Of a stretch of 64,000 nt of DNA, positions 1 to 64,000 are shown one piece after another. Where the stretch lies: the NCBI GenBank assembly GCA_017553325.1, contig JAFZMH010000006.1, positions 25,759-89,758 of the forward strand, in the 5' to 3' direction. A program made the position numbers and the translations under genes. The first letter of the stretch is position 1, and each line of letters begins with the position of its first letter. This DNA is from Clostridia bacterium. GTDB lineage: Bacteria; Bacillota; Clostridia; Christensenellales; CAG-917. The notes beneath the pieces were generated by a model. That model had not been told where the DNA came from and ran no database searches. It was given only the letters and a program-made list of their open reading frames with translations.

Positions 1-302
1 GAGCCTTCTTCGTCAGCGCAAAGACAGGCGAGGGCGTCGAAAACGTTGCCAAAGAGATTGCGTCGTTGTTCAGAGAGAACAAGGTCGAGGGCGGAGAACT
101 CATCACGTCCAAACGCCACGTGTCCGCGCTTTACGAGGCTAAACGCGCGCTCGAAAGCGCCGCTTTGCAAAAGGACGTCACGCTCGATTTGTTGCTCGTC
201 GACCTTTCAAACGCCTATAACGCACTCGGCGAAATAACCGGCAAGACCGCCACGGAAGATGTTGTGGATTCGATATTCAGCCGTTTTTGTGTCGGAAAAT
301 AA
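1..302 (+). CDS. mnmE: tRNA modification GTPase MnmE, 3' part (5' end outside window)
   Basis: C-terminus ...LGEITGKTATEDVVDSIFSRFCVGK has the MnmE FCxGK signature; lies directly upstream of mnmG. Confidence 0.93.
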   Translation, partial: AFFVSAKTGEGVENVAKEIASLFRENKVEGGELITSKRHVSALYEAKRALESAALQKDVTLDLLLVDLSNAYNALGEITGKTATEDVVDSIFSRFCVGK

Positions 303-426
303 AAACCGTGCTATTTGTCGCCGGACTTTGTCGGAACCAATTTGCTCGAGGGTCACGTACTACTTTTGCGCGCTCATCTCTCACAAAAGGCTCTTCCGCG
401 TCATCCATCCAAATATCGCGGTTTTT
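301..426 (+). repeat. ~125-nt structured intergenic element, copy A
   Basis: Outer stem AAAAACCGTGCTATTT / AAATATCGCGGTTTTT, internal CTTTGTC ... GTAC ... CTTCCGCG ... CATC; same architecture as copies B-E. Confidence 0.7.
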
Positions 427-479
427 GCAAGCGGTTTAAAATCGGGGAAACAAAAATCAAAATCTTAAAAAAAGAAAGA

Positions 480-2321
480 ATGAAAGCAGACATTGTCGTC
501 ATCGGCGGCGGACACGCGGGTGTCGAAGCCGCATTGGCGAGCGCAAGACTCAATAAAAAGACCGTTATGCTGTGCCTTGACTATGGCACGGTATCTCTTA
601 TGCCCTGCAACCCGTCGATTGGCGGTACGGCAAAGGGGCATTTGGTCCGCGAGGTGGACGCGCTCGGCGGCGAGATGGGTATAATCGCGGACAAGGCTCT
701 GCTTCAAATAAAGATGCTTAACTCCGCAAAAGGGCCGGCGGTTTTCTCCTTGCGAGGGCAGGAGGACAAGCGCGTATATCACGAACTTATGCTCGACGTC
801 GTTCGTAGCACCGAGAACCTCGAAGCGGTTGACGACGAAGCGGTGGAAATCGTGGCGGAAGACGGCAGGGTAAAGTCGGTTATGACCGCAAGAGGAAGAA
901 AAATCGACTGCAGAGCAGTCGTACTTGCGGCAGGCGTGTATCTAAACGGCGAGATTATAATCGGCGACTACGTCAAAAAGAGCGGTCCGAGCGGTTTTGC
1001 TCCCGCAAACAAACTCACGGACAGCCTTTTGAAACTCGGGCTTCCCATACGCCGTTTCAAGACGGGGACTCCCGCAAGAGTATATCGCGACAGTCTCGAT
1101 TTTTCCAAAATGGAAATTCAAAAGGGCGAGGACGTGGACAGGTTTTCCTTTATGTCTCCGCGCGCGACTTTTAAAGAAGAACCCTGCTATCTCACGTATA
1201 CGAACGAGAGTACGCACAAGATCATTCTCGACAATATTGAGCGCAGTCCGCTGTACAACGGCACGATAAAGAGCGTGGGACCACGCTATTGTCCGTCCAT
1301 AGAGACCAAAATCGTCCGTTTCAAGGATAAGGAACGCCATCAAATCTTCGTCGAGCCCGAGGGCGCGAACAGCGACGAGATGTACGTTCAGGGTATGTCG
1401 ACCTCGCTTCCGCACGACGTTCAGGAGCAGATGTACAGGACGCTTCCCGGGTTTGAAAACTGCCGCTTTGCAAAATACGGTTATGCGATTGAGTACGATT
1501 GCATAGATTCTCTCTCTATGTACCCGTCGCTTGAGAGCAAGATTGTCGAGGGGCTGTTCTCCGCAGGACAGATAAACGGGAGCAGCGGCTACGAAGAAGC
1601 GGCGGCGCAGGGGCTTATCGCGGGCATAAACGCGGCAAGAAAGGTCGACGGCAAAGAGCCCGTAGTGCTCGGCAGGGACCAAGCGTATATCGGCGTGCTT
1701 ATCGACGACCTCGTCACCAAGGGGACGAACGAACCGTATCGCATGATGACCGCGCGTGCCGAACACCGTATTATGCTCCGTCAGGACAATGCCGATATGC
1801 GCCTCACGCCGATAGGCTACGAGGTCGGTCTCGCAACAATAGAAAGATACGCGCGCATGTGCGCGAAGAGGGAGAATATCAACAAAATAATCGAGTTTTC
1901 CTCCGTCGCGCTTCCAAAATCGCAAATAGCCCCGCTCTTTGACAGAATAAGAGAGGTTTTGCCGGACAAGGCGGTCACGTTTGGCGACGTATGTCGCAGA
2001 CCTCTCGTCTCGGCAGGGGACGTAAAGGAGTTTTTGCCGTTCGACGTCGACGGCGAAACCTTAAACGCCGCCGTGGTCGAACTCAAATACGCCGGCTATC
2101 TCAAAAAAGAGGAAGCAGCCGTCAAGGAACAGCAAAGACTTGAGAGCAAACTCATCCCCAAAGATTTCGATTATATGAGCGTCAAGGCTCTCCGCATAGA
2201 GGCGAGAGAAAAACTCGCGAGCGTGCGCCCGCTAAACCTCGGTCAGGCGTCAAGAATTTCCGGCGTTTCACCCGCAGACGTGGCGGTTCTCATCGTCGCG
2301 TTACGGCAGATGGGCGTTTAA
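480..2321 (+). CDS. mnmG: tRNA uridine 5-carboxymethylaminomethyl modification enzyme MnmG (GidA)
   Basis: GGGHAG FAD motif, CNPSIGG, RFKTGTP, GPRYCPSIE, GQINGSSGYEEAAAQG; start reset to ATG 480 (MKADIVVIG). Confidence 0.97.
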   Translation: MKADIVVIGGGHAGVEAALASARLNKKTVMLCLDYGTVSLMPCNPSIGGTAKGHLVREVDALGGEMGIIADKALLQIKMLNSAKGPAVFSLRGQEDKRVYHELMLDVVRSTENLEAVDDEAVEIVAEDGRVKSVMTARGRKIDCRAVVLAAGVYLNGEIIIGDYVKKSGPSGFAPANKLTDSLLKLGLPIRRFKTGTPARVYRDSLDFSKMEIQKGEDVDRFSFMSPRATFKEEPCYLTYTNESTHKIILDNIERSPLYNGTIKSVGPRYCPSIETKIVRFKDKERHQIFVEPEGANSDEMYVQGMSTSLPHDVQEQMYRTLPGFENCRFAKYGYAIEYDCIDSLSMYPSLESKIVEGLFSAGQINGSSGYEEAAAQGLIAGINAARKVDGKEPVVLGRDQAYIGVLIDDLVTKGTNEPYRMMTARAEHRIMLRQDNADMRLTPIGYEVGLATIERYARMCAKRENINKIIEFSSVALPKSQIAPLFDRIREVLPDKAVTFGDVCRRPLVSAGDVKEFLPFDVDGETLNAAVVELKYAGYLKKEEAAVKEQQRLESKLIPKDFDYMSVKALRIEAREKLASVRPLNLGQASRISGVSPADVAVLIVALRQMGV

Positions 2322-2669
2322 AGCGGACAAAAATCAAGAAGAGCCAACAAAAAATTTTTTAAAAAAACCGCAAACGAGCGGTTCTTTTGGTTTTTTAAGA
2401 AAAATTTTTAAAAATTTTCAAAAAAATTTTCTTACAAAAAGCAAAAAAGCGGCATTCCAACGCGGTTTTCCAAAATATGCCGTTAGAATGCCTGTTTTGA
2501 TAAAAGCGGCATTCTAAGATAAAATCTAAATTTAAAATTTGTAAAAAATTTTTTTAACAATTTTAACAAATCTTGCAAAAATCGCAATTTTGCAAAATAT
2601 TTTTTGCATATTTTGTAAGGGTTTTATGGTGGTTTTGCAAAAAAAATTAAAAAAGTTTACAAAAAGGGG

Positions 2670-2698
2670 TTGACAAAAATAATTTTTGGTATTATTAT
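2670..2698 (+). promoter_or_regulatory. sigma-A type promoter of the orphan sRNA candidate
   Basis: TTGACA (2670-2675), 17 nt, TATTAT (2693-2698), preceded by long A/T tracts. Confidence 0.75.
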
Positions 2699-2702
2699 GT
2701 AT

Positions 2703-2804
2703 GCGTAATCAAGTGAAACGCTTGATCACGTGAGTAAAGCTCATAATTTTCCCCCTTATCATAGCGAGAGGCTAGCGAAGAAATTCGTTAGCCTCTTGCC
2801 TTTT
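2703..2804 (+). ncRNA. candidate ~100-nt small RNA
   Basis: Own promoter; two short hairpins; unpaired CAUAAUUUUCCCCCUUA; 16-bp terminator stem with GAAA loop (2764-2799) plus U-tract; no convincing ORF. Confidence 0.6.
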
Positions 2805-2924
2805 CTGCACCATTTAGCGCCTAACTTTGTCAGATTTGCGTGCACTCGCGCACCGTGTACGATTTGTACACTGGGTGGCTCGCGTGCGCATCTTTCGCGT
2901 TATGCATCTAAATGGAGCGGAAAA
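2801..2924 (+). repeat. ~125-nt structured intergenic element, copy C
   Basis: Outer stem TTTTCTGCACCATTTAG / CTAAATGGAGCGGAAAA; CTTTGTCAG ... GTGTAC-GATTT-GTACAC ... CATC; core close to copy D. Confidence 0.75.
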
Positions 2925-2995
2925 CCATGATTATTAAGAATTCTTATTTCAAACGAAGTTATGTTTATAGTGTTGGCAAATCATTTACAGAATAA

Positions 2996-4381
2996 TTATC
3001 TTTGTTCGGGGCAGAACAGTTTTTTCAGTTTGGCAAAGACGGGTTGATTGTCGGGGGAAAAACACTCGAAGGTGATTCTCAGGACCGGTTCGGTGCCGCT
3101 GGGACGGACTACGAAGCGTCCGTATTTTGAGTACAGGGTGGTAGCGGCGGTCATTTTGGTCTTGAATTCGTCGCTTTTTTGATATTCGGCGGGGTTTTCC
3201 GCAGATACGTTGAGGTCGAGCATTGGGTATGGGGTGAAAGAGGGCAAGTCTCCTATCGTCTTTTTGACCTCGAGTAGGGTGAGGGCAGTGACTATGCCGT
3301 CTCCCGTGTTGCCCTTGTCGAGCATTATTATATGTCCGCTCTTTTCGCCGCCGAGCACGGAGTTTTGAGTATTTAGCGCGTCGAGGATATATTTGTCCCC
3401 AACCGGCGTTCGCACTAGCGCGGTATTGCCGAAAGCGAGTTCGCGTTGCAATTTCGAATTCGAAAGCTCCGTCCCCACGACGATTTTCTTTTTGAGTTTG
3501 CCCTGTATGCGGTATAGGGTGGAGATTGCAAGCAAAATCGCATCGCCGTCGTACACTTTGCCGTTTACTACCGCGAGCACTCGGTCTCCGTCTCCGTCGA
3601 AGGCGAAGCCTATTTCGTCCGTCTTAACCCTTTTTGCAAACTCTTCTATATTCGTCGAACCGCAATTTACGTTGACGCGCGCCCCGTCTCGCTCGTCATT
3701 TTCAGCGACGACGGACGCCCCCAAAGACTCGAATATGCGTTTTGCAAGTTCCGCAAAGCAGCCGTAGGCGCAGTCAATGCGCACTTTTTGTCCGTCAAAA
3801 CGAGGGAACATCTTTTTGACGTGCGTGGCGTAGAGATATTCCGCTCCTTCGACTATGCGTATGCGGTGTTCCTTCGAGAGGGTGATTTTCAAGGGGCTTG
3901 CCGCTTCGTCGTCCGTGAGCACGTCGGCGGACGCGTCGTCAAGGCCGCTGAGTGCGCTCGTCCTTTGACCGACTTCCGTTTGCTTTGCAAACGACTCGCC
4001 GAGTTCTTTTAGGGAGAGGTCGAGTTTTTCCTCTACGTCGAGGGACAGTTTCTTTCCGCATTTGCCGAAAACTTTGAGCCCGTTGTATTCGGGCGGGTTG
4101 TGCGAGGCGGTTATCATAATCGCAAAGTCGGCGTCTTCAACTTGCGCGATATAGGCTAGGGCAGGAGTAGGGAGCACGCCCGCAAGATAAATCTTTGCGT
4201 CGCCCTCCAAAAGCCCCAAACACAACTGTTTTTCTATGTCGAGCGAACTCTCTCTCACGTCCCTCGCCACGAGAATTTTGTAGGCGTTTTTGCCGAGCGC
4301 CTTGCCCAGCATATACGGAACTCTGTCCGCGAGGAGTTTTTCCGCTTTGTTTCTTATGCCGTCCGTTCCAAAGTAATACAT
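2996..4381 (-). CDS. glmM: phosphoglucosamine mutase-like phosphohexomutase
   Basis: YFGTDGIR, TASHNP phosphoserine loop, FDGDGDR metal loop, GEKSGH, RPSGTEP; start reset to ATG 4381. Confidence 0.75.
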   Translation of the reverse strand: MYYFGTDGIRNKAEKLLADRVPYMLGKALGKNAYKILVARDVRESSLDIEKQLCLGLLEGDAKIYLAGVLPTPALAYIAQVEDADFAIMITASHNPPEYNGLKVFGKCGKKLSLDVEEKLDLSLKELGESFAKQTEVGQRTSALSGLDDASADVLTDDEAASPLKITLSKEHRIRIVEGAEYLYATHVKKMFPRFDGQKVRIDCAYGCFAELAKRIFESLGASVVAENDERDGARVNVNCGSTNIEEFAKRVKTDEIGFAFDGDGDRVLAVVNGKVYDGDAILLAISTLYRIQGKLKKKIVVGTELSNSKLQRELAFGNTALVRTPVGDKYILDALNTQNSVLGGEKSGHIIMLDKGNTGDGIVTALTLLEVKKTIGDLPSFTPYPMLDLNVSAENPAEYQKSDEFKTKMTAATTLYSKYGRFVVRPSGTEPVLRITFECFSPDNQPVFAKLKKLFCPEQR

Positions 4382-4479
4382 ATCATAGAGTATATTGCTT
4401 TCAAAAAGAAAAAACCTGACGTTTTTTGTCAGGGTTTTTCTATTCTTGTCTATAACTCTCGCCGTTGCGCTCTTGTCGG

Positions 4480-4956
4480 TCAATATTCGTATTCGGTGTG
4501 TATTTCAAGTTCTTTCGGCAAATCGTTTATTCTCTTTTTTATGAACAGCGGATAAAAATACTGTTCTTCAAGCGTATCGCAGTCAAGCCACTCGAACACT
4601 TCGTGATGCCTCGTTTCAAGTCCGCGGAATTTTTGCTTGCTCGGCAAATAGGTGTCCGATACGTCCACCAAAAAGTATAAGCATATTTCATGGAATTTCT
4701 CTTTGGTCGTGTCCTCTATGAAAAAACTTTCCGCCAGCCATAGGGGACGGACGATATTTGCGTCGATACCGAGTTCCTCTTTGAGTTCTCGTTTGATTGC
4801 GACCTCTGCGCTCTCGTCGAGTTTTACCCTTCCGCCCGGCAAAAAGAAATAGGGAGAGAGGTCGTTTTTGAGCGCAAGCAGTTTGCCGTCGCTTATTATG
4901 ACGGCACCCACCCTATAATTGAAAACGCCTTCTTGTGTTCTAAATGTTAAATCCAT
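4480..4956 (-). CDS. NUDIX hydrolase
   Basis: Nudix box PGGRVKLDESAEVAIKRELKEELG. Confidence 0.9.
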   Translation of the reverse strand: MDLTFRTQEGVFNYRVGAVIISDGKLLALKNDLSPYFFLPGGRVKLDESAEVAIKRELKEELGIDANIVRPLWLAESFFIEDTTKEKFHEICLYFLVDVSDTYLPSKQKFRGLETRHHEVFEWLDCDTLEEQYFYPLFIKKRINDLPKELEIHTEYEY

Positions 4957-4962
4957 AAATTC

Positions 4963-5895
4963 TCAAACGGAACGAAGTTCCTGCAAGTATTTGATTGCGT
5001 CGTTTGCGGCGATTGCTCCGTCCGCGCAGGCGGTGATTATCTGTCTCAAAGACTTTTCTCTTACGTCGCCGACGGCATATACGCCCGCTATATTAGTGCG
5101 CATTTCCTCGTCCGTGACGAGATAGCCGCCACTTGTCATATTGAGTTTTTCGTCTGCGTTTTCAAGGAAGGAAGTGTTGGGGATTTGTCCAACCGCTACA
5201 AACAGTCCGTCAACCGAAACACGACTTAAACTATTGTTTTTGACGTTTTTAACCTCTATTTGTGCAAGTTTGTCATCTCCGTATGCCTTTGTGACGACGC
5301 TGTCCCAAAGGATTTCGACGCTGCTCGATTTGATTCTGTCGGCAAGAATTTTGTCCGCTCGGAGTTCGTTTCTGCGGTGAATGAGATAGACCTTCTTCGC
5401 AAGTTTTTCAAGATACATAGCGTCCTCGACGGCGGTGTTCCCTCCGCCGACGACGGCAACTGTCTTGTCTTTGAAAAACATTCCGTCGCAAGTCGCGCAA
5501 TAGCTCAGCCCTTTGCCCGCGAGTTCGAGTTCGTTTTCGAGTCCGAGCGGGCGGGGATTTGCGCCCGTCGCGATTATGACCGCTCCGCATACGAACTCTT
5601 TGCCGTTTGCAAGAGTTATCTTTTTGTCCTTGCCTAAAAGTGCGAGTTTTGCAACGGTGCTCGTTTTCACCTTTACGTCGAAGGACTTTGCCTGATTAAG
5701 CATATTAAAGGCAAGGTCGAAACCGCCTGTTTCGGGAACGCCCGGGTAGTTTTCTACCGACGAGGTCAAAGACGCCTGTCCGCCGGGGGCCTTGCTCTCC
5801 AATATGAGCGTGCCGAGTCCACCGCGCGCGGCGTAAATTCCCGCCGTCAAACCGGCAGGTCCCGCACCCAATATGATAAGGTCGAAATCGCGCAT
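4963..5895 (-). CDS. trxB: thioredoxin-disulfide reductase
   Basis: GAGPAG, CATCDG active site, GGGNTA NADPH motif, GDVR. Confidence 0.92.
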   Translation of the reverse strand: MRDFDLIILGAGPAGLTAGIYAARGGLGTLILESKAPGGQASLTSSVENYPGVPETGGFDLAFNMLNQAKSFDVKVKTSTVAKLALLGKDKKITLANGKEFVCGAVIIATGANPRPLGLENELELAGKGLSYCATCDGMFFKDKTVAVVGGGNTAVEDAMYLEKLAKKVYLIHRRNELRADKILADRIKSSSVEILWDSVVTKAYGDDKLAQIEVKNVKNNSLSRVSVDGLFVAVGQIPNTSFLENADEKLNMTSGGYLVTDEEMRTNIAGVYAVGDVREKSLRQIITACADGAIAANDAIKYLQELRSV

Positions 5896-6134
5896 AAAAT
5901 ACCTCGAGTTTTTTATGAAATAAGTATAGTTCGAAAATCGAGTTTAGTCAACATTCGCGAGAAGGTTTATCGGCGATTTCAAAACGGCGATATAAGATTG
6001 TGCCCGTGTTTTTGACGCGCCACAATATGTTGTACAAAATATTTTTTTACGACTAAAAATATATTATTCGCGTGCGAACACTTTACAAAAATATATTTTG
6101 ACTTTATAATTATTAAACATAAAATGAGGTAATT

Positions 6135-7526
6135 ATGCAAAACATCGACATCTCGACAGTCCTTAAAGAAGGACAAAAATTGAACGGTCAGTCCGTCAAC
6201 GTATGCGGCTGGATAAGAACCGCAAGAGACAGCAAAACGATGGCTTTTCTCGCTCTCAACGACGGGACGAGTCTTAAACATCTTCAAATAGTTATCGACA
6301 AGAGCAAGTTCGACGGCGCGGAACTCTCTTCCTTTATGAAGAACGGCGCATCCGTTTCGGTTGACGGTATAGTGGTGCCCGCAATGAAAGAGGGCGAATT
6401 TGAAATCAACGCGGAAAAGATTGAACTTTTGGGCGATTGCCCGCTCGAATACCCGCTTCAAAAGAAGTATCACACGATGGAGTATCTCCGCACGATCCCT
6501 CACCTCAGAGTGAGGACGAACACCTTCAACGCAATGCTCCGCGTGCGCTCCAAACTCTCGTTTGCCATTCACCGTTTCTTCCAAGAAAACGGCTACGTCT
6601 ACGTTCACACCCCGATTATTACGGGCAGCGACGCCGAAGGCGCGGGCGAGATTTTCCGCGTGACGACGCAGGAATACAAGGACGCAATGAAGGCGATGGA
6701 CGAAGAGAACTACATCGCCAACGATTTCTTCAAGCGCAAGGCGGGACTCACCGTAAGCGGACAGCTTGAAGGCGAAGTTGCGGCTATGGCGATGGGCAAG
6801 ATTTACACCTTCGGCCCCACGTTCAGGGCGGAGAACAGCAACACCCCGCGTCACGCGGCGGAGTTTTGGCAGATAGAGCCGGAAGTTGCGTTTGCAAAAC
6901 TTCCCGACATCATAGAGATTGCGACGAAGATGATAAAATATATTATCAAAGCCGTTATCGACGAGTGTCCCGACGAACTCGCTTTCTTCGAAAACGCCTT
7001 TGAAAAGGGCTTGAAAGAGAAACTCCAAAAGGTCGTGGACAGCGATTTCCAAATTCTCGACTACTCGGACGCAATCGAGATTTTGAAGAAGAGCGGACAA
7101 GAGTTCCAATACCCCGTCGAATGGGGGCTCGATTTGCAATCCGAACACGAGAGATACATTACGGAAAAGGTTTTCAACAAACCCGTTTTCGTCATCAATT
7201 ATCCAAAGCATATCAAAGCGTTTTATATGAAGCAAAACGAGGACGGTAAGACGGTTGCCGCCACCGATTTGCTGGTACCCGGCGTCGGCGAAATCATCGG
7301 TTGTTCCGAGCGTGAAGCGGACTACGAAAAGCTCAAACAGGCTATGGTGGACAGAGGCATGAACGTCGACGACTACACCTATTATCTTGATTTGAGAAAA
7401 TACGGCTCCGTTCCGCACAGCGGTTTCGGGCTCGGGCTCGAGCGTATCCTCATGTACGTGACGGGCATCGGCAATATAAGAGACGTGCAACTCTACGCGA
7501 GAACCGCCGGCGACCTTATGGTGTGA
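6135..7526 (+). CDS. asnS: asparagine--tRNA ligase
   Basis: LTVSGQL, FGPTFRAENSNTPRHAAEFW, PHSGFGLGLER. Confidence 0.96.
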   Translation: MQNIDISTVLKEGQKLNGQSVNVCGWIRTARDSKTMAFLALNDGTSLKHLQIVIDKSKFDGAELSSFMKNGASVSVDGIVVPAMKEGEFEINAEKIELLGDCPLEYPLQKKYHTMEYLRTIPHLRVRTNTFNAMLRVRSKLSFAIHRFFQENGYVYVHTPIITGSDAEGAGEIFRVTTQEYKDAMKAMDEENYIANDFFKRKAGLTVSGQLEGEVAAMAMGKIYTFGPTFRAENSNTPRHAAEFWQIEPEVAFAKLPDIIEIATKMIKYIIKAVIDECPDELAFFENAFEKGLKEKLQKVVDSDFQILDYSDAIEILKKSGQEFQYPVEWGLDLQSEHERYITEKVFNKPVFVINYPKHIKAFYMKQNEDGKTVAATDLLVPGVGEIIGCSEREADYEKLKQAMVDRGMNVDDYTYYLDLRKYGSVPHSGFGLGLERILMYVTGIGNIRDVQLYARTAGDLMV

Positions 7527-7527
7527 T

Positions 7528-8535
7528 ATGTACAGTCTCATCGTGCCCAAAGATTACAAAAACCGCATGACGGTCAGAGAGACGGAAAAGGCAATCAAGT
7601 TTGTCAAAGACCACTTTCAGCGCAATTTCATCAAGAATTTCGGGTTTGAAAGAATTTCCGCCCCTCTCTTCGTCAAGAGTAATTGCGGTTTGAACGACGA
7701 CCTAAACGGCGTGGAACGCCCCGTCAAGTTCGACGTTTTGGAGCAGGGAGTGGACGTCGAAATCGTCCATTCGCTCGCAAAATGGAAGCGCATGGCTTTA
7801 AAGGACTACGGGTTTAGGCACGGCGAGGGACTGTATACCGATATGAACGCTATTCGTCGCGACGACAAGTGCGACAATCTCCACTCCATCTACGTCGACC
7901 AATGGGACTGGGAGATGGTGATTTCAAAGGAACAGCGCAACTTGGACTTTTTGCAGAGAGTCGTGAGACGCATAGTCGGCGCAGTCGCCGATACGCTTGA
8001 GGAAACCAAGGAAGTTTTTCCCGTCATAGACCTCAATCTCAAAAGGGAAGTCAAATTTATAACGACGGAAGAGGCGCTTGAGCTGTACCCCGATTTGACC
8101 TCGAAGGAGAGAGAAGACGCGCTCGCAAAAGAGTACGGGACCGTGTTTTTGATGCAGATAGGCGGAACTCTCTCAAACGGCAAACCACACGACGGCAGGG
8201 CTCCCGACTACGACGACTGGGCGCTCAACGGAGACATCTTCTTCTTTGACGACGTGCTCGGCGAGGCGGTGGAAATCTCGTCTATGGGCATAAGGGTAGA
8301 CGCCGAGAGTCTCAAGAGACAACTCGAAATCTCGGGACATACCGAGAGACTCAAGAACGAGTATCATCAAGGCATAATGGACGGCTCCCTTCCGCTCACG
8401 ATAGGCGGAGGAATAGGGCAATCTCGTCTTTGCCTCCTCATATTGCAAAAGGCGCATATCGGCGAAGTGCAGGTCGGTCTGTGGCCGGACGAGGTCAGAG
8501 CCTCCTGCGAAGCAAACAATATACATCTACTTTGA
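7528..8535 (+). CDS. asnA: aspartate--ammonia ligase (asparagine synthetase A)
   Basis: VHSLAKWKR, HSIYVDQWDWE, RAPDYDDW, TIGGGIGQSR. Confidence 0.96.
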   Translation: MYSLIVPKDYKNRMTVRETEKAIKFVKDHFQRNFIKNFGFERISAPLFVKSNCGLNDDLNGVERPVKFDVLEQGVDVEIVHSLAKWKRMALKDYGFRHGEGLYTDMNAIRRDDKCDNLHSIYVDQWDWEMVISKEQRNLDFLQRVVRRIVGAVADTLEETKEVFPVIDLNLKREVKFITTEEALELYPDLTSKEREDALAKEYGTVFLMQIGGTLSNGKPHDGRAPDYDDWALNGDIFFFDDVLGEAVEISSMGIRVDAESLKRQLEISGHTERLKNEYHQGIMDGSLPLTIGGGIGQSRLCLLILQKAHIGEVQVGLWPDEVRASCEANNIHLL

Positions 8536-8571
8536 ATCTAATCGTTGGGCAAAGCCCAAAAGGATATATTT

Positions 8572-10323
8572 ATGGAACTCAGAACACACACATGCGGTGA
8601 ACTTAGAGAATCGGACGCGGGCAAACGCGTCAAATTGTCAGGCTGGTTGTCGTCTATACGCGACCTCGGCTCTGTTATTTTCTTCGTGCTCCGCGACTAC
8701 TACGGCTATACGCAGGCAGTCGTCAGCGATGAAGAAAAGATGGCGCAAGTGAGAGCGATTCCGCGCGAGAGCACGGTTTCAATCGAAGGCGTCGTGGAAC
8801 TCAGAAGCGCCCCCAACAAGGATATGCCGACGGGTATGATTGAGATTTTGCCGGACAAAATCGAGTTGCTCGGCAAATGTTACGAGCAACTCCCCTTCGA
8901 GGTGGCGACGAGCACGCAATCTCGTGAGGACGTGCGCCTAAAATATCGTTTTCTCGACCTGCGCAACCCCGAAGTCAAAGAAAAGATTGTTTTCCGCTCT
9001 AAGGTCGTTAGCTGGCTGAGAGCGAAGATGGTGGAACTCGGCTTCTTGGAAATCACAACCCCGATTTTGACGTCCAGCTCTCCCGAGGGCGCGAGAGACT
9101 ATATCGTGCCGTCCAGACTTTATCCCGGACACTTCTACGCGCTTCCGCAAGCCCCGCAACAATACAAACAATTGCTTATGGCGAGCGGTTTCGACAGATA
9201 TTTCCAAATCGCGCCTTGTTTCAGAGACGAGGACGCGAGAGCGGACAGAAGTCCCGGCGAGTTTTATCAACTCGATACCGAAATGTGCTTTGCAACGCAA
9301 GAGGACGTTTTTGCCGTTATGGAGCAGGTGCTCAGCGGCGTCTTCAAAGAGTTTTCACCCAAGCACTACAAGGTTGACGAAGGTCCTTTCCGTCGCATAG
9401 CGTATCGCGACGCAATGCGCGACTACGGCACGGACAAGCCCGACCTCAGAAACCCGCTTCTTATCAAGGACGTGACGGACGTTCTCGAGGAGAAAGCCCC
9501 GTTCTTTGAAAAGGGCAAGACGATAAAGGCAATCGCGGTTCACAACTTTACCCAAACGAGAAAGTGGATAGACGCGCTCATCGAAAGGGCAAAACAAAAC
9601 GGCGCGAGCAATATGTATTGGTTCAAACTCGACGAAAACGGCGAAATCGCGGGCGGTATCGGCAAGTTCGTGGCGGACAGCAAAGCCGCGCTCGTCGAAA
9701 GGCTTGGCTTGAAGCCGAATTCTTTCGTCGCGGTGCTTGCAGAGGAGAGCGGAGTCGAAAAACAAGCCGGCTACGTGAGAACGGAACTCGGCGTTGGTCT
9801 CGACCTTCTCGAAAAGGACGCTTTCCGTTTTTGCTGGATAGTCGACTTCCCGATGTACGAATACGACGACGAGGGCAATCTCACTTTCTGCCACAACCCG
9901 TTCAGTATGCCGCAGGGCGGGCTCGACGCGCTCAACAATATGGAGCCGCTCGACATTCTCGCCTATCAATACGACAGCGTCGTCAACGGTGTGGAACTCT
10001 CTTCCGGCGCGGTGAGAAATCACGAACCCGCAATTATGGAAAAGGCGTTTGAAATCGTCGGCTACGGCAAGGACGTCATAGAGGAGAAATTTTCCGCTCT
10101 CTACAACGCGTTCAAATTCGGCGCGCCGCCGCACGCGGGTATCGCACCGGGCGTGGACAGAATCGTCATGCTTTTAAAGAACGAGACGAGTATAAGAGAA
10201 ATCATCACTTTCCCGATGGACAGAAACGCGAGAGACGTTTTGATGGGCGCACCGTCCACGGTCACCGAGAAGCAACTGAGAGAAGTTCACATCAGCATCA
10301 ATCTTCCAAAGGAAGAAAAATAA
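8572..10323 (+). CDS. aspS: aspartate--tRNA ligase
   Basis: RTHTCGELR, PEGARDY, CFRDEDARADR, GAPPHAGIAPGVDR; start at ATG 8572. Confidence 0.96.
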   Translation: MELRTHTCGELRESDAGKRVKLSGWLSSIRDLGSVIFFVLRDYYGYTQAVVSDEEKMAQVRAIPRESTVSIEGVVELRSAPNKDMPTGMIEILPDKIELLGKCYEQLPFEVATSTQSREDVRLKYRFLDLRNPEVKEKIVFRSKVVSWLRAKMVELGFLEITTPILTSSSPEGARDYIVPSRLYPGHFYALPQAPQQYKQLLMASGFDRYFQIAPCFRDEDARADRSPGEFYQLDTEMCFATQEDVFAVMEQVLSGVFKEFSPKHYKVDEGPFRRIAYRDAMRDYGTDKPDLRNPLLIKDVTDVLEEKAPFFEKGKTIKAIAVHNFTQTRKWIDALIERAKQNGASNMYWFKLDENGEIAGGIGKFVADSKAALVERLGLKPNSFVAVLAEESGVEKQAGYVRTELGVGLDLLEKDAFRFCWIVDFPMYEYDDEGNLTFCHNPFSMPQGGLDALNNMEPLDILAYQYDSVVNGVELSSGAVRNHEPAIMEKAFEIVGYGKDVIEEKFSALYNAFKFGAPPHAGIAPGVDRIVMLLKNETSIREIITFPMDRNARDVLMGAPSTVTEKQLREVHISINLPKEEK

Positions 10324-10409
10324 TTGCAAAGGCAGAGCCTTTGCTCAATCTAGAAAAAATAAAACATAGATAGAACAATCGCGCCGAAAGGCGCAAAAAA
10401 GGGTAATTT

Positions 10410-11828
10410 ATGAAAAAGAAAATTGTTTTGATTTTCACAGCTATCGCACTCGTCGCAGTGCTCGCTTCCTGTCTTGTTGCTTGCAACAAGGGTTTTGAGT
10501 GGAAGGCTGTCGGCGGCGGAGACGCAAACGCGCAAGTCGAGTCAAACGGCGGATATCTCGTCAAACAAGGCGATTATATCTACTTTATCAACGGCTACGT
10601 CGGCAGTGACGCCGACAACACGTTCGGCACTCCCGTCAAACAATCCATCGTCCGCGTCAAACTCAAAGCGGACGGCACGCCCGACAACGATACCGCAGTC
10701 GTAATCGCTCCGAAGAGCGTCTACAACTCCGCAAAGAAGGACGGTATCGCGATATACGGCGACTGGATTTACTACGTCACCAACAACTATGCCAAGGACA
10801 AGAACGGCAAGGCGTCCACGACGGACAGCGACTTTATGCGCACAAAGATCGACGGCTCGGCAACGCAACTCATTGCGACCATCTCTTCGAGAAGCGTGGA
10901 ATATTTCTTCACTCCGACGAGAGTTTGGTACTTTGAAAGCAACACGCTTTCCTACGTTGATTTCTCCGGCATGAAGAACGACGGCGACGTCACCAACGGC
11001 AAGGGCGCGACGAGCGGCAGTCTCGACGCAACCGTTTCATCCGTCGTTTGGAGCTACGGCGTCAACAAAATCTTCTATACGAGAAGCGCAAAGAACAACA
11101 CGACGTCTATGAGCTACAACGAGCTTTGCTCGATTGATTTGAACGGCGCAAACGACAAGGTCCTCGCAACGATTGACACATACGTGGCGGAAGGCAAACA
11201 GCCGACTGAAGACCAACAAAACGTCTTTACGTTTACGCTTCTCGGCGTGGCGGCAGAAGCCGACGACGCGGCGACCGTCTACTACACCAAGACGTACACA
11301 ATCGAAAGTTCGAAGAACGCAGGTCTCTTTATGAGCAAGGTCGCAAAGAACGCAAACTCCTTGGACGTCCAGTCGGAAAAACATCTCACGACTTATGCCG
11401 TGACGACGCTCTATCCGCTCGGCTATGCAGAGGGTGCGCTTGCCTACAATTCGCAAAGCGAATACTATTGGTTTAGCGGCGCGAACGACGACGAGCATCC
11501 CGCGCTCAAAGTGACGGACAGCTCAAAGACGATTTGGTTTGTGAAAGCAGGCTATGCCTATTACACGGACAGTTCTTCCGCTTCGACGCTCTACAAGATT
11601 CCGTACAAAGAAGCCGCCAACACGACCGTTTTGTTTGAAGAGAGCATGAAAGTCGATTGGCTCCCGCTTGACACCGCGGGCAACAACCTCTACTTCTTTG
11701 CGACGAACGACAACAACTACGTCCACTACATCGATTATACGACGTTTAATAAGGACGCAGAGGACGCAAAGAGCACTATGGTCGGCATCTATCTCGACAG
11801 CGAAAAACCGACGGAAGACGAAGAATAA
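10410..11828 (+). CDS. lipoprotein, probable beta-propeller (DUF5050-like)
   Basis: Signal peptide with LVAC lipobox; repeated GDYIYF / GDWIYY / GNNLYF blade-like motifs. Confidence 0.6.
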   Translation: MKKKIVLIFTAIALVAVLASCLVACNKGFEWKAVGGGDANAQVESNGGYLVKQGDYIYFINGYVGSDADNTFGTPVKQSIVRVKLKADGTPDNDTAVVIAPKSVYNSAKKDGIAIYGDWIYYVTNNYAKDKNGKASTTDSDFMRTKIDGSATQLIATISSRSVEYFFTPTRVWYFESNTLSYVDFSGMKNDGDVTNGKGATSGSLDATVSSVVWSYGVNKIFYTRSAKNNTTSMSYNELCSIDLNGANDKVLATIDTYVAEGKQPTEDQQNVFTFTLLGVAAEADDAATVYYTKTYTIESSKNAGLFMSKVAKNANSLDVQSEKHLTTYAVTTLYPLGYAEGALAYNSQSEYYWFSGANDDEHPALKVTDSSKTIWFVKAGYAYYTDSSSASTLYKIPYKEAANTTVLFEESMKVDWLPLDTAGNNLYFFATNDNNYVHYIDYTTFNKDAEDAKSTMVGIYLDSEKPTEDEE

Positions 11829-11831
11829 AAA

Positions 11832-12560
11832 ATGACAAAAACCCTTTTCGTTACGGGCGGTAGTCGCGGTATAGGCGAAGCCGTCGTCAGGCGCGCGGCA
11901 GGGAAGTACAACGTGGTTTTCACCTATCGCGCGAACAGAGAACTCGCCGAGAAACTCGAAAGAGAACTCGGCAGTCTCGGCGTGGTCGCCGTTTGTTGCG
12001 ACGTGCGCGATGAAACTTCCGTAAAACGCGCGGTGGAGTTCGCCAAAAAACGCTTCGGCAAAATCGACGTACTCGTCAACAACGTCGGCGTTTCAAAGAG
12101 CGGACTTCTCGTCGATATGGACGAAGGGGAGTGGGACGACGTCTTTGACGTCAACGCGAAAGGCGCGTTTTTGACGTCCAAGGCGGTGCTTCCCGATATG
12201 TTGTCCGCAAGAAGAGGGGCAATCGTCAACGTTTCTTCAATTTGGGGGCAGGTCGGCGCAAGTTGCGAGGTGGCATATTCCGCTTCGAAGGCGGCGGTCA
12301 TAGGGTTTACGAAGGCGCTCGCAAAAGAGGTTGCGCCTATGGGCGTGCGTGTCAACGCGGTTGCTCCCGGCGCAGTCGATACGGATATGATGAAAGAGTA
12401 TTCTCAATGCGAAATCGAGGATATTTGCAAAGAAATTCCGCTCGGCAGACTCGCCCGTCCCGAAGAAATCGCAGACGCGATACTTTTCCTTGTGGAAAAC
12501 GAATATATTACGGGCACTACGCTCGCCGTAAACGGCGGCTGGCACACTTTGTGTGATTAA
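11832..12560 (+). CDS. short-chain dehydrogenase/reductase (FabG/YmfI-like)
   Basis: TGGSRGIG, NNVG, YSASK catalytic motif, NAVAPG. Confidence 0.9.
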   Translation: MTKTLFVTGGSRGIGEAVVRRAAGKYNVVFTYRANRELAEKLERELGSLGVVAVCCDVRDETSVKRAVEFAKKRFGKIDVLVNNVGVSKSGLLVDMDEGEWDDVFDVNAKGAFLTSKAVLPDMLSARRGAIVNVSSIWGQVGASCEVAYSASKAAVIGFTKALAKEVAPMGVRVNAVAPGAVDTDMMKEYSQCEIEDICKEIPLGRLARPEEIADAILFLVENEYITGTTLAVNGGWHTLCD

Positions 12561-13280
12561 ATGCATAAAAAACAAATGAACTTGACAAAAAAAATCACGT
12601 CTCAAATATTCGAAGGCATACTCGCAGGGCTCATGATAACGATAGGCTGTTGCGTCTATCTCGCGTGCGCCAAAGACGGTGGTATCGCGGGCAAAGTAGC
12701 CGGCGCGGTCATATTCTCCGTCGGGTTGCTCGCCGTTTGCTACTTTGGGTTCTCGCTCTATACGGGCAGAATAGGGTTTATTATCGCAAGCCACTCGAAG
12801 GACGACGTTTCCGCGCTCCTCTTGGGACTTCTCGGCAACGTCATCGCGGCAGCCGTGTTCGGCATAGCGATTGGCTACGCAATACCTTCGCTTCGCGAAA
12901 CTGCGCTCGCCGCTTGCAACGCAAGGCTCGAGCAGGAGTGGTGGCAAACGCTTCTGCGCGGTATAGGGTGCGGAATTTTGATGTACGTCGCAGTCGGCAT
13001 TTTCAAAGAGAAGAAGAGCCCGCTTGGCATAGTGTTTGCAATTCCCGCATTCATTCTCGCGGGGTTTGAGCACTCTATCGCCGATATGGGCTATTTTGCA
13101 ATCGCGGGCAGTTATTCCGCAAAGGCGTTCGGGTTTATTTGGATAGTCATACTCGGCAATTCCATCGGCGCTTGGATAATTCCTCTTTTGCGACTCGTAA
13201 AACCAAATAAAGACGCTATAGCCCCGCAAGAACAGGCTATGCCTGAAAATCAAACACAACAAAATCAAAACCAAATCTAA
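12561..13280 (+). CDS. formate/nitrite transporter family channel
   Basis: Hydrophobic; LYTG, GFEHSIADM and GNSIG FNT motifs. Confidence 0.85.
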   Translation: MHKKQMNLTKKITSQIFEGILAGLMITIGCCVYLACAKDGGIAGKVAGAVIFSVGLLAVCYFGFSLYTGRIGFIIASHSKDDVSALLLGLLGNVIAAAVFGIAIGYAIPSLRETALAACNARLEQEWWQTLLRGIGCGILMYVAVGIFKEKKSPLGIVFAIPAFILAGFEHSIADMGYFAIAGSYSAKAFGFIWIVILGNSIGAWIIPLLRLVKPNKDAIAPQEQAMPENQTQQNQNQI

Positions 13281-13307
13281 AATATAACCTTTTTAAGGAG
13301 ACATAAA

Positions 13308-14987
13308 ATGCCAACCTACAAGAGTGATATTGAAATAGCGCAAGAATGCAAGATGAAGCCGATTTTTGAAATTGCAAAGACGGCAGGTATCAACGATAAA
13401 TATATCGAGCAATACGGCAGATACAAAGCCAAAGTCGATTTGAGCCTTCTTGACGAAGTCAAGCGTCCGGACGGAAAGCTCGTGCTCGTCACCGCAATCA
13501 CGCCGACTCCGGCGGGCGAGGGTAAGACGACCACTACGATAGGTCTTGCGGACGGTTTGAAGCGTATCGGCAAAAACGTCATCGTGGCACTTAGAGAACC
13601 GTCTCTCGGCCCCGTGTTCGGCGTCAAGGGAGGCGCTGCCGGCGGTGGATACGCGCAGGTCGTGCCGATGGAGGACATCAATCTCCATTTCACGGGTGAT
13701 TTTCACGCGATAGGCGCCGCAAACAACCTGCTTGCCGCAATGCTTGACAACCATATTCAACAGGGCAATGCCTTGGGCATTGACGTCCGCAAAATCACCT
13801 GGAAGCGTTGCGTCGATATGAACGACCGTCAACTCCGTTTCATCGTGGACGGACTCGGCGGAAAGGCAAACGGCGTTCCGCGCGAGGACGGCTTTGACAT
13901 CACCGTCGCAAGCGAGATTATGGCGGTGCTTTGCCTTTCAAATTCAATCACAGACCTTAAAGAAAGACTTGCAAGAATAATCGTCGGCTACACCTACGAC
14001 GACAAGCCTGTCACCTGTGGAGAGCTCAAAGCGGCGGGCGCAATGGCAGCGCTCTTGAAGGACGCGTTGAAACCAAATCTCGTGCAGACGCTCGAGGGCA
14101 CGCCCGCGTTCGTACACGGCGGACCGTTTGCGAATATCGCTCACGGGTGCAACTCCGTGACGGCAACGCGTTGCGCAATGCGCCTCGGCGACTACTGCGT
14201 GACGGAAGCGGGCTTCGGCGCAGACCTCGGCGCGGAGAAATTCCTCGACATCAAGTGCCGCATGGCAAATCTTACGCCATCCGCAGTTGTGGTCGTGGCA
14301 ACCGTGCGCGCGCTCAAGATGCACGGCGGACTTGACAAAAAATCTCTTGCAACGGAAGATTTGAGTGCGTTAGAACGCGGAATCCCCAATCTTTTGAAGC
14401 ACGTCTCCAACATCAAAAACGTCTACAAACTCCCGTGCGTGGTAGCGGTCAACCGCTTCCCGACCGACACGGACAAAGAGATAGAATTTATCATCGCGAA
14501 GTGCCGTGAACTCGGCGTCAACGTCGTGTTGTCCACGGTTTGGGCAGACGGCGGAAAGGGCGGTGAAGACCTCGCTCGCGAAGTCGTGCGTCTTTGCGAA
14601 GAGGAGAAAGGGGATTTCACCTTCTCATACGGCGACGATATGCCCATCGAAGAGAAAATCAACGCAGTCGTCAAAAAGGTCTACGGCGGCGACGGCATAA
14701 TCTTGATGCCAAACGCCAAAAAGCAAATCGAAACGCTTACAGCGCTCGGCTTTGACAAGTGCCCAGTCTGCATTGCAAAGACGCAGTACAGCCTCTCCGA
14801 CGACCCGACAAAACTCGGTGCACCGCAAGGCTTCAAGGTGACGGTCAAAAACGTCAAAGTTTCAGCTGGCGCCGGCTTTATCGTGGTGCTAACAGGAGAT
14901 ATTATGACAATGCCGGGACTTCCAAAGGTTCCTGCCGCCGAAAAAATCGATGTTTTGGCAGATGGCAGAATCGTCGGTCTGTTCTAA
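13308..14987 (+). CDS. fhs: formate--tetrahydrofolate ligase
   Basis: [39 protein letters not shown]. Confidence 0.97.
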
Positions 14988-15050
14988 AAACCACATGATA
15001 TGGCGACCTAATACGTCGGGCAGAATGTAAAGAGAATAATATTTTTTATT

Positions 15051-15091
15051 GCAAAAGGAAAAGCGTGTCGTCGGCACGCTTTTCCTTTTGC
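15051..15091. terminator. bidirectional intrinsic terminator between fhs and the macro-domain gene
   Basis: GCAAAAGGAAAAGCGTG...CACGCTTTTCCTTTTGC inverted repeat between convergent genes. Confidence 0.75.
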
Positions 15092-15092
15092 A

Positions 15093-15596
15093 TTATTTCA
15101 CTTGAAAGCCTAAATCTTTTGCAGTGTCAATCACCGTTTTGTCAAACAAGACGAGGTAGATTTGCATATCGTTGTCTTTTAAAAACAGATTGATTTCTTC
15201 TACGGCGATATTTAGGGCGTCGGCTTTCGGGTAGCCGTACACGCCTGCGGAGACGAGGGGGAAGGCTATGCTCTTGAGCCCGCGGTCTCTTGCAATCGCA
15301 AGAGATTTTTGATAGCAGGAGCGGAGAAGCGTCTCTTCGCCCGCTTTTCCTCCTCGCCAGACGGGTCCTACAGTGTGGATGACGTATTTGCAGGGCAGGT
15401 TGTAGGCTCCCGTGATTTTGGCGTCTCCCGTCTTGCATCCGCCCAGCGTCCTGCATTCTTCAAGCAGTCCGCGCCCTGCGGCTCTGTGTATTGCGCCGTC
15501 CACTCCGCCTCCGCCGAGCAAACTGTTGTTTGCGGCGTTGACAATCGCGTCGCACTCGATTTTGGTTATGTCTCCCACAACAATTTCAAACGCCAT
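15093..15596 (-). CDS. macro domain O-acetyl-ADP-ribose deacetylase (YmdB-like)
   Basis: [37 protein letters not shown]. Confidence 0.92.
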
Positions 15597-15884
15597 ATTT
15601 CACCTCGTCTTTATAATAGCACAAACGAGCCGTATTTTCCATAGGTTTTTGATTTTACAGCGATTTGCGAGCTTGAATATTGAATAGTACTCCACAACTT
15701 ACGCTCTGCACGCAGAGGTTCGCGCGCAAAAGGAGCGTGCCGCGGTTTTGCGGCACAGAGGATGCCAAGGTGCATTAGCGCATAACCAAACGAAAGATCG
15801 CGCGGTTAAAGAATCAAACTAAAAGCGCGTTAGCGCGAAGGCCACCAAAAATGCGTACAAACATAGGTTGCGCTTTAGAAAAAC

Positions 15885-15940
15885 AAAAAGCGTACCAGAT
15901 GGTATGCTTTTTTGGTAGAAAACGGTTAATCAAAAAAGAA
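15885..15940 (-). mobile_element. distal degenerate att-like site (tRNA-Ile 3'-end remnant plus a terminator)
   Basis: 15913-15940 matches 27200-27227 at 22/28 nt, ungapped; adjacent hairpin AAAAAGCGTACC-AGAT-GGTATGCTTTTT. Confidence 0.5.
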
Positions 15941-15976
15941 GTGATTATATTAAGTATTTTTTCCACAAAGTCGGTT

Positions 15977-16891
15977 TCAATCGTTTATTATATAGATTTT
16001 GTCTTCGGGGCGGACTATGCCCGATGATAGGACGCGGGTGAAGATGCCTTCCTTTGGCATAATGCAGGTGCCGACCGTGCGGGCGACCTCGCAGCCGTCT
16101 GAGGCGTGGCACTTTTTGCCGATTTGAGTGACGACGTGGAGTGTCTCGCCGATGAGGAGTTTAGTGCCGACCGGGAGAGTGTGAAGCGTGATGCCCTCCG
16201 TGGTGAAATTCTCGGCAAACTTGCCGAAGCAGAGCCCCGAGACGCCGAGTGCGCGCATTTTGTCAATGCTCTCTTCGCCGAGCAAACTGATTTGACGTTT
16301 GCTGCCGCGTTCAGCGTGGCTATCTCCGACGATGCCGAAATCCGCAATGAGATCGACGCCGTCAACCGAATGCTTGACCGTACCTTTCGTTTCGCTGATA
16401 TTCGTGGCTTTGACGAAGCCTTGACGTTCGCCTTTGACGTATAATCCGCTCTTGCCGCCCTCTTTGTAGACGAGAGTGATGTTTGAGATTGTCATCGCCT
16501 TGTCGACGGCTTTTAGCATATCGTAGATTGTGAGCGTGGCGACGGATACGGCTGTCAACGCCTCCATTTCAACGCCTGTTTCGCTGTTGGCGGACGCCGT
16601 GGCGGTGACAAAGATTTCGTCATCGCTCATCGCAAAATCGATTTTGACGCAGGAGATGAAGATATTGTGGCAGAGGGGGATGAGCTCGCTCGTCTTTTTG
16701 GCTCCTTGAATGCCCGCTATACGCGCGGTGTTGAAAACGTCGCCCTTCGGCGTATTGCCGTTTTTTATGAGCGCGATTGTCTCGGGAGCGGTTTTGACGC
16801 TGCCGAAAGCTATGGCTTTGCGTTCCGTTTTGGCTTTGCCGCCGACGTCAACCATTTTTGCGCCGTTTTCGTCCAAATGTGTAAACTCCAT
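15977..16891 (-). CDS. moaC: MoaC-MOSC domain fusion
   Basis: N-terminal FTH...MVDV, LIPLCH, TGVEMEAL, YDMLK; C-terminal MOSC (GDSH, FAENF, QIGKKCH, CIMPKEG). Confidence 0.9.
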   Translation of the reverse strand: MEFTHLDENGAKMVDVGGKAKTERKAIAFGSVKTAPETIALIKNGNTPKGDVFNTARIAGIQGAKKTSELIPLCHNIFISCVKIDFAMSDDEIFVTATASANSETGVEMEALTAVSVATLTIYDMLKAVDKAMTISNITLVYKEGGKSGLYVKGERQGFVKATNISETKGTVKHSVDGVDLIADFGIVGDSHAERGSKRQISLLGEESIDKMRALGVSGLCFGKFAENFTTEGITLHTLPVGTKLLIGETLHVVTQIGKKCHASDGCEVARTVGTCIMPKEGIFTRVLSSGIVRPEDKIYIIND

Positions 16892-16892
16892 A

Positions 16893-17819
16893 TTATCCTC
16901 CGATATAATTCATGCGTCTTGTCTGCATCTTGCCGCCGTCTATGTTGTGGCAGAATGGTTTTTGAGATATCGCTTCTTTGATTGCGTCTTCGACGTTGCC
17001 GTCTTTTAGATACGGCTTTACGTCGATTTCGCCCTCGCCATGCAGGCAGGGGAGCAGTTTGCCGTCCGACGTCAGACGCAGACGGTTGCACTCCGCGCAA
17101 AACTTGTTGGAGAGAGGACGAATGAAGCCGACTCTCTTGCCGTCCGCGAAAGAGTAGTATTCCGCGTTGCCGACTGTCTCCACAAGCGTCAGGCCGTATC
17201 TGTCGATAACTTCCGTGGCGGATATGCCGAATTTGTCGTATGCGTTGTTTTCGGCGAAGGGCATGAGTTCGATAAATCTAAGCGTCACGCCCATATCGCT
17301 TGCAAAATCTGCAAATTCTTTGACGCTGTCGTCGTTTATGCCACGCATAAGCACGGCGTTGACCTTGACGTTGTCGACGTTTTTCTTGGCGGCGACAAGC
17401 CCCGCGATCGCATCGTCAAGATTGCCATCCATTGTGATGAAGCGATATTTGTCGCGGTCAAGCGTGTCGATGCTGACGTTGACGAGAGATACGACGTCTT
17501 TCAATCTGTCGATATGTTCGGGCAGATATACGCCGTTGGTGGTGAGTCCGATCTCAAGGTCAAGTTCACGTCCCACACGTTCTATGAGAGAGACGGCACC
17601 TCTTCTGACGAGCGGTTCGCCGCCCGTGAAGCGCACCTTTTTGCCGCCGAGAGATTTGAACGCGCTTATCACGTCGAAGGTCTCTTCGAGCGTAAGCAAA
17701 TCCGCGTGGGATTTTTTCTCCACGCCGCGCTCTTTCATGCAATACCTGCAACGATAGTTGCAAAGGTCGGTGAGAGACACTCTAAGATAGGTTATTTCTC
17801 TTTGGAACGTATCTTTCAT
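16893..17819 (-). CDS. moaA: GTP 3',8-cyclase MoaA
   Basis: CNYRCRYC radical-SAM motif, FTGGEP, FCAECNRLR, C-terminal IGG. Confidence 0.95.
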   Translation of the reverse strand: MKDTFQREITYLRVSLTDLCNYRCRYCMKERGVEKKSHADLLTLEETFDVISAFKSLGGKKVRFTGGEPLVRRGAVSLIERVGRELDLEIGLTTNGVYLPEHIDRLKDVVSLVNVSIDTLDRDKYRFITMDGNLDDAIAGLVAAKKNVDNVKVNAVLMRGINDDSVKEFADFASDMGVTLRFIELMPFAENNAYDKFGISATEVIDRYGLTLVETVGNAEYYSFADGKRVGFIRPLSNKFCAECNRLRLTSDGKLLPCLHGEGEIDVKPYLKDGNVEDAIKEAISQKPFCHNIDGGKMQTRRMNYIGG

Positions 17820-19684
17820 TTGATTATTGTGATTTCACCAATGCCGTCCAGCCCGTAGCCGCCGAACTTAGTTATGCGTTTTTTAAACTCGTCGCTTGTC
17901 AAAACCTCGACAAATCTCTTGACTCTTTCGTCCTCCAAGAGTTTGACGGGGACGAGGAAATCATAGTGCTCTTCGCCGACGGGGACGAAGTCGAGCCCCA
18001 TACTGTTGGCGGCGGAATATACGCCCATACCGCAGTCAACGACGCCTGCTTTCACAACGCTTGCGACCGCAAGGTGGGTGGTGTATTCCTTTTTATAGCC
18101 AACGATTTCGTCCGACGACATAGCTTCTTTTTTCAAAAGATAGTCAAACAAAAGGCGGGTGCCTGCGCCGTTTTGGCGGTTGGCAAACGAGTAGCCGTTT
18201 TTGAGATCTTTGACAGAAACGATATGTTTAGGATTGCCTTTTGGCACGATAAAACCTTGAATGCGTTTTAATCCGCGTATCAACGCCATACTTTCGGACG
18301 GGAAATATTTTTGCACGTAGGACACGTTGTATTCGCCGTTGTCGTCAAGTAGGTGTATCGGGGCGACGTGAGCGGAGCCGCTCTTCAATGCAAGTATGCC
18401 GCCCATGCTTCCGACGTGAGCGGAGACGACGGGCATCATATCGCCTATGACGTCAACTGCGACGTCGTGGCTGCCTATGATGACGATATTGTCCTTGATG
18501 GCTTGCTCGGTGTTGTAAAGCTCCACAGTGACTTTCTCGCCCGCTTCAATGCCTTCGCTGTGCTTGGGCACGTCAACGATGCCGTCCGCTTTGATTATGC
18601 TCATGACTTGCGATGCGCCGCGGGAGAGCGGAGTGGCAAAATACTCGCCGTCCACGCAGCCGAGCGCAACGCGCAGATATTCTTCGTTTTTGAGAGACGA
18701 GATGACGCGCTTGGTGAGAGTTGCCTCAATCGTTTGGCGCGTGCTTAAACGAAGTCCGAGCAGTGTTTCGATGAGCGGTTTGACGACCTTCTCCATAACG
18801 AGATAGGCGGAGACGGGATAGCCGGGAACGCCGACGACCGCTTTGCCGTCCACTATGCCGAGAATGGTCGGCTTGCCCGGTTTGATGGCAAGACCGTGTG
18901 CCACGACCGTGCCGAGTTCTTCAATGACGGACTTGGTGAAATCCTTCGTGCCCGCGGACGAGCCCGCGTTGATGAGCACCACGTCGCTCTCTTTGAGAGC
19001 GGTGATGAGAGTTTGCTTTAAAATTTCTCTGTCGTCGCGCACGATATCGAGACGCTTCGGCACTCCGCCGTATTCTTCGACGAGTGCCGCAAAGACGCGG
19101 CTGTTGCTCTCCATAAGTTTGCCGACGGCGAGTTCGTCTGCGTGTTCGACCATCTCTTCGCCTGTCGGAATGATTGACACGAACGGTTTTTTGACGACGG
19201 AAATCTTCTCGTTGCCCGATGCCAAAATTGCGCCTATGTCCATTGGACGAACTTGACGGCGAGAGGGGAGAACCATCTCGGTTGCCGCAACCGTTTCGCC
19301 CACGCAACGCAAATGTTGATAGGGACGAGACGGGGAAGTTATCGTGGCTTCGCCGTCCTTCAAGATGACGTCCTCGATCATAATCACGCTGTCAAACGGT
19401 GATTTGACCGCACCGCCAGTGTTGACGTATTCGTATTGACCTTGCTTCAAGGTCAGCGGATTGACTTCCGTTGCGGTGAGCGTGTCTTTTGAGCACACGG
19501 CGATGCCGTCCATTGCGGACGCATTGTAAGTCGGATCGCAGACACGAGCGTATATGGCTTCTGCCGTCACTCTGCCGGACGCACGAGCGGCGTCGATTTG
19601 TTCGGCGCCGAGACGGGAGAAGTTTTGAAGATATGCCGACAAGGTCTCGGCAAAATCGTTGTTGTCAATGTATGTGTTTCTCAT
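17816..19684 (-). CDS. moeA: MoeA fused to a C-terminal PBP (LysR-substrate-like) domain
   Basis: SAMDGIA, GSSAG, IKPGKP, PGYP, then GSHD, GSMGG, NRQNGAGTR; start reset to ATG 19684. Confidence 0.9.
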   Translation of the reverse strand: MRNTYIDNNDFAETLSAYLQNFSRLGAEQIDAARASGRVTAEAIYARVCDPTYNASAMDGIAVCSKDTLTATEVNPLTLKQGQYEYVNTGGAVKSPFDSVIMIEDVILKDGEATITSPSRPYQHLRCVGETVAATEMVLPSRRQVRPMDIGAILASGNEKISVVKKPFVSIIPTGEEMVEHADELAVGKLMESNSRVFAALVEEYGGVPKRLDIVRDDREILKQTLITALKESDVVLINAGSSAGTKDFTKSVIEELGTVVAHGLAIKPGKPTILGIVDGKAVVGVPGYPVSAYLVMEKVVKPLIETLLGLRLSTRQTIEATLTKRVISSLKNEEYLRVALGCVDGEYFATPLSRGASQVMSIIKADGIVDVPKHSEGIEAGEKVTVELYNTEQAIKDNIVIIGSHDVAVDVIGDMMPVVSAHVGSMGGILALKSGSAHVAPIHLLDDNGEYNVSYVQKYFPSESMALIRGLKRIQGFIVPKGNPKHIVSVKDLKNGYSFANRQNGAGTRLLFDYLLKKEAMSSDEIVGYKKEYTTHLAVASVVKAGVVDCGMGVYSAANSMGLDFVPVGEEHYDFLVPVKLLEDERVKRFVEVLTSDEFKKRITKFGGYGLDGIGEITIIK

Positions 19685-20907
19685 AAAATCCCCTTGTTTG
19701 AAAAAGGATAAACTTTCAAAAGTGTTCCGCAATACATTCCTTCTGCGGTCTCCGGCAATACGACGTAGCCGTCCGCTTTCAAAGCGGAGTAGAGATGCGC
19801 GGATTTCAAGAATATCGGAGAGGCGGCGTATTTTTCACCGTCAAATTCCACCTTTACGGGCTGCAAAGTCGTGCGTCCCGGGCTGGACGGGAAGTTGGTG
19901 GCGGCGTAGGCATACACAAAAGATTGCTTTTCACCGCGCAGAGATTTCACCACGCTATGGCATATCGTTTGGAAAACGCAGAGCGCTGCAAACGGATTGC
20001 CGGGGAGTCCGAACACGGTTTTTTCTCCGAATTTTGCAATAATCGTCGGTTTGCCGGGTTTGAGTGCAAGTCCGTGCAAAAGGATTTTGCCCGATGACAA
20101 AACCTTTTCCGTCAAGTCTTTTGCGCCGATTGAACTTCCGCCTGACACAAGCACCCAATCTGCTTTTTCAAGCGCGTTTGAGAGTGCGGAGCGGAAGAGC
20201 TCTTCATTGTCTGGAATGCGAACGAAGTTCACGACTTCGTAGCCGTCGTCCATAAGCATTGCGGTGAGAAGAGACGTATTTACGTCTCTTATTTTGCCGT
20301 TTTCCGCTTTTTCGGACACGGACACGAGTTCGTCGCCCGTCGAGATGATGGCGACTTTGATTTTGTCATAGACGTTCACCGTTTCAATGCCGACGGATGA
20401 AAACACGCCGACCATGAGCGGAGTGACGGTCTCGCCGCGCTTTGCAACGACGTCTTGCGGCTTGACTTCTTCGCCATACAGAACCGTGTTTTCCCATTGC
20501 TTGACGGGGGAGTAAACTGCGAGTTCGCCGTCAAGCTCTTCGACGTGCTCCACCATAACGACGGCGTTTGCGCCTTTTGGCAACACTCCGCCCGTTGCGA
20601 TTTGGATTGCCTCGCCCTTTTCAAGCGAGATTGTCGGCATTTCGCCCATAAGGATTTTGCCTTTTATCTTCAAAAATGCGGGGATTGACGCGCTTGAACA
20701 GTAGGCGTCTTCCGCGCGGATTGCAAAGCCGTCCACGGTTGAACGGGTGTATGGGGGGAAGAAGTCGGGGGATTTGACGTCTTCGGCAAGGACAAAATTC
20801 ACCGCATCCGCGGTGTTTTTGTTCGTCTTTTCAAGCGCTCTCTTTTTCAAGCGTTCTTCGACAATCCTTTTGCAGTCGTCAAGCGACGTCACGTTGAAAA
20901 ATTTCAT
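19681..20907 (-). CDS. moeA: molybdopterin metal insertase MoeA
   Basis: STVDGFA, STGDEL, SGGSSIG, KPGKP, LPGNP; start reset to ATG 20907. Confidence 0.92.
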   Translation of the reverse strand: MKFFNVTSLDDCKRIVEERLKKRALEKTNKNTADAVNFVLAEDVKSPDFFPPYTRSTVDGFAIRAEDAYCSSASIPAFLKIKGKILMGEMPTISLEKGEAIQIATGGVLPKGANAVVMVEHVEELDGELAVYSPVKQWENTVLYGEEVKPQDVVAKRGETVTPLMVGVFSSVGIETVNVYDKIKVAIISTGDELVSVSEKAENGKIRDVNTSLLTAMLMDDGYEVVNFVRIPDNEELFRSALSNALEKADWVLVSGGSSIGAKDLTEKVLSSGKILLHGLALKPGKPTIIAKFGEKTVFGLPGNPFAALCVFQTICHSVVKSLRGEKQSFVYAYAATNFPSSPGRTTLQPVKVEFDGEKYAASPIFLKSAHLYSALKADGYVVLPETAEGMYCGTLLKVYPFSNKGIL

Positions 20908-20908
20908 A

Positions 20909-21385
20909 TCAGTTGTCTGCAATCCCGAGCAATATGCCGAGTCCGTGCTCCAAGACGGGAGCGATGATTTCCAAACTCTCTTCGACGGCTTTTCTTGAGC
21001 CGGGAAGGTTGATAATCCAAGTTTTGTTTTTGAGTCCCGACGTTGCACGCGAGAGCATGGCGTTCTTGGTGATCTCCAAGGATTTTGCGCGGATCGCTTC
21101 GCTGATGCCGGGGACGTCTCTGTCTATCACGGCTTTGGTGGCTTCGGGGACGACGTCGCGGGGAGAAAATCCCGTGCCGCCCGAAGTCAAGACGAGGTTA
21201 ATCTCGTCTTTGACATAACTCTCAAGTTTTTCTTTGAGTTTGTCGTAGTCATCGGAAAGTATTGAATAATCGACTACGTCGTAGCCGAGTTCCGTGAGTT
21301 TTTCTTTGAGATATATTCCGCTCTTGTCGGGATACACGCCCTTAAAAGCCCTGTCGCTCGATACCAAAACCGCTGCCGTAAACAT
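20909..21385 (-). CDS. mog: molybdopterin adenylyltransferase (MogA/MoaB family)
   Basis: SSDR, DKSG, TSGGTGFSPRD, NLPGS. Confidence 0.9.
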   Translation of the reverse strand: MFTAAVLVSSDRAFKGVYPDKSGIYLKEKLTELGYDVVDYSILSDDYDKLKEKLESYVKDEINLVLTSGGTGFSPRDVVPEATKAVIDRDVPGISEAIRAKSLEITKNAMLSRATSGLKNKTWIINLPGSRKAVEESLEIIAPVLEHGLGILLGIADN

Positions 21386-21386
21386 A

Positions 21387-21992
21387 TTACACCTTTATAA
21401 CGTCGATGGTGAATGAGTCGAGATCCACCAAGACGAGTTTGTTTTTTATTTCTTCCGTTTCGTCCGCCATGAGTTTGTTTAGAAGCGCCACTTGCAAAGA
21501 AGCAACCGTTGCGACGGTGAAAGCGTTCGTTCGGTGCGGTTGTTCGGTGTGGTTTGCATAAAACTTTGAAAGCGTCTTGTCGCCGGGGAAGCACACGCAC
21601 GCCTGACCGAAACTGCCCTCAAGCCCGCCGTGCACGAAAATCTTGCCACGCTCTTCGCACTTCTTTTCAATGAAAAGACGCGCCTTTGCCGTGTCGACGC
21701 AATCCATGACGACGTCGACGGAGTCGAGAAGGGAGGCATTGTCTTCGCTGAAAAATTCGGGGACGGCGGTGACGTGAGTTCTTCCTTTGCGCTCAAGTCG
21801 AGATTTATACACGAGCGCCTTGTTTTTGCCGAGTGTGTCGAGTCCGCTCTCAAGTTGACGGTTCATATTGCTCTCGGCAAAAACGTCTCCGTCCACAAGG
21901 ACGAGATTTTGTATACCTAGACGGGCAAGTTCTTCGATGACGAAGCCGCCGAGCCCTCCGCAACCTATGACCATGACGGACTCAATTCTCAT
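21387..21992 (-). CDS. ThiF/MoeB family adenylyltransferase
   Basis: GCGGLG, DGDVFAESNMNRQ, DCVD; start reset to ATG 21992; adjacent to moaD. Confidence 0.85.
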   Translation of the reverse strand: MRIESVMVIGCGGLGGFVIEELARLGIQNLVLVDGDVFAESNMNRQLESGLDTLGKNKALVYKSRLERKGRTHVTAVPEFFSEDNASLLDSVDVVMDCVDTAKARLFIEKKCEERGKIFVHGGLEGSFGQACVCFPGDKTLSKFYANHTEQPHRTNAFTVATVASLQVALLNKLMADETEEIKNKLVLVDLDSFTIDVIKV

Positions 21993-21994
21993 TA

Positions 21995-22240
21995 TCAGCC
22001 CCCCGTGCCGAGAGATACGACCATGACGACGTCGCCGTCTTTGAGCGGCGTTTTGTAGAGTTTCAAATCTTCGATGCTTACGTCGTTGACGTAATACATG
22101 AATTGTCTCCACGACTTTATGTTGGAATTGTATTTTGCAATGAGTTTGTCCACAAGTTCTTTGACCGTGGATGCCTCGATTCTTACTTCTCTGTCTTTGA
22201 AGTTGACGCGTGCCGCGCCGAATAATCTAACGGTAACCAT
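21995..22240 (-). CDS. moaD: MoaD/ThiS family sulfur carrier
   Basis: 81 aa ubiquitin-like; VRLFG ... LKDGD ... C-terminal GG. Confidence 0.85.
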   Translation of the reverse strand: MVTVRLFGAARVNFKDREVRIEASTVKELVDKLIAKYNSNIKSWRQFMYYVNDVSIEDLKLYKTPLKDGDVVMVVSLGTGG

Positions 22241-22241
22241 A

Positions 22242-24143
22242 TTATTCTCCTATCTTCAAGCGGCGAAGAAGTTTCTTCGTCGGTCTGCCTTCCTTGTCCC
22301 AGAAGCGAGTGCGATAATACTTTTTGACGAGTTTGTCAAGCGGCACTTTGCTCTTCGGATTGTTCGGATTTTGCAGTTCGTCCGTCAAGCGCGCGGGCAG
22401 AGAGTCGTCGTCCTTGGTGAGCCCCAAGTTTATATCGATGAGACGCTCGAGGTTGTAGCCGCGCTCGCCGAGCCGCAAGAACTTGCCGAAAGTCATATTC
22501 ATGCCCGTTGCCGCTTTGATTGCCTTCGGATGCGGAAGCATATAGCACGGGAGTTGGAATGCGAGTGCCGTCGGGAAGCGGAGCAAGAATTTGAGCACGA
22601 GCCCGACCTTTGTGAATGCTTTATTGAGGAAGCGCGTGAATCCGCCTTGCGGATTGACGAGGACGGGGGCGGGGAGAACGGCGTAGGTTGTGAACAAACA
22701 ACTGCCGCCTGCGCTTGCCGCTTCCATAAGGTCTTGGAAGGTGATACAGAGCGCCGCCTTGCCGAACGTGGTGTACGGGTCAACCGTGAGCATAAGACCT
22801 TCGAGCACGACGAGATAGCCGCCGTTTAGGTGACAACCGCCGCGGTTGGCTACTGCGTAGCCAAGTCCGTGTCCGACTGCTCCACGTGGTTCGTATGCCG
22901 CAAGTTCCATACCCTTTGCGTTCATTGCGAATTCCTTGCCGCCGTATTTGTCCGAAAGACGCTTGCTGCCCTCGGCGATTTCGTCGCCTATGCCGCGTCT
23001 GAATGCCGTGTCTTCAATGAGCTTGGTGATATTGTCGATCTTGCCGAATTCAAGCCCGTTGTCCCACATATGCTTTTCGTTGCATTCCATTGCAAACGAA
23101 AGCGTGTCAGCAAAGGAAATCGTGTCCATACCGTACTCGTCGAGATAGAAGTTCCAGTCAAGTATGCTTTGCATATCGCGGTTCAATATGTTTGCGCCGA
23201 GAAGTCCGAGCGTTTCGAGTTCCGGTCCTTTGACCTCTTTGCCGTCGACTTTGACCACGCGTTTGCAGCGGATAGGGCAGGTCGTGCAGCCCTCGTTGCG
23301 AACGAGATAATTGTCGTGAAGTTCTTCGCCGCTGACGTCTTCGAAATATTCATATCTGCCGCGGCTGTAGTTCTTGGTGGCAAGAAGGTTTCTCGCGTGC
23401 ATCGGAGCCACAAGTCCCGCCGTGCCGAGAGCAGGCATTTGAACGCCGGTTGCCGGATGCGTTTTGAGCTTTTTCGTCCACTTCGCACACACTTCGCGGA
23501 GTTTTCTTTGGTTGTAAACCTTGGGCATGACGTGTCCTTCCGCGACCAAGCCCTTGAGGTTTTTGGAGCCGAATACGGCACCGACACCGCCACGGCCTGC
23601 AACTCTGTCGTCGCTGACTACGCAAGCGTAACGCACGAGATTTTCGCCTGCGGGACCGATGACGAATTTGTCGCCCTTGTCGGGGATGGCGGCTTGAGCA
23701 TCCGTAGTTTTGAGTCCCCAGATTGCATCGGCGTTTTTGAATTCAACGCCGTCGCGTGTAATGCGAAGATACGTCTTTTCTTCCGCTTTGCCGACGATTA
23801 TGACCGCGTCATAACCTGCGCGCTTCAATGACAAACCGAAGTTGCCGCCGCAGTTGGATGACGTATAAAATCCCGTGAGCGGTGAAATCGTGCTCGTGTT
23901 GAAACGTGAAGAGCAGGGCGCGCCGACCGCAGTCAACGGGCTCGTGGTGATGACGATCATATTTTCGGGGGAATAAGGATCGATTTTCTGCTTGATGTTG
24001 TCGTAGATGATTTTGGCCGCCATGATTTTGCCGCCGACGAACAATTCTCTCTCTTTGTCGGAGAAAGGATAATCCGTGACGGTTTTGGTGGTCAAATCAA
24101 TTTTGATGACTTTGCCCATGTATGCCATTAATGGTTGTTTCAT
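22242..24143 (-). CDS. aor: aldehyde:ferredoxin oxidoreductase (tungsten oxidoreductase family)
   Basis: SPLTG, IGPAGENLV, GRGGVGAVFGSKNLK, CTTCPIRC, DEYGMDTIS, YEPRG, RGGCH. Confidence 0.92.
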   Translation of the reverse strand: MKQPLMAYMGKVIKIDLTTKTVTDYPFSDKERELFVGGKIMAAKIIYDNIKQKIDPYSPENMIVITTSPLTAVGAPCSSRFNTSTISPLTGFYTSSNCGGNFGLSLKRAGYDAVIIVGKAEEKTYLRITRDGVEFKNADAIWGLKTTDAQAAIPDKGDKFVIGPAGENLVRYACVVSDDRVAGRGGVGAVFGSKNLKGLVAEGHVMPKVYNQRKLREVCAKWTKKLKTHPATGVQMPALGTAGLVAPMHARNLLATKNYSRGRYEYFEDVSGEELHDNYLVRNEGCTTCPIRCKRVVKVDGKEVKGPELETLGLLGANILNRDMQSILDWNFYLDEYGMDTISFADTLSFAMECNEKHMWDNGLEFGKIDNITKLIEDTAFRRGIGDEIAEGSKRLSDKYGGKEFAMNAKGMELAAYEPRGAVGHGLGYAVANRGGCHLNGGYLVVLEGLMLTVDPYTTFGKAALCITFQDLMEAASAGGSCLFTTYAVLPAPVLVNPQGGFTRFLNKAFTKVGLVLKFLLRFPTALAFQLPCYMLPHPKAIKAATGMNMTFGKFLRLGERGYNLERLIDINLGLTKDDDSLPARLTDELQNPNNPKSKVPLDKLVKKYYRTRFWDKEGRPTKKLLRRLKIGE

Positions 24144-24144
24144 A

Positions 24145-24549
24145 TCAGTTGTTCCTTTTTCCTTTTTGGTTTAAGAGATATTTTTTTTCGGCGATGATAG
24201 CGCCTTTTTTGCAGGTCTTTTCACACACGCCGCATTTGATACATTTTTCTTGATCGATTGTGAATTTCTCTTTGATTTTGCCGGAGATTGCGCCGACGGG
24301 GCAGTTTCTGCTGCACAACGAACAACCGATGCAGGCATCGCCGATCTCAACGTGAGTGACGACTTGTTGAGACGTGTTGCATTCTATTGCGGAAGCAACG
24401 CAAGAAGAAAAGCAAATGCCGCAGCGTTTGCACTTTTCGGGATCGATCTCCCACACTTTTTCTTCAACGTTGTGGATCAAACTTCCAAACGGACAAACGT
24501 AGTTGCAATAACCGCAATCCACGCATTTTGATTTGTTGATAACAAACAT
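24145..24549 (-). CDS. polyferredoxin with four CxxCxxCxxxC motifs
   Basis: CVDCGYCNYVCP, CKRCGICFSSC, CIGCSLCSRNCP, CIKCGVCEKTC. Confidence 0.9.
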   Translation of the reverse strand: MFVINKSKCVDCGYCNYVCPFGSLIHNVEEKVWEIDPEKCKRCGICFSSCVASAIECNTSQQVVTHVEIGDACIGCSLCSRNCPVGAISGKIKEKFTIDQEKCIKCGVCEKTCKKGAIIAEKKYLLNQKGKRNN

Positions 24550-24661
24550 AAATTTCCCCCATAAAGCGAACGAAAGTTCGTCGATATGATATATATTATA
24601 ATATCATATTCAATTTCAAAGTCAAGCCCCAAATTGCGCGGGGACAATCTCAAAATCACTA

Positions 24662-24690
24662 TTGACAGTATATTTTGAAAGGTCTATAAT
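24662..24690 (+). promoter_or_regulatory. consensus sigma-A promoter of tupABC
   Basis: TTGACA, 17 nt, TATAAT. Confidence 0.85.
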
Positions 24691-24696
24691 TTAAGC

Positions 24697-24790
24697 AATC
24701 CGATCCATTTTGCCTAAAGCTAAGCCATGGCGACTTGGACGGTAGGGTGCGTTTGGAAACGGGCGCGCCTCCCATTGTGGAAAGGAGAAA
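24697..24790 (+). ncRNA. Moco RNA motif riboswitch, apparently the P3-less (tungsten cofactor) variant
   Basis: CCGA...CCTAA...ATGG...GGTAGGGTGCG-TTTG-GAAA-CGGG-CGCGCC-TCCC...TGGAAAGGAG ending in the SD of tupA. Confidence 0.8.
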
Positions 24791-24794
24791 ATTT

Positions 24795-25766
24795 ATGAAA
24801 AAAGGTTTCAAACTCATCGCATTGGTGTGCATCTTTGCATTGCTTTTCACCTGTTTGACGCTTGTCGCTTGCAACAAGAAAACGCCTGAAAAAATCGTTC
24901 GCATCTCCACGACGACCTCTGTCAACGACAGCGGCCTTATGGAATATCTGCGTCCGTATTTTGAAGCGGACACGGGCTATAAGTGGGAGATTTCTTCCGC
25001 AGGCACAGGCGCAGCAATCGCAGCGGCAACCTACGGCAACGCAGATGTCATTCTCGTCCACTCCAAGAAGTCCGAAGAAGAATTCGTCGCAGGTGGCTTC
25101 TCATACGTCGTTGACGGCTATGCGGCAGAACGCGTGTCCTTCATGCACAATTTCTTCGTGCTCGTCGGCCCGTCAACCGATCCCGCACGCGTGAAAGCGG
25201 TTAAGAATCAATCGGGCACAACCGTCAAAGACGGTTTTGCAGCTATCGCAGAGCATGAAAGCACATTCATCAGTCGTGGCGACAAATCAGGCACACACAA
25301 CAAGGAAATTACGTTGTGGCCGGAATCCGTCGGCATTGTGGACAACAACGTTGCAAACATTCCGGAGGGCATCAAGGGCTGGTATAAATCTCTTGGCGCA
25401 GGTATGGGTGCTTGCCTTCTTGCCGCACAACAACAAAACGGCTATGTCCTCACTGACAAAGCAACATTCCTCTCATACAAGAACGCATCGGACGGCGACC
25501 GTCTCCCGGCACTTGAAATTTTGTGGGAAGAAGACTCCGCAATGAAGAACACCTATTCAATCCTCTGCGTCAACAAGGATGCACCGTTCGTCAGCTCAGT
25601 GACGGGCGAAGCGCTCCCGGCAGGTTCCGTCAAGATTGACCCGGAAGCCGCAGAAGTCTTCCTCAAATGGATGACGGGCGAGCACGCATCACAACTCATC
25701 GCTGTTTACGGCGTTGAGCAATACGGCGGCAGTTTGTTCACTCTCGATTCGGGGTATAGAGCATAA
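24795..25766 (+). CDS. tupA: tungstate ABC transporter substrate-binding lipoprotein
   Basis: LVAC lipobox, TTTS motif, GTGAA, SRGDKSGTH; start reset to ATG 24795 after GGAG. Confidence 0.9.
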   Translation: MKKGFKLIALVCIFALLFTCLTLVACNKKTPEKIVRISTTTSVNDSGLMEYLRPYFEADTGYKWEISSAGTGAAIAAATYGNADVILVHSKKSEEEFVAGGFSYVVDGYAAERVSFMHNFFVLVGPSTDPARVKAVKNQSGTTVKDGFAAIAEHESTFISRGDKSGTHNKEITLWPESVGIVDNNVANIPEGIKGWYKSLGAGMGACLLAAQQQNGYVLTDKATFLSYKNASDGDRLPALEILWEEDSAMKNTYSILCVNKDAPFVSSVTGEALPAGSVKIDPEAAEVFLKWMTGEHASQLIAVYGVEQYGGSLFTLDSGYRA

Positions 25767-25795
25767 CGAAAATCATCAAAAGAAACAGTTAGATT

Positions 25796-26497
25796 ATGGG
25801 TTCTGTGTTTGAAAAAGCCGGACAACTGATCCTCGGCAAAGATCCGCTGATTGGCAGTATTCTGGGGACAACCATGTATATGGCTGTCCTCAGTTCGCTG
25901 ATTGCCTTTTTGCTGGGAGCAATAATCGGCATGCTCATTGCCAACCACAATTTCAAGGGCAAAACCGTCGTAAAAATCATACTTCGGACGCTAATGGGAT
26001 TGCCTCCCGTTGTGGTCGGCATTGTTCTTTATATCCTTTTTTCCAACACGGGACCATTTGGAGCACTAGGACTCATCTATTCCGTGCCGCTCATGATAAT
26101 CGCGCAGGTCGTGCTCATCACACCGATTGCGGCGGGCATGACGGAGAGTTCCGTCGCGTCCGTCGTCGAACTTTGCAAACCGACGCTTAAAGGACTCGGA
26201 TTGTCTCCGCTGAAACGTTTCGGATTGACGATCTTTGAATGCAAATATCAGCTCGTTTCCGTGTATCTATTCGCGTTTGCGAGGGCAATTTCCGAAGTCG
26301 GCGCGGTGCAAATCGTGGGCGGAAACATACTGTACAAAACAAGAGTCATGACAACGGCAATCGCGCTCAACTACAACACGGGCGATTTTGCTTATGCCGT
26401 GGCTCTCGGCATAATTTTGCTCGCCATAGCGCTTGCAATGAACCTCACGGCGGGCATATTGCAACTGGTGGCAAGGAGGCGTCATGATAGAGTGTAA
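25796..26497 (+). CDS. tupB: tungstate ABC transporter permease
   Basis: LMGLPPVVVG, RAISEVGA, VGGNI, TRVMTTAI. Confidence 0.9.
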   Translation: MGSVFEKAGQLILGKDPLIGSILGTTMYMAVLSSLIAFLLGAIIGMLIANHNFKGKTVVKIILRTLMGLPPVVVGIVLYILFSNTGPFGALGLIYSVPLMIIAQVVLITPIAAGMTESSVASVVELCKPTLKGLGLSPLKRFGLTIFECKYQLVSVYLFAFARAISEVGAVQIVGGNILYKTRVMTTAIALNYNTGDFAYAVALGIILLAIALAMNLTAGILQLVARRRHDRV

Positions 26498-27131
26498 AGT
26501 CAAAAAACTGTATGGCGACAAACTCGCGCTCGACGTCGATTGCTCGTTTGAAGAGGGCAAGATTTACGCCATCATAGGCAACAACGGCAGCGGCAAGAGC
26601 ACTCTGCTTAACGTACTTGCGAAGCAAGTGCGTTATGACGGCACCGTAAATGCGCCAAAAGACGTCGTGTATATGACGCAATCCGCCTACAACTTCGATT
26701 TCAGCGTCAGACGCAACGTGCTTTTGTTTACACCAAAGAAAGACGCGCAAAGAGTCAAAGAAGCCGAGCGTATGATGCAGGCGATAGGGCTTGATGCGCT
26801 CGCCAAGAAAAAAGCCAACAGATTGTCGGGCGGTGAAGGGCAGAAGACGGCACTCGTCCGCACTTTGACGCAGGATGCCAAGATTCTTCTTCTTGACGAG
26901 CCGACGTCTTCAATGGACATTTCGTCGTCGAAAATCGCCGAAGAACTGATTAAGGAGTATCGCGCGCGCACAAACTGCACGGTGTTCATCGTCACGCATT
27001 CCGTCCTTCAAGCCGAGACCATCGCCGACGAAATTCTCTTCTTCGACGGCGGCAAAATCCTCGAACGCGGCAAGGACATCATCAAAACTCCGTCCACGCC
27101 CGAACTCCAACTCTTCCTCGCCACTCGCTGA
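26484..27131 (+). CDS. tupC: tungstate ABC transporter ATPase
   Basis: GNNGSGKST, LSGGE, LLDEPT; operonic with tupAB. Confidence 0.85.
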   Translation: MIECKVKKLYGDKLALDVDCSFEEGKIYAIIGNNGSGKSTLLNVLAKQVRYDGTVNAPKDVVYMTQSAYNFDFSVRRNVLLFTPKKDAQRVKEAERMMQAIGLDALAKKKANRLSGGEGQKTALVRTLTQDAKILLLDEPTSSMDISSSKIAEELIKEYRARTNCTVFIVTHSVLQAETIADEILFFDGGKILERGKDIIKTPSTPELQLFLATR

Positions 27132-27161
27132 AAACTTTGTTTTCCCCTCAAAAACCGCAAC

Positions 27162-27298
27162 AAAAAACGAACCGAAAACGGTTCGTTTTTTAACTACTAT
27201 GGTAGGAAAGGGTTGTCCTAAAAAGAAACTAACCTATCTTTAGATAGGTTAGAAATCTGTTTTTGCATAGTTTTTCGGTGCAAAAATGTCTCACATAT
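27162..27298 (-). mobile_element. att-like junction repeat (terminator, tRNA-Ile 3'-end remnant, palindrome, arm)
   Basis: AAAACGAACC...GGTTCGTTTT hairpin; TGGTAGGAAAGGGT is 13/14 to the tRNA-Ile 3' end; CTAACCTATCT-TT-AGATAGGTTAG; direct repeat of 32717-32855. Confidence 0.8.
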
Positions 27299-27403
27299 AC
27301 AACAACCGACATTGTTGACAATTTTGAAACAAAACACTATACTGTTTGTGTAAACGGGTGGCTTTTTTATTTGCAAAAGAATATCTTGTTTTTGTGTTTG
27401 TTA

Positions 27404-28705
27404 TTAGTTGAACAATCCGCCGATGATGCTTGGCAAACGAATAATGAATTGATATAATCCTTCCACATAGCAAATGACAAAAGCCACCATACCGACGTTT
27501 GGAATTATCATATCGATTGCAGACGGCTTATGCGTGCGTGTGTAGGAAAACAACATAATGAACGGGATTACAAGTAAGAGTGATACACTTGAGCCAAAAC
27601 CGAGTTGATTGGCAATGGCGAGCCCATCATCGAGTGTTGCACCCTCATATCCCGGAATTAACACTCTGCCAAGCACAGCGTACAAGATAGCATCAATGAT
27701 TGCCGCAACAATCATGCAAACGCTTGTGGCGATTGAAAAATGCAAAGAGTTGATATTTGTTTTCAAAAACGCATTGTATTCCTCGTATGTCTTGCCACGT
27801 TTTAAAAACACACGTTCGCGGTTTTTAATGAAGAAAGCAAGCGCTATAAACACGACGAACGTGAGCGGAGGTTTTGTTGTCAAGAACGGTGAAACGTAGA
27901 GAGGCAAAACAAATCCATCCTTTGTTGCACACAGTGCTTTCAGAGTGAGAGATGCAATTTCATAAAGCGCAGGCAGGATTGCAAATAATCTGAATATGAT
28001 AACCTTTTTGCCCACGAATACTTTTTTGGGGTTGTAGTTGACAAAGAACGTAAACAAGGTGCAAAGCAACAAGTCGATGAATATGTTGAATGACAGATAG
28101 CCGCCATTTGAGAACAACATAAAGATGAGTTGAAACACTTCTTGCGGAGATTGTTCGGAATTTGCCGTAATCATCGCCATAATGCCTAACAAATAGTGTT
28201 GATATATAAGCATAAATAGCGCAAATATAACAAGTACCATAAAAGCATAGCCGGCAATCAAGCGTTTGTAGCCGTTTTGTGCGTTTATGATGATTGCAAA
28301 GTTGGCGATGAGGAAGAAAGGAACAGCGAGTCTGCCAAAGACTTGCAAGAACATTGCAAGACCTGCAAGTTTTGCGACACCTGCATCAAGCATCGCTCCA
28401 AGCATTAGGATAAGCGCGATTTGAGCGGAAACAATACTTATCCAAGCAAAAACCCTAAGCCATCTATATGAAAAAGGCCCGCGATATCTAATATCGTTTT
28501 CAAAAGTTATTTCGTGTATTTTTCTCCTCTTGTGTTTTTTGGATTTTTTCTCGTTGGAGGCCGGTTCTTCGTCTTTGCTTTCCCCAGTTTCCGTTTGCGC
28601 ATAGCTTTCGTCGACAGATAATTTCTCGACTTTTTGTTTGTCAATCGGTTTCTCAACCGAAACGTCCAATTCTTCAACCTTTAATTCGTTGCATTTTTCT
28701 TCCAT
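27404..28705 (-). CDS. multi-pass membrane protein of unknown function
   Basis: Long ORF, charged N-terminus then about 9-10 hydrophobic segments; start probably ATG 28705. Confidence 0.75.
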   Translation of the reverse strand: MEEKCNELKVEELDVSVEKPIDKQKVEKLSVDESYAQTETGESKDEEPASNEKKSKKHKRRKIHEITFENDIRYRGPFSYRWLRVFAWISIVSAQIALILMLGAMLDAGVAKLAGLAMFLQVFGRLAVPFFLIANFAIIINAQNGYKRLIAGYAFMVLVIFALFMLIYQHYLLGIMAMITANSEQSPQEVFQLIFMLFSNGGYLSFNIFIDLLLCTLFTFFVNYNPKKVFVGKKVIIFRLFAILPALYEIASLTLKALCATKDGFVLPLYVSPFLTTKPPLTFVVFIALAFFIKNRERVFLKRGKTYEEYNAFLKTNINSLHFSIATSVCMIVAAIIDAILYAVLGRVLIPGYEGATLDDGLAIANQLGFGSSVSLLLVIPFIMLFSYTRTHKPSAIDMIIPNVGMVAFVICYVEGLYQFIIRLPSIIGGLFN

Positions 28706-28867
28706 ATTGTTTGTATCTCTCCAATATGCGCATGGCGCATAATACACAATTATTTTATAATTCTATAATATGTTTGTCAATATGACTTGAAAAACAAAAA
28801 CTAAGGATGACAAATTGATTGATATATGCTAAACTTATTCTATAAAAGAAAGAGTTGGCATGGTACT

Positions 28868-30961
28868 ATGGCACAGAAAAAAGTATTTAAAAACAATTTA
28901 ACTCTCAACATTATCATTGCAACGACAGCATTGCTTATTGTTTTCGGTATAGTCATTTCGGCAATCAGTTATACAAAGTTCAACGACACGGTCTATGAAT
29001 TTTATCACAACGAGTCTTATGCAACTGCAACGAGTGCGCTTGATCTTTTTAATGCTGACCATATTGACGCCTATCTTGCAAACGCAGACAAAATCAATGG
29101 CAAGATCGCCATTGGGGAAGACGAGCAAAACATCCGCGATTTGAAAGCGGAGTTTGATGCGGCAACCGCACGCTTGCAAAAATTTGCCGAAAAGCAAAAT
29201 GTTGCCATACTTTATGTCATTGTGCCTGACAAAGACGATTATTCCAAGTATTATTCTGTTTTTAACTGCCCGAATGCAAAGTTTGTGCCGTATTCCGCTT
29301 GGGAACTCGGCTCTTTGCACGAACACAGTCAGCCCAACGAATACGACGGAATCTACAAGGATATGATGGAAAACGGGCTTGAATCAGCCAACGTCTCGCG
29401 CAAGCAAAAGGATGCAAACGGCGGATTACCTCATATCAATATGCTTCTTCCTGTCAAGGATTCAAACGGCGACGTTGTGGCAATAGTTGTCGTGCAACAC
29501 ACGATGGCGCTTCTCAACAAACTTGGAACGTCTTTTACAATACTTGTTGCAATGACGACTTTGATTCTTGCAGTCGTGTCTGTTTTGGGATTTATTTTGA
29601 TTGTGAGAAAACAATTTGTCACCCCAATACAGAACATCGTTGCGGAAGCACAACGTTTTGCAAAAGACAACAGCGAGCCTGACGTTCCGCTTGACGGAAG
29701 CATAAGCAAAATCCATGAAATCTCAAATCTTGCAGAAGCGATTGATCAAATGGAACTTGATACACTTCGCAACATCCGAAATCTTGCCGAAGCAATCAAA
29801 CAACAAGAAAAAATTGATTCGGAACTTGATATAGCAAGGCAAATCCAAGAATCTTTGCTTCCAAAAACGTTTCCTGCGTTCCCAAATAGATGCGAGTTTG
29901 ACCTTTACGCTTCAATGCACGCCGCAAAACAAGTGGGCGGAGATTTCTATGACTACTTCCTTGTGGACGATGACCATCTTGCATTCGTTATGGCAGACGT
30001 GTCAGGCAAGGGCGTTCCTGCGGCACTCTTTATGATGGCGACAAAGATTATTATCTATGAACGCACAATGCTTGGCGGAACTCCTGCGGAAATCCTTGAG
30101 TTTGTCAACAAACGCATTTGCGCCCACAATGACGCGGAAATGTTTGTGACCGTGTGGCTCGGCATACTTGAGATTTCAACGGGCAAGATAACGGCAACCA
30201 ACGCAGGACACGATAATCCTGCCGTGACGAAAAACGGCAAGTTTGAGTTTGTCAAGTCAAAGCGCGGAGTCGTTGTCGGCGCGATGGAAGACGCAAAATA
30301 TCAGAACTTTGAAATCCAACTTGAAAAAGGCGACAAAATCTTCCTTTATACAGACGGTGTGCCTGAAGCAACCAATGCGGACAATGCAATGTTTTCACTC
30401 ACTGAAACGCTCAACGCAATCAACGACTTGTCAACAGGACGCCCGAAAGACATTATTGACGGCGTGAATAAAATGATTGATGTGTTTGTGGGCAATGCAC
30501 CTCAATTTGACGACACCACAATGCTTTGCATTGAATATGCCGGCGCACTTGACAAAAACAAGCGTGAGTTCAGCATTTCTGCAGACAAAGACCGGTTGGC
30601 AGAGTTGAACAATTTGTTGACGGATTTTATGAAAGAGAAAAAGGCAAATCAAAAAGTCGTCAACCAACTTCTCGTGTGCATCGAAGAAATATTTGTCAAC
30701 GTTGTGGACCATGCGGATTTGCCGGAAGGCAGTATGGTTGAAGTGTCTGCCGGCTTTGACGACGGACTGCTCACAATCACTTTCAAAGATAACGGAGCGG
30801 AGTATAATCCGCTTGCAAAACAAGACCCCGACATCACTCTTTCGGCAGATGAGAGACGCGAAGGCGGCCTTGGAATATTTATGACCAAAAAACTTGTTGA
30901 CAACGTGAAATACGAATACGTCAACAATCAAAACGTTTTGACATTGGAGAAAAAACTGTGA
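28868..30961 (+). CDS. membrane sensor PP2C (SpoIIE/RsbU-like) phosphatase with HAMP and C-terminal anti-sigma (RsbW-like) kinase domain
   Basis: Two TMs, HAMP-like linker, VGGDFYD, DVSGKG, YTDGV, DDTT; then EEIFVNVVDHA ... DNG ... REGGLGIF. Confidence 0.88.
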   Translation: MAQKKVFKNNLTLNIIIATTALLIVFGIVISAISYTKFNDTVYEFYHNESYATATSALDLFNADHIDAYLANADKINGKIAIGEDEQNIRDLKAEFDAATARLQKFAEKQNVAILYVIVPDKDDYSKYYSVFNCPNAKFVPYSAWELGSLHEHSQPNEYDGIYKDMMENGLESANVSRKQKDANGGLPHINMLLPVKDSNGDVVAIVVVQHTMALLNKLGTSFTILVAMTTLILAVVSVLGFILIVRKQFVTPIQNIVAEAQRFAKDNSEPDVPLDGSISKIHEISNLAEAIDQMELDTLRNIRNLAEAIKQQEKIDSELDIARQIQESLLPKTFPAFPNRCEFDLYASMHAAKQVGGDFYDYFLVDDDHLAFVMADVSGKGVPAALFMMATKIIIYERTMLGGTPAEILEFVNKRICAHNDAEMFVTVWLGILEISTGKITATNAGHDNPAVTKNGKFEFVKSKRGVVVGAMEDAKYQNFEIQLEKGDKIFLYTDGVPEATNADNAMFSLTETLNAINDLSTGRPKDIIDGVNKMIDVFVGNAPQFDDTTMLCIEYAGALDKNKREFSISADKDRLAELNNLLTDFMKEKKANQKVVNQLLVCIEEIFVNVVDHADLPEGSMVEVSAGFDDGLLTITFKDNGAEYNPLAKQDPDITLSADERREGGLGIFMTKKLVDNVKYEYVNNQNVLTLEKKL

Positions 30962-31527
30962 AAAGAATTGAAGAAGCAGTCGCATATGCGGCAAAAATGC
31001 ACGCCGGACAAACGAGAAAGATGACCGGTATGCCATATATTCTTCACCCTATGGAAACGGCGGTTATCGTCACCACAATGACGATGGATGAAGACGTGAT
31101 AATCGCGTCCATCTTGCACGACGTCATAGAGGATACGCCCGCAACGGAAGAAGAGGTGAAGGGGATGTTTGGAGAGCACGTGTTGGCTCTCATCAAATCC
31201 GAAACGGAGAACAAAAGGCGTGATCTTCCTGCCTCGGCAACTTGGCGTATAAGAAAAGAAGAATCGCTTGCGGAACTTGAAAAATCATCCAAAGACACCA
31301 AGATTCTTTGGCTTGCCGACAAACTTTCGAATATCCGTTCAATGGCAGAGCAATATTCCAAAATCGGCGACGAGATTTTTGAAGCGTTCCACGAAAAGAG
31401 AAAATCCGAACACGCTTGGTACTATACAAGTATTCTTGAGATTTTGAGAAAGGATTTGAGCGATACGTTTGCATTCAAAGAATATGAAAGGCACGTAAAC
31501 TTTGTGTTTAAAGGAGAGGGAAAATGA
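30958..31527 (+). CDS. HD-domain small alarmone hydrolase-like protein (RelA/SpoT hydrolase, Mesh1-like)
   Basis: HAGQTRK, PYILHP, LHDVIEDT, LADKLSNIRS; GTG start overlaps upstream stop. Confidence 0.82.
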   Translation: MKRIEEAVAYAAKMHAGQTRKMTGMPYILHPMETAVIVTTMTMDEDVIIASILHDVIEDTPATEEEVKGMFGEHVLALIKSETENKRRDLPASATWRIRKEESLAELEKSSKDTKILWLADKLSNIRSMAEQYSKIGDEIFEAFHEKRKSEHAWYYTSILEILRKDLSDTFAFKEYERHVNFVFKGEGK

Positions 31528-32693
31528 AACATAGTCTTGAAAACGGAGTTTTGACAATCTATTTGGAGGGAAGAATTGACTCGAACAATTCGGAAGCGGT
31601 TGCAAGCGAAATGCAATCAATTGTTGACGAGTGCAACCCCGTCGAACTTGTCCTTGACGCAGAAGAACTCGAATACATTTCTTCCGCAGGGCTTCGTATT
31701 GTTTTGAGATTCAGAAAAGCCAATTCCCGTTTCAAAATCATAAACGTTTCAACCGACGTTTATGAGATTTTTGATATGACAGGCTTTACCGAGATGATGA
31801 AAGTTGAAAAAGCGTTCAGAAAACTCTCGGTGGACGGCTGTGAAATAATCGGCGAAGGTGCCAACGGCAAAGTTTATCGCATTGATGCAGACACAATCGT
31901 CAAGGTTTATACGGAAGGCAGTTTTGAAGATATACAGCGCGAACGCGCCCTTGCCAAAAAAGCATTTGTTCTTGGCATCAACACGGCGATTTCGTATGAT
32001 ATTGCCAAAATCGGCGATTGTTACGGCACGGTGTTTGAGCTTCTCAACGCAAAATCGCTCGCATCCTGCATAGCGGACGATCCTGAGCATCTCGACCACT
32101 ACGTCGAACTCTATGTGGATTTGCTCAAAAAGATTCACGCCACCGAGGACAACGACGGCGATATGCCGGATATGAAAGAACTCGCTCTCAAATGGGTGGA
32201 GATTGCAAAGACCTATCTTGATGAAGAGAGCGGAAAGAAACTTGAAAAACTTGTGAATGACATCCCAAAGTCAAATCACATTCTGCACGGCGACTATCAC
32301 CTCAAAAACGTTATGATTCAAAACGACGAAGCATTGCTCATCGACATGGACACTTTGGCGCTCGGCAACCCTGTGTTTGAATTCGGTTTTATTTTCAACG
32401 CCTACATCGGCTTCTATTCTTTGAATCTGCAAGACGCCGGCAAGTTTTTGAAAATCACCGCCCAAACTTCGTTTGATATTTGGGACAAGACCTTGCAATT
32501 GTATTTTGGCACCACAGACAAAGCTGTGCTTGACGACTACACCAAAAAGGCAAAAGTCATCGGCTATATTCGTCTTTTGCAACGCGCCGTTCGTCGCACT
32601 CTGCACAACGGGGAAGATCATTCCGCTGCAATTGCATTCTACAAGCAAGAACTCACAAAACTTGTTGCCGAGTTAGATTCGCTTGCGTTCTAA
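31524..32693 (+). CDS. STAS anti-anti-sigma domain fused to an APH-like phosphotransferase
   Basis: LEGRID ... LEYISSAGLR (STAS); IGEGANGKVY, VKVY, HGDYHLKN, LIDMD (kinase). Confidence 0.85.
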   Translation: MKHSLENGVLTIYLEGRIDSNNSEAVASEMQSIVDECNPVELVLDAEELEYISSAGLRIVLRFRKANSRFKIINVSTDVYEIFDMTGFTEMMKVEKAFRKLSVDGCEIIGEGANGKVYRIDADTIVKVYTEGSFEDIQRERALAKKAFVLGINTAISYDIAKIGDCYGTVFELLNAKSLASCIADDPEHLDHYVELYVDLLKKIHATEDNDGDMPDMKELALKWVEIAKTYLDEESGKKLEKLVNDIPKSNHILHGDYHLKNVMIQNDEALLIDMDTLALGNPVFEFGFIFNAYIGFYSLNLQDAGKFLKITAQTSFDIWDKTLQLYFGTTDKAVLDDYTKKAKVIGYIRLLQRAVRRTLHNGEDHSAAIAFYKQELTKLVAELDSLAF

Positions 32694-32716
32694 GAACCCC
32701 TGTGTCAACTTATGCT

Positions 32717-32855
32717 ATATAAAACGAACCGCAATGGTTCGTTTTATATACGGTGGCAGGAAAAGGTTTTCCTAAAAAGAAACTAACCTATCTAGAGATA
32801 GGTTAGATATCTGTTTCTCGTATGGTTTTTTGATGCAAAACTGTCACAAAATATA
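32717..32855 (-). mobile_element. att-like junction repeat (second copy)
   Basis: Same hairpin; 32754-32781 is 25/28 to 27200-27227; CTAACCTATCT-AG-AGATAGGTTAG. Confidence 0.8.
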
Positions 32856-32868
32856 ATTGTATAATGTT

Positions 32869-33783
32869 CTATTTGTGTTCGATATCAAACATATCTAAAA
32901 GACGCACAAAGGTGTCTTGTCCGTCAAGGCAGGTGTCCGAGAGATAACTATTATCCTTGCCCCATTCAGACAGCCCGCGATAGTAATACATTTTCTTGGA
33001 ATCCTCAATGATGAATGGAATTATGCTGTTTTTCAAGCACTCTTTGAGAGCAATGAGACGACCAACTCTTCCGTTGCCATCTTGGAAAGGGTGTATGTGT
33101 TCAAATGCGGAATGGAAAGCGATGATATCGTTGATATCAATTCTGGCTTTTGCATTATACTCAGCAAGCAGTTCTGCCATCCTTGCAGGAACATCCTTTG
33201 GCTTGGTAGTTTCTCTGCCGCCAACGACATTTGCACGCTTTTTGTAATCTCCAACTGCAAACCACTCAAGAGTAGCGTCCTTTGTGTCATGTTTCAAAAG
33301 ATAATGCAAATGCTTTATAATATCTTCCGTGAGCGTCTTGTCTGCCGTTTCAATGACATAATCTATTGCGCGGAAATGGTGAACTGTCTCCAAAACATCA
33401 TCCACAGGGATGCCATCTCCAACGTCAAGAGTGTTTGTCTCAAAAATAAGCCTTGTTTGGTCTTCTGTGAGCCTGCTCCCTTCAATATGGTTGGAGTTGT
33501 ATGTCATCCTTATCTGCAACTCATGATAAAGCCCGCCGGAAATCTTGTGCTCCATTTCTTCTCTGAGAATTTGAAGGATTGGATTGTCTGACACTTCTTT
33601 GCAAATATCGCTCGGCTCGCAGCCAAAATATCCGCACATCTTTTCAATGACAATACGGGACAACTTTTCGCCCTTGCCAATCTTTGCAATCGTGCGTGAA
33701 GAAATCCCAAGCTCTTTTGTCAGCTCGGATTTTTTGATGCATTTTTGCTTTAACAATTTTTCTAATCCGCTATAAGAAATCAT
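32869..33783 (-). CDS. Cro/C1-type HTH fused to a Fic domain
   Basis: N-terminal ISYSGL...LGISSRTIAKI HTH; YNSNHIEG and HPFQDGNGRVGR Fic motif; ATG 33783 follows GAGGTG. Confidence 0.9.
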   Translation of the reverse strand: MISYSGLEKLLKQKCIKKSELTKELGISSRTIAKIGKGEKLSRIVIEKMCGYFGCEPSDICKEVSDNPILQILREEMEHKISGGLYHELQIRMTYNSNHIEGSRLTEDQTRLIFETNTLDVGDGIPVDDVLETVHHFRAIDYVIETADKTLTEDIIKHLHYLLKHDTKDATLEWFAVGDYKKRANVVGGRETTKPKDVPARMAELLAEYNAKARIDINDIIAFHSAFEHIHPFQDGNGRVGRLIALKECLKNSIIPFIIEDSKKMYYYRGLSEWGKDNSYLSDTCLDGQDTFVRLLDMFDIEHK

Positions 33784-33795
33784 GCTTATCACCTC

Positions 33796-33841
33796 AAATC
33801 TTTACTTATTTTACCATATTATTATCAAAAAGTAAAGATTT
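33796..33841. promoter_or_regulatory. inverted-repeat operator candidate over the HTH-Fic promoter
   Basis: AAATCTTTACTT, 22 nt, AAGTAAAGATTT; overlaps minus-strand TTTACT-17-TAAAAT. Confidence 0.55.
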
Positions 33842-33869
33842 TATTGATAATTGCTGCAAAAACATAAAG

Positions 33870-33898
33870 AAAAACGAACCGAAAGTGGTTCGTTTTTT
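33870..33898 (-). terminator. terminator after tRNA-Ile (same hairpin as the att-like repeats)
   Basis: AAAAACGAACC-GAAAGT-GGTTCGTTTTT. Confidence 0.75.
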
Positions 33899-33906
33899 AA
33901 ATACAG

Positions 33907-33983
33907 TGGTAGGAATGGGTGGACTCGAACCACTGACCCCCACCTTATCAGGGTGGTGCTCTAACCGACTGAGCTACATTCCT
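33907..33983 (-). tRNA. tRNA-Ile (GAT)
   Basis: AGGAATGTAGCTCAGTCGGTTAGAGC...CCACC-CTGATAA-GGTGG...GGTTCGAGTCC...CATTCCTACCA. Confidence 0.95.
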
Positions 33984-34017
33984 ATATTGTTGCGAGCAAA
34001 CCTAAGTCTGCTCGCGG

Positions 34018-34093
34018 TGGTGGAGATACACGGATTCGAACCGAGGACCTCTTGAATGCAAATCAAGCGCTCTACCAACTGAGCTATACCCCC
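34018..34093 (-). tRNA. tRNA-Ala (TGC)
   Basis: GGGGGTATAGCTCAGTTGGTAGAGC...CTTGA-TTTGCAT-TCAAG...GGTTCGAATCC...TCTCCACCA; G3:U70. Confidence 0.95.
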
Positions 34094-34109
34094 AAGTGAA
34101 TGCTTTAAG

Positions 34110-34138
34110 ATAATAGCATTATAAGGGAAGATTGTCAA
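34110..34138 (-). promoter_or_regulatory. promoter of the tRNA-Ala-Ile operon
   Basis: TTGACA, 17 nt, TATTAT with extended TG on minus strand. Confidence 0.75.
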
Positions 34139-34257
34139 ATGTTTTTCGAAAGTTTTTAAACGCAGATAATTTTGTGTTGCGAAGCGGTTTTCCACCACAA
34201 AATGTTGGGTAAATTTTGACCTCGCGCGCGCGATAGGCGCATATTATAGGCGTCAAA

Positions 34258-34812
34258 TCAGGTGTTCATCGCAAAGAAATAATCTTTGATGCGTTCGGGA
34301 GATTCCGCGCAGGAGTTTTCAAACCAATAGACGACGGAGAGGATGAAATCTTCGCAGACCTTTTGGCGGAGGAGGGAGTCCGGTACGTCGAGACGCTTGA
34401 CGAGGCGTTCGCTTATCAGGCGGTCTATGATGGGCATGACGTGGATGCGCATATCGTGCAAAAACGCGTCGCGACTGGACGACGCCAAAATTGCGGTGAT
34501 GAGTTCCTCCTCGTCGTGAAGGTGGTAGAAGATGTGCGTGAGCAGGTGAGAGTAATCGAAAATGCTCGAGCGGGAAAAGTCGTGAGTTTCTTCAACCGTC
34601 AAGGTGTGCGAAAACACGTGTTCGAAGATGTTGGTCGAGATAGAGTTGAGCACGTCTTCCTTCGTCCTGAAATGAGAATAGAAGGTGGAGCGCGAGACTC
34701 CGCTCTCCTGCAAAATGTCCTCGACGGTGAGTTTTCCGTAGCCCTTTTGTTTGAGCACGGTTGCAAACGCCTTGTAGATAAGATTGCGAGTTTTCTTTAC
34801 TCTTTTGTCCAT
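34258..34812 (-). CDS. TetR/AcrR family regulator
   Basis: MDKRVKKTR ... LTVEDILQESGVSRSTFYSHF HTH; start may instead be 34839. Confidence 0.9.
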   Translation of the reverse strand: MDKRVKKTRNLIYKAFATVLKQKGYGKLTVEDILQESGVSRSTFYSHFRTKEDVLNSISTNIFEHVFSHTLTVEETHDFSRSSIFDYSHLLTHIFYHLHDEEELITAILASSSRDAFLHDMRIHVMPIIDRLISERLVKRLDVPDSLLRQKVCEDFILSVVYWFENSCAESPERIKDYFFAMNT

Positions 34813-34934
34813 AGCCGAAACCTCTGTTTTGTATTGCATACATTATAAAACACAATGTATCGAAAAATCAAGAAAAAACCGAACATTTTTTGAAAAAACT
34901 TGCAAAAACTCCGCTCAATTGGTATGATTTAGGC

Positions 34935-36017
34935 ATGGAATCCGTCGCGACAAACGTGCTTGAAGTGCAGAAAAAAATGCGCATAAAAAAGGCGATAATC
35001 ATCTCATCGCTGTTTTTGCTTACGGTGGTTATGTTTTTTGTTTGCTGGTTTGTCGGAGTGGCAAAGATGTCCGTCAAAGACTGCTTTGAAGCGCTTGGCC
35101 ACAGGGGCGACGTCAACGATATTAACGCTCTTATCATTTGGAACACGCGCTTTCCGCGCGTAATAGCGGCGGTCGTTGCGGGCGCGGGACTTGCGGTTGC
35201 CGGTCTTATTATGCAGACGACGCTCGGCAACGTTATGGCTTCTCCGTCCACTCTCGGCGTGTCCAACGCCGCGGTATTCGGGGCAAACTTGTCCATAATC
35301 GGTTTTGCGGGCGGGTTTTTGTCGTCGGGCGCAGATTTTGCAAAGACGGTCAATACGTTCAACCCGTTTGCGGTGTCGCTCATAGCGTTTCTGTTTTCGT
35401 CCGCGTCCGTGATGCTGGTGCTCGCACTTTGCAGAATAAAAAAATTCTCGCCCAACACAATCGTGCTTGCAGGTATAGCGATAGGCGCGATTTGGACGGC
35501 GGGGACAACGATGTTGCAGATTTTCGCAACCGACGTGGGACTGTCGGCGGCGGTTATCTGGTCCTTTGGCGACCTCGGGCGCGTGACGCTCACGCAAGAC
35601 TACATTATGCTCGGGTTCGTGGGCGCGGCGATCATTCTTTTCTTCTGCTTGTCTTGGCGTTTTAACGCTATGCTCGGGGGAGACAATATCGCAAGAAGCG
35701 TCGGCGTCAACGTGACGGCACTCAGAGTCACGGGACTGCTCGTCGGGTCGCTCATTACCGCGATGTGCGTGTCCTTCCTCGGAATAATCGGGTTTGTGGG
35801 CATTATTTGCCCACACGTAGTCAAAAAGTTGCTTGGACACAACCACGTCGTGTCCATTCCCATAACCGCGCTGACGGGCAGTCTGCTATTGCTTTTTGCC
35901 GACACGATTGCGAGAACTATCGCAAACGGTATCGCGCTTCCGGTAGGCGCGGTCACGTCGCTTCTCGGTGCACCGTTCTTCCTCTTTATGCTGTTTACGG
36001 CAAAGGAGCGTGTGTGA
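34935..36017 (+). CDS. FecCD/BtuC family metal-chelate ABC permease
   Basis: RFPR, GAGLAVAG, SPSTLGV, GIIGFVG, LPVG. Confidence 0.9.
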   Translation: MESVATNVLEVQKKMRIKKAIIISSLFLLTVVMFFVCWFVGVAKMSVKDCFEALGHRGDVNDINALIIWNTRFPRVIAAVVAGAGLAVAGLIMQTTLGNVMASPSTLGVSNAAVFGANLSIIGFAGGFLSSGADFAKTVNTFNPFAVSLIAFLFSSASVMLVLALCRIKKFSPNTIVLAGIAIGAIWTAGTTMLQIFATDVGLSAAVIWSFGDLGRVTLTQDYIMLGFVGAAIILFFCLSWRFNAMLGGDNIARSVGVNVTALRVTGLLVGSLITAMCVSFLGIIGFVGIICPHVVKKLLGHNHVVSIPITALTGSLLLLFADTIARTIANGIALPVGAVTSLLGAPFFLFMLFTAKERV

Positions 36018-36769
36018 TGTTTGAAATCAAAGATTTGAAATTTGCATACAAAAAGAGCGTTCCCGTTTTGAAGGGTGTGAACCTCGCCCTTGAAGAGGGC
36101 GAGATCGGCGTGCTTCTCGGCAAAAACGGCGCGGGCAAGAGCACGCTTTTCAAGTGCGTGCTCGGGCTTTTGAAAGCAACAGGCGAGATTTTGTTTGACG
36201 ACAAGGATATTTCAAAGGCGTCGAGGACGGAGAGGGCAAAACTCATCGCCTACGTTCCACAGGAACTCTCCTTTGGAGAGTTGACAGTGTTTGACAGCGT
36301 GCTCACGGGGCGTATTGCAAGGTTCGGCTTGATTGCGGGACAGGACGACAGAGAGGTCGTGAACCGTGTGCTTGAAGAACTTGAACTTACGCATATTGCC
36401 ACAAAGAACGTAAATCAACTCTCGGGAGGCGAACGCCAAAAAGTGGCGATTGCCCGCGCGCTTGCGCAAGAGCCCCAAATGCTCGTCTTTGACGAGCCGA
36501 CGGGCAACCTCGACGTACAAAACGAACAACTGATTTTCGGACTCGCAAAAAGGATAGCGAGCGAGAAGAAGATAACGATTTTGATTGCGATCCACAACCT
36601 GAATTTTGCGATGGACTTCGGCGACAAGTTCTTTATGATGAAGGACGGCGAAATCAAGCATACGGGCGGGGTTGAAATTTTGAACGAAAATACGATTAGC
36701 GACGTCTTTGGCGTCAAAGCCGCCATTTTGGAGGCGGAAGGCAGAAAGGCGATCGTTTATGGAGGTTAA
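36017..36769 (+). CDS. metal-chelate ABC transporter ATPase
   Basis: GKNGAGKST, LSGGERQ, FDEPT; start reset to ATG 36017. Confidence 0.9.
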   Translation: MFEIKDLKFAYKKSVPVLKGVNLALEEGEIGVLLGKNGAGKSTLFKCVLGLLKATGEILFDDKDISKASRTERAKLIAYVPQELSFGELTVFDSVLTGRIARFGLIAGQDDREVVNRVLEELELTHIATKNVNQLSGGERQKVAIARALAQEPQMLVFDEPTGNLDVQNEQLIFGLAKRIASEKKITILIAIHNLNFAMDFGDKFFMMKDGEIKHTGGVEILNENTISDVFGVKAAILEAEGRKAIVYGG

Positions 36770-36770
36770 T

Positions 36771-37994
36771 ATGAGAAACATGGCAAAAAAGAGCGTCATC
36801 TTTTTGATGATAGCGGTGCTTGTCTGTGCATTGGCACTCGTGAGTTTTGCCGCGTGCAACAAACCGACCGAGACGCCGGCGAACGATACGCCGGAAGAAA
36901 AACCCGTTGAGCCTATCACGATTACGGATATGATTGGCAGACAACTTGAAATCAAGCCGGGCACCTACAAGAGAGTGGTTTGCATCGGCGCGGGCGCGCT
37001 TCGTATGTATTCCTACATCGGCGACATGAACTTGCTTTGCGGTGTTGAAGACATCGACAACGAGACGTTGACAAATCGTCCGAAGATGTTCGACGGATCG
37101 GCAAGACCATATCAACTCGCCTACAAAGATTTGCTTGATTCGATTGACAGTTCATGCGGCGTCGGCGGACCGAATGCCCAAACTGCGGAGGCAGAAAAGA
37201 TTCTTTCTTGCAGACCAGACATCGTCATTTCCGAATATGAAGACGTCGACAAGGAAAATGCGCTTCAACAGGCACTTGGCGGAAACGTCCCCGTTGTCAC
37301 AGTGAAATACGGACCGAAAACCGTATTTGACGACAACGTTTTGAACAGCTTTATAATGCTCGGTAAAATTTTCAACAGAAAGAGCAGGGCGGCGGTGCTC
37401 AACGCGTACATCAAAGAGCAAAAACAAGAGATTTTTGACAGAACCAAAGATATTCCGGAAGAGGATAAAAAATCCGTCTACATCTGCGGGCTCGGCAACT
37501 GGGGCACGACCAACCATCTTATGACCGCAAAGAACAATTATGCTCCGTTTGAAATCGCACACATCAAAAACGCGGTTAATCTCTCCGGCGGCGGGGCTCC
37601 GCAGGCTCAAATCGAAGAGGAAACTTTGCTTTCAATCAGCGGTAGCATTGATATTGTGATTTTTGACGTGGCGGCGATAAGAAACATCAAACCGCTCACC
37701 AACGAGAATAAAGTCGTGCTTGAAAGAATAAAGGCGTGGCAAGAGGGCGAGGTGTACGTCGAGATGCCGCAATACGCATATTACGTCAACCTCGAACTCG
37801 CGCTTGTCAATACCTGGTGGATTGCAAAGGTCGTCTATCCCGAACTCTTTGCCGACATTGATATGACCGAAAAGACCAACGAAATCACCTATGCGTTCTT
37901 CGGCAAAGAACTTGCAAAAGAAATCTTTGCTTGCCCGAACAGTTTCGGCGGATACAGACAGATCGAAAACCCGTCTCAATTCTTTGGACAATAA
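36771..37994 (+). CDS. metal-chelate ABC substrate-binding lipoprotein (TroA-like fold)
   Basis: FAAC lipobox, ITDMIGR, EKILSCRPD, YPELF. Confidence 0.85.
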   Translation: MRNMAKKSVIFLMIAVLVCALALVSFAACNKPTETPANDTPEEKPVEPITITDMIGRQLEIKPGTYKRVVCIGAGALRMYSYIGDMNLLCGVEDIDNETLTNRPKMFDGSARPYQLAYKDLLDSIDSSCGVGGPNAQTAEAEKILSCRPDIVISEYEDVDKENALQQALGGNVPVVTVKYGPKTVFDDNVLNSFIMLGKIFNRKSRAAVLNAYIKEQKQEIFDRTKDIPEEDKKSVYICGLGNWGTTNHLMTAKNNYAPFEIAHIKNAVNLSGGGAPQAQIEEETLLSISGSIDIVIFDVAAIRNIKPLTNENKVVLERIKAWQEGEVYVEMPQYAYYVNLELALVNTWWIAKVVYPELFADIDMTEKTNEITYAFFGKELAKEIFACPNSFGGYRQIENPSQFFGQ

Positions 37995-37997
37995 ACT

Positions 37998-38615
37998 ATG
38001 ACAAACGCAAACGTTGAAAAATATTTTGACGATTTGGCACACGACTGGGACAGTTTTCAAGACTGTACCGTGGGCGTCAAGCGTGCGCTCCTTGAGAGTT
38101 CAGGCATATTTAGGGGCGCACGCGTCCTTGACGTTGCGTGCGGAACGGGCGCGATAACCGAGGTTCTTCACGAATTGACGGGAGAGCTCGTCAAGGGCGT
38201 GGACCTGTCGGGAGAGATGATAAAGGTTGCCAAACGCAAATTCGCAGGGTGTGACTGGGCGGAGTTTGAACACGTCGATTTTCTCGACATGAAAGAGGAC
38301 GATGCAAATAATAAAAATGGCGAACCCCTCGAAGCCTTTGACTTTGTCGTCATCTACAACGCATATCCGCACTTTTTGGACGTGGACGCGCTGAGGGACA
38401 AGGCGCACGCGGTTTTGAAGAAGGGCGGAAAACTCGTCATCGTTCATTCCATCTCCCGCGAGATGCTCAACTCGCACCACAAGCAACACGCCGATCACGT
38501 CTCTCGCCCTTTGCTCCCCGCAAAAGAAGAAGCAAAGCGATTTGAAGATTTGTTCGACGCGCAAATCGCAGAGGAGAGCGACAGGCATTATTTGTTAGTG
38601 TTAACAAATAAATAA
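37998..38615 (+). CDS. class I SAM-dependent methyltransferase
   Basis: VLDVACGTG, GVDLS, LKKGG. Confidence 0.88.
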   Translation: MTNANVEKYFDDLAHDWDSFQDCTVGVKRALLESSGIFRGARVLDVACGTGAITEVLHELTGELVKGVDLSGEMIKVAKRKFAGCDWAEFEHVDFLDMKEDDANNKNGEPLEAFDFVVIYNAYPHFLDVDALRDKAHAVLKKGGKLVIVHSISREMLNSHHKQHADHVSRPLLPAKEEAKRFEDLFDAQIAEESDRHYLLVLTNK

Positions 38616-38640
38616 TAGCAACAAAAATATAATTGCAATC

Positions 38641-38676
38641 AAGAAAGAACACAGCCTTGCGACTGTGTTCTTTCTT
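38641..38676. terminator. bidirectional terminator
   Basis: AAGAAAGAACACAG...CTGTGTTCTTTCTT between convergent genes. Confidence 0.7.
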
Positions 38677-38750
38677 TGGGTAAAGGGGAAAATGGAATGA
38701 CAACGCGCGCCCTTGCGGGACAAATGCAATAGACGCTTGCATTGTCAAGG

Positions 38751-39488
38751 TTAGGCTGATTCAAGGAGCAACTTGTCTGCGATTAGCGCGATAAATTCTC
38801 CGTTTGTGGGTTTCTCGTTTGGGGAGTAGATTTTGATGCCGAACACGTTGTTGATATTTTCAATTTTGCCGCGGTTCCAAGCGACCTCAATAGCGTGGCG
38901 TATTGCGCGTTCCACTTTGGACGGCGAGGTCTGATACAACTCGGCAATGCCGGGGTAGAGCCGTTTTGTGATAGAGTTGATGATGTCCGGCGACTCGATT
39001 GTCATTTTGATTGCCTCGCGCAAGAACTGATAGCCCTTTATGTGCGCGGGTATGCCGACGGAGATGAAAAGATTGGAAATCTTTTCGTCGAGGTTTTTGT
39101 TAAACTTGGGTTGCGGTTTTTGCGTGCGATGAGAGTCGAACCCGTCCAACACTTTGAGCATCATCCCGTAGTCGAAAGGTTTTGCGAGATAATAACTCGC
39201 GCCGTACTGCATCGCCTTTTGCACGAAACCGTCCGGACGAAGTTGGGACATCATCACGACTATCGTCCGCTTTGATTCTATCGCGGAGAGCACGCCGAAA
39301 CCGTCCAGTTCGGGCATAACTATATCGAGAAGCAAAAAATCGGGGTTCAAATCGTTTATGAGTTTGATGGCTTGCGTGCCGGTTGAAGCAACGCCGACGA
39401 CCTCGTATCTCTCGCTCTTCGAGATGAAATCTTTCAGCCCTTCTGAAAGTGCGGTGTTGTCGTCTGCAATCACAATTGTCTTTGCCAT
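38751..39488 (-). CDS. spo0A: sporulation master regulator Spo0A
   Basis: Receiver (IADD, LDIVMP) plus GIPAHIKGY, ITKRLYP, VERAIRHAIEVAW, KPTNGEFIA; start reset to ATG 39488. Confidence 0.95.
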   Translation of the reverse strand: MAKTIVIADDNTALSEGLKDFISKSERYEVVGVASTGTQAIKLINDLNPDFLLLDIVMPELDGFGVLSAIESKRTIVVMMSQLRPDGFVQKAMQYGASYYLAKPFDYGMMLKVLDGFDSHRTQKPQPKFNKNLDEKISNLFISVGIPAHIKGYQFLREAIKMTIESPDIINSITKRLYPGIAELYQTSPSKVERAIRHAIEVAWNRGKIENINNVFGIKIYSPNEKPTNGEFIALIADKLLLESA

Positions 39489-39839
39489 AAGTCTATCCTC
39501 CTGAGTACGATTATATATTAGCATGTTCGTTTTTTTGCGTTGAGAGAAGAAAACCACGAGTTATGCGGTTTTTTGTCGTTTTATATTGGTTTTTGTTTTT
39601 TTACTTAAAAAACGGAATAATACGTGTTTTTATTCTTAAAACGCCTAAAATATAATGCTTTTCACCATTTTTTACAACAATAATTTTCACCTATTTTTCA
39701 AAACACAATATATTGGTGAAAAATTGGTGAAAGCGCACAAAATGTGCAGAAAGAATTTTTTTTGAAAAAATGAAAAAAATAGTTTACATATCGAGACTTT
39801 ATAAATATAATATAGGAACTAAATCTCATAGAGGTTTTT

Positions 39840-40319
39840 ATGGCAAAATACAAAAAATGCCCGCGTTGCGAACTGAACTGGATTCCCGTTGAGGAAGAAA
39901 TCTGCGAAGTCTGTAAAGCGGAACTCGGCAAAGAGAGCAAAATAAGCCTTCTTGAAGACGACGAAGACGAATCAGAATACGAAGAGAGAATTTGTCCTAT
40001 CTGCAAGGTCAATTTCTTGGAAGAGGGGGAGGAGATGTGCGCCGCCTGTCGTGCTGAGCGCGCGGACAAACTCTCGGAAAAGGAAGACGATGACGACGAC
40101 AGCTGGAAAGAGTTCGTCGACGAAGAGGACACCGTCTCGGCAGAGGAAGAGGAATTGTCCCTTTCTCAACTTCAAGAGGAAGAAATCGAAGAAGAAGAGG
40201 AAGAGGAAGAAGAGTCTGTCCCCGACGACTTCGACGATTACGACTACGGCGACGTCAACGACTACGAAGAGGACGAAGACGAAGAGGACGACGAAGAAGA
40301 CCTCGACGAAGAAAAATAA
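39840..40319 (+). CDS. small protein with two Cys4 zinc-finger-like repeats and a very acidic tail
   Basis: CPRC...CEVC and CPIC...CAAC, D/E-rich C-terminal half; GAGG SD and TTTACA-17-TATAAT upstream. Confidence 0.8.
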   Translation: MAKYKKCPRCELNWIPVEEEICEVCKAELGKESKISLLEDDEDESEYEERICPICKVNFLEEGEEMCAACRAERADKLSEKEDDDDDSWKEFVDEEDTVSAEEEELSLSQLQEEEIEEEEEEEEESVPDDFDDYDYGDVNDYEEDEDEEDDEEDLDEEK

Positions 40320-40419
40320 GTTTCGGTGGCGTGGCTTTGACCGCGCCATTGTTTTTCTTGACTTGCAATTTGTATCATAAGATGATACAATAGTCAGGAT
40401 GAAAAAAGAGGATACTTTT

Positions 40420-41871
40420 ATGGCAAAAGACCAAAAGCAATTTGTAAAAGAAATCACCGATATGACTGTGGATTTCCCACAGTGGTATACCGACGTCGTT
40501 TTGAAGACCGGACTTGTGGACTACGGCCCCGTCAAAGGCACGATGGTCATTCGCCCGTACGGCTACGAGATTTGGGAGAACATTCAAGCGGAACTCAACA
40601 AGCGTTTCAAGGCAACGGGGCATAAGAACGCATATTTTCCGATGTTCATACCGTACAGTTTTCTCGTCAAAGAGGCGGACCACGTCGAAGGTTTTGCGCC
40701 GGAAGTTGCGCTCGTGACACATATCGGCAATACTCCGCTTGAAGAAAACCTCGTCGTTCGTCCTACGAGCGAAACGATAATCTGCTCAATGTACGCCAAG
40801 TGGGTGCAGTCTTATAGAGACCTTCCCGTGCTCATCAATCAATGGGCAAACGTCGTGAGATGGGAAAAGACTACGCGTCCGTTCCTCAGAACAAGCGAAT
40901 TCTTGTGGCAGGAGGGACATACGCTCCACCGCACGGAGGAAGAGGCGAGGGAAGAAACCCTCAAAATGCTTGAAGTCTATCGTGAATTTATGCAAAACGT
41001 CCTCGCAATCGACGTGCTCGTTGGCAGAAAGACGGAAAAAGAGAAGTTTGCAGGCGCGGTGGACACCTACACGATGGAAGCCATGATGCTGGACGGCAAG
41101 TCGCTTCAAGCTGGCACTTCGCACTATCTCGGACAAAACTTCGCTTCCGCATTTGAGATCAAATACCTCGACAGTGACGGCACGCAAAAGCGCCCGTATC
41201 AAACGAGTTGGGGTGTGTCCACGCGTCTTATCGGCGCGCTCATCATGGCGCACGGAGACCAACGCGGGCTCAAACTTCCGCCGCGTGTTGCACCGATTCA
41301 AGTTGCAGTCGTGCCGGTTGCCGCGCACAAAGAGGGAGTGCTGGAAAAGGCGAGAGACGTTGCCGACGCGCTTGAAAAGGCAGGCGTCAGAGTCGAGTTG
41401 GACGATAGAGACCAATCTCCGGGCTGGAAATTCAACGAGTGGGAGATGAAGGGCGTGCCTATTCGCCTTGAACTCGGCCCGCGCGATATCGAAAACGGTC
41501 AAGTCGTGCTCGCTCGCCGTGACACCAACGAGAAATCGTTCGCACCTATTGACGGCGTCGTCGAAACGGTGAAGACGCTCCTTGACGACATCCACGAAAA
41601 TATGTTCAAACAGTCTCACGATTTCACCTATTCACATATCGTTGATTGTGAGAATATGGACGAAATGAAAGTCGCGCTCGACGACAAAAACTTTGTCCGC
41701 GCAATGTGGTGCGGTTGCCGCGAGTGCGAAGACAAGATCAAAGCCGATCTTCAAGCCACCTCGCGCTGTATGCCTTTCGACCAGACTTCGTCCGGACATT
41801 TCAGAGCAAAGAAATGCGTCTGTTGCGGGAAAGAGGCAAGCACGGTCATCTACTTTGCAAGAGCTTATTAA
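40420..41871 (+). CDS. proS: proline--tRNA ligase, archaeal/eukaryotic type
   Basis: VRPTSET, QWANVVRWE, EFLWQEGH, QAGTSHYLGQNF, C-terminal Tyr; no insertion editing domain; start may be 40399. Confidence 0.95.
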   Translation: MAKDQKQFVKEITDMTVDFPQWYTDVVLKTGLVDYGPVKGTMVIRPYGYEIWENIQAELNKRFKATGHKNAYFPMFIPYSFLVKEADHVEGFAPEVALVTHIGNTPLEENLVVRPTSETIICSMYAKWVQSYRDLPVLINQWANVVRWEKTTRPFLRTSEFLWQEGHTLHRTEEEAREETLKMLEVYREFMQNVLAIDVLVGRKTEKEKFAGAVDTYTMEAMMLDGKSLQAGTSHYLGQNFASAFEIKYLDSDGTQKRPYQTSWGVSTRLIGALIMAHGDQRGLKLPPRVAPIQVAVVPVAAHKEGVLEKARDVADALEKAGVRVELDDRDQSPGWKFNEWEMKGVPIRLELGPRDIENGQVVLARRDTNEKSFAPIDGVVETVKTLLDDIHENMFKQSHDFTYSHIVDCENMDEMKVALDDKNFVRAMWCGCRECEDKIKADLQATSRCMPFDQTSSGHFRAKKCVCCGKEASTVIYFARAY

Positions 41872-41993
41872 AAACCGCACAGTTTAGCGAATAGCATTGT
41901 CAATGCCCGTTTGTTCAGGGGTCACGTACGACTTGTACGCTCATCCTTCGCAAACGGGCTTTTTCGCGCTCTTCATCTAAACTGAGCGGTTTT
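41871..41993 (+). repeat. ~125-nt structured intergenic element, copy B
   Basis: Outer stem AAAACCGCACAGTTTAG / CTAAACTGAGCGGTTTT; GGGTCACGTAC...GTACGCTCATC core resembles copy A. Confidence 0.75.
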
Positions 41994-42104
41994 AATTAAA
42001 TGTTTTCAAATGTTTTGAAAATTCTTGCAAAAACATTTAAAATTATATTGACAAATCGGCTTTGTTGTGTTAATATGCAATTGAAAAATGCAAAGGAGGC
42101 TATT

Positions 42105-42650
42105 ATGAAAGAATTAAAACTTTTTGTCAACGAGTCTACATTGGCGAATGCTGAAACTATTTTGGAAGAAAATGGGTTGAGCATTCAAAATATAGTCAAT
42201 GTTGTCTTAAAAAGAATTGAAAGAGAGGGCGGGATCGATTTTCTATTTGGGAAAACTAATGCACAAGCATTAGACATGAATGAAGAACGCGAATTGATTT
42301 CATCTAAAACAAGTGAAGGCACAAAGATGACAAAAACTATTGCAAAGAGATTGTTTGCGTTGCATTATGACAATGTCACTTTTGCGTCCAAAAACAAGGG
42401 AGCAAATAATTATTGGGCAAATCCTTTATTTGAGTGTTTGAAAAATGATTGGTATTTGATTTTGAATGATTGGCAGAGGAAAGAATTGCATTTGTTCAAA
42501 GTGCCTGCAAATTCTTTGAACAATTTGGTAGCAAGAGCCGACCAACCAAATTTGATTGATCTACAAATCGCATATAATGACCCTACTTTCACCGACAATC
42601 GCAGCGGTATGAGTTTTAAACAATATTTGATCAATACGATTAAATATTAA
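42105..42650 (+). CDS. hypothetical protein with RelB/DinJ-like N-terminal RHH
   Basis: AETILEENGLSIQNIVNVVLKRIEREGGIDF; AAGGAGG SD; AT-rich. Confidence 0.6.
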   Translation: MKELKLFVNESTLANAETILEENGLSIQNIVNVVLKRIEREGGIDFLFGKTNAQALDMNEERELISSKTSEGTKMTKTIAKRLFALHYDNVTFASKNKGANNYWANPLFECLKNDWYLILNDWQRKELHLFKVPANSLNNLVARADQPNLIDLQIAYNDPTFTDNRSGMSFKQYLINTIKY

Positions 42651-42686
42651 TTATTTAATATTAACAAAATGGCATGGAGGTAAAAA

Positions 42687-42992
42687 ATGGGTGAAAAATT
42701 AAAATGGACATATGATGATAATCTAAGCATATGCAAAACAGTTTTGAAAGAATATGTTGTTTATCAAAGAGACACGGCAATCAATGTATTGGCAAAAAGA
42801 ATTGTATTATCGCAACAATTTAGCCAAACGTCAAAAATGCGTAAAATAATGAACATAAAATGCTTGATGGATGAATATGGCGTTGATAGTTCCTTAAACT
42901 GCGTGGCACTTGATCAATACAGCAAGGACAACCAAAGAGCATTCATAAAGGCATGTGAATTATTGGGGATCAAAGAATTCCCTTATGTATAA
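42687..42992 (+). CDS. hypothetical protein
   Basis: GGAGG SD, 101-aa ORF in AT-rich islet. Confidence 0.65.
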   Translation: MGEKLKWTYDDNLSICKTVLKEYVVYQRDTAINVLAKRIVLSQQFSQTSKMRKIMNIKCLMDEYGVDSSLNCVALDQYSKDNQRAFIKACELLGIKEFPYV

Positions 42993-43003
42993 AGGGGGAA
43001 ATA

Positions 43004-43852
43004 GTGATTTATAACATATTGACAGATGAAATAGAAAAAATACATAATTCCAGTATAACAGAAAAGCCAATAATTCGTGATCGAGGAGAGATAAGGCATA
43101 TCATTGATAACAATATAAATAATTATGCCGATCTTTCATGGATGAACACCGTAAATGAAATTTCCTGTAGAGTATTGGCGGTGCTGGAATATAGGTATGT
43201 GGCGATGACGTATGCGTCGTTAAAGCCAAGCGCCTATTATATGCGATTAACGGATAAGGATAAAGATATTTTGACACAGCTGGCGAAGTTCGGAATCGTA
43301 ATAAAATCTTCTGTTGATGAAATATTATGTGTGCTTGGTTTTTTGTTTCAACCTTATTATTATAAATCAAATTTATCTAAGGATGTGTTGAAGAACCTTA
43401 CATTTGAATCAGCAGAAAAATTGTTGCAATATCTAAAAAAGATAGACACTGAAGAGCCGGAACAATATGTTGTGTTCTCAAAAATACCTCCGAGACTTGA
43501 GCCTATAAAAACTTCTATTATTGGGAGCAACGATGGAAAATTTTTGGTGTTTAAATCTAATGGGAATTATAACAACATGGTTTTATACAAAGAAAATGCC
43601 GAATTGTTTTTTGACTTGTTTGACGCTTTGCACGTGGAAACGTGGGAGGACAATAGCGCAAAATGCAAAAATTCAATGCAAACGCTTTGGACGCTTGATA
43701 TAAAAGATAAAGCACAACGAAAGATACATTTAGAAGGCGACGCAACTCAAATTGAATTTTTAAAACTCGATGCAATAATGTCTTTTGCTACTGAATTGCC
43801 TCGATTCAAACAAGAAGAATGCAGGATATACGATCATCATGTAGTAATATAG
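43004..43852 (+). CDS. hypothetical protein
   Basis: AAGGGGG SD, GTG start, 282-aa ORF in AT-rich islet. Confidence 0.65.
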   Translation: MIYNILTDEIEKIHNSSITEKPIIRDRGEIRHIIDNNINNYADLSWMNTVNEISCRVLAVLEYRYVAMTYASLKPSAYYMRLTDKDKDILTQLAKFGIVIKSSVDEILCVLGFLFQPYYYKSNLSKDVLKNLTFESAEKLLQYLKKIDTEEPEQYVVFSKIPPRLEPIKTSIIGSNDGKFLVFKSNGNYNNMVLYKENAELFFDLFDALHVETWEDNSAKCKNSMQTLWTLDIKDKAQRKIHLEGDATQIEFLKLDAIMSFATELPRFKQEECRIYDHHVVI

Positions 43853-43980
43853 CAAGTTTCATACGTGTGTTTTCTCCGAAAAATCTCTCATTGCTTTTGC
43901 AGTGAGAGGTTTTTTCTATGTTTACAATATCAAACTATAGGTATATAATATATATAATCAATAATAAGGTGGAAAGAATT

Positions 43981-44883
43981 ATGTCTATCGGTGAGTGGTT
44001 TTTCAACGGTCCTGTCAAAAAGGGAGACGAAAAGCGTGTTGCGACACAGTTGGTGCCGGATTTTGCAGATGCTTTTGTAAATATTGCATACGTGGATGAC
44101 GGACATCCGCTTCATCTTTTGAATGTCTATCGTCCAAAGGGAGTGGACGGCAAACTGCCTGTCATTTTTGACGTACACGGTGGCGGATGGTATTATGGCG
44201 ACAAGGAGCTCAACTCCTACTATTGCAACTATCTCACAAAAAACGGCTTTGCCGTGGTGGACATCTCCTATCGCGTGTCGCCGGAAGTGGATTTCTTTGG
44301 GCAGATAAAAGATGTTGTTGAAGCCTTGAACTTCCTGCCGAATATCGCAGAAGAATATGGGCTTGACCTGGACAACTTCTTTATAACGGGAGACAGCGCA
44401 GGCGGACATATCACGTCGCTTCTCGTCAATATGGAAAGAAACGAGAAGTTGCAAGAGCGCTACGGTGTGCGCTTTACACAAAAGTTTAAGGGCGCGTGCC
44501 TCACTTGCCCTGCTGTTGAGCCGCTCAAAATCACCCCGACAAAGTGCCTCGCCAAGATATACTTCAATCCTATCTTTGGCAAAGGCTTCTTCAAAACAGA
44601 TATTCCGGAAATCACGTCCTTCAGCAAAACATTCCCGGGCGAGGTTTGTCCGTTGTTCTTTATCACGGCATATGCAGACTTCCTCAAAAAGATTTCGCTT
44701 GAGGGCTATGAGTTTGCAAAATCACACGGCGTCAAGTGCGAGCTTTTCTTCGTGGAGAATCCACCTGAGGACGGCAGAAAGATAGAACACGTCTTCAACA
44801 TCATTCGTTGGGAGTGGCCTGAATCTCAAGCCGCGAACGATCGCATGTGCGCATTCTTTAAAACCTTGTTATTGAGCGATTGA
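43981..44883 (+). CDS. alpha/beta hydrolase (HSL-like esterase)
   Basis: HGGGW, GDSAGG, EHVF; start reset to ATG 43981. Confidence 0.88.
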   Translation: MSIGEWFFNGPVKKGDEKRVATQLVPDFADAFVNIAYVDDGHPLHLLNVYRPKGVDGKLPVIFDVHGGGWYYGDKELNSYYCNYLTKNGFAVVDISYRVSPEVDFFGQIKDVVEALNFLPNIAEEYGLDLDNFFITGDSAGGHITSLLVNMERNEKLQERYGVRFTQKFKGACLTCPAVEPLKITPTKCLAKIYFNPIFGKGFFKTDIPEITSFSKTFPGEVCPLFFITAYADFLKKISLEGYEFAKSHGVKCELFFVENPPEDGRKIEHVFNIIRWEWPESQAANDRMCAFFKTLLLSD

Positions 44884-44982
44884 CTTTGTCAGACTTACGT
44901 GCGCTCGCACACCGTGTACACCTTGTACACTTGGCACTCGCGTGCGCGTCTTCCTCGTCACTCATCCCAATACCAAGGTTTT
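44860..44982 (+). repeat. ~125-nt structured element, copy D (overlaps esterase stop)
   Basis: Outer stem AAAACCTTGTTATTG / CAATACCAAGGTTTT; CTTTGTCAG...GTGTAC-ACCTT-GTACAC...CTTCCTCG...CATC. Confidence 0.75.
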
Positions 44983-45134
44983 GCAATTACAATTCCAAAA
45001 AACAAAAAATGCACTTTAAGTGCATTTTTTGTGTTAATAAACCATCTATTTTGTCAAAAACAGGATGATAAGCAAATACTATACACAACGCTCAATTTGG
45101 GTGAAGAGTGCTAAAAGCCGCATTAATAATGTTC

Positions 45135-45262
45135 GTAAAAATGCGCGATTGAGATGAGAGGCAAGAAAACAAAATAAATCACCCCGCCTAATGTACTGAC
45201 GTACATGACGGGGTGTATTTGTTGTAGTTGCCGTAGCATATCGCTCAATCACACATTTTTAC
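45135..45262 (-). repeat. ~125-nt structured element, copy E (overlaps trxB-like stop)
   Basis: Minus strand: GTAAAAATGTGTGATTGAG-CG ... ATGTAC-GTCA-GTACAT ... CATC-TCAATCGCGCATTTTTAC. Confidence 0.65.
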
Positions 45263-46171
45263 TTTGTCGACGTATTGTGAAGCAAAGAACGCCGCGATAC
45301 TGCCGTCGCTGGCGGCGGTGATGAATTGACGTATCTTTTTCGTGCGGCAGTCGCCCGCGACGAATACGCCGGGGCAGGAAGTTGCGCAACTCTCGTCCGC
45401 CACGATAAAGCCGTTTTTGTCAAGCTCGACAAGTCCTTCAAATGCTTTGTTGTTTGGCACTTGTCCAATGCAGATGAATGCGCATTTGCAATCCACTTTG
45501 AACTCTTCTTTCGTCTTTGTGTTTTCAAAACGGAGTCCCTCGAGTTCGTCGTCGCCCAAGAACTCTTTGAGTGCGATATTCTTTGTCACTTTGATGTTTG
45601 GTTGAGCAAGCACCAAGTCCACAAGCGCTTTGTCTGCAAAGAATTTGTCAAAGAGCATACAGATATGCACGGATTTGCAGTAGCCGGAAAGATTGAGGGC
45701 ATATTGCAGGGCGGTGTTTGCGTCGCCGATTACGGCAACATCTTCGCCCTTATAGAACATACCATCGCAGAGCGCGCAATAGCTCACGCCTTTGCCCACG
45801 AGTTCTTCCTCTCTCTCAACGCCGATATGTCTTGCCTTGACGCCTGTGGCTAAAATGAGCGCTGTGCCTTCATATTCGCTGTAGTCCGTTTTGACGACAA
45901 ACGATTTTTCCTTCTTTTCAACGCCCGTTGCGCTTTCAAATTCAAACTCCACGCCCCATTCGGTGATTTGCTGAAAGAGTTGGTCGCAGAGGTCTGCGCC
46001 CGCCGCCTTTTGCACGGTGGGGTAGTTTTCCACTCTAGGAGAAAGGGCGATTTGTCCGCCTATGCTTTCGCCTTCAAGCAGAAGGACGGACTTGCCTGCT
46101 CGCAGACAGTTGAGCGCGGCGGTCATACCAGCAGGGCCTGCGCCAATGATTATCACATCATATTTTTTCAT
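45245..46171 (-). CDS. second thioredoxin reductase-like flavoprotein
   Basis: GAGPAG, CALCDG, GDANTA (variant nucleotide motif), AGDCR. Confidence 0.88.
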   Translation of the reverse strand: MKKYDVIIIGAGPAGMTAALNCLRAGKSVLLLEGESIGGQIALSPRVENYPTVQKAAGADLCDQLFQQITEWGVEFEFESATGVEKKEKSFVVKTDYSEYEGTALILATGVKARHIGVEREEELVGKGVSYCALCDGMFYKGEDVAVIGDANTALQYALNLSGYCKSVHICMLFDKFFADKALVDLVLAQPNIKVTKNIALKEFLGDDELEGLRFENTKTKEEFKVDCKCAFICIGQVPNNKAFEGLVELDKNGFIVADESCATSCPGVFVAGDCRTKKIRQFITAASDGSIAAFFASQYVDKVKMCD

Positions 46172-46231
46172 ATATGTCACCTTTGATAAAAAATTTGCCT
46201 CCCAAAGGGAGGCAAATGTGAGTATTAAATC

Positions 46232-48661
46232 TTATTTGTTTGCCTCGATCCAGCCTTTGATCTTGCTTGCGTTGTCGTAGACGTCATAGCCGTTGCCGTT
46301 TGGGACGAAGAGCGTCGGGGCTTTCTTTACGCCGAATTCCGCCGTCTTTTCTCTCTCGTCTTCCGCGTCGATGACGGTGTAGGAGATACCCGCTTTGTCA
46401 AGCATAGCCTTTGCCATCTTGCAGTTTGGGCAAGTTTTTGTTGTGAAGATGAGAAGCCCCTTGTCTTCTCCTTTCTTCGCGGGAGCGGGTGCTGCCTTCG
46501 GTTCTTCGGCTTTCTTGCTTGCGCCGACTTTCACATCGTATTCCATCTTGTCGCAGGCGTATTCCTCGATTGGCTTGCCGTGATAGTTGGAATGTGCAAT
46601 ATCGTATGTCTTTCTCTCGTGGAATTCCGCCGTCTTGCCGTCGTTCCAGTTTTGAACAGGACGATAGTAGCCTGTGATACGGCTGTAAACTTCCGTCTTC
46701 TTGCCGCAAATCGGGCATGTGTATTGCTCGCCTTCGAGATAGCCGTGGTCTGCGCAGATGGAGTACGTCGGAGAGAGGGTGTAATACGGGAGTTTGTAGT
46801 TTTCCGCTATCTTGCGCACGAGGTTCGCCGCCGCTTGCCAACTGTCGAGACGTTGACCGAGGAAGGCGTGGAAGACTGTGCCCGACGTATAGAGCGTCTG
46901 CAAATCGTCTTGAACGTCGAGTGCGGTGAAGATGTCTGCTGTGTAGCCGACCGGCAAGTGCGAACTGTTGGTGTAGTACGGCACGTTGTCCGCGTTCTTT
47001 GCGCAGATGATGTTGGGGTATTTCTCTCTGTCGTGCTTTGCAAGTCTGTATGCGGTGGACTCTGCGGGAGTTGCCTCGAGGTTGTAGAGGTCTCCGTACA
47101 TCTCCTGATAATCGGAGAGTTTGTTGCGCATGAAGTTGAGAACCTTCTTCGTGAATTCTTGCGCTTCGACTGTCGTGAGGTCTTTGCCAACCCAGCGAGC
47201 GTTCAAGCACGCTTCGTTCATACCGACGAGACCGATTGTTGAGAAGTGGTTGCTAAACGTGCCGAGGTATCTCTTCGTGTAGGGATAGAGCCCTTCTTCG
47301 AGGAGTTTCGTAATGACGTTTCTCTTGATTTTGAGTGAGCGTGCGGAGATGTTCATCAAGCGCTCGAGTTCTTTAAAGAACTCTTGTTCGGTCGTTGCGA
47401 CGTATGCGATACGCGGCATATTGATTGTGACGACGCCAACGGAACCCGTGGATTCGCCGCTGCCGAAGAAGCCGCCCGATTTCTTGCGGAGTTCACGAAG
47501 GTCGAGACGGAGACGGCAGCACATAGAACGCACGTCACTCGGCTCCATATCGCTGTTGATATAGTTGGAGAAGTACGGAGTGCCGTATTTTGCCGTCATC
47601 GTGAAGAGGAGACGGTTGTTTTCCGTGTCGGACCAGTCGAAGTCTCTCGTGATGGAGTAGGTCGGGATCGGATATTGGAAACCACGGCCGTTTGCATCGC
47701 CCTCGATCATAATCTCGATGAACGCCTTGTTGACCATTTCCATTTCTTTTGCGCAATCTTTATATTTGAAGTCTTGCTCCTTGCCACCGACGATGCAGTT
47801 GAGTTCGGCGAGGTCGTTCGGGACAACCCAGTCGAGGGTGATGTTGGTGAACGGCGCTTGCGTACCCCAACGAGACGGGGTGTTGACGCCGTATATAAAT
47901 GATTGAATGCATTGTTTGACTTCTTTGTATGTCAAATGATCAATCTTTACAAACGGAGCAAGATATGTGTCGAAGGATGAGAACGCCTGCGCGCCAGCCC
48001 ATTCGTTTTGCATAATGCCGAGGAAGTTGACCATTTGGTTGCAGAGTGTGGAGAGGTGTCCGGCAGGGGAAGATGTGATTTTGCCGGGGATGCCGCCAAG
48101 CCCTTCTTTGATGAGTTGCTTGAGCGACCAACCTGCGCAGTAGCCACTGAGCATTGAGAGGTCGTGAATGTGGATTTCCGCGTTTCTGTGCGCGTTGCCG
48201 ATTTCCTCGTCATAGACTTCTGAAAGCCAATAGTTTGCCGTGACCGCGCCGGAGTTGGAGAGGATGAGACCGCCGACGGAATACGAAACGGTGGAGTTTT
48301 CCTTGACGCGCCAGTCGTTGACTTTGAGATAGTTGTTGACGGTGTTCTTGTAGTCGAGAAGCGTGGAACCGACCGTACGGAGTTTTTCGTGCTGTTTGCG
48401 GTAGAGGATGTATGCTTTTGCAACTTCGACGTAGCTTGCTTGAATGAGCACGACTTCGACTGCGTCCTGAACGTCTTCGACGGTGACCACGTCGTCCTTG
48501 ACCTTGTCGTTGAAGGCGGCGGTGACGCGGAGTGCGAGCATATCGAGGATGTCGTCGCTATAATTTTTGTGAACGGCAACGAAAGCCTTCTCGATTGCTA
48601 TCTTGATTTTGTTGAGATTGAACGGAACGACGTTTCCGTCTCTTTTTTTGACACTTAACAT
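46232..48661 (-). CDS. nrdD: anaerobic ribonucleoside-triphosphate reductase with ATP cone and C-terminal glutaredoxin-like domain
   Basis: VKKRDG ATP cone, SMCCRL, EATPAE, CADHG...CPIC, YSRITGYY glycyl-radical motif; C-terminal TKTCPNCK...APTL. Confidence 0.93.
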   Translation of the reverse strand: MLSVKKRDGNVVPFNLNKIKIAIEKAFVAVHKNYSDDILDMLALRVTAAFNDKVKDDVVTVEDVQDAVEVVLIQASYVEVAKAYILYRKQHEKLRTVGSTLLDYKNTVNNYLKVNDWRVKENSTVSYSVGGLILSNSGAVTANYWLSEVYDEEIGNAHRNAEIHIHDLSMLSGYCAGWSLKQLIKEGLGGIPGKITSSPAGHLSTLCNQMVNFLGIMQNEWAGAQAFSSFDTYLAPFVKIDHLTYKEVKQCIQSFIYGVNTPSRWGTQAPFTNITLDWVVPNDLAELNCIVGGKEQDFKYKDCAKEMEMVNKAFIEIMIEGDANGRGFQYPIPTYSITRDFDWSDTENNRLLFTMTAKYGTPYFSNYINSDMEPSDVRSMCCRLRLDLRELRKKSGGFFGSGESTGSVGVVTINMPRIAYVATTEQEFFKELERLMNISARSLKIKRNVITKLLEEGLYPYTKRYLGTFSNHFSTIGLVGMNEACLNARWVGKDLTTVEAQEFTKKVLNFMRNKLSDYQEMYGDLYNLEATPAESTAYRLAKHDREKYPNIICAKNADNVPYYTNSSHLPVGYTADIFTALDVQDDLQTLYTSGTVFHAFLGQRLDSWQAAANLVRKIAENYKLPYYTLSPTYSICADHGYLEGEQYTCPICGKKTEVYSRITGYYRPVQNWNDGKTAEFHERKTYDIAHSNYHGKPIEEYACDKMEYDVKVGASKKAEEPKAAPAPAKKGEDKGLLIFTTKTCPNCKMAKAMLDKAGISYTVIDAEDEREKTAEFGVKKAPTLFVPNGNGYDVYDNASKIKGWIEANK

Positions 48662-48731
48662 GGATTCTGTTCCCCTTTAAGAAAATTTGCCTTTTCATTA
48701 TAGCGCACTCACAAAATATGTCAAGACAAAA

Positions 48732-48779
48732 ACGCAAAATAAAGTGTAAAACATTTGCGTGAAACACAAGATATTGTGG
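48732..48779. promoter_or_regulatory. tandem NrdR boxes upstream of nrdD
   Basis: ACGCAAAATAAAGTGT (48732-48747) and ACACAAGATATTGTGG (48764-48779), 32 bp apart, fit acaCwAtATaTwGtgt. Confidence 0.7.
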
Positions 48780-48986
48780 ATTTGTCAATTTTTGCCATTT
48801 TTTGCGTTTTTGGTCCCTTCCGCCCTAAAATTTTGCTTTTTTGGCTATGTAAAAGGGTATTTCTTTTGAAAGAGGCAATCTAAACGGTGTTCTAATCGTA
48901 TATGTGTATTTTACCCAAAAATGATTTTTCCAATTGGAGAGATTTTTTGTTGTGCAAAGGCGAGTCTTGGTGTATGATGGGGATGT

Positions 48987-50492
48987 ATGAAATTTGTGGC
49001 GAATGCGGGCACCGTGAATATGACAAAGGGCAGTCCTTACAAACTTATGATAAAGTTTGCGCTGCCTATTTTGCTGAGCCAGATTTTTCAACAGCTTTAC
49101 AACACGGCGGACACGCTTATCGTGGGCAGATTTCTCGGCACGAGCGCACTTGCGGCGGTGAGTTCGTCGGGACCTCTCATATTTTTGCTCAGTTCTTTCT
49201 TTATCGGGACGGCGCAGGGCGCGGGCATAGTCATAGCAAGATATTTCGGCGCGAAGGACGACGACAAGGTCAGCCGTGCGATACACACCAATTTCGCCTT
49301 TGGCATAACTGCGGGCATACTGCTCACGGTTGTCGGGATGACGCTCACACCGTATTTCCTCAAATGGATGAATACGGACGAAAGCGTGCTCCCTCAGGCG
49401 ACGGAATACTTCCGCTATTATTTCGCAGGTTCGCTCGCGATGGTGCTCTACAACGTCAGCGGTTCCGCAATGAACGCGCTCGGGGACAGCAAGCGACCCC
49501 TCATATTTTTGATATGTTCGTCTTTGCTCAACGTGACGCTTGACGTGATTTTCATTCGCGTGTGCGGGTTTGGAGTGTGGAGCGCGGCGGTTGCAACCGT
49601 CATTTCTCAATTCTTTAGCCTAGTGCTCTGCCTCATTCACCTTTTGAGACCGGGGCATATCTACAGCGTGAGCGTAAAGAAAATTCGTTTTTACGGCGAC
49701 GTGTTCAAAGAGATTGTCAAATACGGCTTGCCGGGTGGCATACAAAACTCGGTCATAGGGTTTGCCAACGTCATCGTACAGTCGCAAATCAACACGTTTG
49801 GCAAGTTTGCCACCGCCGCGTACGGAGCATACGCCAAGATTGAAGGCTTTGCCTTCCTGCCCATAAACTGCTTCTGTATGGCGATAACGACCTTCGTCAG
49901 CCAAAACCTCGGCGCGGGAGAGAAGAGCAGGGCAAGAATCGGCGCGCGGTTTGGAATTATCACCTCCGTCACTCTTGCGGAACTCATCGGCGTCGCCATA
50001 TACTTTGCCTCGCCATATCTCATAGGACTGTTCGACTCGAACCCCGAGGTCATCGCAAACGGCACGACCCAGGCGCATATCTGCTCGCTGTTCTTCGGGC
50101 TTCTCGCCCTCTCGCATACGATTGCCGCCGTCTGTCGCGGCGCGGGCAAGGCATTCGTGCCTATGGCGGTTATGCTGTCCGTTTGGTGTGTGTTTAGGAT
50201 TTGCTATATTGTCACGATAATGCATTTTATCCACGAACTCAGGTTCATCTTCTGGGCGTACCCGATAACGTGGGGCATAAGTTCGGTCATATACTTGTTC
50301 TATTATTTCTTCAGCCATTGGCAGAACGGTTTCGACGGCAAAAAAACGGGACTGTTGCCAGTTGAGGGCGCGTCCTTACAAGAGGGAGCGCCTGCAACTC
50401 ATACGGAAGAATCGATTGCAACCGAACCGTCACCCGACGAAATCGTCCCGATACCGCAGGACTCAAACGGTACTCTCGAAAAAGAAAATTGA
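48987..50492 (+). CDS. MATE family efflux transporter
   Basis: QQLYNTADTLIVGRFLG, GDSKRPL, SQNLGAG; about 12 TMs. Confidence 0.92.
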   Translation: MKFVANAGTVNMTKGSPYKLMIKFALPILLSQIFQQLYNTADTLIVGRFLGTSALAAVSSSGPLIFLLSSFFIGTAQGAGIVIARYFGAKDDDKVSRAIHTNFAFGITAGILLTVVGMTLTPYFLKWMNTDESVLPQATEYFRYYFAGSLAMVLYNVSGSAMNALGDSKRPLIFLICSSLLNVTLDVIFIRVCGFGVWSAAVATVISQFFSLVLCLIHLLRPGHIYSVSVKKIRFYGDVFKEIVKYGLPGGIQNSVIGFANVIVQSQINTFGKFATAAYGAYAKIEGFAFLPINCFCMAITTFVSQNLGAGEKSRARIGARFGIITSVTLAELIGVAIYFASPYLIGLFDSNPEVIANGTTQAHICSLFFGLLALSHTIAAVCRGAGKAFVPMAVMLSVWCVFRICYIVTIMHFIHELRFIFWAYPITWGISSVIYLFYYFFSHWQNGFDGKKTGLLPVEGASLQEGAPATHTEESIATEPSPDEIVPIPQDSNGTLEKEN

Positions 50493-50540
50493 CACAAAAA
50501 AAGGCACTCGTTCGAGTGCCTTGATTTTTGTTTGAAAGCG

Positions 50541-51245
50541 TTATTCCGCTTGCTCTTCCGCAGATTCTTTTGCAGGGGCTTCGTCTTCCGCCTGTGCTTG
50601 CGGCTCGGACGATTTGAACTTGCGCATAACCAAGAACTTGTTGCAGAGGAAACTTATGATGAGTGCGGAGATTCCGCCCACCGCTTGACCGACGAGGTTG
50701 AAGATTACGTCGTTGACAAACGCCACGCCACCGGAATATGCGTTCCTGCACGCCACCGTGATTGCGCCACCGAGCAAGGTTTGAACGAATATGATCGCGA
50801 TTGCCATTATCGCATAAGCCACCGCTCTGAACGCGATATGGTCGTGTACGTTGAAGGTCTTCTTGCGGTTGAGGACGAACGTCAAAACTTGTCCCACGAC
50901 CGAACCGATGAGGAAGCCGATAAACTCAGCGTGCGACGCGTATTGGAAGAGAGGGACGCTCCCAACCATAAAACCGGGGAAGGGTTTGCCAAGCGTTCCG
51001 CCCACGCGATAGAGTTGGGTGAACAGAAGTGTGATGAGCATTTGGCTTCCGCCGCAAATCATACTGAACAAGAAGAACAGAATGGGTTGACGCAGATTCT
51101 CGTGCGCTTTGATATATTTGACGAGTCCCTTGAGTCCTTTCTCTCTCGGCTCTTCTGCGGGTGCTTCCCCCGCTTCTTCTTGAGTTTGTTCGACTTCTTC
51201 AGGGGCGTTTTCGTTGTCGATTGCAGTGGTTTTTTCTTCTTCCAT
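50541..51245 (-). CDS. GtrA-like membrane protein
   Basis: Four TMs, FVLNRKKTF and FLCNKFLV motifs. Confidence 0.65.
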   Translation of the reverse strand: MEEEKTTAIDNENAPEEVEQTQEEAGEAPAEEPREKGLKGLVKYIKAHENLRQPILFFLFSMICGGSQMLITLLFTQLYRVGGTLGKPFPGFMVGSVPLFQYASHAEFIGFLIGSVVGQVLTFVLNRKKTFNVHDHIAFRAVAYAIMAIAIIFVQTLLGGAITVACRNAYSGGVAFVNDVIFNLVGQAVGGISALIISFLCNKFLVMRKFKSSEPQAQAEDEAPAKESAEEQAE

Positions 51246-51384
51246 AATTTTCTCCTGTCGTTACTCTTATTTGGAAACTAAGAATAAATACAATATAATT
51301 ATAATTGTAGTGTAGATTTTTGTCAATACCGTGTTATAATGAAACAAAGAGGCGAAAACGCCCGACTGATTTTTGAGGACGCTT

Positions 51385-53568
51385 ATGAAACTCGAACTTT
51401 TGGCGCCGGCAGGAGATATGAGAAGTTTTGACGCCGCACTCGCTTGCGGTGCGGACGCCGTCTATCTCGGGCTTGACGATTTCAACGCAAGAATGAAGGC
51501 GGAAAACTTCACCCAAGAAAACGTGGGCGAAGTCGTTCGTCGCGCGCATTTTTACGGCGTCAAAGTTTACGTGACGATAAACACGATTTTGCAAAATCAA
51601 GAGTTTAAACCTCTGTTTGAGCTGGTTAACGTCTGCGTTCGCGCAAAAGTCGACGCATTCCTTGTTCAGGACCTCGGTGTTGCGTACGCTCTCAAAAAGG
51701 CTTTTCCAAACATCGTTTTGCACGCAAGCACACAGATGGGCGTGCACAATCTCTACGGCGCGAAGGTCGCCGAAAAGATGGGGTTCAAACGCGTGGTGCT
51801 CTCTCGCGAGACAAGGCTTGAAGATATACAAGAAATACGCGGGCACACGAACCTCGAAATCGAATACTTCGTTCAGGGCGCACTCTGCGTTGCGTTCAGC
51901 GGGAACTGCTATATGAGTTCAAAGGAGCAGGGCGCGAGCGGAAACAGAGGGCTCTGCAAACAACTGTGTCGCCTTCCGTACTCCGCGGGGTTTGAAAGAA
52001 ACGGCAAGTTTGAAAAGGTCGGTGAGGGACATCTTCTCTCCGCGCGCGACTTGAGCCTTGCTTCAAATCTGCAAGCGCTTATTGACGCGGGCGTCACCTC
52101 TTTCAAGATTGAAGGGAGATTGAGACGAGAAGGTTTCGTCGCTCAGGCGGTGACGGTGTATAGAAGTTTGATCGACGATATCGAAGGCGGAAACAGAAAT
52201 GCAAAACTCACGCAAAATGAAATCGAGAGGTTGAAAACCTCTTTCAGTCGCGGCGAGTATTTAGAGCGCGCCTATCTCGACGGCGGAACGCCGTTTGTCA
52301 TAGAAAAACGATTTAACAACCATATCGGCAGAAAAATTGGCGTCGTCAAAAAGGCGTCGCCCTTCAAGGAAGGACTTTTTGAAATAGTCGTCGAAAGCTC
52401 GCATCCGCTCGCAAACGGCGACGGACTCAAATTTTTCGACGGAGACGTCGAAAAGGCGAGCCTCGGCGCGGGCAGTCCCAAAAAGGTTGGCAAAAACCTG
52501 TATTCCTTCGTCACGAAAACCGCTTTGAAGGCGGGGTATACCGTCAACCTCACGCTTGACAGCGAAAGTGAAAAATTCGCGCTTGCAAAAAAGCGTTTCG
52601 TGCCAGTCGGGTTGCGCGTAGTGGCAAACGTCGGCGCGCCTCTCACGGTCACGGCGACGAGCGGGGACGCGTCGTTTACGGCGTCTTCAGACGAACCGCT
52701 AGAAAAAGCTTTGAACGCTCCAACCGACGCGGACGAGATAAAAACTCAATGCTCAAAAGTCGCGGACAGCGGCTTTGAGGTCGAGCGTTGCGAGGTCGAA
52801 ACCGACGGCGTATTCTTGCCGAAGTCCGTTGCAAACGGCGTGAGAAGGATTGCGCTTGAGGGGTTGAAAGACAAAATCGTCGAGCAGTTTGAGAAAGAAA
52901 TATCGGCGCAACCGATATTCGACGTGGACGAAGCGCTCGCTTCCATTGAGCCGAGCGGAAACTGCGACAGCGTAGAAAGGTATACGAGAGTTGAAAGCGA
53001 AAAGGACGGCATAATCTTGCGAAATGGCGAAAAGGTTTTGCTTTCTCCCGACGATTACCGTGCGTCCGCTGTCAAAACAACGCTTCAAAGTTTGGACTTG
53101 ACGGGTGCGGACGTGGCGTTGCAACTCCCCGTGATAGCGAGCGGAGAGGACTTGAACGTCATCAGAAACGCCGTTGAAACGAACGGCATAAAGACGCTGG
53201 TCAGCGAAAACGTCTACGGGTTGTATTTTGTGGGCGAGGGCTATACGGTAGTAGCGGGCGCGGGGCACAACGTCGCCAACCGCTTTGCGGTTGAACAGAC
53301 AAAAGAACTCGGCGCGACGGCGTTTGCAACCTCGATTGAATACGAGCAAGATGGCGCGCTTCCGCTTCCGCGCCTTGAAACGAACGACGAACTCCCGCTC
53401 ATGACGTTTGCGCATTGTCCGTTCAAGACGATATACGGCAACGACTGCGCAAAATGCGCGTACAAGGCGGGGCTCGTTTTGAAGCGCGAACGTCACGAAT
53501 ACGCCGTGCGAAGAATAAGATTGTCAAATTGCTATTTTCAACTGTTTGCAAAGGAGAAACAATTGTGA
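51385..53568 (+). CDS. U32 peptidase family protein (RlhA-like, long form)
   Basis: ELLAPAG, GADAVYLG, HASTQ, GALCVAFSG, NRGLCKQLCR, FKIEGR. Confidence 0.88.
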   Translation: MKLELLAPAGDMRSFDAALACGADAVYLGLDDFNARMKAENFTQENVGEVVRRAHFYGVKVYVTINTILQNQEFKPLFELVNVCVRAKVDAFLVQDLGVAYALKKAFPNIVLHASTQMGVHNLYGAKVAEKMGFKRVVLSRETRLEDIQEIRGHTNLEIEYFVQGALCVAFSGNCYMSSKEQGASGNRGLCKQLCRLPYSAGFERNGKFEKVGEGHLLSARDLSLASNLQALIDAGVTSFKIEGRLRREGFVAQAVTVYRSLIDDIEGGNRNAKLTQNEIERLKTSFSRGEYLERAYLDGGTPFVIEKRFNNHIGRKIGVVKKASPFKEGLFEIVVESSHPLANGDGLKFFDGDVEKASLGAGSPKKVGKNLYSFVTKTALKAGYTVNLTLDSESEKFALAKKRFVPVGLRVVANVGAPLTVTATSGDASFTASSDEPLEKALNAPTDADEIKTQCSKVADSGFEVERCEVETDGVFLPKSVANGVRRIALEGLKDKIVEQFEKEISAQPIFDVDEALASIEPSGNCDSVERYTRVESEKDGIILRNGEKVLLSPDDYRASAVKTTLQSLDLTGADVALQLPVIASGEDLNVIRNAVETNGIKTLVSENVYGLYFVGEGYTVVAGAGHNVANRFAVEQTKELGATAFATSIEYEQDGALPLPRLETNDELPLMTFAHCPFKTIYGNDCAKCAYKAGLVLKRERHEYAVRRIRLSNCYFQLFAKEKQL

Positions 53569-54506
53569 AAAAGAGCGTTTATTTGAGAGGTAAAATCGGC
53601 ACTTGCTGGTACAACTTCACCGAGGGGATCGCCTATCTTTTGACCTACAAGCGCACGCCGAAAAACTTGCTGTACGGCAGACATTTGCCGTACGGCGAGG
53701 AGAAAAAGCAGTATCTCAACACCTATTGCAGAAAGGACTTGATTGCAAAAAGCAAACCGCTCTTTATCTACGTGCACGGCGGCGGTTGGATATCGGGCAT
53801 AACCGATATGCGCAACGCCTATATCCAAAACTTTGCAAACGAGGGTTATTTTACCGCTTCGATTTCCTATTCATACGCGCCGAAAAAGGTTTTCCCCGAG
53901 CCGATACGGGAGATATGCGCCGCGATAGACCGTATCTTTGATATGGCGGAAGAAAAAAATATCGATACGTCCCGCATCGTGCTGTCGGGCGAAAGCGCGG
54001 GCGTCTATTATATCTTCTACCTTGCCGCGCTTGCCGCCGACAATTCGCTAGCGGAAAAAATCGGCGTGAAATTCGAGCATATTTCAGATTTTAAGCCGAG
54101 AGCGATGGTTGCGCACTGCGGTTGCGTAAACCTTGAGCATCTTCTCGATAAGAATCTACCACAATCGAGATTTCCCGATATAAAAATGATGACCTGCTCC
54201 TTCCTCGGCAAACCTATGAAAGAGGCGAGGGAATATCTTGCCACCGAAGAGGGGAAACTCGCATCTCCAAGCATAACGAAAGGGTTCCCGCCCGCGTTTT
54301 TCACAACGGGCGACAAAGATTGGTTGCGCTATGAAGGCTACGATATGATGAAGAAGTACGACGAACTCGGCATAAAGTACGAGCATTTCGAGGGGACGAA
54401 GGCTCTGGGCAATCACGCTTGGACTATCGTTACCAAGCTGAAACAGGGAAGACGGTGCCTTGAAAAGACGCTCGCGTTTTTGAAAACCATGCTTCCGGGC
54501 GACTGA
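53565..54506 (+). CDS. alpha/beta hydrolase
   Basis: HGGGW, GESAG; GTG start after AAGGAG overlapping the upstream stop. Confidence 0.85.
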   Translation: MKKSVYLRGKIGTCWYNFTEGIAYLLTYKRTPKNLLYGRHLPYGEEKKQYLNTYCRKDLIAKSKPLFIYVHGGGWISGITDMRNAYIQNFANEGYFTASISYSYAPKKVFPEPIREICAAIDRIFDMAEEKNIDTSRIVLSGESAGVYYIFYLAALAADNSLAEKIGVKFEHISDFKPRAMVAHCGCVNLEHLLDKNLPQSRFPDIKMMTCSFLGKPMKEAREYLATEEGKLASPSITKGFPPAFFTTGDKDWLRYEGYDMMKKYDELGIKYEHFEGTKALGNHAWTIVTKLKQGRRCLEKTLAFLKTMLPGD

Positions 54507-54592
54507 TTTTTGTATGGAGATTTGATTGAAGAAAAACGCCCCGTAAGGGGCGGACAAAAAAATATCGCAGTCAAACGACTGCGATATTGATT

Positions 54593-55351
54593 TTATTTTT
54601 CAATATAGAATTGTTTCCATCTTTCAACCCGCTCTTTGGTTATGCCGTGTTCGGCCTCAAGAAACTCGTCCACGGTTGCGTATTTATCAAAGATAGATTT
54701 TTTTGCGATTTCAAACAGGTGTTCGTGCGTGCGCAACACCTCCGCGACGAATTCTCGCACGTGACGTTTGACGAAGAGCATTTTGAGGTAAACGTCGATC
54801 TTTTTGTTTTCTTCCGCTCTATGCTCGTTGGAAGCGAGATACTCCGCCTTGCACTCTTCGAAGGTCCTGCCGAAGGCAAGCTCTATGAGCATAGCGGCTA
54901 TGCCCGTTCTGTCCTTGCCGGCGGTGCAGTGGAAGGCTATCGTCTTGCCCTCGTCCATGAGTGCGAATAGTTTGTCGTACTCTTTTGAATACGCCATTTC
55001 CGCATATTTTTCCTCGACGAATTTGCGTGCGGTTTCAACGTCCGTTTCGCTCATCTTGAAGACGTCTTTTATCGTTCCCGACGTTGTGGATATGCCGGGG
55101 GCGTCCACTTCAAACACGGTGGCGCGGACGTATTCAACTCCCAAAGGGAGTTGGTCGGGCTTGTCTTCAACCTCTGCGGGAGTGCGGAAGTCCACAACCG
55201 CGTCAAGGCGCATCGACTTTATATACTCTTCGTCCGCCTTGCATTTCGGCACGAAAGCGCCCGTGCGGAAGAGTTTTCCGCACTTGATTTTGCCACAAGG
55301 GGTGGCAATTCCGCCCATATCTCGAAAATTTGTAAACTTCGTGTTCGCCAT
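54593..55351 (-). CDS. protein tyrosine/serine phosphatase (IphP/PtpB-like)
   Basis: NFRDMGG, HCTAGKDRTG P-loop; start reset to ATG 55351. Confidence 0.9.
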   Translation of the reverse strand: MANTKFTNFRDMGGIATPCGKIKCGKLFRTGAFVPKCKADEEYIKSMRLDAVVDFRTPAEVEDKPDQLPLGVEYVRATVFEVDAPGISTTSGTIKDVFKMSETDVETARKFVEEKYAEMAYSKEYDKLFALMDEGKTIAFHCTAGKDRTGIAAMLIELAFGRTFEECKAEYLASNEHRAEENKKIDVYLKMLFVKRHVREFVAEVLRTHEHLFEIAKKSIFDKYATVDEFLEAEHGITKERVERWKQFYIEK

Positions 55352-55486
55352 ACGAAAATTGTAGCATACAAAGCGCGGTTTTGCAATATACATTTCTTGC
55401 CGAAAAAGAAAAATCAAAAAACTCTTTACTATGTCTCAACCTTGTGGTAGAATATATTCAACAAAACAAAAAAGGAGGCAACAACT

Positions 55487-55657
55487 ATGCCGAGAAAAAT
55501 AAGTGATGCTTGTATTCAATGCGGTGCATGCGCAGATACTTGCCCGGTGGGCGCTATCAGCGAGGGTGACGGTCAATACGTCGTCGATCCGGATCAATGC
55601 ATTGACTGTGGCGCATGCCAAGATGGATGCCCGGTTGGTGCTATTTCCGAAGAATAA
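55487..55657 (+). CDS. clostridial-type 2[4Fe-4S] ferredoxin (56 aa, not in the ORF track)
   Basis: MPRKISDACIQCGACADTCPVGAISEGDGQYVVDPDQCIDCGACQDGCPVGAISEE; AAGGAGG SD. Confidence 0.95.
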   Translation: MPRKISDACIQCGACADTCPVGAISEGDGQYVVDPDQCIDCGACQDGCPVGAISEE

Positions 55658-55719
55658 GCAAAACCAAAAATGTCAAATAAAAACACGCTCAGACGAGCGC
55701 GTTTTTATTTTGGAATGTT

Positions 55720-56577
55720 TTAATCTTCACTGTCCGGCAAGGAATCAATCTCCTCGGTGGTTTGACGCTCGCCGATTTGCATATCTTCAAGACTATAAGT
55801 CCTGACGTCGAAAGAGCCGTCTTTGAGCATAATCTTGACGCGGGCGGTCTGCTTTATTAAGTCGTTGCTCTCGACAGTGCCTTCGCCGTCCGCCGTGTGC
55901 ACCTTGCTTCCCACCTTGGGCATCTGCTTGTAGACCTCGCTGTAATAGGCGTTTTCATATTTCAAGCAGCACATAAGTCTGCCGCATACGCCGCTGATTT
56001 TTTGCGGATTTAAAGAGAGTCCTTGCAGTTTTGCCATCTTGATCGACACCTTTTCGAAGTCGGGAAGGTGGGTGGTGCAGCAGCAAGGTCTTCCGCAGGG
56101 CGCGAGCGCTCCGCGCATCTTCGTATCGTCGCGCTCGTAAATTTGTCTGAGTTCGATGCGCATTTTGAAGATGGACGCGAGCGTGCGTACGAGTTCTCTG
56201 AAATCGACGCGCCCGTCCGCGGTGAAGTAGAAAATGAGTTTTGAACGGTCGAAAGTGTATTCGGCGTCCACGAGTTTCATTTCAAGTCCCGCTTCGGCGA
56301 TTTTTTCCTTTGTGATTTTGAGGGCTTCTTCCTTGTCCTCGTCGTTCTTTTTCAGCCTTTTGAGGTCCTCGTCCGTGGCTTTTCTCACGACGGGCTTCAA
56401 GGGAGACACGATTTCGCTCTCGTCGACTTCCTTGTTGGGAATCGATACGGTTGCGAATTCAAGCCCGCGAGCGGTTTCGACGATTACGCCGTCCCCCTCG
56501 TTGAAATGAAGCTTTTGCGGATCGAAATAATATATTTTGTTGGTTGAACGGAATTTGATTCCTACGATTATTGCCAT
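55720..56577 (-). CDS. ricT: PSP1-domain protein RicT/YaaT
   Basis: FYFTADGRVDFRELV, CGRPCCC, ISGVCGRLMCCLKYE; follows tmk-holB. Confidence 0.9.
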   Translation of the reverse strand: MAIIVGIKFRSTNKIYYFDPQKLHFNEGDGVIVETARGLEFATVSIPNKEVDESEIVSPLKPVVRKATDEDLKRLKKNDEDKEEALKITKEKIAEAGLEMKLVDAEYTFDRSKLIFYFTADGRVDFRELVRTLASIFKMRIELRQIYERDDTKMRGALAPCGRPCCCTTHLPDFEKVSIKMAKLQGLSLNPQKISGVCGRLMCCLKYENAYYSEVYKQMPKVGSKVHTADGEGTVESNDLIKQTARVKIMLKDGSFDVRTYSLEDMQIGERQTTEEIDSLPDSED

Positions 56578-57542
56578 TTGTGTCTATCCTCCAGTATTGT
56601 GAAGAGCAATGAATCGACCGTGGCGGTCGGGTTTACGTTGAGAGAAAGTTTTCGCCTTGCCGAGTTGACGGCAAGAAGTATGTCCGCGAGCGCGTGACGG
56701 GAATAGTTGCTTGCAAGAGCGTCGATGTCTTCGATTATGTGCTTTTGCACGACGAGGTCGCCGTCTCCCTTTGCCGCAAGCATATCGCGAAGTATAATCG
56801 AAAGCACGTCCAAAAACGCTCCTACGTCCTTTTGCATAAAGACCGCGCTGTCCAAAGCCGCTATGTCGCTCGAACGGTTTAAAAATCTCAAGAGTTTTAT
56901 CGCAGAGCGATAAAGTTCGGCATAATCAGGGGAGTTTGCAATCTTGAGCGCTTTGCCGAGTTGTCCTTCTCCGCAGGCTGCCGCCACCGAGCAGGTCGCC
57001 GCGTCTATGCCCAAAGAGAGGAGCATGGCGTACACCGTCTGTTCGTCAAAGGCGTCCAGATACAAAGTGCGAGCGCGCGAGCGTACGGTTTCGAGCATAC
57101 CCGCCTCGTTGCTCACGCCGAGCACTATCGTCACGTCCGCAGGCGGCTCCTCAAAGGTTTTGAGCAACTTGTTTTGCGACTGTGCGTTCATAAGGTCCGC
57201 GCGATGGATGAAATACATTTTGCGTTCGCCAATCGGCTTGACGTTTACCGTCGACAAAAAGTTTTGCAAGTCCTCGACCTTGATTTTTTCGCGTTTTTCG
57301 TTCAAGTGGAACACGTCGCCGTTGTTGCCGTTGAGTATCTTGCGACACTCCGCGCAGTCCATACACGGCTCGTGCGAGTCGCAGTATACGGCGCACGCGA
57401 CGAGTGTGAAAAATTCGTCCACGGCATCGTCGTCGGGGGAGACGACCATATAGGCGTGTCCGAGTCCCTTGCCAAAATCGTTCTTCAAAAGAGAGAACGC
57501 ACGCGAGGCTTTGAGGGGCTCGAAAAACTTGAGGTTGCTCAC
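56568..57542 (-). CDS. holB: DNA polymerase III delta-prime subunit
   Basis: HAY, PCMDCAEC Zn motif, QNKLLKTFEEPP, TVRSR; tmk-holB-ricT synteny. Confidence 0.88.
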   Translation of the reverse strand: MSNLKFFEPLKASRAFSLLKNDFGKGLGHAYMVVSPDDDAVDEFFTLVACAVYCDSHEPCMDCAECRKILNGNNGDVFHLNEKREKIKVEDLQNFLSTVNVKPIGERKMYFIHRADLMNAQSQNKLLKTFEEPPADVTIVLGVSNEAGMLETVRSRARTLYLDAFDEQTVYAMLLSLGIDAATCSVAAACGEGQLGKALKIANSPDYAELYRSAIKLLRFLNRSSDIAALDSAVFMQKDVGAFLDVLSIILRDMLAAKGDGDLVVQKHIIEDIDALASNYSRHALADILLAVNSARRKLSLNVNPTATVDSLLFTILEDRHKWQ

Positions 57543-58147
57543 TTGATCGCTCCTTTTTCGCGCAACGCTTCGAGTATGCGCTCCGCAGTCACTTTTTTGT
57601 CAAAATCGGGTTTTATCGGCACGATTCGACCATTTGAACTCTTTATTTCTGCAATATAGCCTTCGTATACCTTATCATGAAACTCGGCGGATTCTTGCTC
57701 CATTCTGTCGGAGTTTTTAAAGGTGCGCCACGCTTCGCTCGGACGCAAATCGAGAAAGATCGTAAGGTCGGGCAACAGTCCGTCGATTGCCGCAGCATTG
57801 ATGTTCTTTATTCTGTCGACGCCCATTCCTCTTGCATAGCCTTGATAGGCGACGGAACTGTCGAGGTATCTGTCGCATATCACGAGTTCGCCCCTTTCAA
57901 GGGCGGGGCGAATGACCTCGCGAACAAGTTGCGCTCTGCTTGCCGCAAACAAGAGCGCTTCGGTGACGTCCGTCATCTCCGTATTGTCGGGGTTGGCGAT
58001 GACGTTTCTTATTTGTTCGGAAATCTTCGTGCTTCCCGGCTCGCGAATATAGACCGCAGGTTGTCCCGTGCGCTCCAAATATTCCTTTAAAAGTCTCACT
58101 TGCGTTGATTTGCCAACGCCTTCGCATCCCTCAAACGTAATAAACAT
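57539..58147 (-). CDS. tmk: thymidylate kinase
   Basis: FITFEGCEGVGKSTQ, REPG, DRYLDSSVAYQG; start reset to ATG 58147. Confidence 0.95.
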   Translation of the reverse strand: MFITFEGCEGVGKSTQVRLLKEYLERTGQPAVYIREPGSTKISEQIRNVIANPDNTEMTDVTEALLFAASRAQLVREVIRPALERGELVICDRYLDSSVAYQGYARGMGVDRIKNINAAAIDGLLPDLTIFLDLRPSEAWRTFKNSDRMEQESAEFHDKVYEGYIAEIKSSNGRIVPIKPDFDKKVTAERILEALREKGAIK

Positions 58148-58329
58148 ATTTGCCCCTATGCACAATGGGTGCATTTTTATTTCATACCCGTTATTATAAC
58201 ACGCATTTGCATTTTTTACAATAAAAAACTCTGCACTATTTGGTAGACGCGCAAACAAATATTTTTCTTGACTTTTGAGGGGTTTAAGTATTAAACTAAT
58301 TTATACTTAAATTTGTTTGGACGGGTTTT

Positions 58330-60753
58330 ATGGACTATAAGCAAATCGAAGCAAAATGGCAAAAAAAATGGGAGGAGACGGGGCTCTACAAGTTCGACAA
58401 ATCGAAAGTCGACAAAAAATACTATTGCCTTGAAATGTTCTCCTATCCGTCAGGCGCGAAACTCCACGCGGGGCACTGGTACAACTACGGACCTGCCGAC
58501 ACCTTTGCAAGGTTCAAACGTATGCAGGGGTTCGAGGTCTTTCATCCTATGGGGTTCGACGCGTTCGGCTTGCCCGCGGAAAACTACGCGATAAAGACGG
58601 GCATTCATCCCGAGGACAGCACCCTGAAGAATATCGAGACGATGGAAAAACAACTCCGTCGTATCGGCGCGACCTACGATTGGGACTATGAGATAAAGAC
58701 CTGCGTGCCCGAATACTACAAGTGGACGCAGTGGATGTTCGAGCAACTCTACAAGAGGGGCTTGGCATACAGAAAGGAAGCGCCGGTCAACTGGTGCCCG
58801 TCCTGCAACACCGTGCTTGCAAACGAGCAGGCGCAGGGTGGCGTGTGCGAGAGATGCGGAAGCGTCGTCACAAAAAAGAACCTCAATCAATGGTTCTTCA
58901 AAATCACCGCCTACGCGGACGAACTTTTGGACGGGATCGACAAACTCGACTGGCCGGAAAAGACCAAACTTATGCAGAAAAACTGGATAGGCAGGAGTTT
59001 CGGCGGAGAAATCGTGTTCGACGTTAAGGGCAGCGACGAGAAAATTCGCGTGTTTACGACACGCGCTGACACGGTATTCGGCGTGACATACGTCGTGCTC
59101 GCTCCCGAAAACCCGCTCGTTGACAAACTCGTCACGGCGGGCAACAAAGCCGCAGTCGAGGCATACAAGGAGAAGGCGGCGCAGACGACGGAAATCGATC
59201 GTATGTCATCGACGCGCGAGAAGACGGGCGTGCCTACGGGCGCGTATGCAATCAACCCCGTCAACGGCAGAGAAGTGCCGATACTCGTCGCGGACTACGT
59301 CATCGCTTCCTATGGTACGGGCGCGGTCATGGGCGTTGCGGCTCACGACGACAGAGACTACGTTTTTGCAAAGAAACTCGGTCTGCCGATTGAGAGAGTT
59401 ATAAAGTCAAAGGACGGTTCTCCCGACGAGTTGCCGTACACCGAATACGGCGTTATGGTCAACAGCGGAGAGTTCGACGGACTCGAGAGCGATGAGGGCA
59501 AGAAAGCCGTGCTCGAAAAACTTGAGAGCATGGGCAAAGGGTGCCTCAAAACGAACTATCGTTTGAGAGACTGGCTGGTCAGTCGTCAAAGATATTGGGG
59601 CGCGCCGATACCCGTCGTTCACTGCGAACACTGCGGGGACGTGCTCGTGCCCGAAGAGGACTTGCCCGTGCGCTTGCCACACAACGTAAACTTCACCCCT
59701 GACGGGGAATCCCCCCTCAAAAAGTGCGACGAGTTTATGCACACGACCTGCCCGAAGTGCGGGCGGCCTGCTTTAAGAGACGCGGACACGCTGGACACCT
59801 TCGTGTGCTCGAGCTGGTATTTCCTCCGCTATCCCGACAACCGCAACGACAAAAAGCCGTTCGACAGCGAGTGGATAAACAAGGTCTTGCCCGTCGACAA
59901 ATACGTAGGCGGCGCGGAACACGCGTGTATGCACCTGCTGTATGCCAGGTTCTTCACGAAGGCGCTTCGCGATATGGGATATTTGAATTTTGACGAGCCG
60001 TTTTTATCCCTCGTTCACCAAGGCACGATTTTGGGACCGGACGGGAACAAGATGTCCAAGTCAAAGGGCAACGTGGTGTCTCCCGACGACAGTATCGCAA
60101 AATACGGCGCGGACATATTCCGCGTGTACTTGATGTTCGGGTTCAACTACGTCGAGGGCGGTCCGTGGAACGACAACGGACTCGACTCCGTTGGACGCTT
60201 CTTCGACAGAATAGAGCGTATCGTCAAAAAGTGCTATGAAATGAACTTTGCAAAGGACGCTCTCGGCAAAGCCGAGAAGGAACTCAATCGCGTGCGCCAC
60301 AACACGATAAAGTGCGTGACAAACGACCTTGGCGCGTTTTCATTCAACACCGCAATCGCAAGACTTATGGAATACGTCAACGCAATCTACGCCTATGATG
60401 GCGCGGTTGAAAAGAAAAACATCTTCTACAAGGACTGCGCAAGAGACTTGGTGCTTCTCATCGCCCCGTTTGCTCCGCACTTTGCAGAGGAACTTTGGGA
60501 GATGCTCGGCGAAACGTACTCCGTGTTCAATCAGCCGTATCCCGTGTTTGACGAAAAGGCTATGGTGCTTGACGAGGTCGAACTTGCCGTTCAAATCAAC
60601 TCGAAGATGAGAGGCAAGGTCGTAGTCCCGACCGGCGCGACGAGAGAGGAGATTGAAAAGGCGGCACTAGAAGCAGTTTCCGCACAACTTGGAGGTGCAA
60701 CACCAAAGAAGATCATCGTTGTGCCAGGCAGATTGGTAAATATTATCGCATAA
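58330..60753 (+). CDS. leuS: leucine--tRNA ligase
   Basis: MFSYPSG...[31 protein letters not shown]. Confidence 0.97.
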
Positions 60754-60772
60754 GCGATATTGGAGATAAAAT

Positions 60773-62068
60773 ATGTTAGACATTAATCGTATTAGAACAA
60801 ACACCCAGGAAGTAGTCGATGCTCTTGCAAAAAAAGGCTACGAAGCAGACTTCACGCAAGTTATTGCGTGGGATGATGAACGCAAGGCGACTATAACCGC
60901 CGTCGAACAGTTGAAAGCGCAAAAGAACAAAGTTTCCGCGCAAATTCCCATGCTCAAAAAGGCGGGGCAGGACGTGCAGCCGATTTTCGACGAGATGAAA
61001 AAAATCGGAGAAGAGATTGCGGAGAGCGACGCGCATATTGCGGAACTCGTTGAAAACATCCAGAACGCGCTCGCGGGCATACCGAACATCCCCGATGACG
61101 ACCTTCTCCCCGGTGAAAAGGAAAACAATCAAGTCGTCAAAATCGTGGGAGAACAACCCAAATTCGACTTTCCGCTCAAAAACCACGTGGACATTTGCAC
61201 GGACCTGGGGCTCATTGATTATGAGCGCGGCGTCAAACTCTCGGGCAACGGTTTTTGGATTTACAGGGGCGTAGGCGCGAGACTTGAATGGGCACTCCTG
61301 AACTACTTTGTCGAAGAGCACTTGAAAGACGGCTACGAATTTATTCTTCCGCCTTATCAACTCGGCTACAGCTGCGGCTACGGCGCGGGTCAGTTCCCGA
61401 AATTCAGCGACGAGGTCTATTGGCTCGACTGTGACGAAGACAGAAGACGCAATCGCTTTATGCTCCCGACGGCGGAGACCGCGCTCGTCAATATGTACGC
61501 GGGCGAAATCATCGACGAGGCAAAACTTCCGATGAAGTTCTTTGCGTATTCTCCTTGCTTCAGAAAGGAAGCCGGCTCGGCAAGAGCGGATGAGAGAGGT
61601 ATGATAAGAGGTCACCAATTCAACAAGATTGAAATGGTGCAATACGCTCATCCCGAACACAGTATGGAAGCGTTCAACGAACTCGTGGACAAAGCGGCAC
61701 GCCTTGTCGAAGGACTCGGACTCCACTTCAGAGTCAGCAAACTGGCGGCGGGAGATTGTTCGGCGTCCATGGCGAGAACGTACGACGTGGAACTTTGGAT
61801 ACCGTCTATGGGCATCTACAAAGAGTGCTCGTCCGTGTCCAACGCGAACGACTATCAAGCGCGCAGAAACAACACGAGATACAGAGATTCGAAGACGGGC
61901 AAACCGCAATACGTCCACACCTTAAACGGCTCCGGACTTGCGACGTCTCGCCTTATTCCCGCAATCGTCGAGCAATATCAAAACGCCGACGGCAGCGTGA
62001 CGATACCGCCTGTTCTTCGCAAATACTTGGGCGGAGCAACGCGTATCACAAAGAAGGGTTTAGAATAA
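60773..62068 (+). CDS. serS: serine--tRNA ligase
   Basis: MLDI, PTAE, CFRKEAG, HQFNK, HTLNGSGLA. Confidence 0.96.
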   Translation: MLDINRIRTNTQEVVDALAKKGYEADFTQVIAWDDERKATITAVEQLKAQKNKVSAQIPMLKKAGQDVQPIFDEMKKIGEEIAESDAHIAELVENIQNALAGIPNIPDDDLLPGEKENNQVVKIVGEQPKFDFPLKNHVDICTDLGLIDYERGVKLSGNGFWIYRGVGARLEWALLNYFVEEHLKDGYEFILPPYQLGYSCGYGAGQFPKFSDEVYWLDCDEDRRRNRFMLPTAETALVNMYAGEIIDEAKLPMKFFAYSPCFRKEAGSARADERGMIRGHQFNKIEMVQYAHPEHSMEAFNELVDKAARLVEGLGLHFRVSKLAAGDCSASMARTYDVELWIPSMGIYKECSSVSNANDYQARRNNTRYRDSKTGKPQYVHTLNGSGLATSRLIPAIVEQYQNADGSVTIPPVLRKYLGGATRITKKGLE

Positions 62069-62136
62069 AACAAGCACTTTATCATTATCAAACAAACACA
62101 TAAACTCTCGCTTATGCGAGATAAAGGGGAATAATT

Positions 62137-63525
62137 ATGCGTGAAGAGTTAAGAAAATACGGCGACGAAGCGTATGACATAGTCAAGTACGCCGCCAACG
62201 AAATAGGTCCTCGTTTGCCGGGTAGTGAAGGCGAAAACAAGTTGCACGACTATATGGCGTCACGGCTTGAAGAGATTGACGTAAAGCCCGTGAAGGAGAA
62301 ATTTGTGTTTGCACCGCACGCGTCTATCGGCGGCCTTCCGTATGCTGGTTGGGGCGGAATAATCGGAGCGGTTGGACTTTTGCTTGCGGGCATATTCGGC
62401 TCTATGTCCGCGTTTGCGGGACTTGCTTTAAGTTTTGTGACCTTCGTCTATATGGCGGGACTTTGGACGTGGCTCATCGTCAGCGTGTTCAAATACAAGA
62501 CCTGTTTCGACTGGTGCTTCAAGCACGCCGTATCGCACAATACCTACGGCGAGTTGTTGCCGAAGGACGGAAAGTACGATTATACCGTCTTCGTCTCGGG
62601 ACACACCGATACGAGTTGGACGCTCAAACTCAGCGCGTCGCAAGGGAAAGCGGGGTTCAAGAGCGTGGTTGTGCGTCTTGCCATCGGCGCGGTTTCGGTT
62701 GGAATCGTCACCGTGCTTGCGCTCGTCACGTTTATTATCGCCTGCGTGTTCGACGGCGTGCAAAACGGCGACAACGTCGACGCCATGATAAACACTGCAA
62801 GAGCCTCGGCTGTCATGAGCTATATCAATTTGTTCTCGGCGCCGCTTTGGGTCGTGGGCTCCTTCTTCCTCACGATGTACAACGAAAAGACGGAGTGCAT
62901 AGCGTCTCCCGGCGCGATGGACAATGCCACAGGCATTGCAATTGCCTACGAGGTGCTCAAATACTATCGCGAGAACCCCGACAAAATGCCTGCTCGTTGT
63001 CGTATAGTCGACGTGAACTGCGGCGCGGAGGAATCGGGTCTTCGCGGTTCGCTCGCGTTTACGAGAAACCACAAGGACGACGGAATGCTTGAAAACGCCT
63101 ATCATCTTAACGTGGACTCGATTGCGGACAAAGAACATTTCGAGGTCATCAACGGCGACGCATGGCTCTGCCCGCATTTTGACAAGGGACTTGAAGATAT
63201 GTTCGTCGACGCAATGAAAGAGGCGGGAATCGAGAACCCGGGCAAGATGGCGAACCCCGTCGGCGGTTGCGACTCGACGCCCTTCCAAAAGAACGGCGTG
63301 AAGTCCATAACGTTTGCGGCGCAAAACCCCGAGATGACGACCTATTATCATACGTATATGGACGTTCCGGAAAGGTTTGAAGCGGAGACGGTGGGACTTG
63401 GACTCGACGTGGTGCTTCGCGTCATCGACAAGATAGCGGCGGCGGAAGAGGCAAAGCGCAACGCGGCGGTTGAAACTCCGGCGCAACCCGCAACCGAACC
63501 GAAAACCGAAGCGGTTGAAGAATAA
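62137..63525 (+). CDS. M28 family metallopeptidase with transmembrane insertions
   Basis: GPRLPGSEGE, GHTDT, GAMDNATG, AEESGLRGS, YHT; hydrophobic hairpins. Confidence 0.82.
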   Translation: MREELRKYGDEAYDIVKYAANEIGPRLPGSEGENKLHDYMASRLEEIDVKPVKEKFVFAPHASIGGLPYAGWGGIIGAVGLLLAGIFGSMSAFAGLALSFVTFVYMAGLWTWLIVSVFKYKTCFDWCFKHAVSHNTYGELLPKDGKYDYTVFVSGHTDTSWTLKLSASQGKAGFKSVVVRLAIGAVSVGIVTVLALVTFIIACVFDGVQNGDNVDAMINTARASAVMSYINLFSAPLWVVGSFFLTMYNEKTECIASPGAMDNATGIAIAYEVLKYYRENPDKMPARCRIVDVNCGAEESGLRGSLAFTRNHKDDGMLENAYHLNVDSIADKEHFEVINGDAWLCPHFDKGLEDMFVDAMKEAGIENPGKMANPVGGCDSTPFQKNGVKSITFAAQNPEMTTYYHTYMDVPERFEAETVGLGLDVVLRVIDKIAAAEEAKRNAAVETPAQPATEPKTEAVEE

Positions 63526-63540
63526 AGCGAAAACAAAATC

Positions 63541-63570
63541 AAAACCCACCGACTCGTCGGTGGGTTTTTT
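63541..63570. terminator. bidirectional terminator
   Basis: AAAACCCACCGA-CTCG-TCGGTGGGTTTT. Confidence 0.8.
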
Positions 63571-63588
63571 GTTGCAAAATTGAGTTCG

Positions 63589-64000
63589 TCAAATCGTATT
63601 GTCCACGTCAAAGAGGGGGAGCAGTATGTCGAACTGCGTGACGAAGCCCTCTTTCGGGGCATCGGACAGTGTTATCGTTCCACCGAAAGCCCTCACGATT
63701 TTTTGGCAAACGGCAAGTCCCAACCCCGAGCCCTGTTTGTTCCTCGATTTTTCGCCTACGACGAAGGGCTCGAAGATGTCTTTGCGAGAGTCTTTGGGAA
63801 TGCCCTTGCCGTTGTCCGCAAAGGATATTTTGGCAAAACCGTTTTCCTCTTTGACTTCCACGAACAGCGTTGAGCCGACGGGGGTGTATTTGAAGAAGTT
63901 GGAGACGAGGTTGTCTATGACTCGCACCATCATCGAAAGGTCGACGTTGGCAAACAGTTGCTCCTCGGTGATGTCCGTTTCAAGCGTGTATTTTCTTATT
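63589..64000 (-). CDS. sensor histidine kinase, C-terminal HATPase part (5' end outside window)
   Basis: NLVSNFFKY, DNGKGI, IFEPF, GSGLGLA. Confidence 0.88.
   Translation of the reverse strand, partial: IRKYTLETDITEEQLFANVDLSMMVRVIDNLVSNFFKYTPVGSTLFVEVKEENGFAKISFADNGKGIPKDSRKDIFEPFVVGEKSRNKQGSGLGLAVCQKIVRAFGGTITLSDAPKEGFVTQFDILLPLFDVDNTI

Follow-up and report, generated by a model that had tools for sequence, protein, structure and literature searches.

The idea that a genomic island can grow by accretion at the 3' end of an RNA gene is not new, and the model has already been described for the ssrA islands of Dehalococcoides, for CIMEs and for tycheposon islands. The Dehalococcoides islands (PMC3146451) are arrayed one behind the other after an essential RNA gene that is present in one copy. 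A direct repeat of about 20 bp of the gene's 3' end bounds each island, the insertion point is in the T-loop, and a conserved element-derived motif immediately precedes every repeat; in 16 islands a CcrB-like serine recombinase module adjoins attL, and some have no integration module and are proposed to be cis-mobilizable. In streptococci and elsewhere, CIMEs accrete at the 3' ends of tRNA genes or at other 3' ends (PMC5704250): attL and attR are kept, integration and transfer genes are lost, a helper ICE or IME with its integrase is known, and cis-mobilization has been shown by experiment. Tycheposon islands of Prochlorococcus (bioRxiv 10.1101/2020.12.28.424599) lie beside tRNA genes. Each new integration displaces the older elements inward, the islands are strewn with partial tRNAs and degenerated elements, and circular or tandem-repeat junctions are found in subpopulations.

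We analyzed a window of 64,000 nucleotides, the whole stretch of DNA under study, from the small, 1.34-Mb genome of a gut Clostridia bacterium with 44 tRNA genes, among which tRNA-Ile(GAU) is single-copy in the assembly. With a probability of roughly 55%, we read the 18 kb behind this gene as a composite genomic island that arose from repeated insertion at the tRNA 3' end. The features of the locus, from the tRNA operon outward, are the following.

34110-34138, promoter-like TTGACA-17-TATTAT, ahead of the tRNA-Ala/tRNA-Ile operon
34018-34093, minus strand, tRNA-Ala(tgc), gene 1 of the two-tRNA operon
33907-33983, minus strand, tRNA-Ile(gat), whose final 14-21 nt are the repeated core
33870-33897, minus strand, terminator T0 (AAAAACGAACC...GGTTCGTTTTT), directly 3' of tRNA-Ile
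32869-33792, minus strand, block 1, HTH(Cro/C1)-Fic gene of 307 aa, the first gene behind the tRNA
32717-32855, minus strand, rep32, with hairpin 32783-32806, 7-bp acceptor-like mini-hairpin, core 32754-32768 and terminator 32721-32745
28826-32693, plus strand, block 2 operon: SpoIIE phosphatase-HATPase (711 aa), HD/RelA-SpoT-like hydrolase (189 aa) and STAS-APH (389 aa)
27404-28747, minus strand, block 2 multi-pass membrane protein of 447 aa
27151-27298, minus strand, rep27, with hairpin 27229-27252, core 27200-27214 (decayed tRNA end) and terminator 27162-27190
24686-27131, plus strand, block 3a, tungstate/molybdate-type ABC transporter (binding protein, permease, ATPase)
24686-24803, plus strand, Moco/tungsten riboswitch in block 3a
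15977-24549, minus strand, block 3b: polyferredoxin, aldehyde:ferredoxin oxidoreductase, ThiF/MoeB-like, MogA-like, MoeA, MoeA-PBP, MoaA and MoaC-MOSC
15885-15927, minus strand, outermost unit: decayed tRNA end 15913-15927 and terminator T1 15885-15912
15600-15884, minus strand, remnant of a tRNA-Ile-linked structured unit, read by eye: GTGGCCTT head, hairpin 15736-15757 and a GAACC...core-like stretch
15093-15596, minus strand, macro-domain gene, conserved distal flank
13308-14987, FTHFS, conserved distal flank together with the macro-domain gene

The tRNA-Ile gene itself is intact (67.5 bits against the Rfam tRNA model), so the target is preserved as CIME-type accretion demands. Behind it, at +1153, +6707 and +17994 and all on the tRNA strand, lie three decayed copies of its 3' end, each with a terminator, as a preliminary description had claimed for 32754, 27200 and 15913. 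A search with the 14-nt tRNA end (at most 3 mismatches) returned three matches on that strand in the 20 kb downstream, for a chance estimate of about 0.8, and behind each of them come a hairpin (-11.3 to -19.2 kcal/mol) and a T-run. The shared 15-nt motif gave three matches and none in 100 shuffles, a test that is circular because the motif was built from those same three copies. The direct repeat of about 135 nt that had been reported at 27162-27298 and 32717-32855 is borne out: with a 171-nt rep27 query the matching stretches are 32721-32848 (83% identity, about 130 nt) and 33870-33920 (88%, 51 nt), and the local alignments give 87% over 75 nt between 27188-27262 and 32742-32816 and 83% over 63 nt between 27151-27213 and 33858-33920. 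The copy at 15913-15927, likewise correctly described as more degenerate and with a different hairpin (15885-15912), shares AACC.TTT.CT.CCA with rep27 and rep32 and is identical to rep27 at 22 of 29 positions, counted on the alignment. This copy is real: T1 is orthologous to the second terminator of G010, the closest relative (82% over 90 nt), in a unit that holds a perfect 23-nt tRNA-Ile 3' end. The other nine contigs of the genome contain no further copy of the tRNA-Ile 3' end.

These comparisons disfavour the notion that A/T-rich intrinsic terminators within ordinary chromosome happen to look alike here, which we regard as very improbable. It is true that individual cores are identical to the tRNA at only 11-13 of 16 positions and that AAAACGAACC-type terminator hairpins recur in the genus, with 28-33-nt matches away from this locus in 21 of 51 other genomes, so that this hairpin alone is a weak sign of one element family. 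Chance, however, has to contend with the identity of rep27 and rep32, with three terminator-linked matches where fewer than one plain match was expected, with the orthology of the 15.9-kb copy to a perfect tRNA fragment, and with synteny that breaks at the repeat positions.

The composite-island reading draws on the way the copies share their surroundings. The tRNA has only the core and the downstream arm in common with rep27 and rep32; these two share upstream arm, core and downstream arm; and the outermost copy shares a short upstream arm and the core before passing into a different terminator. This is the expectation for the order tRNA, E3, E2, E1, old end, and the similarity pattern fits what serial insertions by related elements would leave. 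Several of the features by which CIMEs are recognized are also found: direct repeats in tRNA orientation bound the segments, internal copies have arms on both sides, and the outermost copy keeps the old flank. Under this reading, foreign or relocated DNA would have been inserted repeatedly, each incoming circle bringing its own last 14-21 nt of the tRNA together with a terminator, which would have spared the tRNA and moved the earlier end further out. Freed from selection, these older ends would then have decayed into rep32, rep27 and the 15.9-kb unit, and loss of the recombination genes, or segments that never carried them, would have left three recombinase-less, CIME-like blocks. Another element would have supplied the recombinase, most likely a large serine recombinase or an integrase that targets the T-loop.

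Between 15977 and 33792, none of the 16 main ORFs encodes a recombinase or transposase domain, in agreement with the preliminary description. The genome has no match to PF00239, PF01797, PF01548, PF23343 or PF01609, and its sole PF00589 match is an Xer-like tyrosine recombinase on contig C2. Xer-exploiting integrative elements (IMEX) target the chromosomal dif site and carry a dif-like site of their own, and what the present genome shows in this respect is that single Xer-like gene. Elsewhere in the genus, G046 carries a split large serine recombinase 0.3-1.8 kb from the tRNA-Ile end, in an element with no clear arm in common with rep27 or rep32. The proposed search for repeat copies beside a recombinase gene came back empty, and no recombinase-bearing or complete element of the rep27/rep32 family was found in the 51 other genus genomes, viral_contigs or metagenome_contigs. 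The upstream arm has no match across those 51 genomes, and an exact search for its hairpin gave 0 matches in viral_contigs and 0 in metagenome_contigs.

Set beside the Dehalococcoides islands, the locus resembles them in its tandem blocks, 3'-end repeats, T-loop point, upstream motif and low-GC cargo interrupting synteny. It differs in that the target is tRNA-Ile and not tmRNA, that the repeats are more decayed, that no block carries a recombinase module, and that in the genus only G046 has a serine recombinase, a broken one, at the site. The integration module with a large serine recombinase that stands beside attL in islands of that type is missing: there is no PF00239 match, and the first gene behind the tRNA is the Fic-HTH gene. 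Like CIMEs, the blocks keep flanking repeats and have no integration or transfer genes; unlike them, the present locus comes with no helper. The tRNA-adjacent position and the tRNA fragments through the island recall tycheposon islands, which are tyrosine-recombinase elements identifiable in many genomes, whereas no recombinase-bearing family member was found here.

The locus had also been likened to an integron, as a site of cassette accretion. An integron is an ordered array of cargo units that are poor in promoters and end in a structured repeat of about 60-140 nt; its single-ORF cassettes carry no recombinase and are closed by attC sites with conserved R and L boxes, and an IntI integrase gene with attI and Pc adjoins the array. 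Ordered recombinase-less units closed by structured repeats are present here as well, but blocks 2 and 3 hold several genes in both orientations, the anchor is a tRNA end and not attI, and no IntI stands beside the array. The comparison fails on the integrase: the window has no PF00589 match, and the Xer-like protein, on another contig, scores 59.8 bits against the integron-integrase model (cut-off 265).

The three blocks delimited by the repeats are functionally unrelated in their gene content, as had been claimed, and their cargo is accessory or relocated, as its distribution shows. The AOR/Moco cluster of block 3 is present in 3 of 52 genus genomes and the partner-switching operon of block 2 in 5 of 52. 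That operon adjoins a sigma gene in all three other genomes examined (G010, G039, G033), and in the present genome the sigma-gene site is cleanly empty of it; the similarity of its proteins to G010 does not exceed that to G039, while for the sigma protein it does. A homologue of the Fic-HTH protein with 70% identity is encoded in G004 next to tRNA-Arg, within an element that has two tyrosine integrases, ArdA and a Rep. Blocks 1-2 have a GC content of 37-45% vs 50-55% in the flanks; block 3 equals the flanks in GC content, which counts against the island reading. The 447-aa protein, multi-pass from its sequence, has no Pfam family match.

Comparison with relatives speaks partly for and partly against the accretion model. 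G010 is 84% identical over block 3. Its synteny with the present genome is interrupted where the tRNA ends, where tupC ends next to rep27, and at the 15.9-kb unit, and a 12-kb NRPS block occupies the place of blocks 1-2; the occupants differ and the breakpoints fall at the repeats. In G010, however, only 3 nt and no repeat separate block 3 from the macro gene; the unit with terminator T1 lies 231 nt from the tRNA in that genome, so block 3 is outside the last tRNA fragment, and the proposed order of oldest outermost is not established for this block. A single acquisition with simple decay does not explain both arrangements of block 3. The remnant at 15600-15884 sits between T1 and the macro gene, where a 385-nt intergenic stretch is missing in G010, and the terminator behind tRNA-Ile in G010 is unlike T0. 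Across the genus, extra copies of the tRNA-Ile 3' end with a terminator occur in at least 10 of 52 genomes, and in the seven with clean short-range copies the identity sets in within the T-loop, precisely 21 nt before the 3' end. A clean indel of 272 nt, with a 46-nt repeat on its flanks, distinguishes G009 from G012. Among the 21 tRNA-Ile loci examined, only the present genome has kb-scale blocks between copies, and the empty site that had been proposed as a check, tRNA-Ile beside the macro gene, was found in none.

Sequencing run X6 contains a strain at about 92% identity. One of its contigs (11.4x) joins 27110 to 28787 and places the tupC end of block 3 beside the SpoIIE operon, removing exactly the membrane gene, its promoter and rep27. 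This raises the alternative that the mobile or duplicated entity is a small single-gene module (a promoter, one minus-strand gene and the 135-nt repeat; the two cases would be the Fic-HTH gene plus rep32 and the membrane-protein gene plus rep27), inserted into chromosome where the partner-switching operon and the Moco cluster were already contiguous. Both repeats indeed lie directly 3' of a minus-strand gene with its own promoter-like site, and the Fic gene is differently flanked on both sides in the same strain. Such modules nevertheless seem improbable to us: the partner-switching operon has itself moved away from the sigma locus, the outermost copy has no such gene, and the membrane-gene module adjoins neither another repeat nor the tRNA. 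The case comes from one contig of one run, in which about 72 unplaced letters could hide a diverged fragment and terminator. A second X6 contig (3.7x) runs from 33927, precisely at the T-loop boundary, back to the CCA of rep27 at 27200, which is the junction that a circle or tandem copy of blocks 1 and 2 would yield; this single low-depth contig from one run has two adjacent fragment copies, which are not expected from a conservative crossover inside the repeat.

A family of tRNA-end-mimicking units at the same site was unexpected. Behind seven of the 44 tRNA genes, at a distance of 150-310 nt, the last 21 nt of the gene itself recur in 1-2 copies within structured units of 130-300 nt whose ends match the 3' end of the neighbouring tRNA and which have no Rfam match. 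In 7 of 7 units the segment behind the terminator pairs best with the unit's own tRNA fragment, and per unit none of 15 fragments from other tRNA species pairs equally well. Folding predictions for 10 of 10 units give a closing helix, 4-6 hairpins and an unpaired CCA tail (z -3.0 to -6.8), and in the tRNA-Ile units of seven species the hairpins covary, with 10 of 20 predicted pairs changed on both sides. Extra tRNA-Ile units number 0-3 per genome, varying as tandem arrays do. The CTX-phage attP(+) and the integron attC are attachment sites formed by a folded single strand; by analogy, canonical tRNA-linked units hold two inverted target copies 90-250 nt apart, could fold into a target-mimicking duplex and stand in tandem arrays by the intact target. 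Unlike att sites read by a protein, however, the units are matched to at least eight different tRNAs.

It is possible, though we think it rather unlikely, that rep27 and rep32 are decayed or minimal members of this genome-wide family, mere homology patches among which blocks were shuffled by homologous or illegitimate recombination, with no site-specific system; the units may in that case be stable small RNAs or modules for 3'-end processing or stability. The recurring tRNA ends of the family, their pairing, predicted folds, covariation and varying copy number favour this, as do the predicted folds of rep32 and rep27 (two hairpins, a 7- or 5-bp acceptor-like mini-hairpin, NCCA and a terminator). 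Both repeats, however, are without the canonical core motifs CTGACGC and CGCTATTA, tandem duplication cannot place unrelated genes between copies at 1.1 and 6.7 kb, and this view does not predict junctions made up of upstream arm, core and downstream arm.

Serial insertion by one element family, the central proposal of the preliminary description, is partly supported, by the junction pattern, the G010 breakpoints, the cargo and the broken serine recombinase of G046, and is weakened by block 3 in G010, by the X6 strain without rep27 and by the missing recombinase-bearing element. A variable island anchored at the tRNA-Ile 3' end is supported, and this site is a hot spot in the genus.

The window is C6:25759-89758 of an assembly that spans 1.34 Mb in 10 contigs (48% GC, 97% complete); the relatives of its FTHFS place the genome among MAG lineages of uncultured herbivore-gut Clostridia (Eubacteriales). 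The sole tRNA-Ile(gat) gene among its 44 tRNAs is followed on the same strand by three copies of the tRNA's last 14 nt, each with 1-3 mismatches.

Features of the tRNA-Ile locus
34110-34138, minus strand: promoter-like site upstream of tRNA-Ala
34018-34093, minus strand: tRNA-Ala(tgc), before tRNA-Ile
33907-33983, minus strand: tRNA-Ile(gat)
33870-33897, minus strand: T0, strong terminator after tRNA-Ile
32754-32768, minus strand: tRNA-end copy in repeat rep32, +1153 from the tRNA
27200-27214, minus strand: tRNA-end copy in repeat rep27, +6707
15913-15927, minus strand: outermost tRNA-end copy, +17994

A hairpin of -11.3 to -19.2 kcal/mol and then a T-run follow each copy, and the 20 kb downstream hold these 3 copies in all, against a chance estimate of ~0.8 plain matches. 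A 15-nt motif common to the copies gave 3 matches versus 0 in 100 shuffles, a circular comparison because the motif was taken from those same three copies. The repeats rep27 and rep32 are 83% identical over ~130 nt, and both match the tRNA end plus T0 (rep27 with 88% identity over 51 nt); their predicted fold is a minimal form of the structured units described below, in which two hairpins are followed by an acceptor-like one of 7 or 5 bp, then by NCCA and the terminator. The outermost copy, weak alone, aligns over 90 nt at 82% identity with a unit of the closest relative, G010; that unit, 231 nt past the gene, contains 23 nt of the tRNA-Ile end without a mismatch. The copies with their terminators, the repeat identities and this orthologous unit establish that the tRNA end and the three copies named in the preliminary description are real. 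The repeat is not scattered over the genome: blastn-short against all 10 contigs returned no other copy of rep27 or rep32, which rules out a genome-wide dispersed repeat of the REP or MITE kind. In an Rfam search of 15000-35000 (E up to 1) the repeats were unmatched, the two tRNAs and a Moco riboswitch being the sole matches; the hairpin AAAACGAACC alone was found again in 21 of 51 other genomes of the genus, which complicates the case for serial insertion.

The copies differ in what surrounds them. In alignment, the tRNA shares with rep27 and rep32 only the core and the downstream arm. Between the two repeats the similarity covers the core and both arms, the upstream arm comprising a perfect 10-bp hairpin and a T-rich stretch; the outermost copy has ~14 nt of that upstream arm along with the core, and then runs into another terminator, T1, which is orthologous to that of G010. 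Successive insertions of related circles would place the newest element beside the tRNA, leave attP-like junctions internally and push the host's old flank to the far end, and the three kinds of junction match this prediction. Upstream of ACC the three copies are alike and unlike the tRNA, so the exchange point would lie near the 3' strand of the T-stem.

The units delimit three blocks, whose contents are as follows, with G+C contents of 37-45% in blocks 1-2 and 51-54% in block 3, the flanks having 50-55%.

Contents of the blocks
Block 1: Cro/C1-HTH-Fic gene
Block 2: 447-aa membrane protein (minus strand) and a divergent operon of SpoIIE phosphatase-HATPase, HD (RelA/SpoT-type) hydrolase and STAS-APH, a partner-switching module
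Block 3: Moco/tungsten riboswitch, three-gene ABC transporter, polyferredoxin, aldehyde:ferredoxin oxidoreductase (AOR) and seven molybdopterin-cofactor genes

Collinearity of G010 with the window runs from FTHFS through the macro gene and block 3, at 84% identity, and ends at the tupC stop; beyond it a 12.4-kb NRPS block stands in place of blocks 1-2, followed by the T1 unit and tRNA-Ile; the breakpoints therefore coincide with rep27 and the tRNA end.

NRPS island of G010
G010 contig C11 (loci L001/L002), 17234-29400, between the Moco cluster and tRNA-Ile: two NRPS genes (one with a terminal reductase), MatE-HATPase, SpoIIE-HATPase, phosphopantetheinyl transferase

The same genome complicates the history of block 3. 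Its moaC stop and macro start are separated by 3 nt and no repeat intervenes, and its T1 unit sits between tRNA-Ile and the NRPS block, so that block 3 there is distal to the last tRNA fragment. Two entries of block 3 less than 400 nt apart would account for this, or else a move of the T1 segment or of block 3 itself. Block 3 also resembles its flanks in G+C content. For blocks 1-2 insertion at the tRNA-Ile end is secure, whereas for block 3 it is doubtful.

Contigs assembled from sequencing run X6, which comes from another study, represent two strains, at ~99.7% and ~92.5% identity. One contig of 3.7x coverage, which agrees in depth with the near-identical strain, runs from 33927, exactly at the T-loop boundary of the tRNA fragment, back to the CCA of rep27 at 27200. 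Such a junction would arise from a circle or from a tandem copy of blocks 1+2; as aligned, this single contig contains two adjacent fragment copies, which a conservative crossover within the repeat would not give. An 11.4x contig of the ~92.5% strain joins 27110 to 28787 with ~72 letters unplaced, which puts the tupC end beside the SpoIIE operon without rep27 or the membrane gene, and the Fic gene of that strain has different flanks on both sides. Depth was 0 in run X4 over bin 32728-33391 and low in runs X5 and X6 over block 3, but such contig holes prove nothing.

The blocks were described earlier as free of recombinases and transposases, and such domains were indeed absent from their 16 main ORFs. 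The only tyrosine recombinase of the genome is Xer-like and adjoins sigF on contig C2, and Resolvase, Y1_Tnp, IS110, DDE_Tnp_1 and G2P-type Rep had no match in the genome. The 447-aa ORF was considered as a hidden recombinase and ruled out, being a multi-pass membrane protein with no Pfam or NCBIfam match; a paralogue of its gene (67% nucleotide identity) lies at C4:110986-112116, convergent to tRNA-Leu(tag) and right after a structured unit of that tRNA. The rep27/rep32 arm had no match in 51 other genus genomes, no recombinase-bearing element with this arm was found, and its upstream-arm hairpin had 0 exact matches in viral_contigs and metagenome_contigs. Serial insertion by one element family, as proposed earlier, is partly supported: it is consistent with the junction pattern and the G010 breakpoints, but no recombinase-bearing member of the family was recovered and the entry of block 3 is in doubt.

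The cargo is accessory in the genus, with the AOR cluster in 3 of 52 genomes and the STAS-APH operon in 5 of 52. A homologue of the Fic-HTH gene (70% nucleotide identity) belongs, in genome G004, to an element next to tRNA-Arg that also encodes Rep, ArdA and two tyrosine integrases. A third context for the Moco cluster, in genome G037, was dropped, its contig having no tRNA, being much more A+T-rich by eye and possibly mis-binned; no relatives of the SpoIIE protein were confirmed in metagenome_contigs.

The operon of block 2 directly follows a sigma-factor gene in all three other genomes examined (G010, G039 and G033), whereas at the orthologous sigma locus here, on contig C9, the sigma stop is followed by a terminator and the next gene; the operon is cleanly absent there and is found at tRNA-Ile. 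The indel is ~4.1 kb, terminator to terminator (C9:11151-11861 versus 5994-10867 of locus L025), the sigma gene alone being kept. Sigma shows the expected sister relation to G010 (81% versus 72-73%), unlike the operon proteins, which are no closer to G010 than to G039 (SpoIIE 58% versus 63%; HD protein 68% versus 72.5%); this suggests that the operon may have been re-acquired from another lineage and not simply moved. It offers a concrete, datable case of a regulatory operon parted from its sigma gene.

Accretion of this kind is already established for CIMEs (PMC5704250) and tycheposon islands (bioRxiv 10.1101/2020.12.28.424599). The closest case is that of the Dehalococcoides ssrA islands (PMC3146451), which form tandem arrays. 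Insertion there is in the T-loop, the 3' end of the gene is repeated over 20 bp, an element-derived motif immediately precedes each repeat, and a CcrB-like serine recombinase is present, some islands having no integration module. The locus is of this kind, with tRNA-Ile as a new target and with a recombinase that was not found. The resemblance to an integron proposed earlier was abandoned: there is no IntI and no attI, and the blocks are multi-gene and bidirectional, so the locus is not an integron.

Across the genus the tRNA-Ile 3' end is a hot spot: extra copies of it with a terminator, 1-3 per genome, are present in at least 10 of 52 genomes. Where the copies are clean (7 genomes), they begin to match the tRNA at C56 of the T-loop, precisely 21 nt before its end. 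An indel of 272 nt, with a 46-nt repeat at its boundaries, distinguishes genomes G009 and G012, which have common flanks, and several assemblies break at tRNA-Ile. Kilobase-scale blocks between copies occur only in this genome among 21 tRNA-Ile loci examined, a further complication for serial insertion. In genome G046 a large serine recombinase, split into ORFs of 135 and 329 aa, ends ~280 nt from the tRNA end, beside a weak Rep-like match under the Pfam cut-off; a link between this element and T0 through a shared 11-mer was ruled out, the common letters falling in different hairpin parts. No tyrosine integrase adjoins tRNA-Ile in relatives, the same-contig cases (G055, G046 and G043, compared by eye) being at least 44 kb off.

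Other features of these regions were recorded. Inverted, not direct, copies of the tRNA-Ile 3' end (24-27 nt, 96-100% identity) lie 106-134 nt downstream in genomes G006 (locus L004, ~10220-10243) and G055 (L019), and the repeat that follows them is also present in G053. Compared with G010 contigs C11 and C82, synteny also breaks at 34203-34274, just upstream of the tRNA-Ala promoter, and the TetR side continues on another G010 contig starting there, through either a rearrangement or an assembly break. Two other repeat families of 55-150 nt (41869-42015, 328-427, 2816-2909 and 44875-44982) have many copies in this genome and in G010, one of them flanking the G010 sigma locus.

The short units linked to tRNA-Ile in relatives are not plain scars, as they contain conserved stretches and hairpins with compensatory changes; across 7 species, 10 of 20 predicted pairs were changed on both sides. 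The canonical units were unmatched in Rfam (E up to 1, locus L003 9500-12000), and the tRNA-Ile-type motif occurred in 2 of 4 sampled genus genomes, but in none of 9 genomes from other genera of the family and in none of a further 287 from the order. Arrays in which 2-3 near-identical units stand in tandem were found in G008 (L003 10323-10797), G053 (L012 6564-6859), G051 (L011 6060-6662) and G056 (L013 5680-6107), with periods of 158, 148, 301 and 214 nt, and their fragment always equals the acceptor-stem sequence of its own genome, which varies by species. In the present genome, the last 21 nt of 7 of the 44 tRNA genes recur, in 1-2 copies, 150-310 nt downstream of the gene (Arg-ccg, Ala-cgc, Ser-tga, Arg-acg, Leu-tag, Ala-ggc and Val-gac); in the genome and genus together, the units are 130-300 nt long, and their closing helices agree at each base with the 3' ends of the adjacent tRNA genes, at least 8 different tRNAs being matched.

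Structured units (94-303 nt) outside the window
C3:97619-98010
C4:13540-13925
C4:49296-49544
C4:82014-82627
C4:110557-110816
C8:90970-91208
C9:162978-163306

These units share the core motifs CTGACGC and CGCTATTA, and their ends are matched to the local tRNA: the start is complementary to the tRNA fragment, and the end consists of the tRNA's last 21 nt and a terminator. In 7/7 units the segment after the terminator pairs with its own fragment (-13.7 to -22.0 kcal/mol) and better than with any of the 15 other-tRNA-species fragments compared per unit (0/15 as good); own-fragment pairing was best in 4 of 9 tRNA-Ile units of relatives. All 10 units folded had the same predicted architecture, in which the closing helix imitates acceptor and T stems stacked on each other, the interior has 4-6 hairpins and the CCA tail is free, with z of -3.0 to -6.8 against mononucleotide shuffles. 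As modelled, a unit resembles a tRNA minihelix with an insert of 100-200 nt that divides the T-loop between positions 55 and 56; the stretch 15600-15884, between T1 and the macro gene, contains a remnant of such a unit.

The units may be tRNA-like processed small RNAs, mRNA 3'-end modules or folded attachment sites. By analogy, and improbably in our estimate, the tRNA-end copies would be working parts of an unrecognised capture system in which units serve as folded attachment sites (as DNA, like CTX-phage attP or integron attC, or through an RNA guide) and a recombinase in trans stacks cassettes, the tRNA-Ile locus being an array with three cassettes, one an operon lifted from its sigma-factor locus. 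The unit family, a possible new class of small RNA or new type of attachment site, is the more unusual lead and the most deserving of follow-up.

For the locus as a whole we favour, with a probability slightly above even (about 0.55), a composite island that grew by insertion at the 3' end of tRNA-Ile and no longer has recombinases. If accretion is true, a 1.3-Mb, almost element-free gut Clostridia genome gains and rearranges metabolic and regulatory modules at one tRNA gene with recombinases not its own, the modules concerned being a tungsten-cofactor aldehyde oxidoreductase, a sigma-factor partner-switching operon and a Fic protein, and island building of the Dehalococcoides ssrA and tycheposon kind would extend to uncultured herbivore-gut Clostridia.
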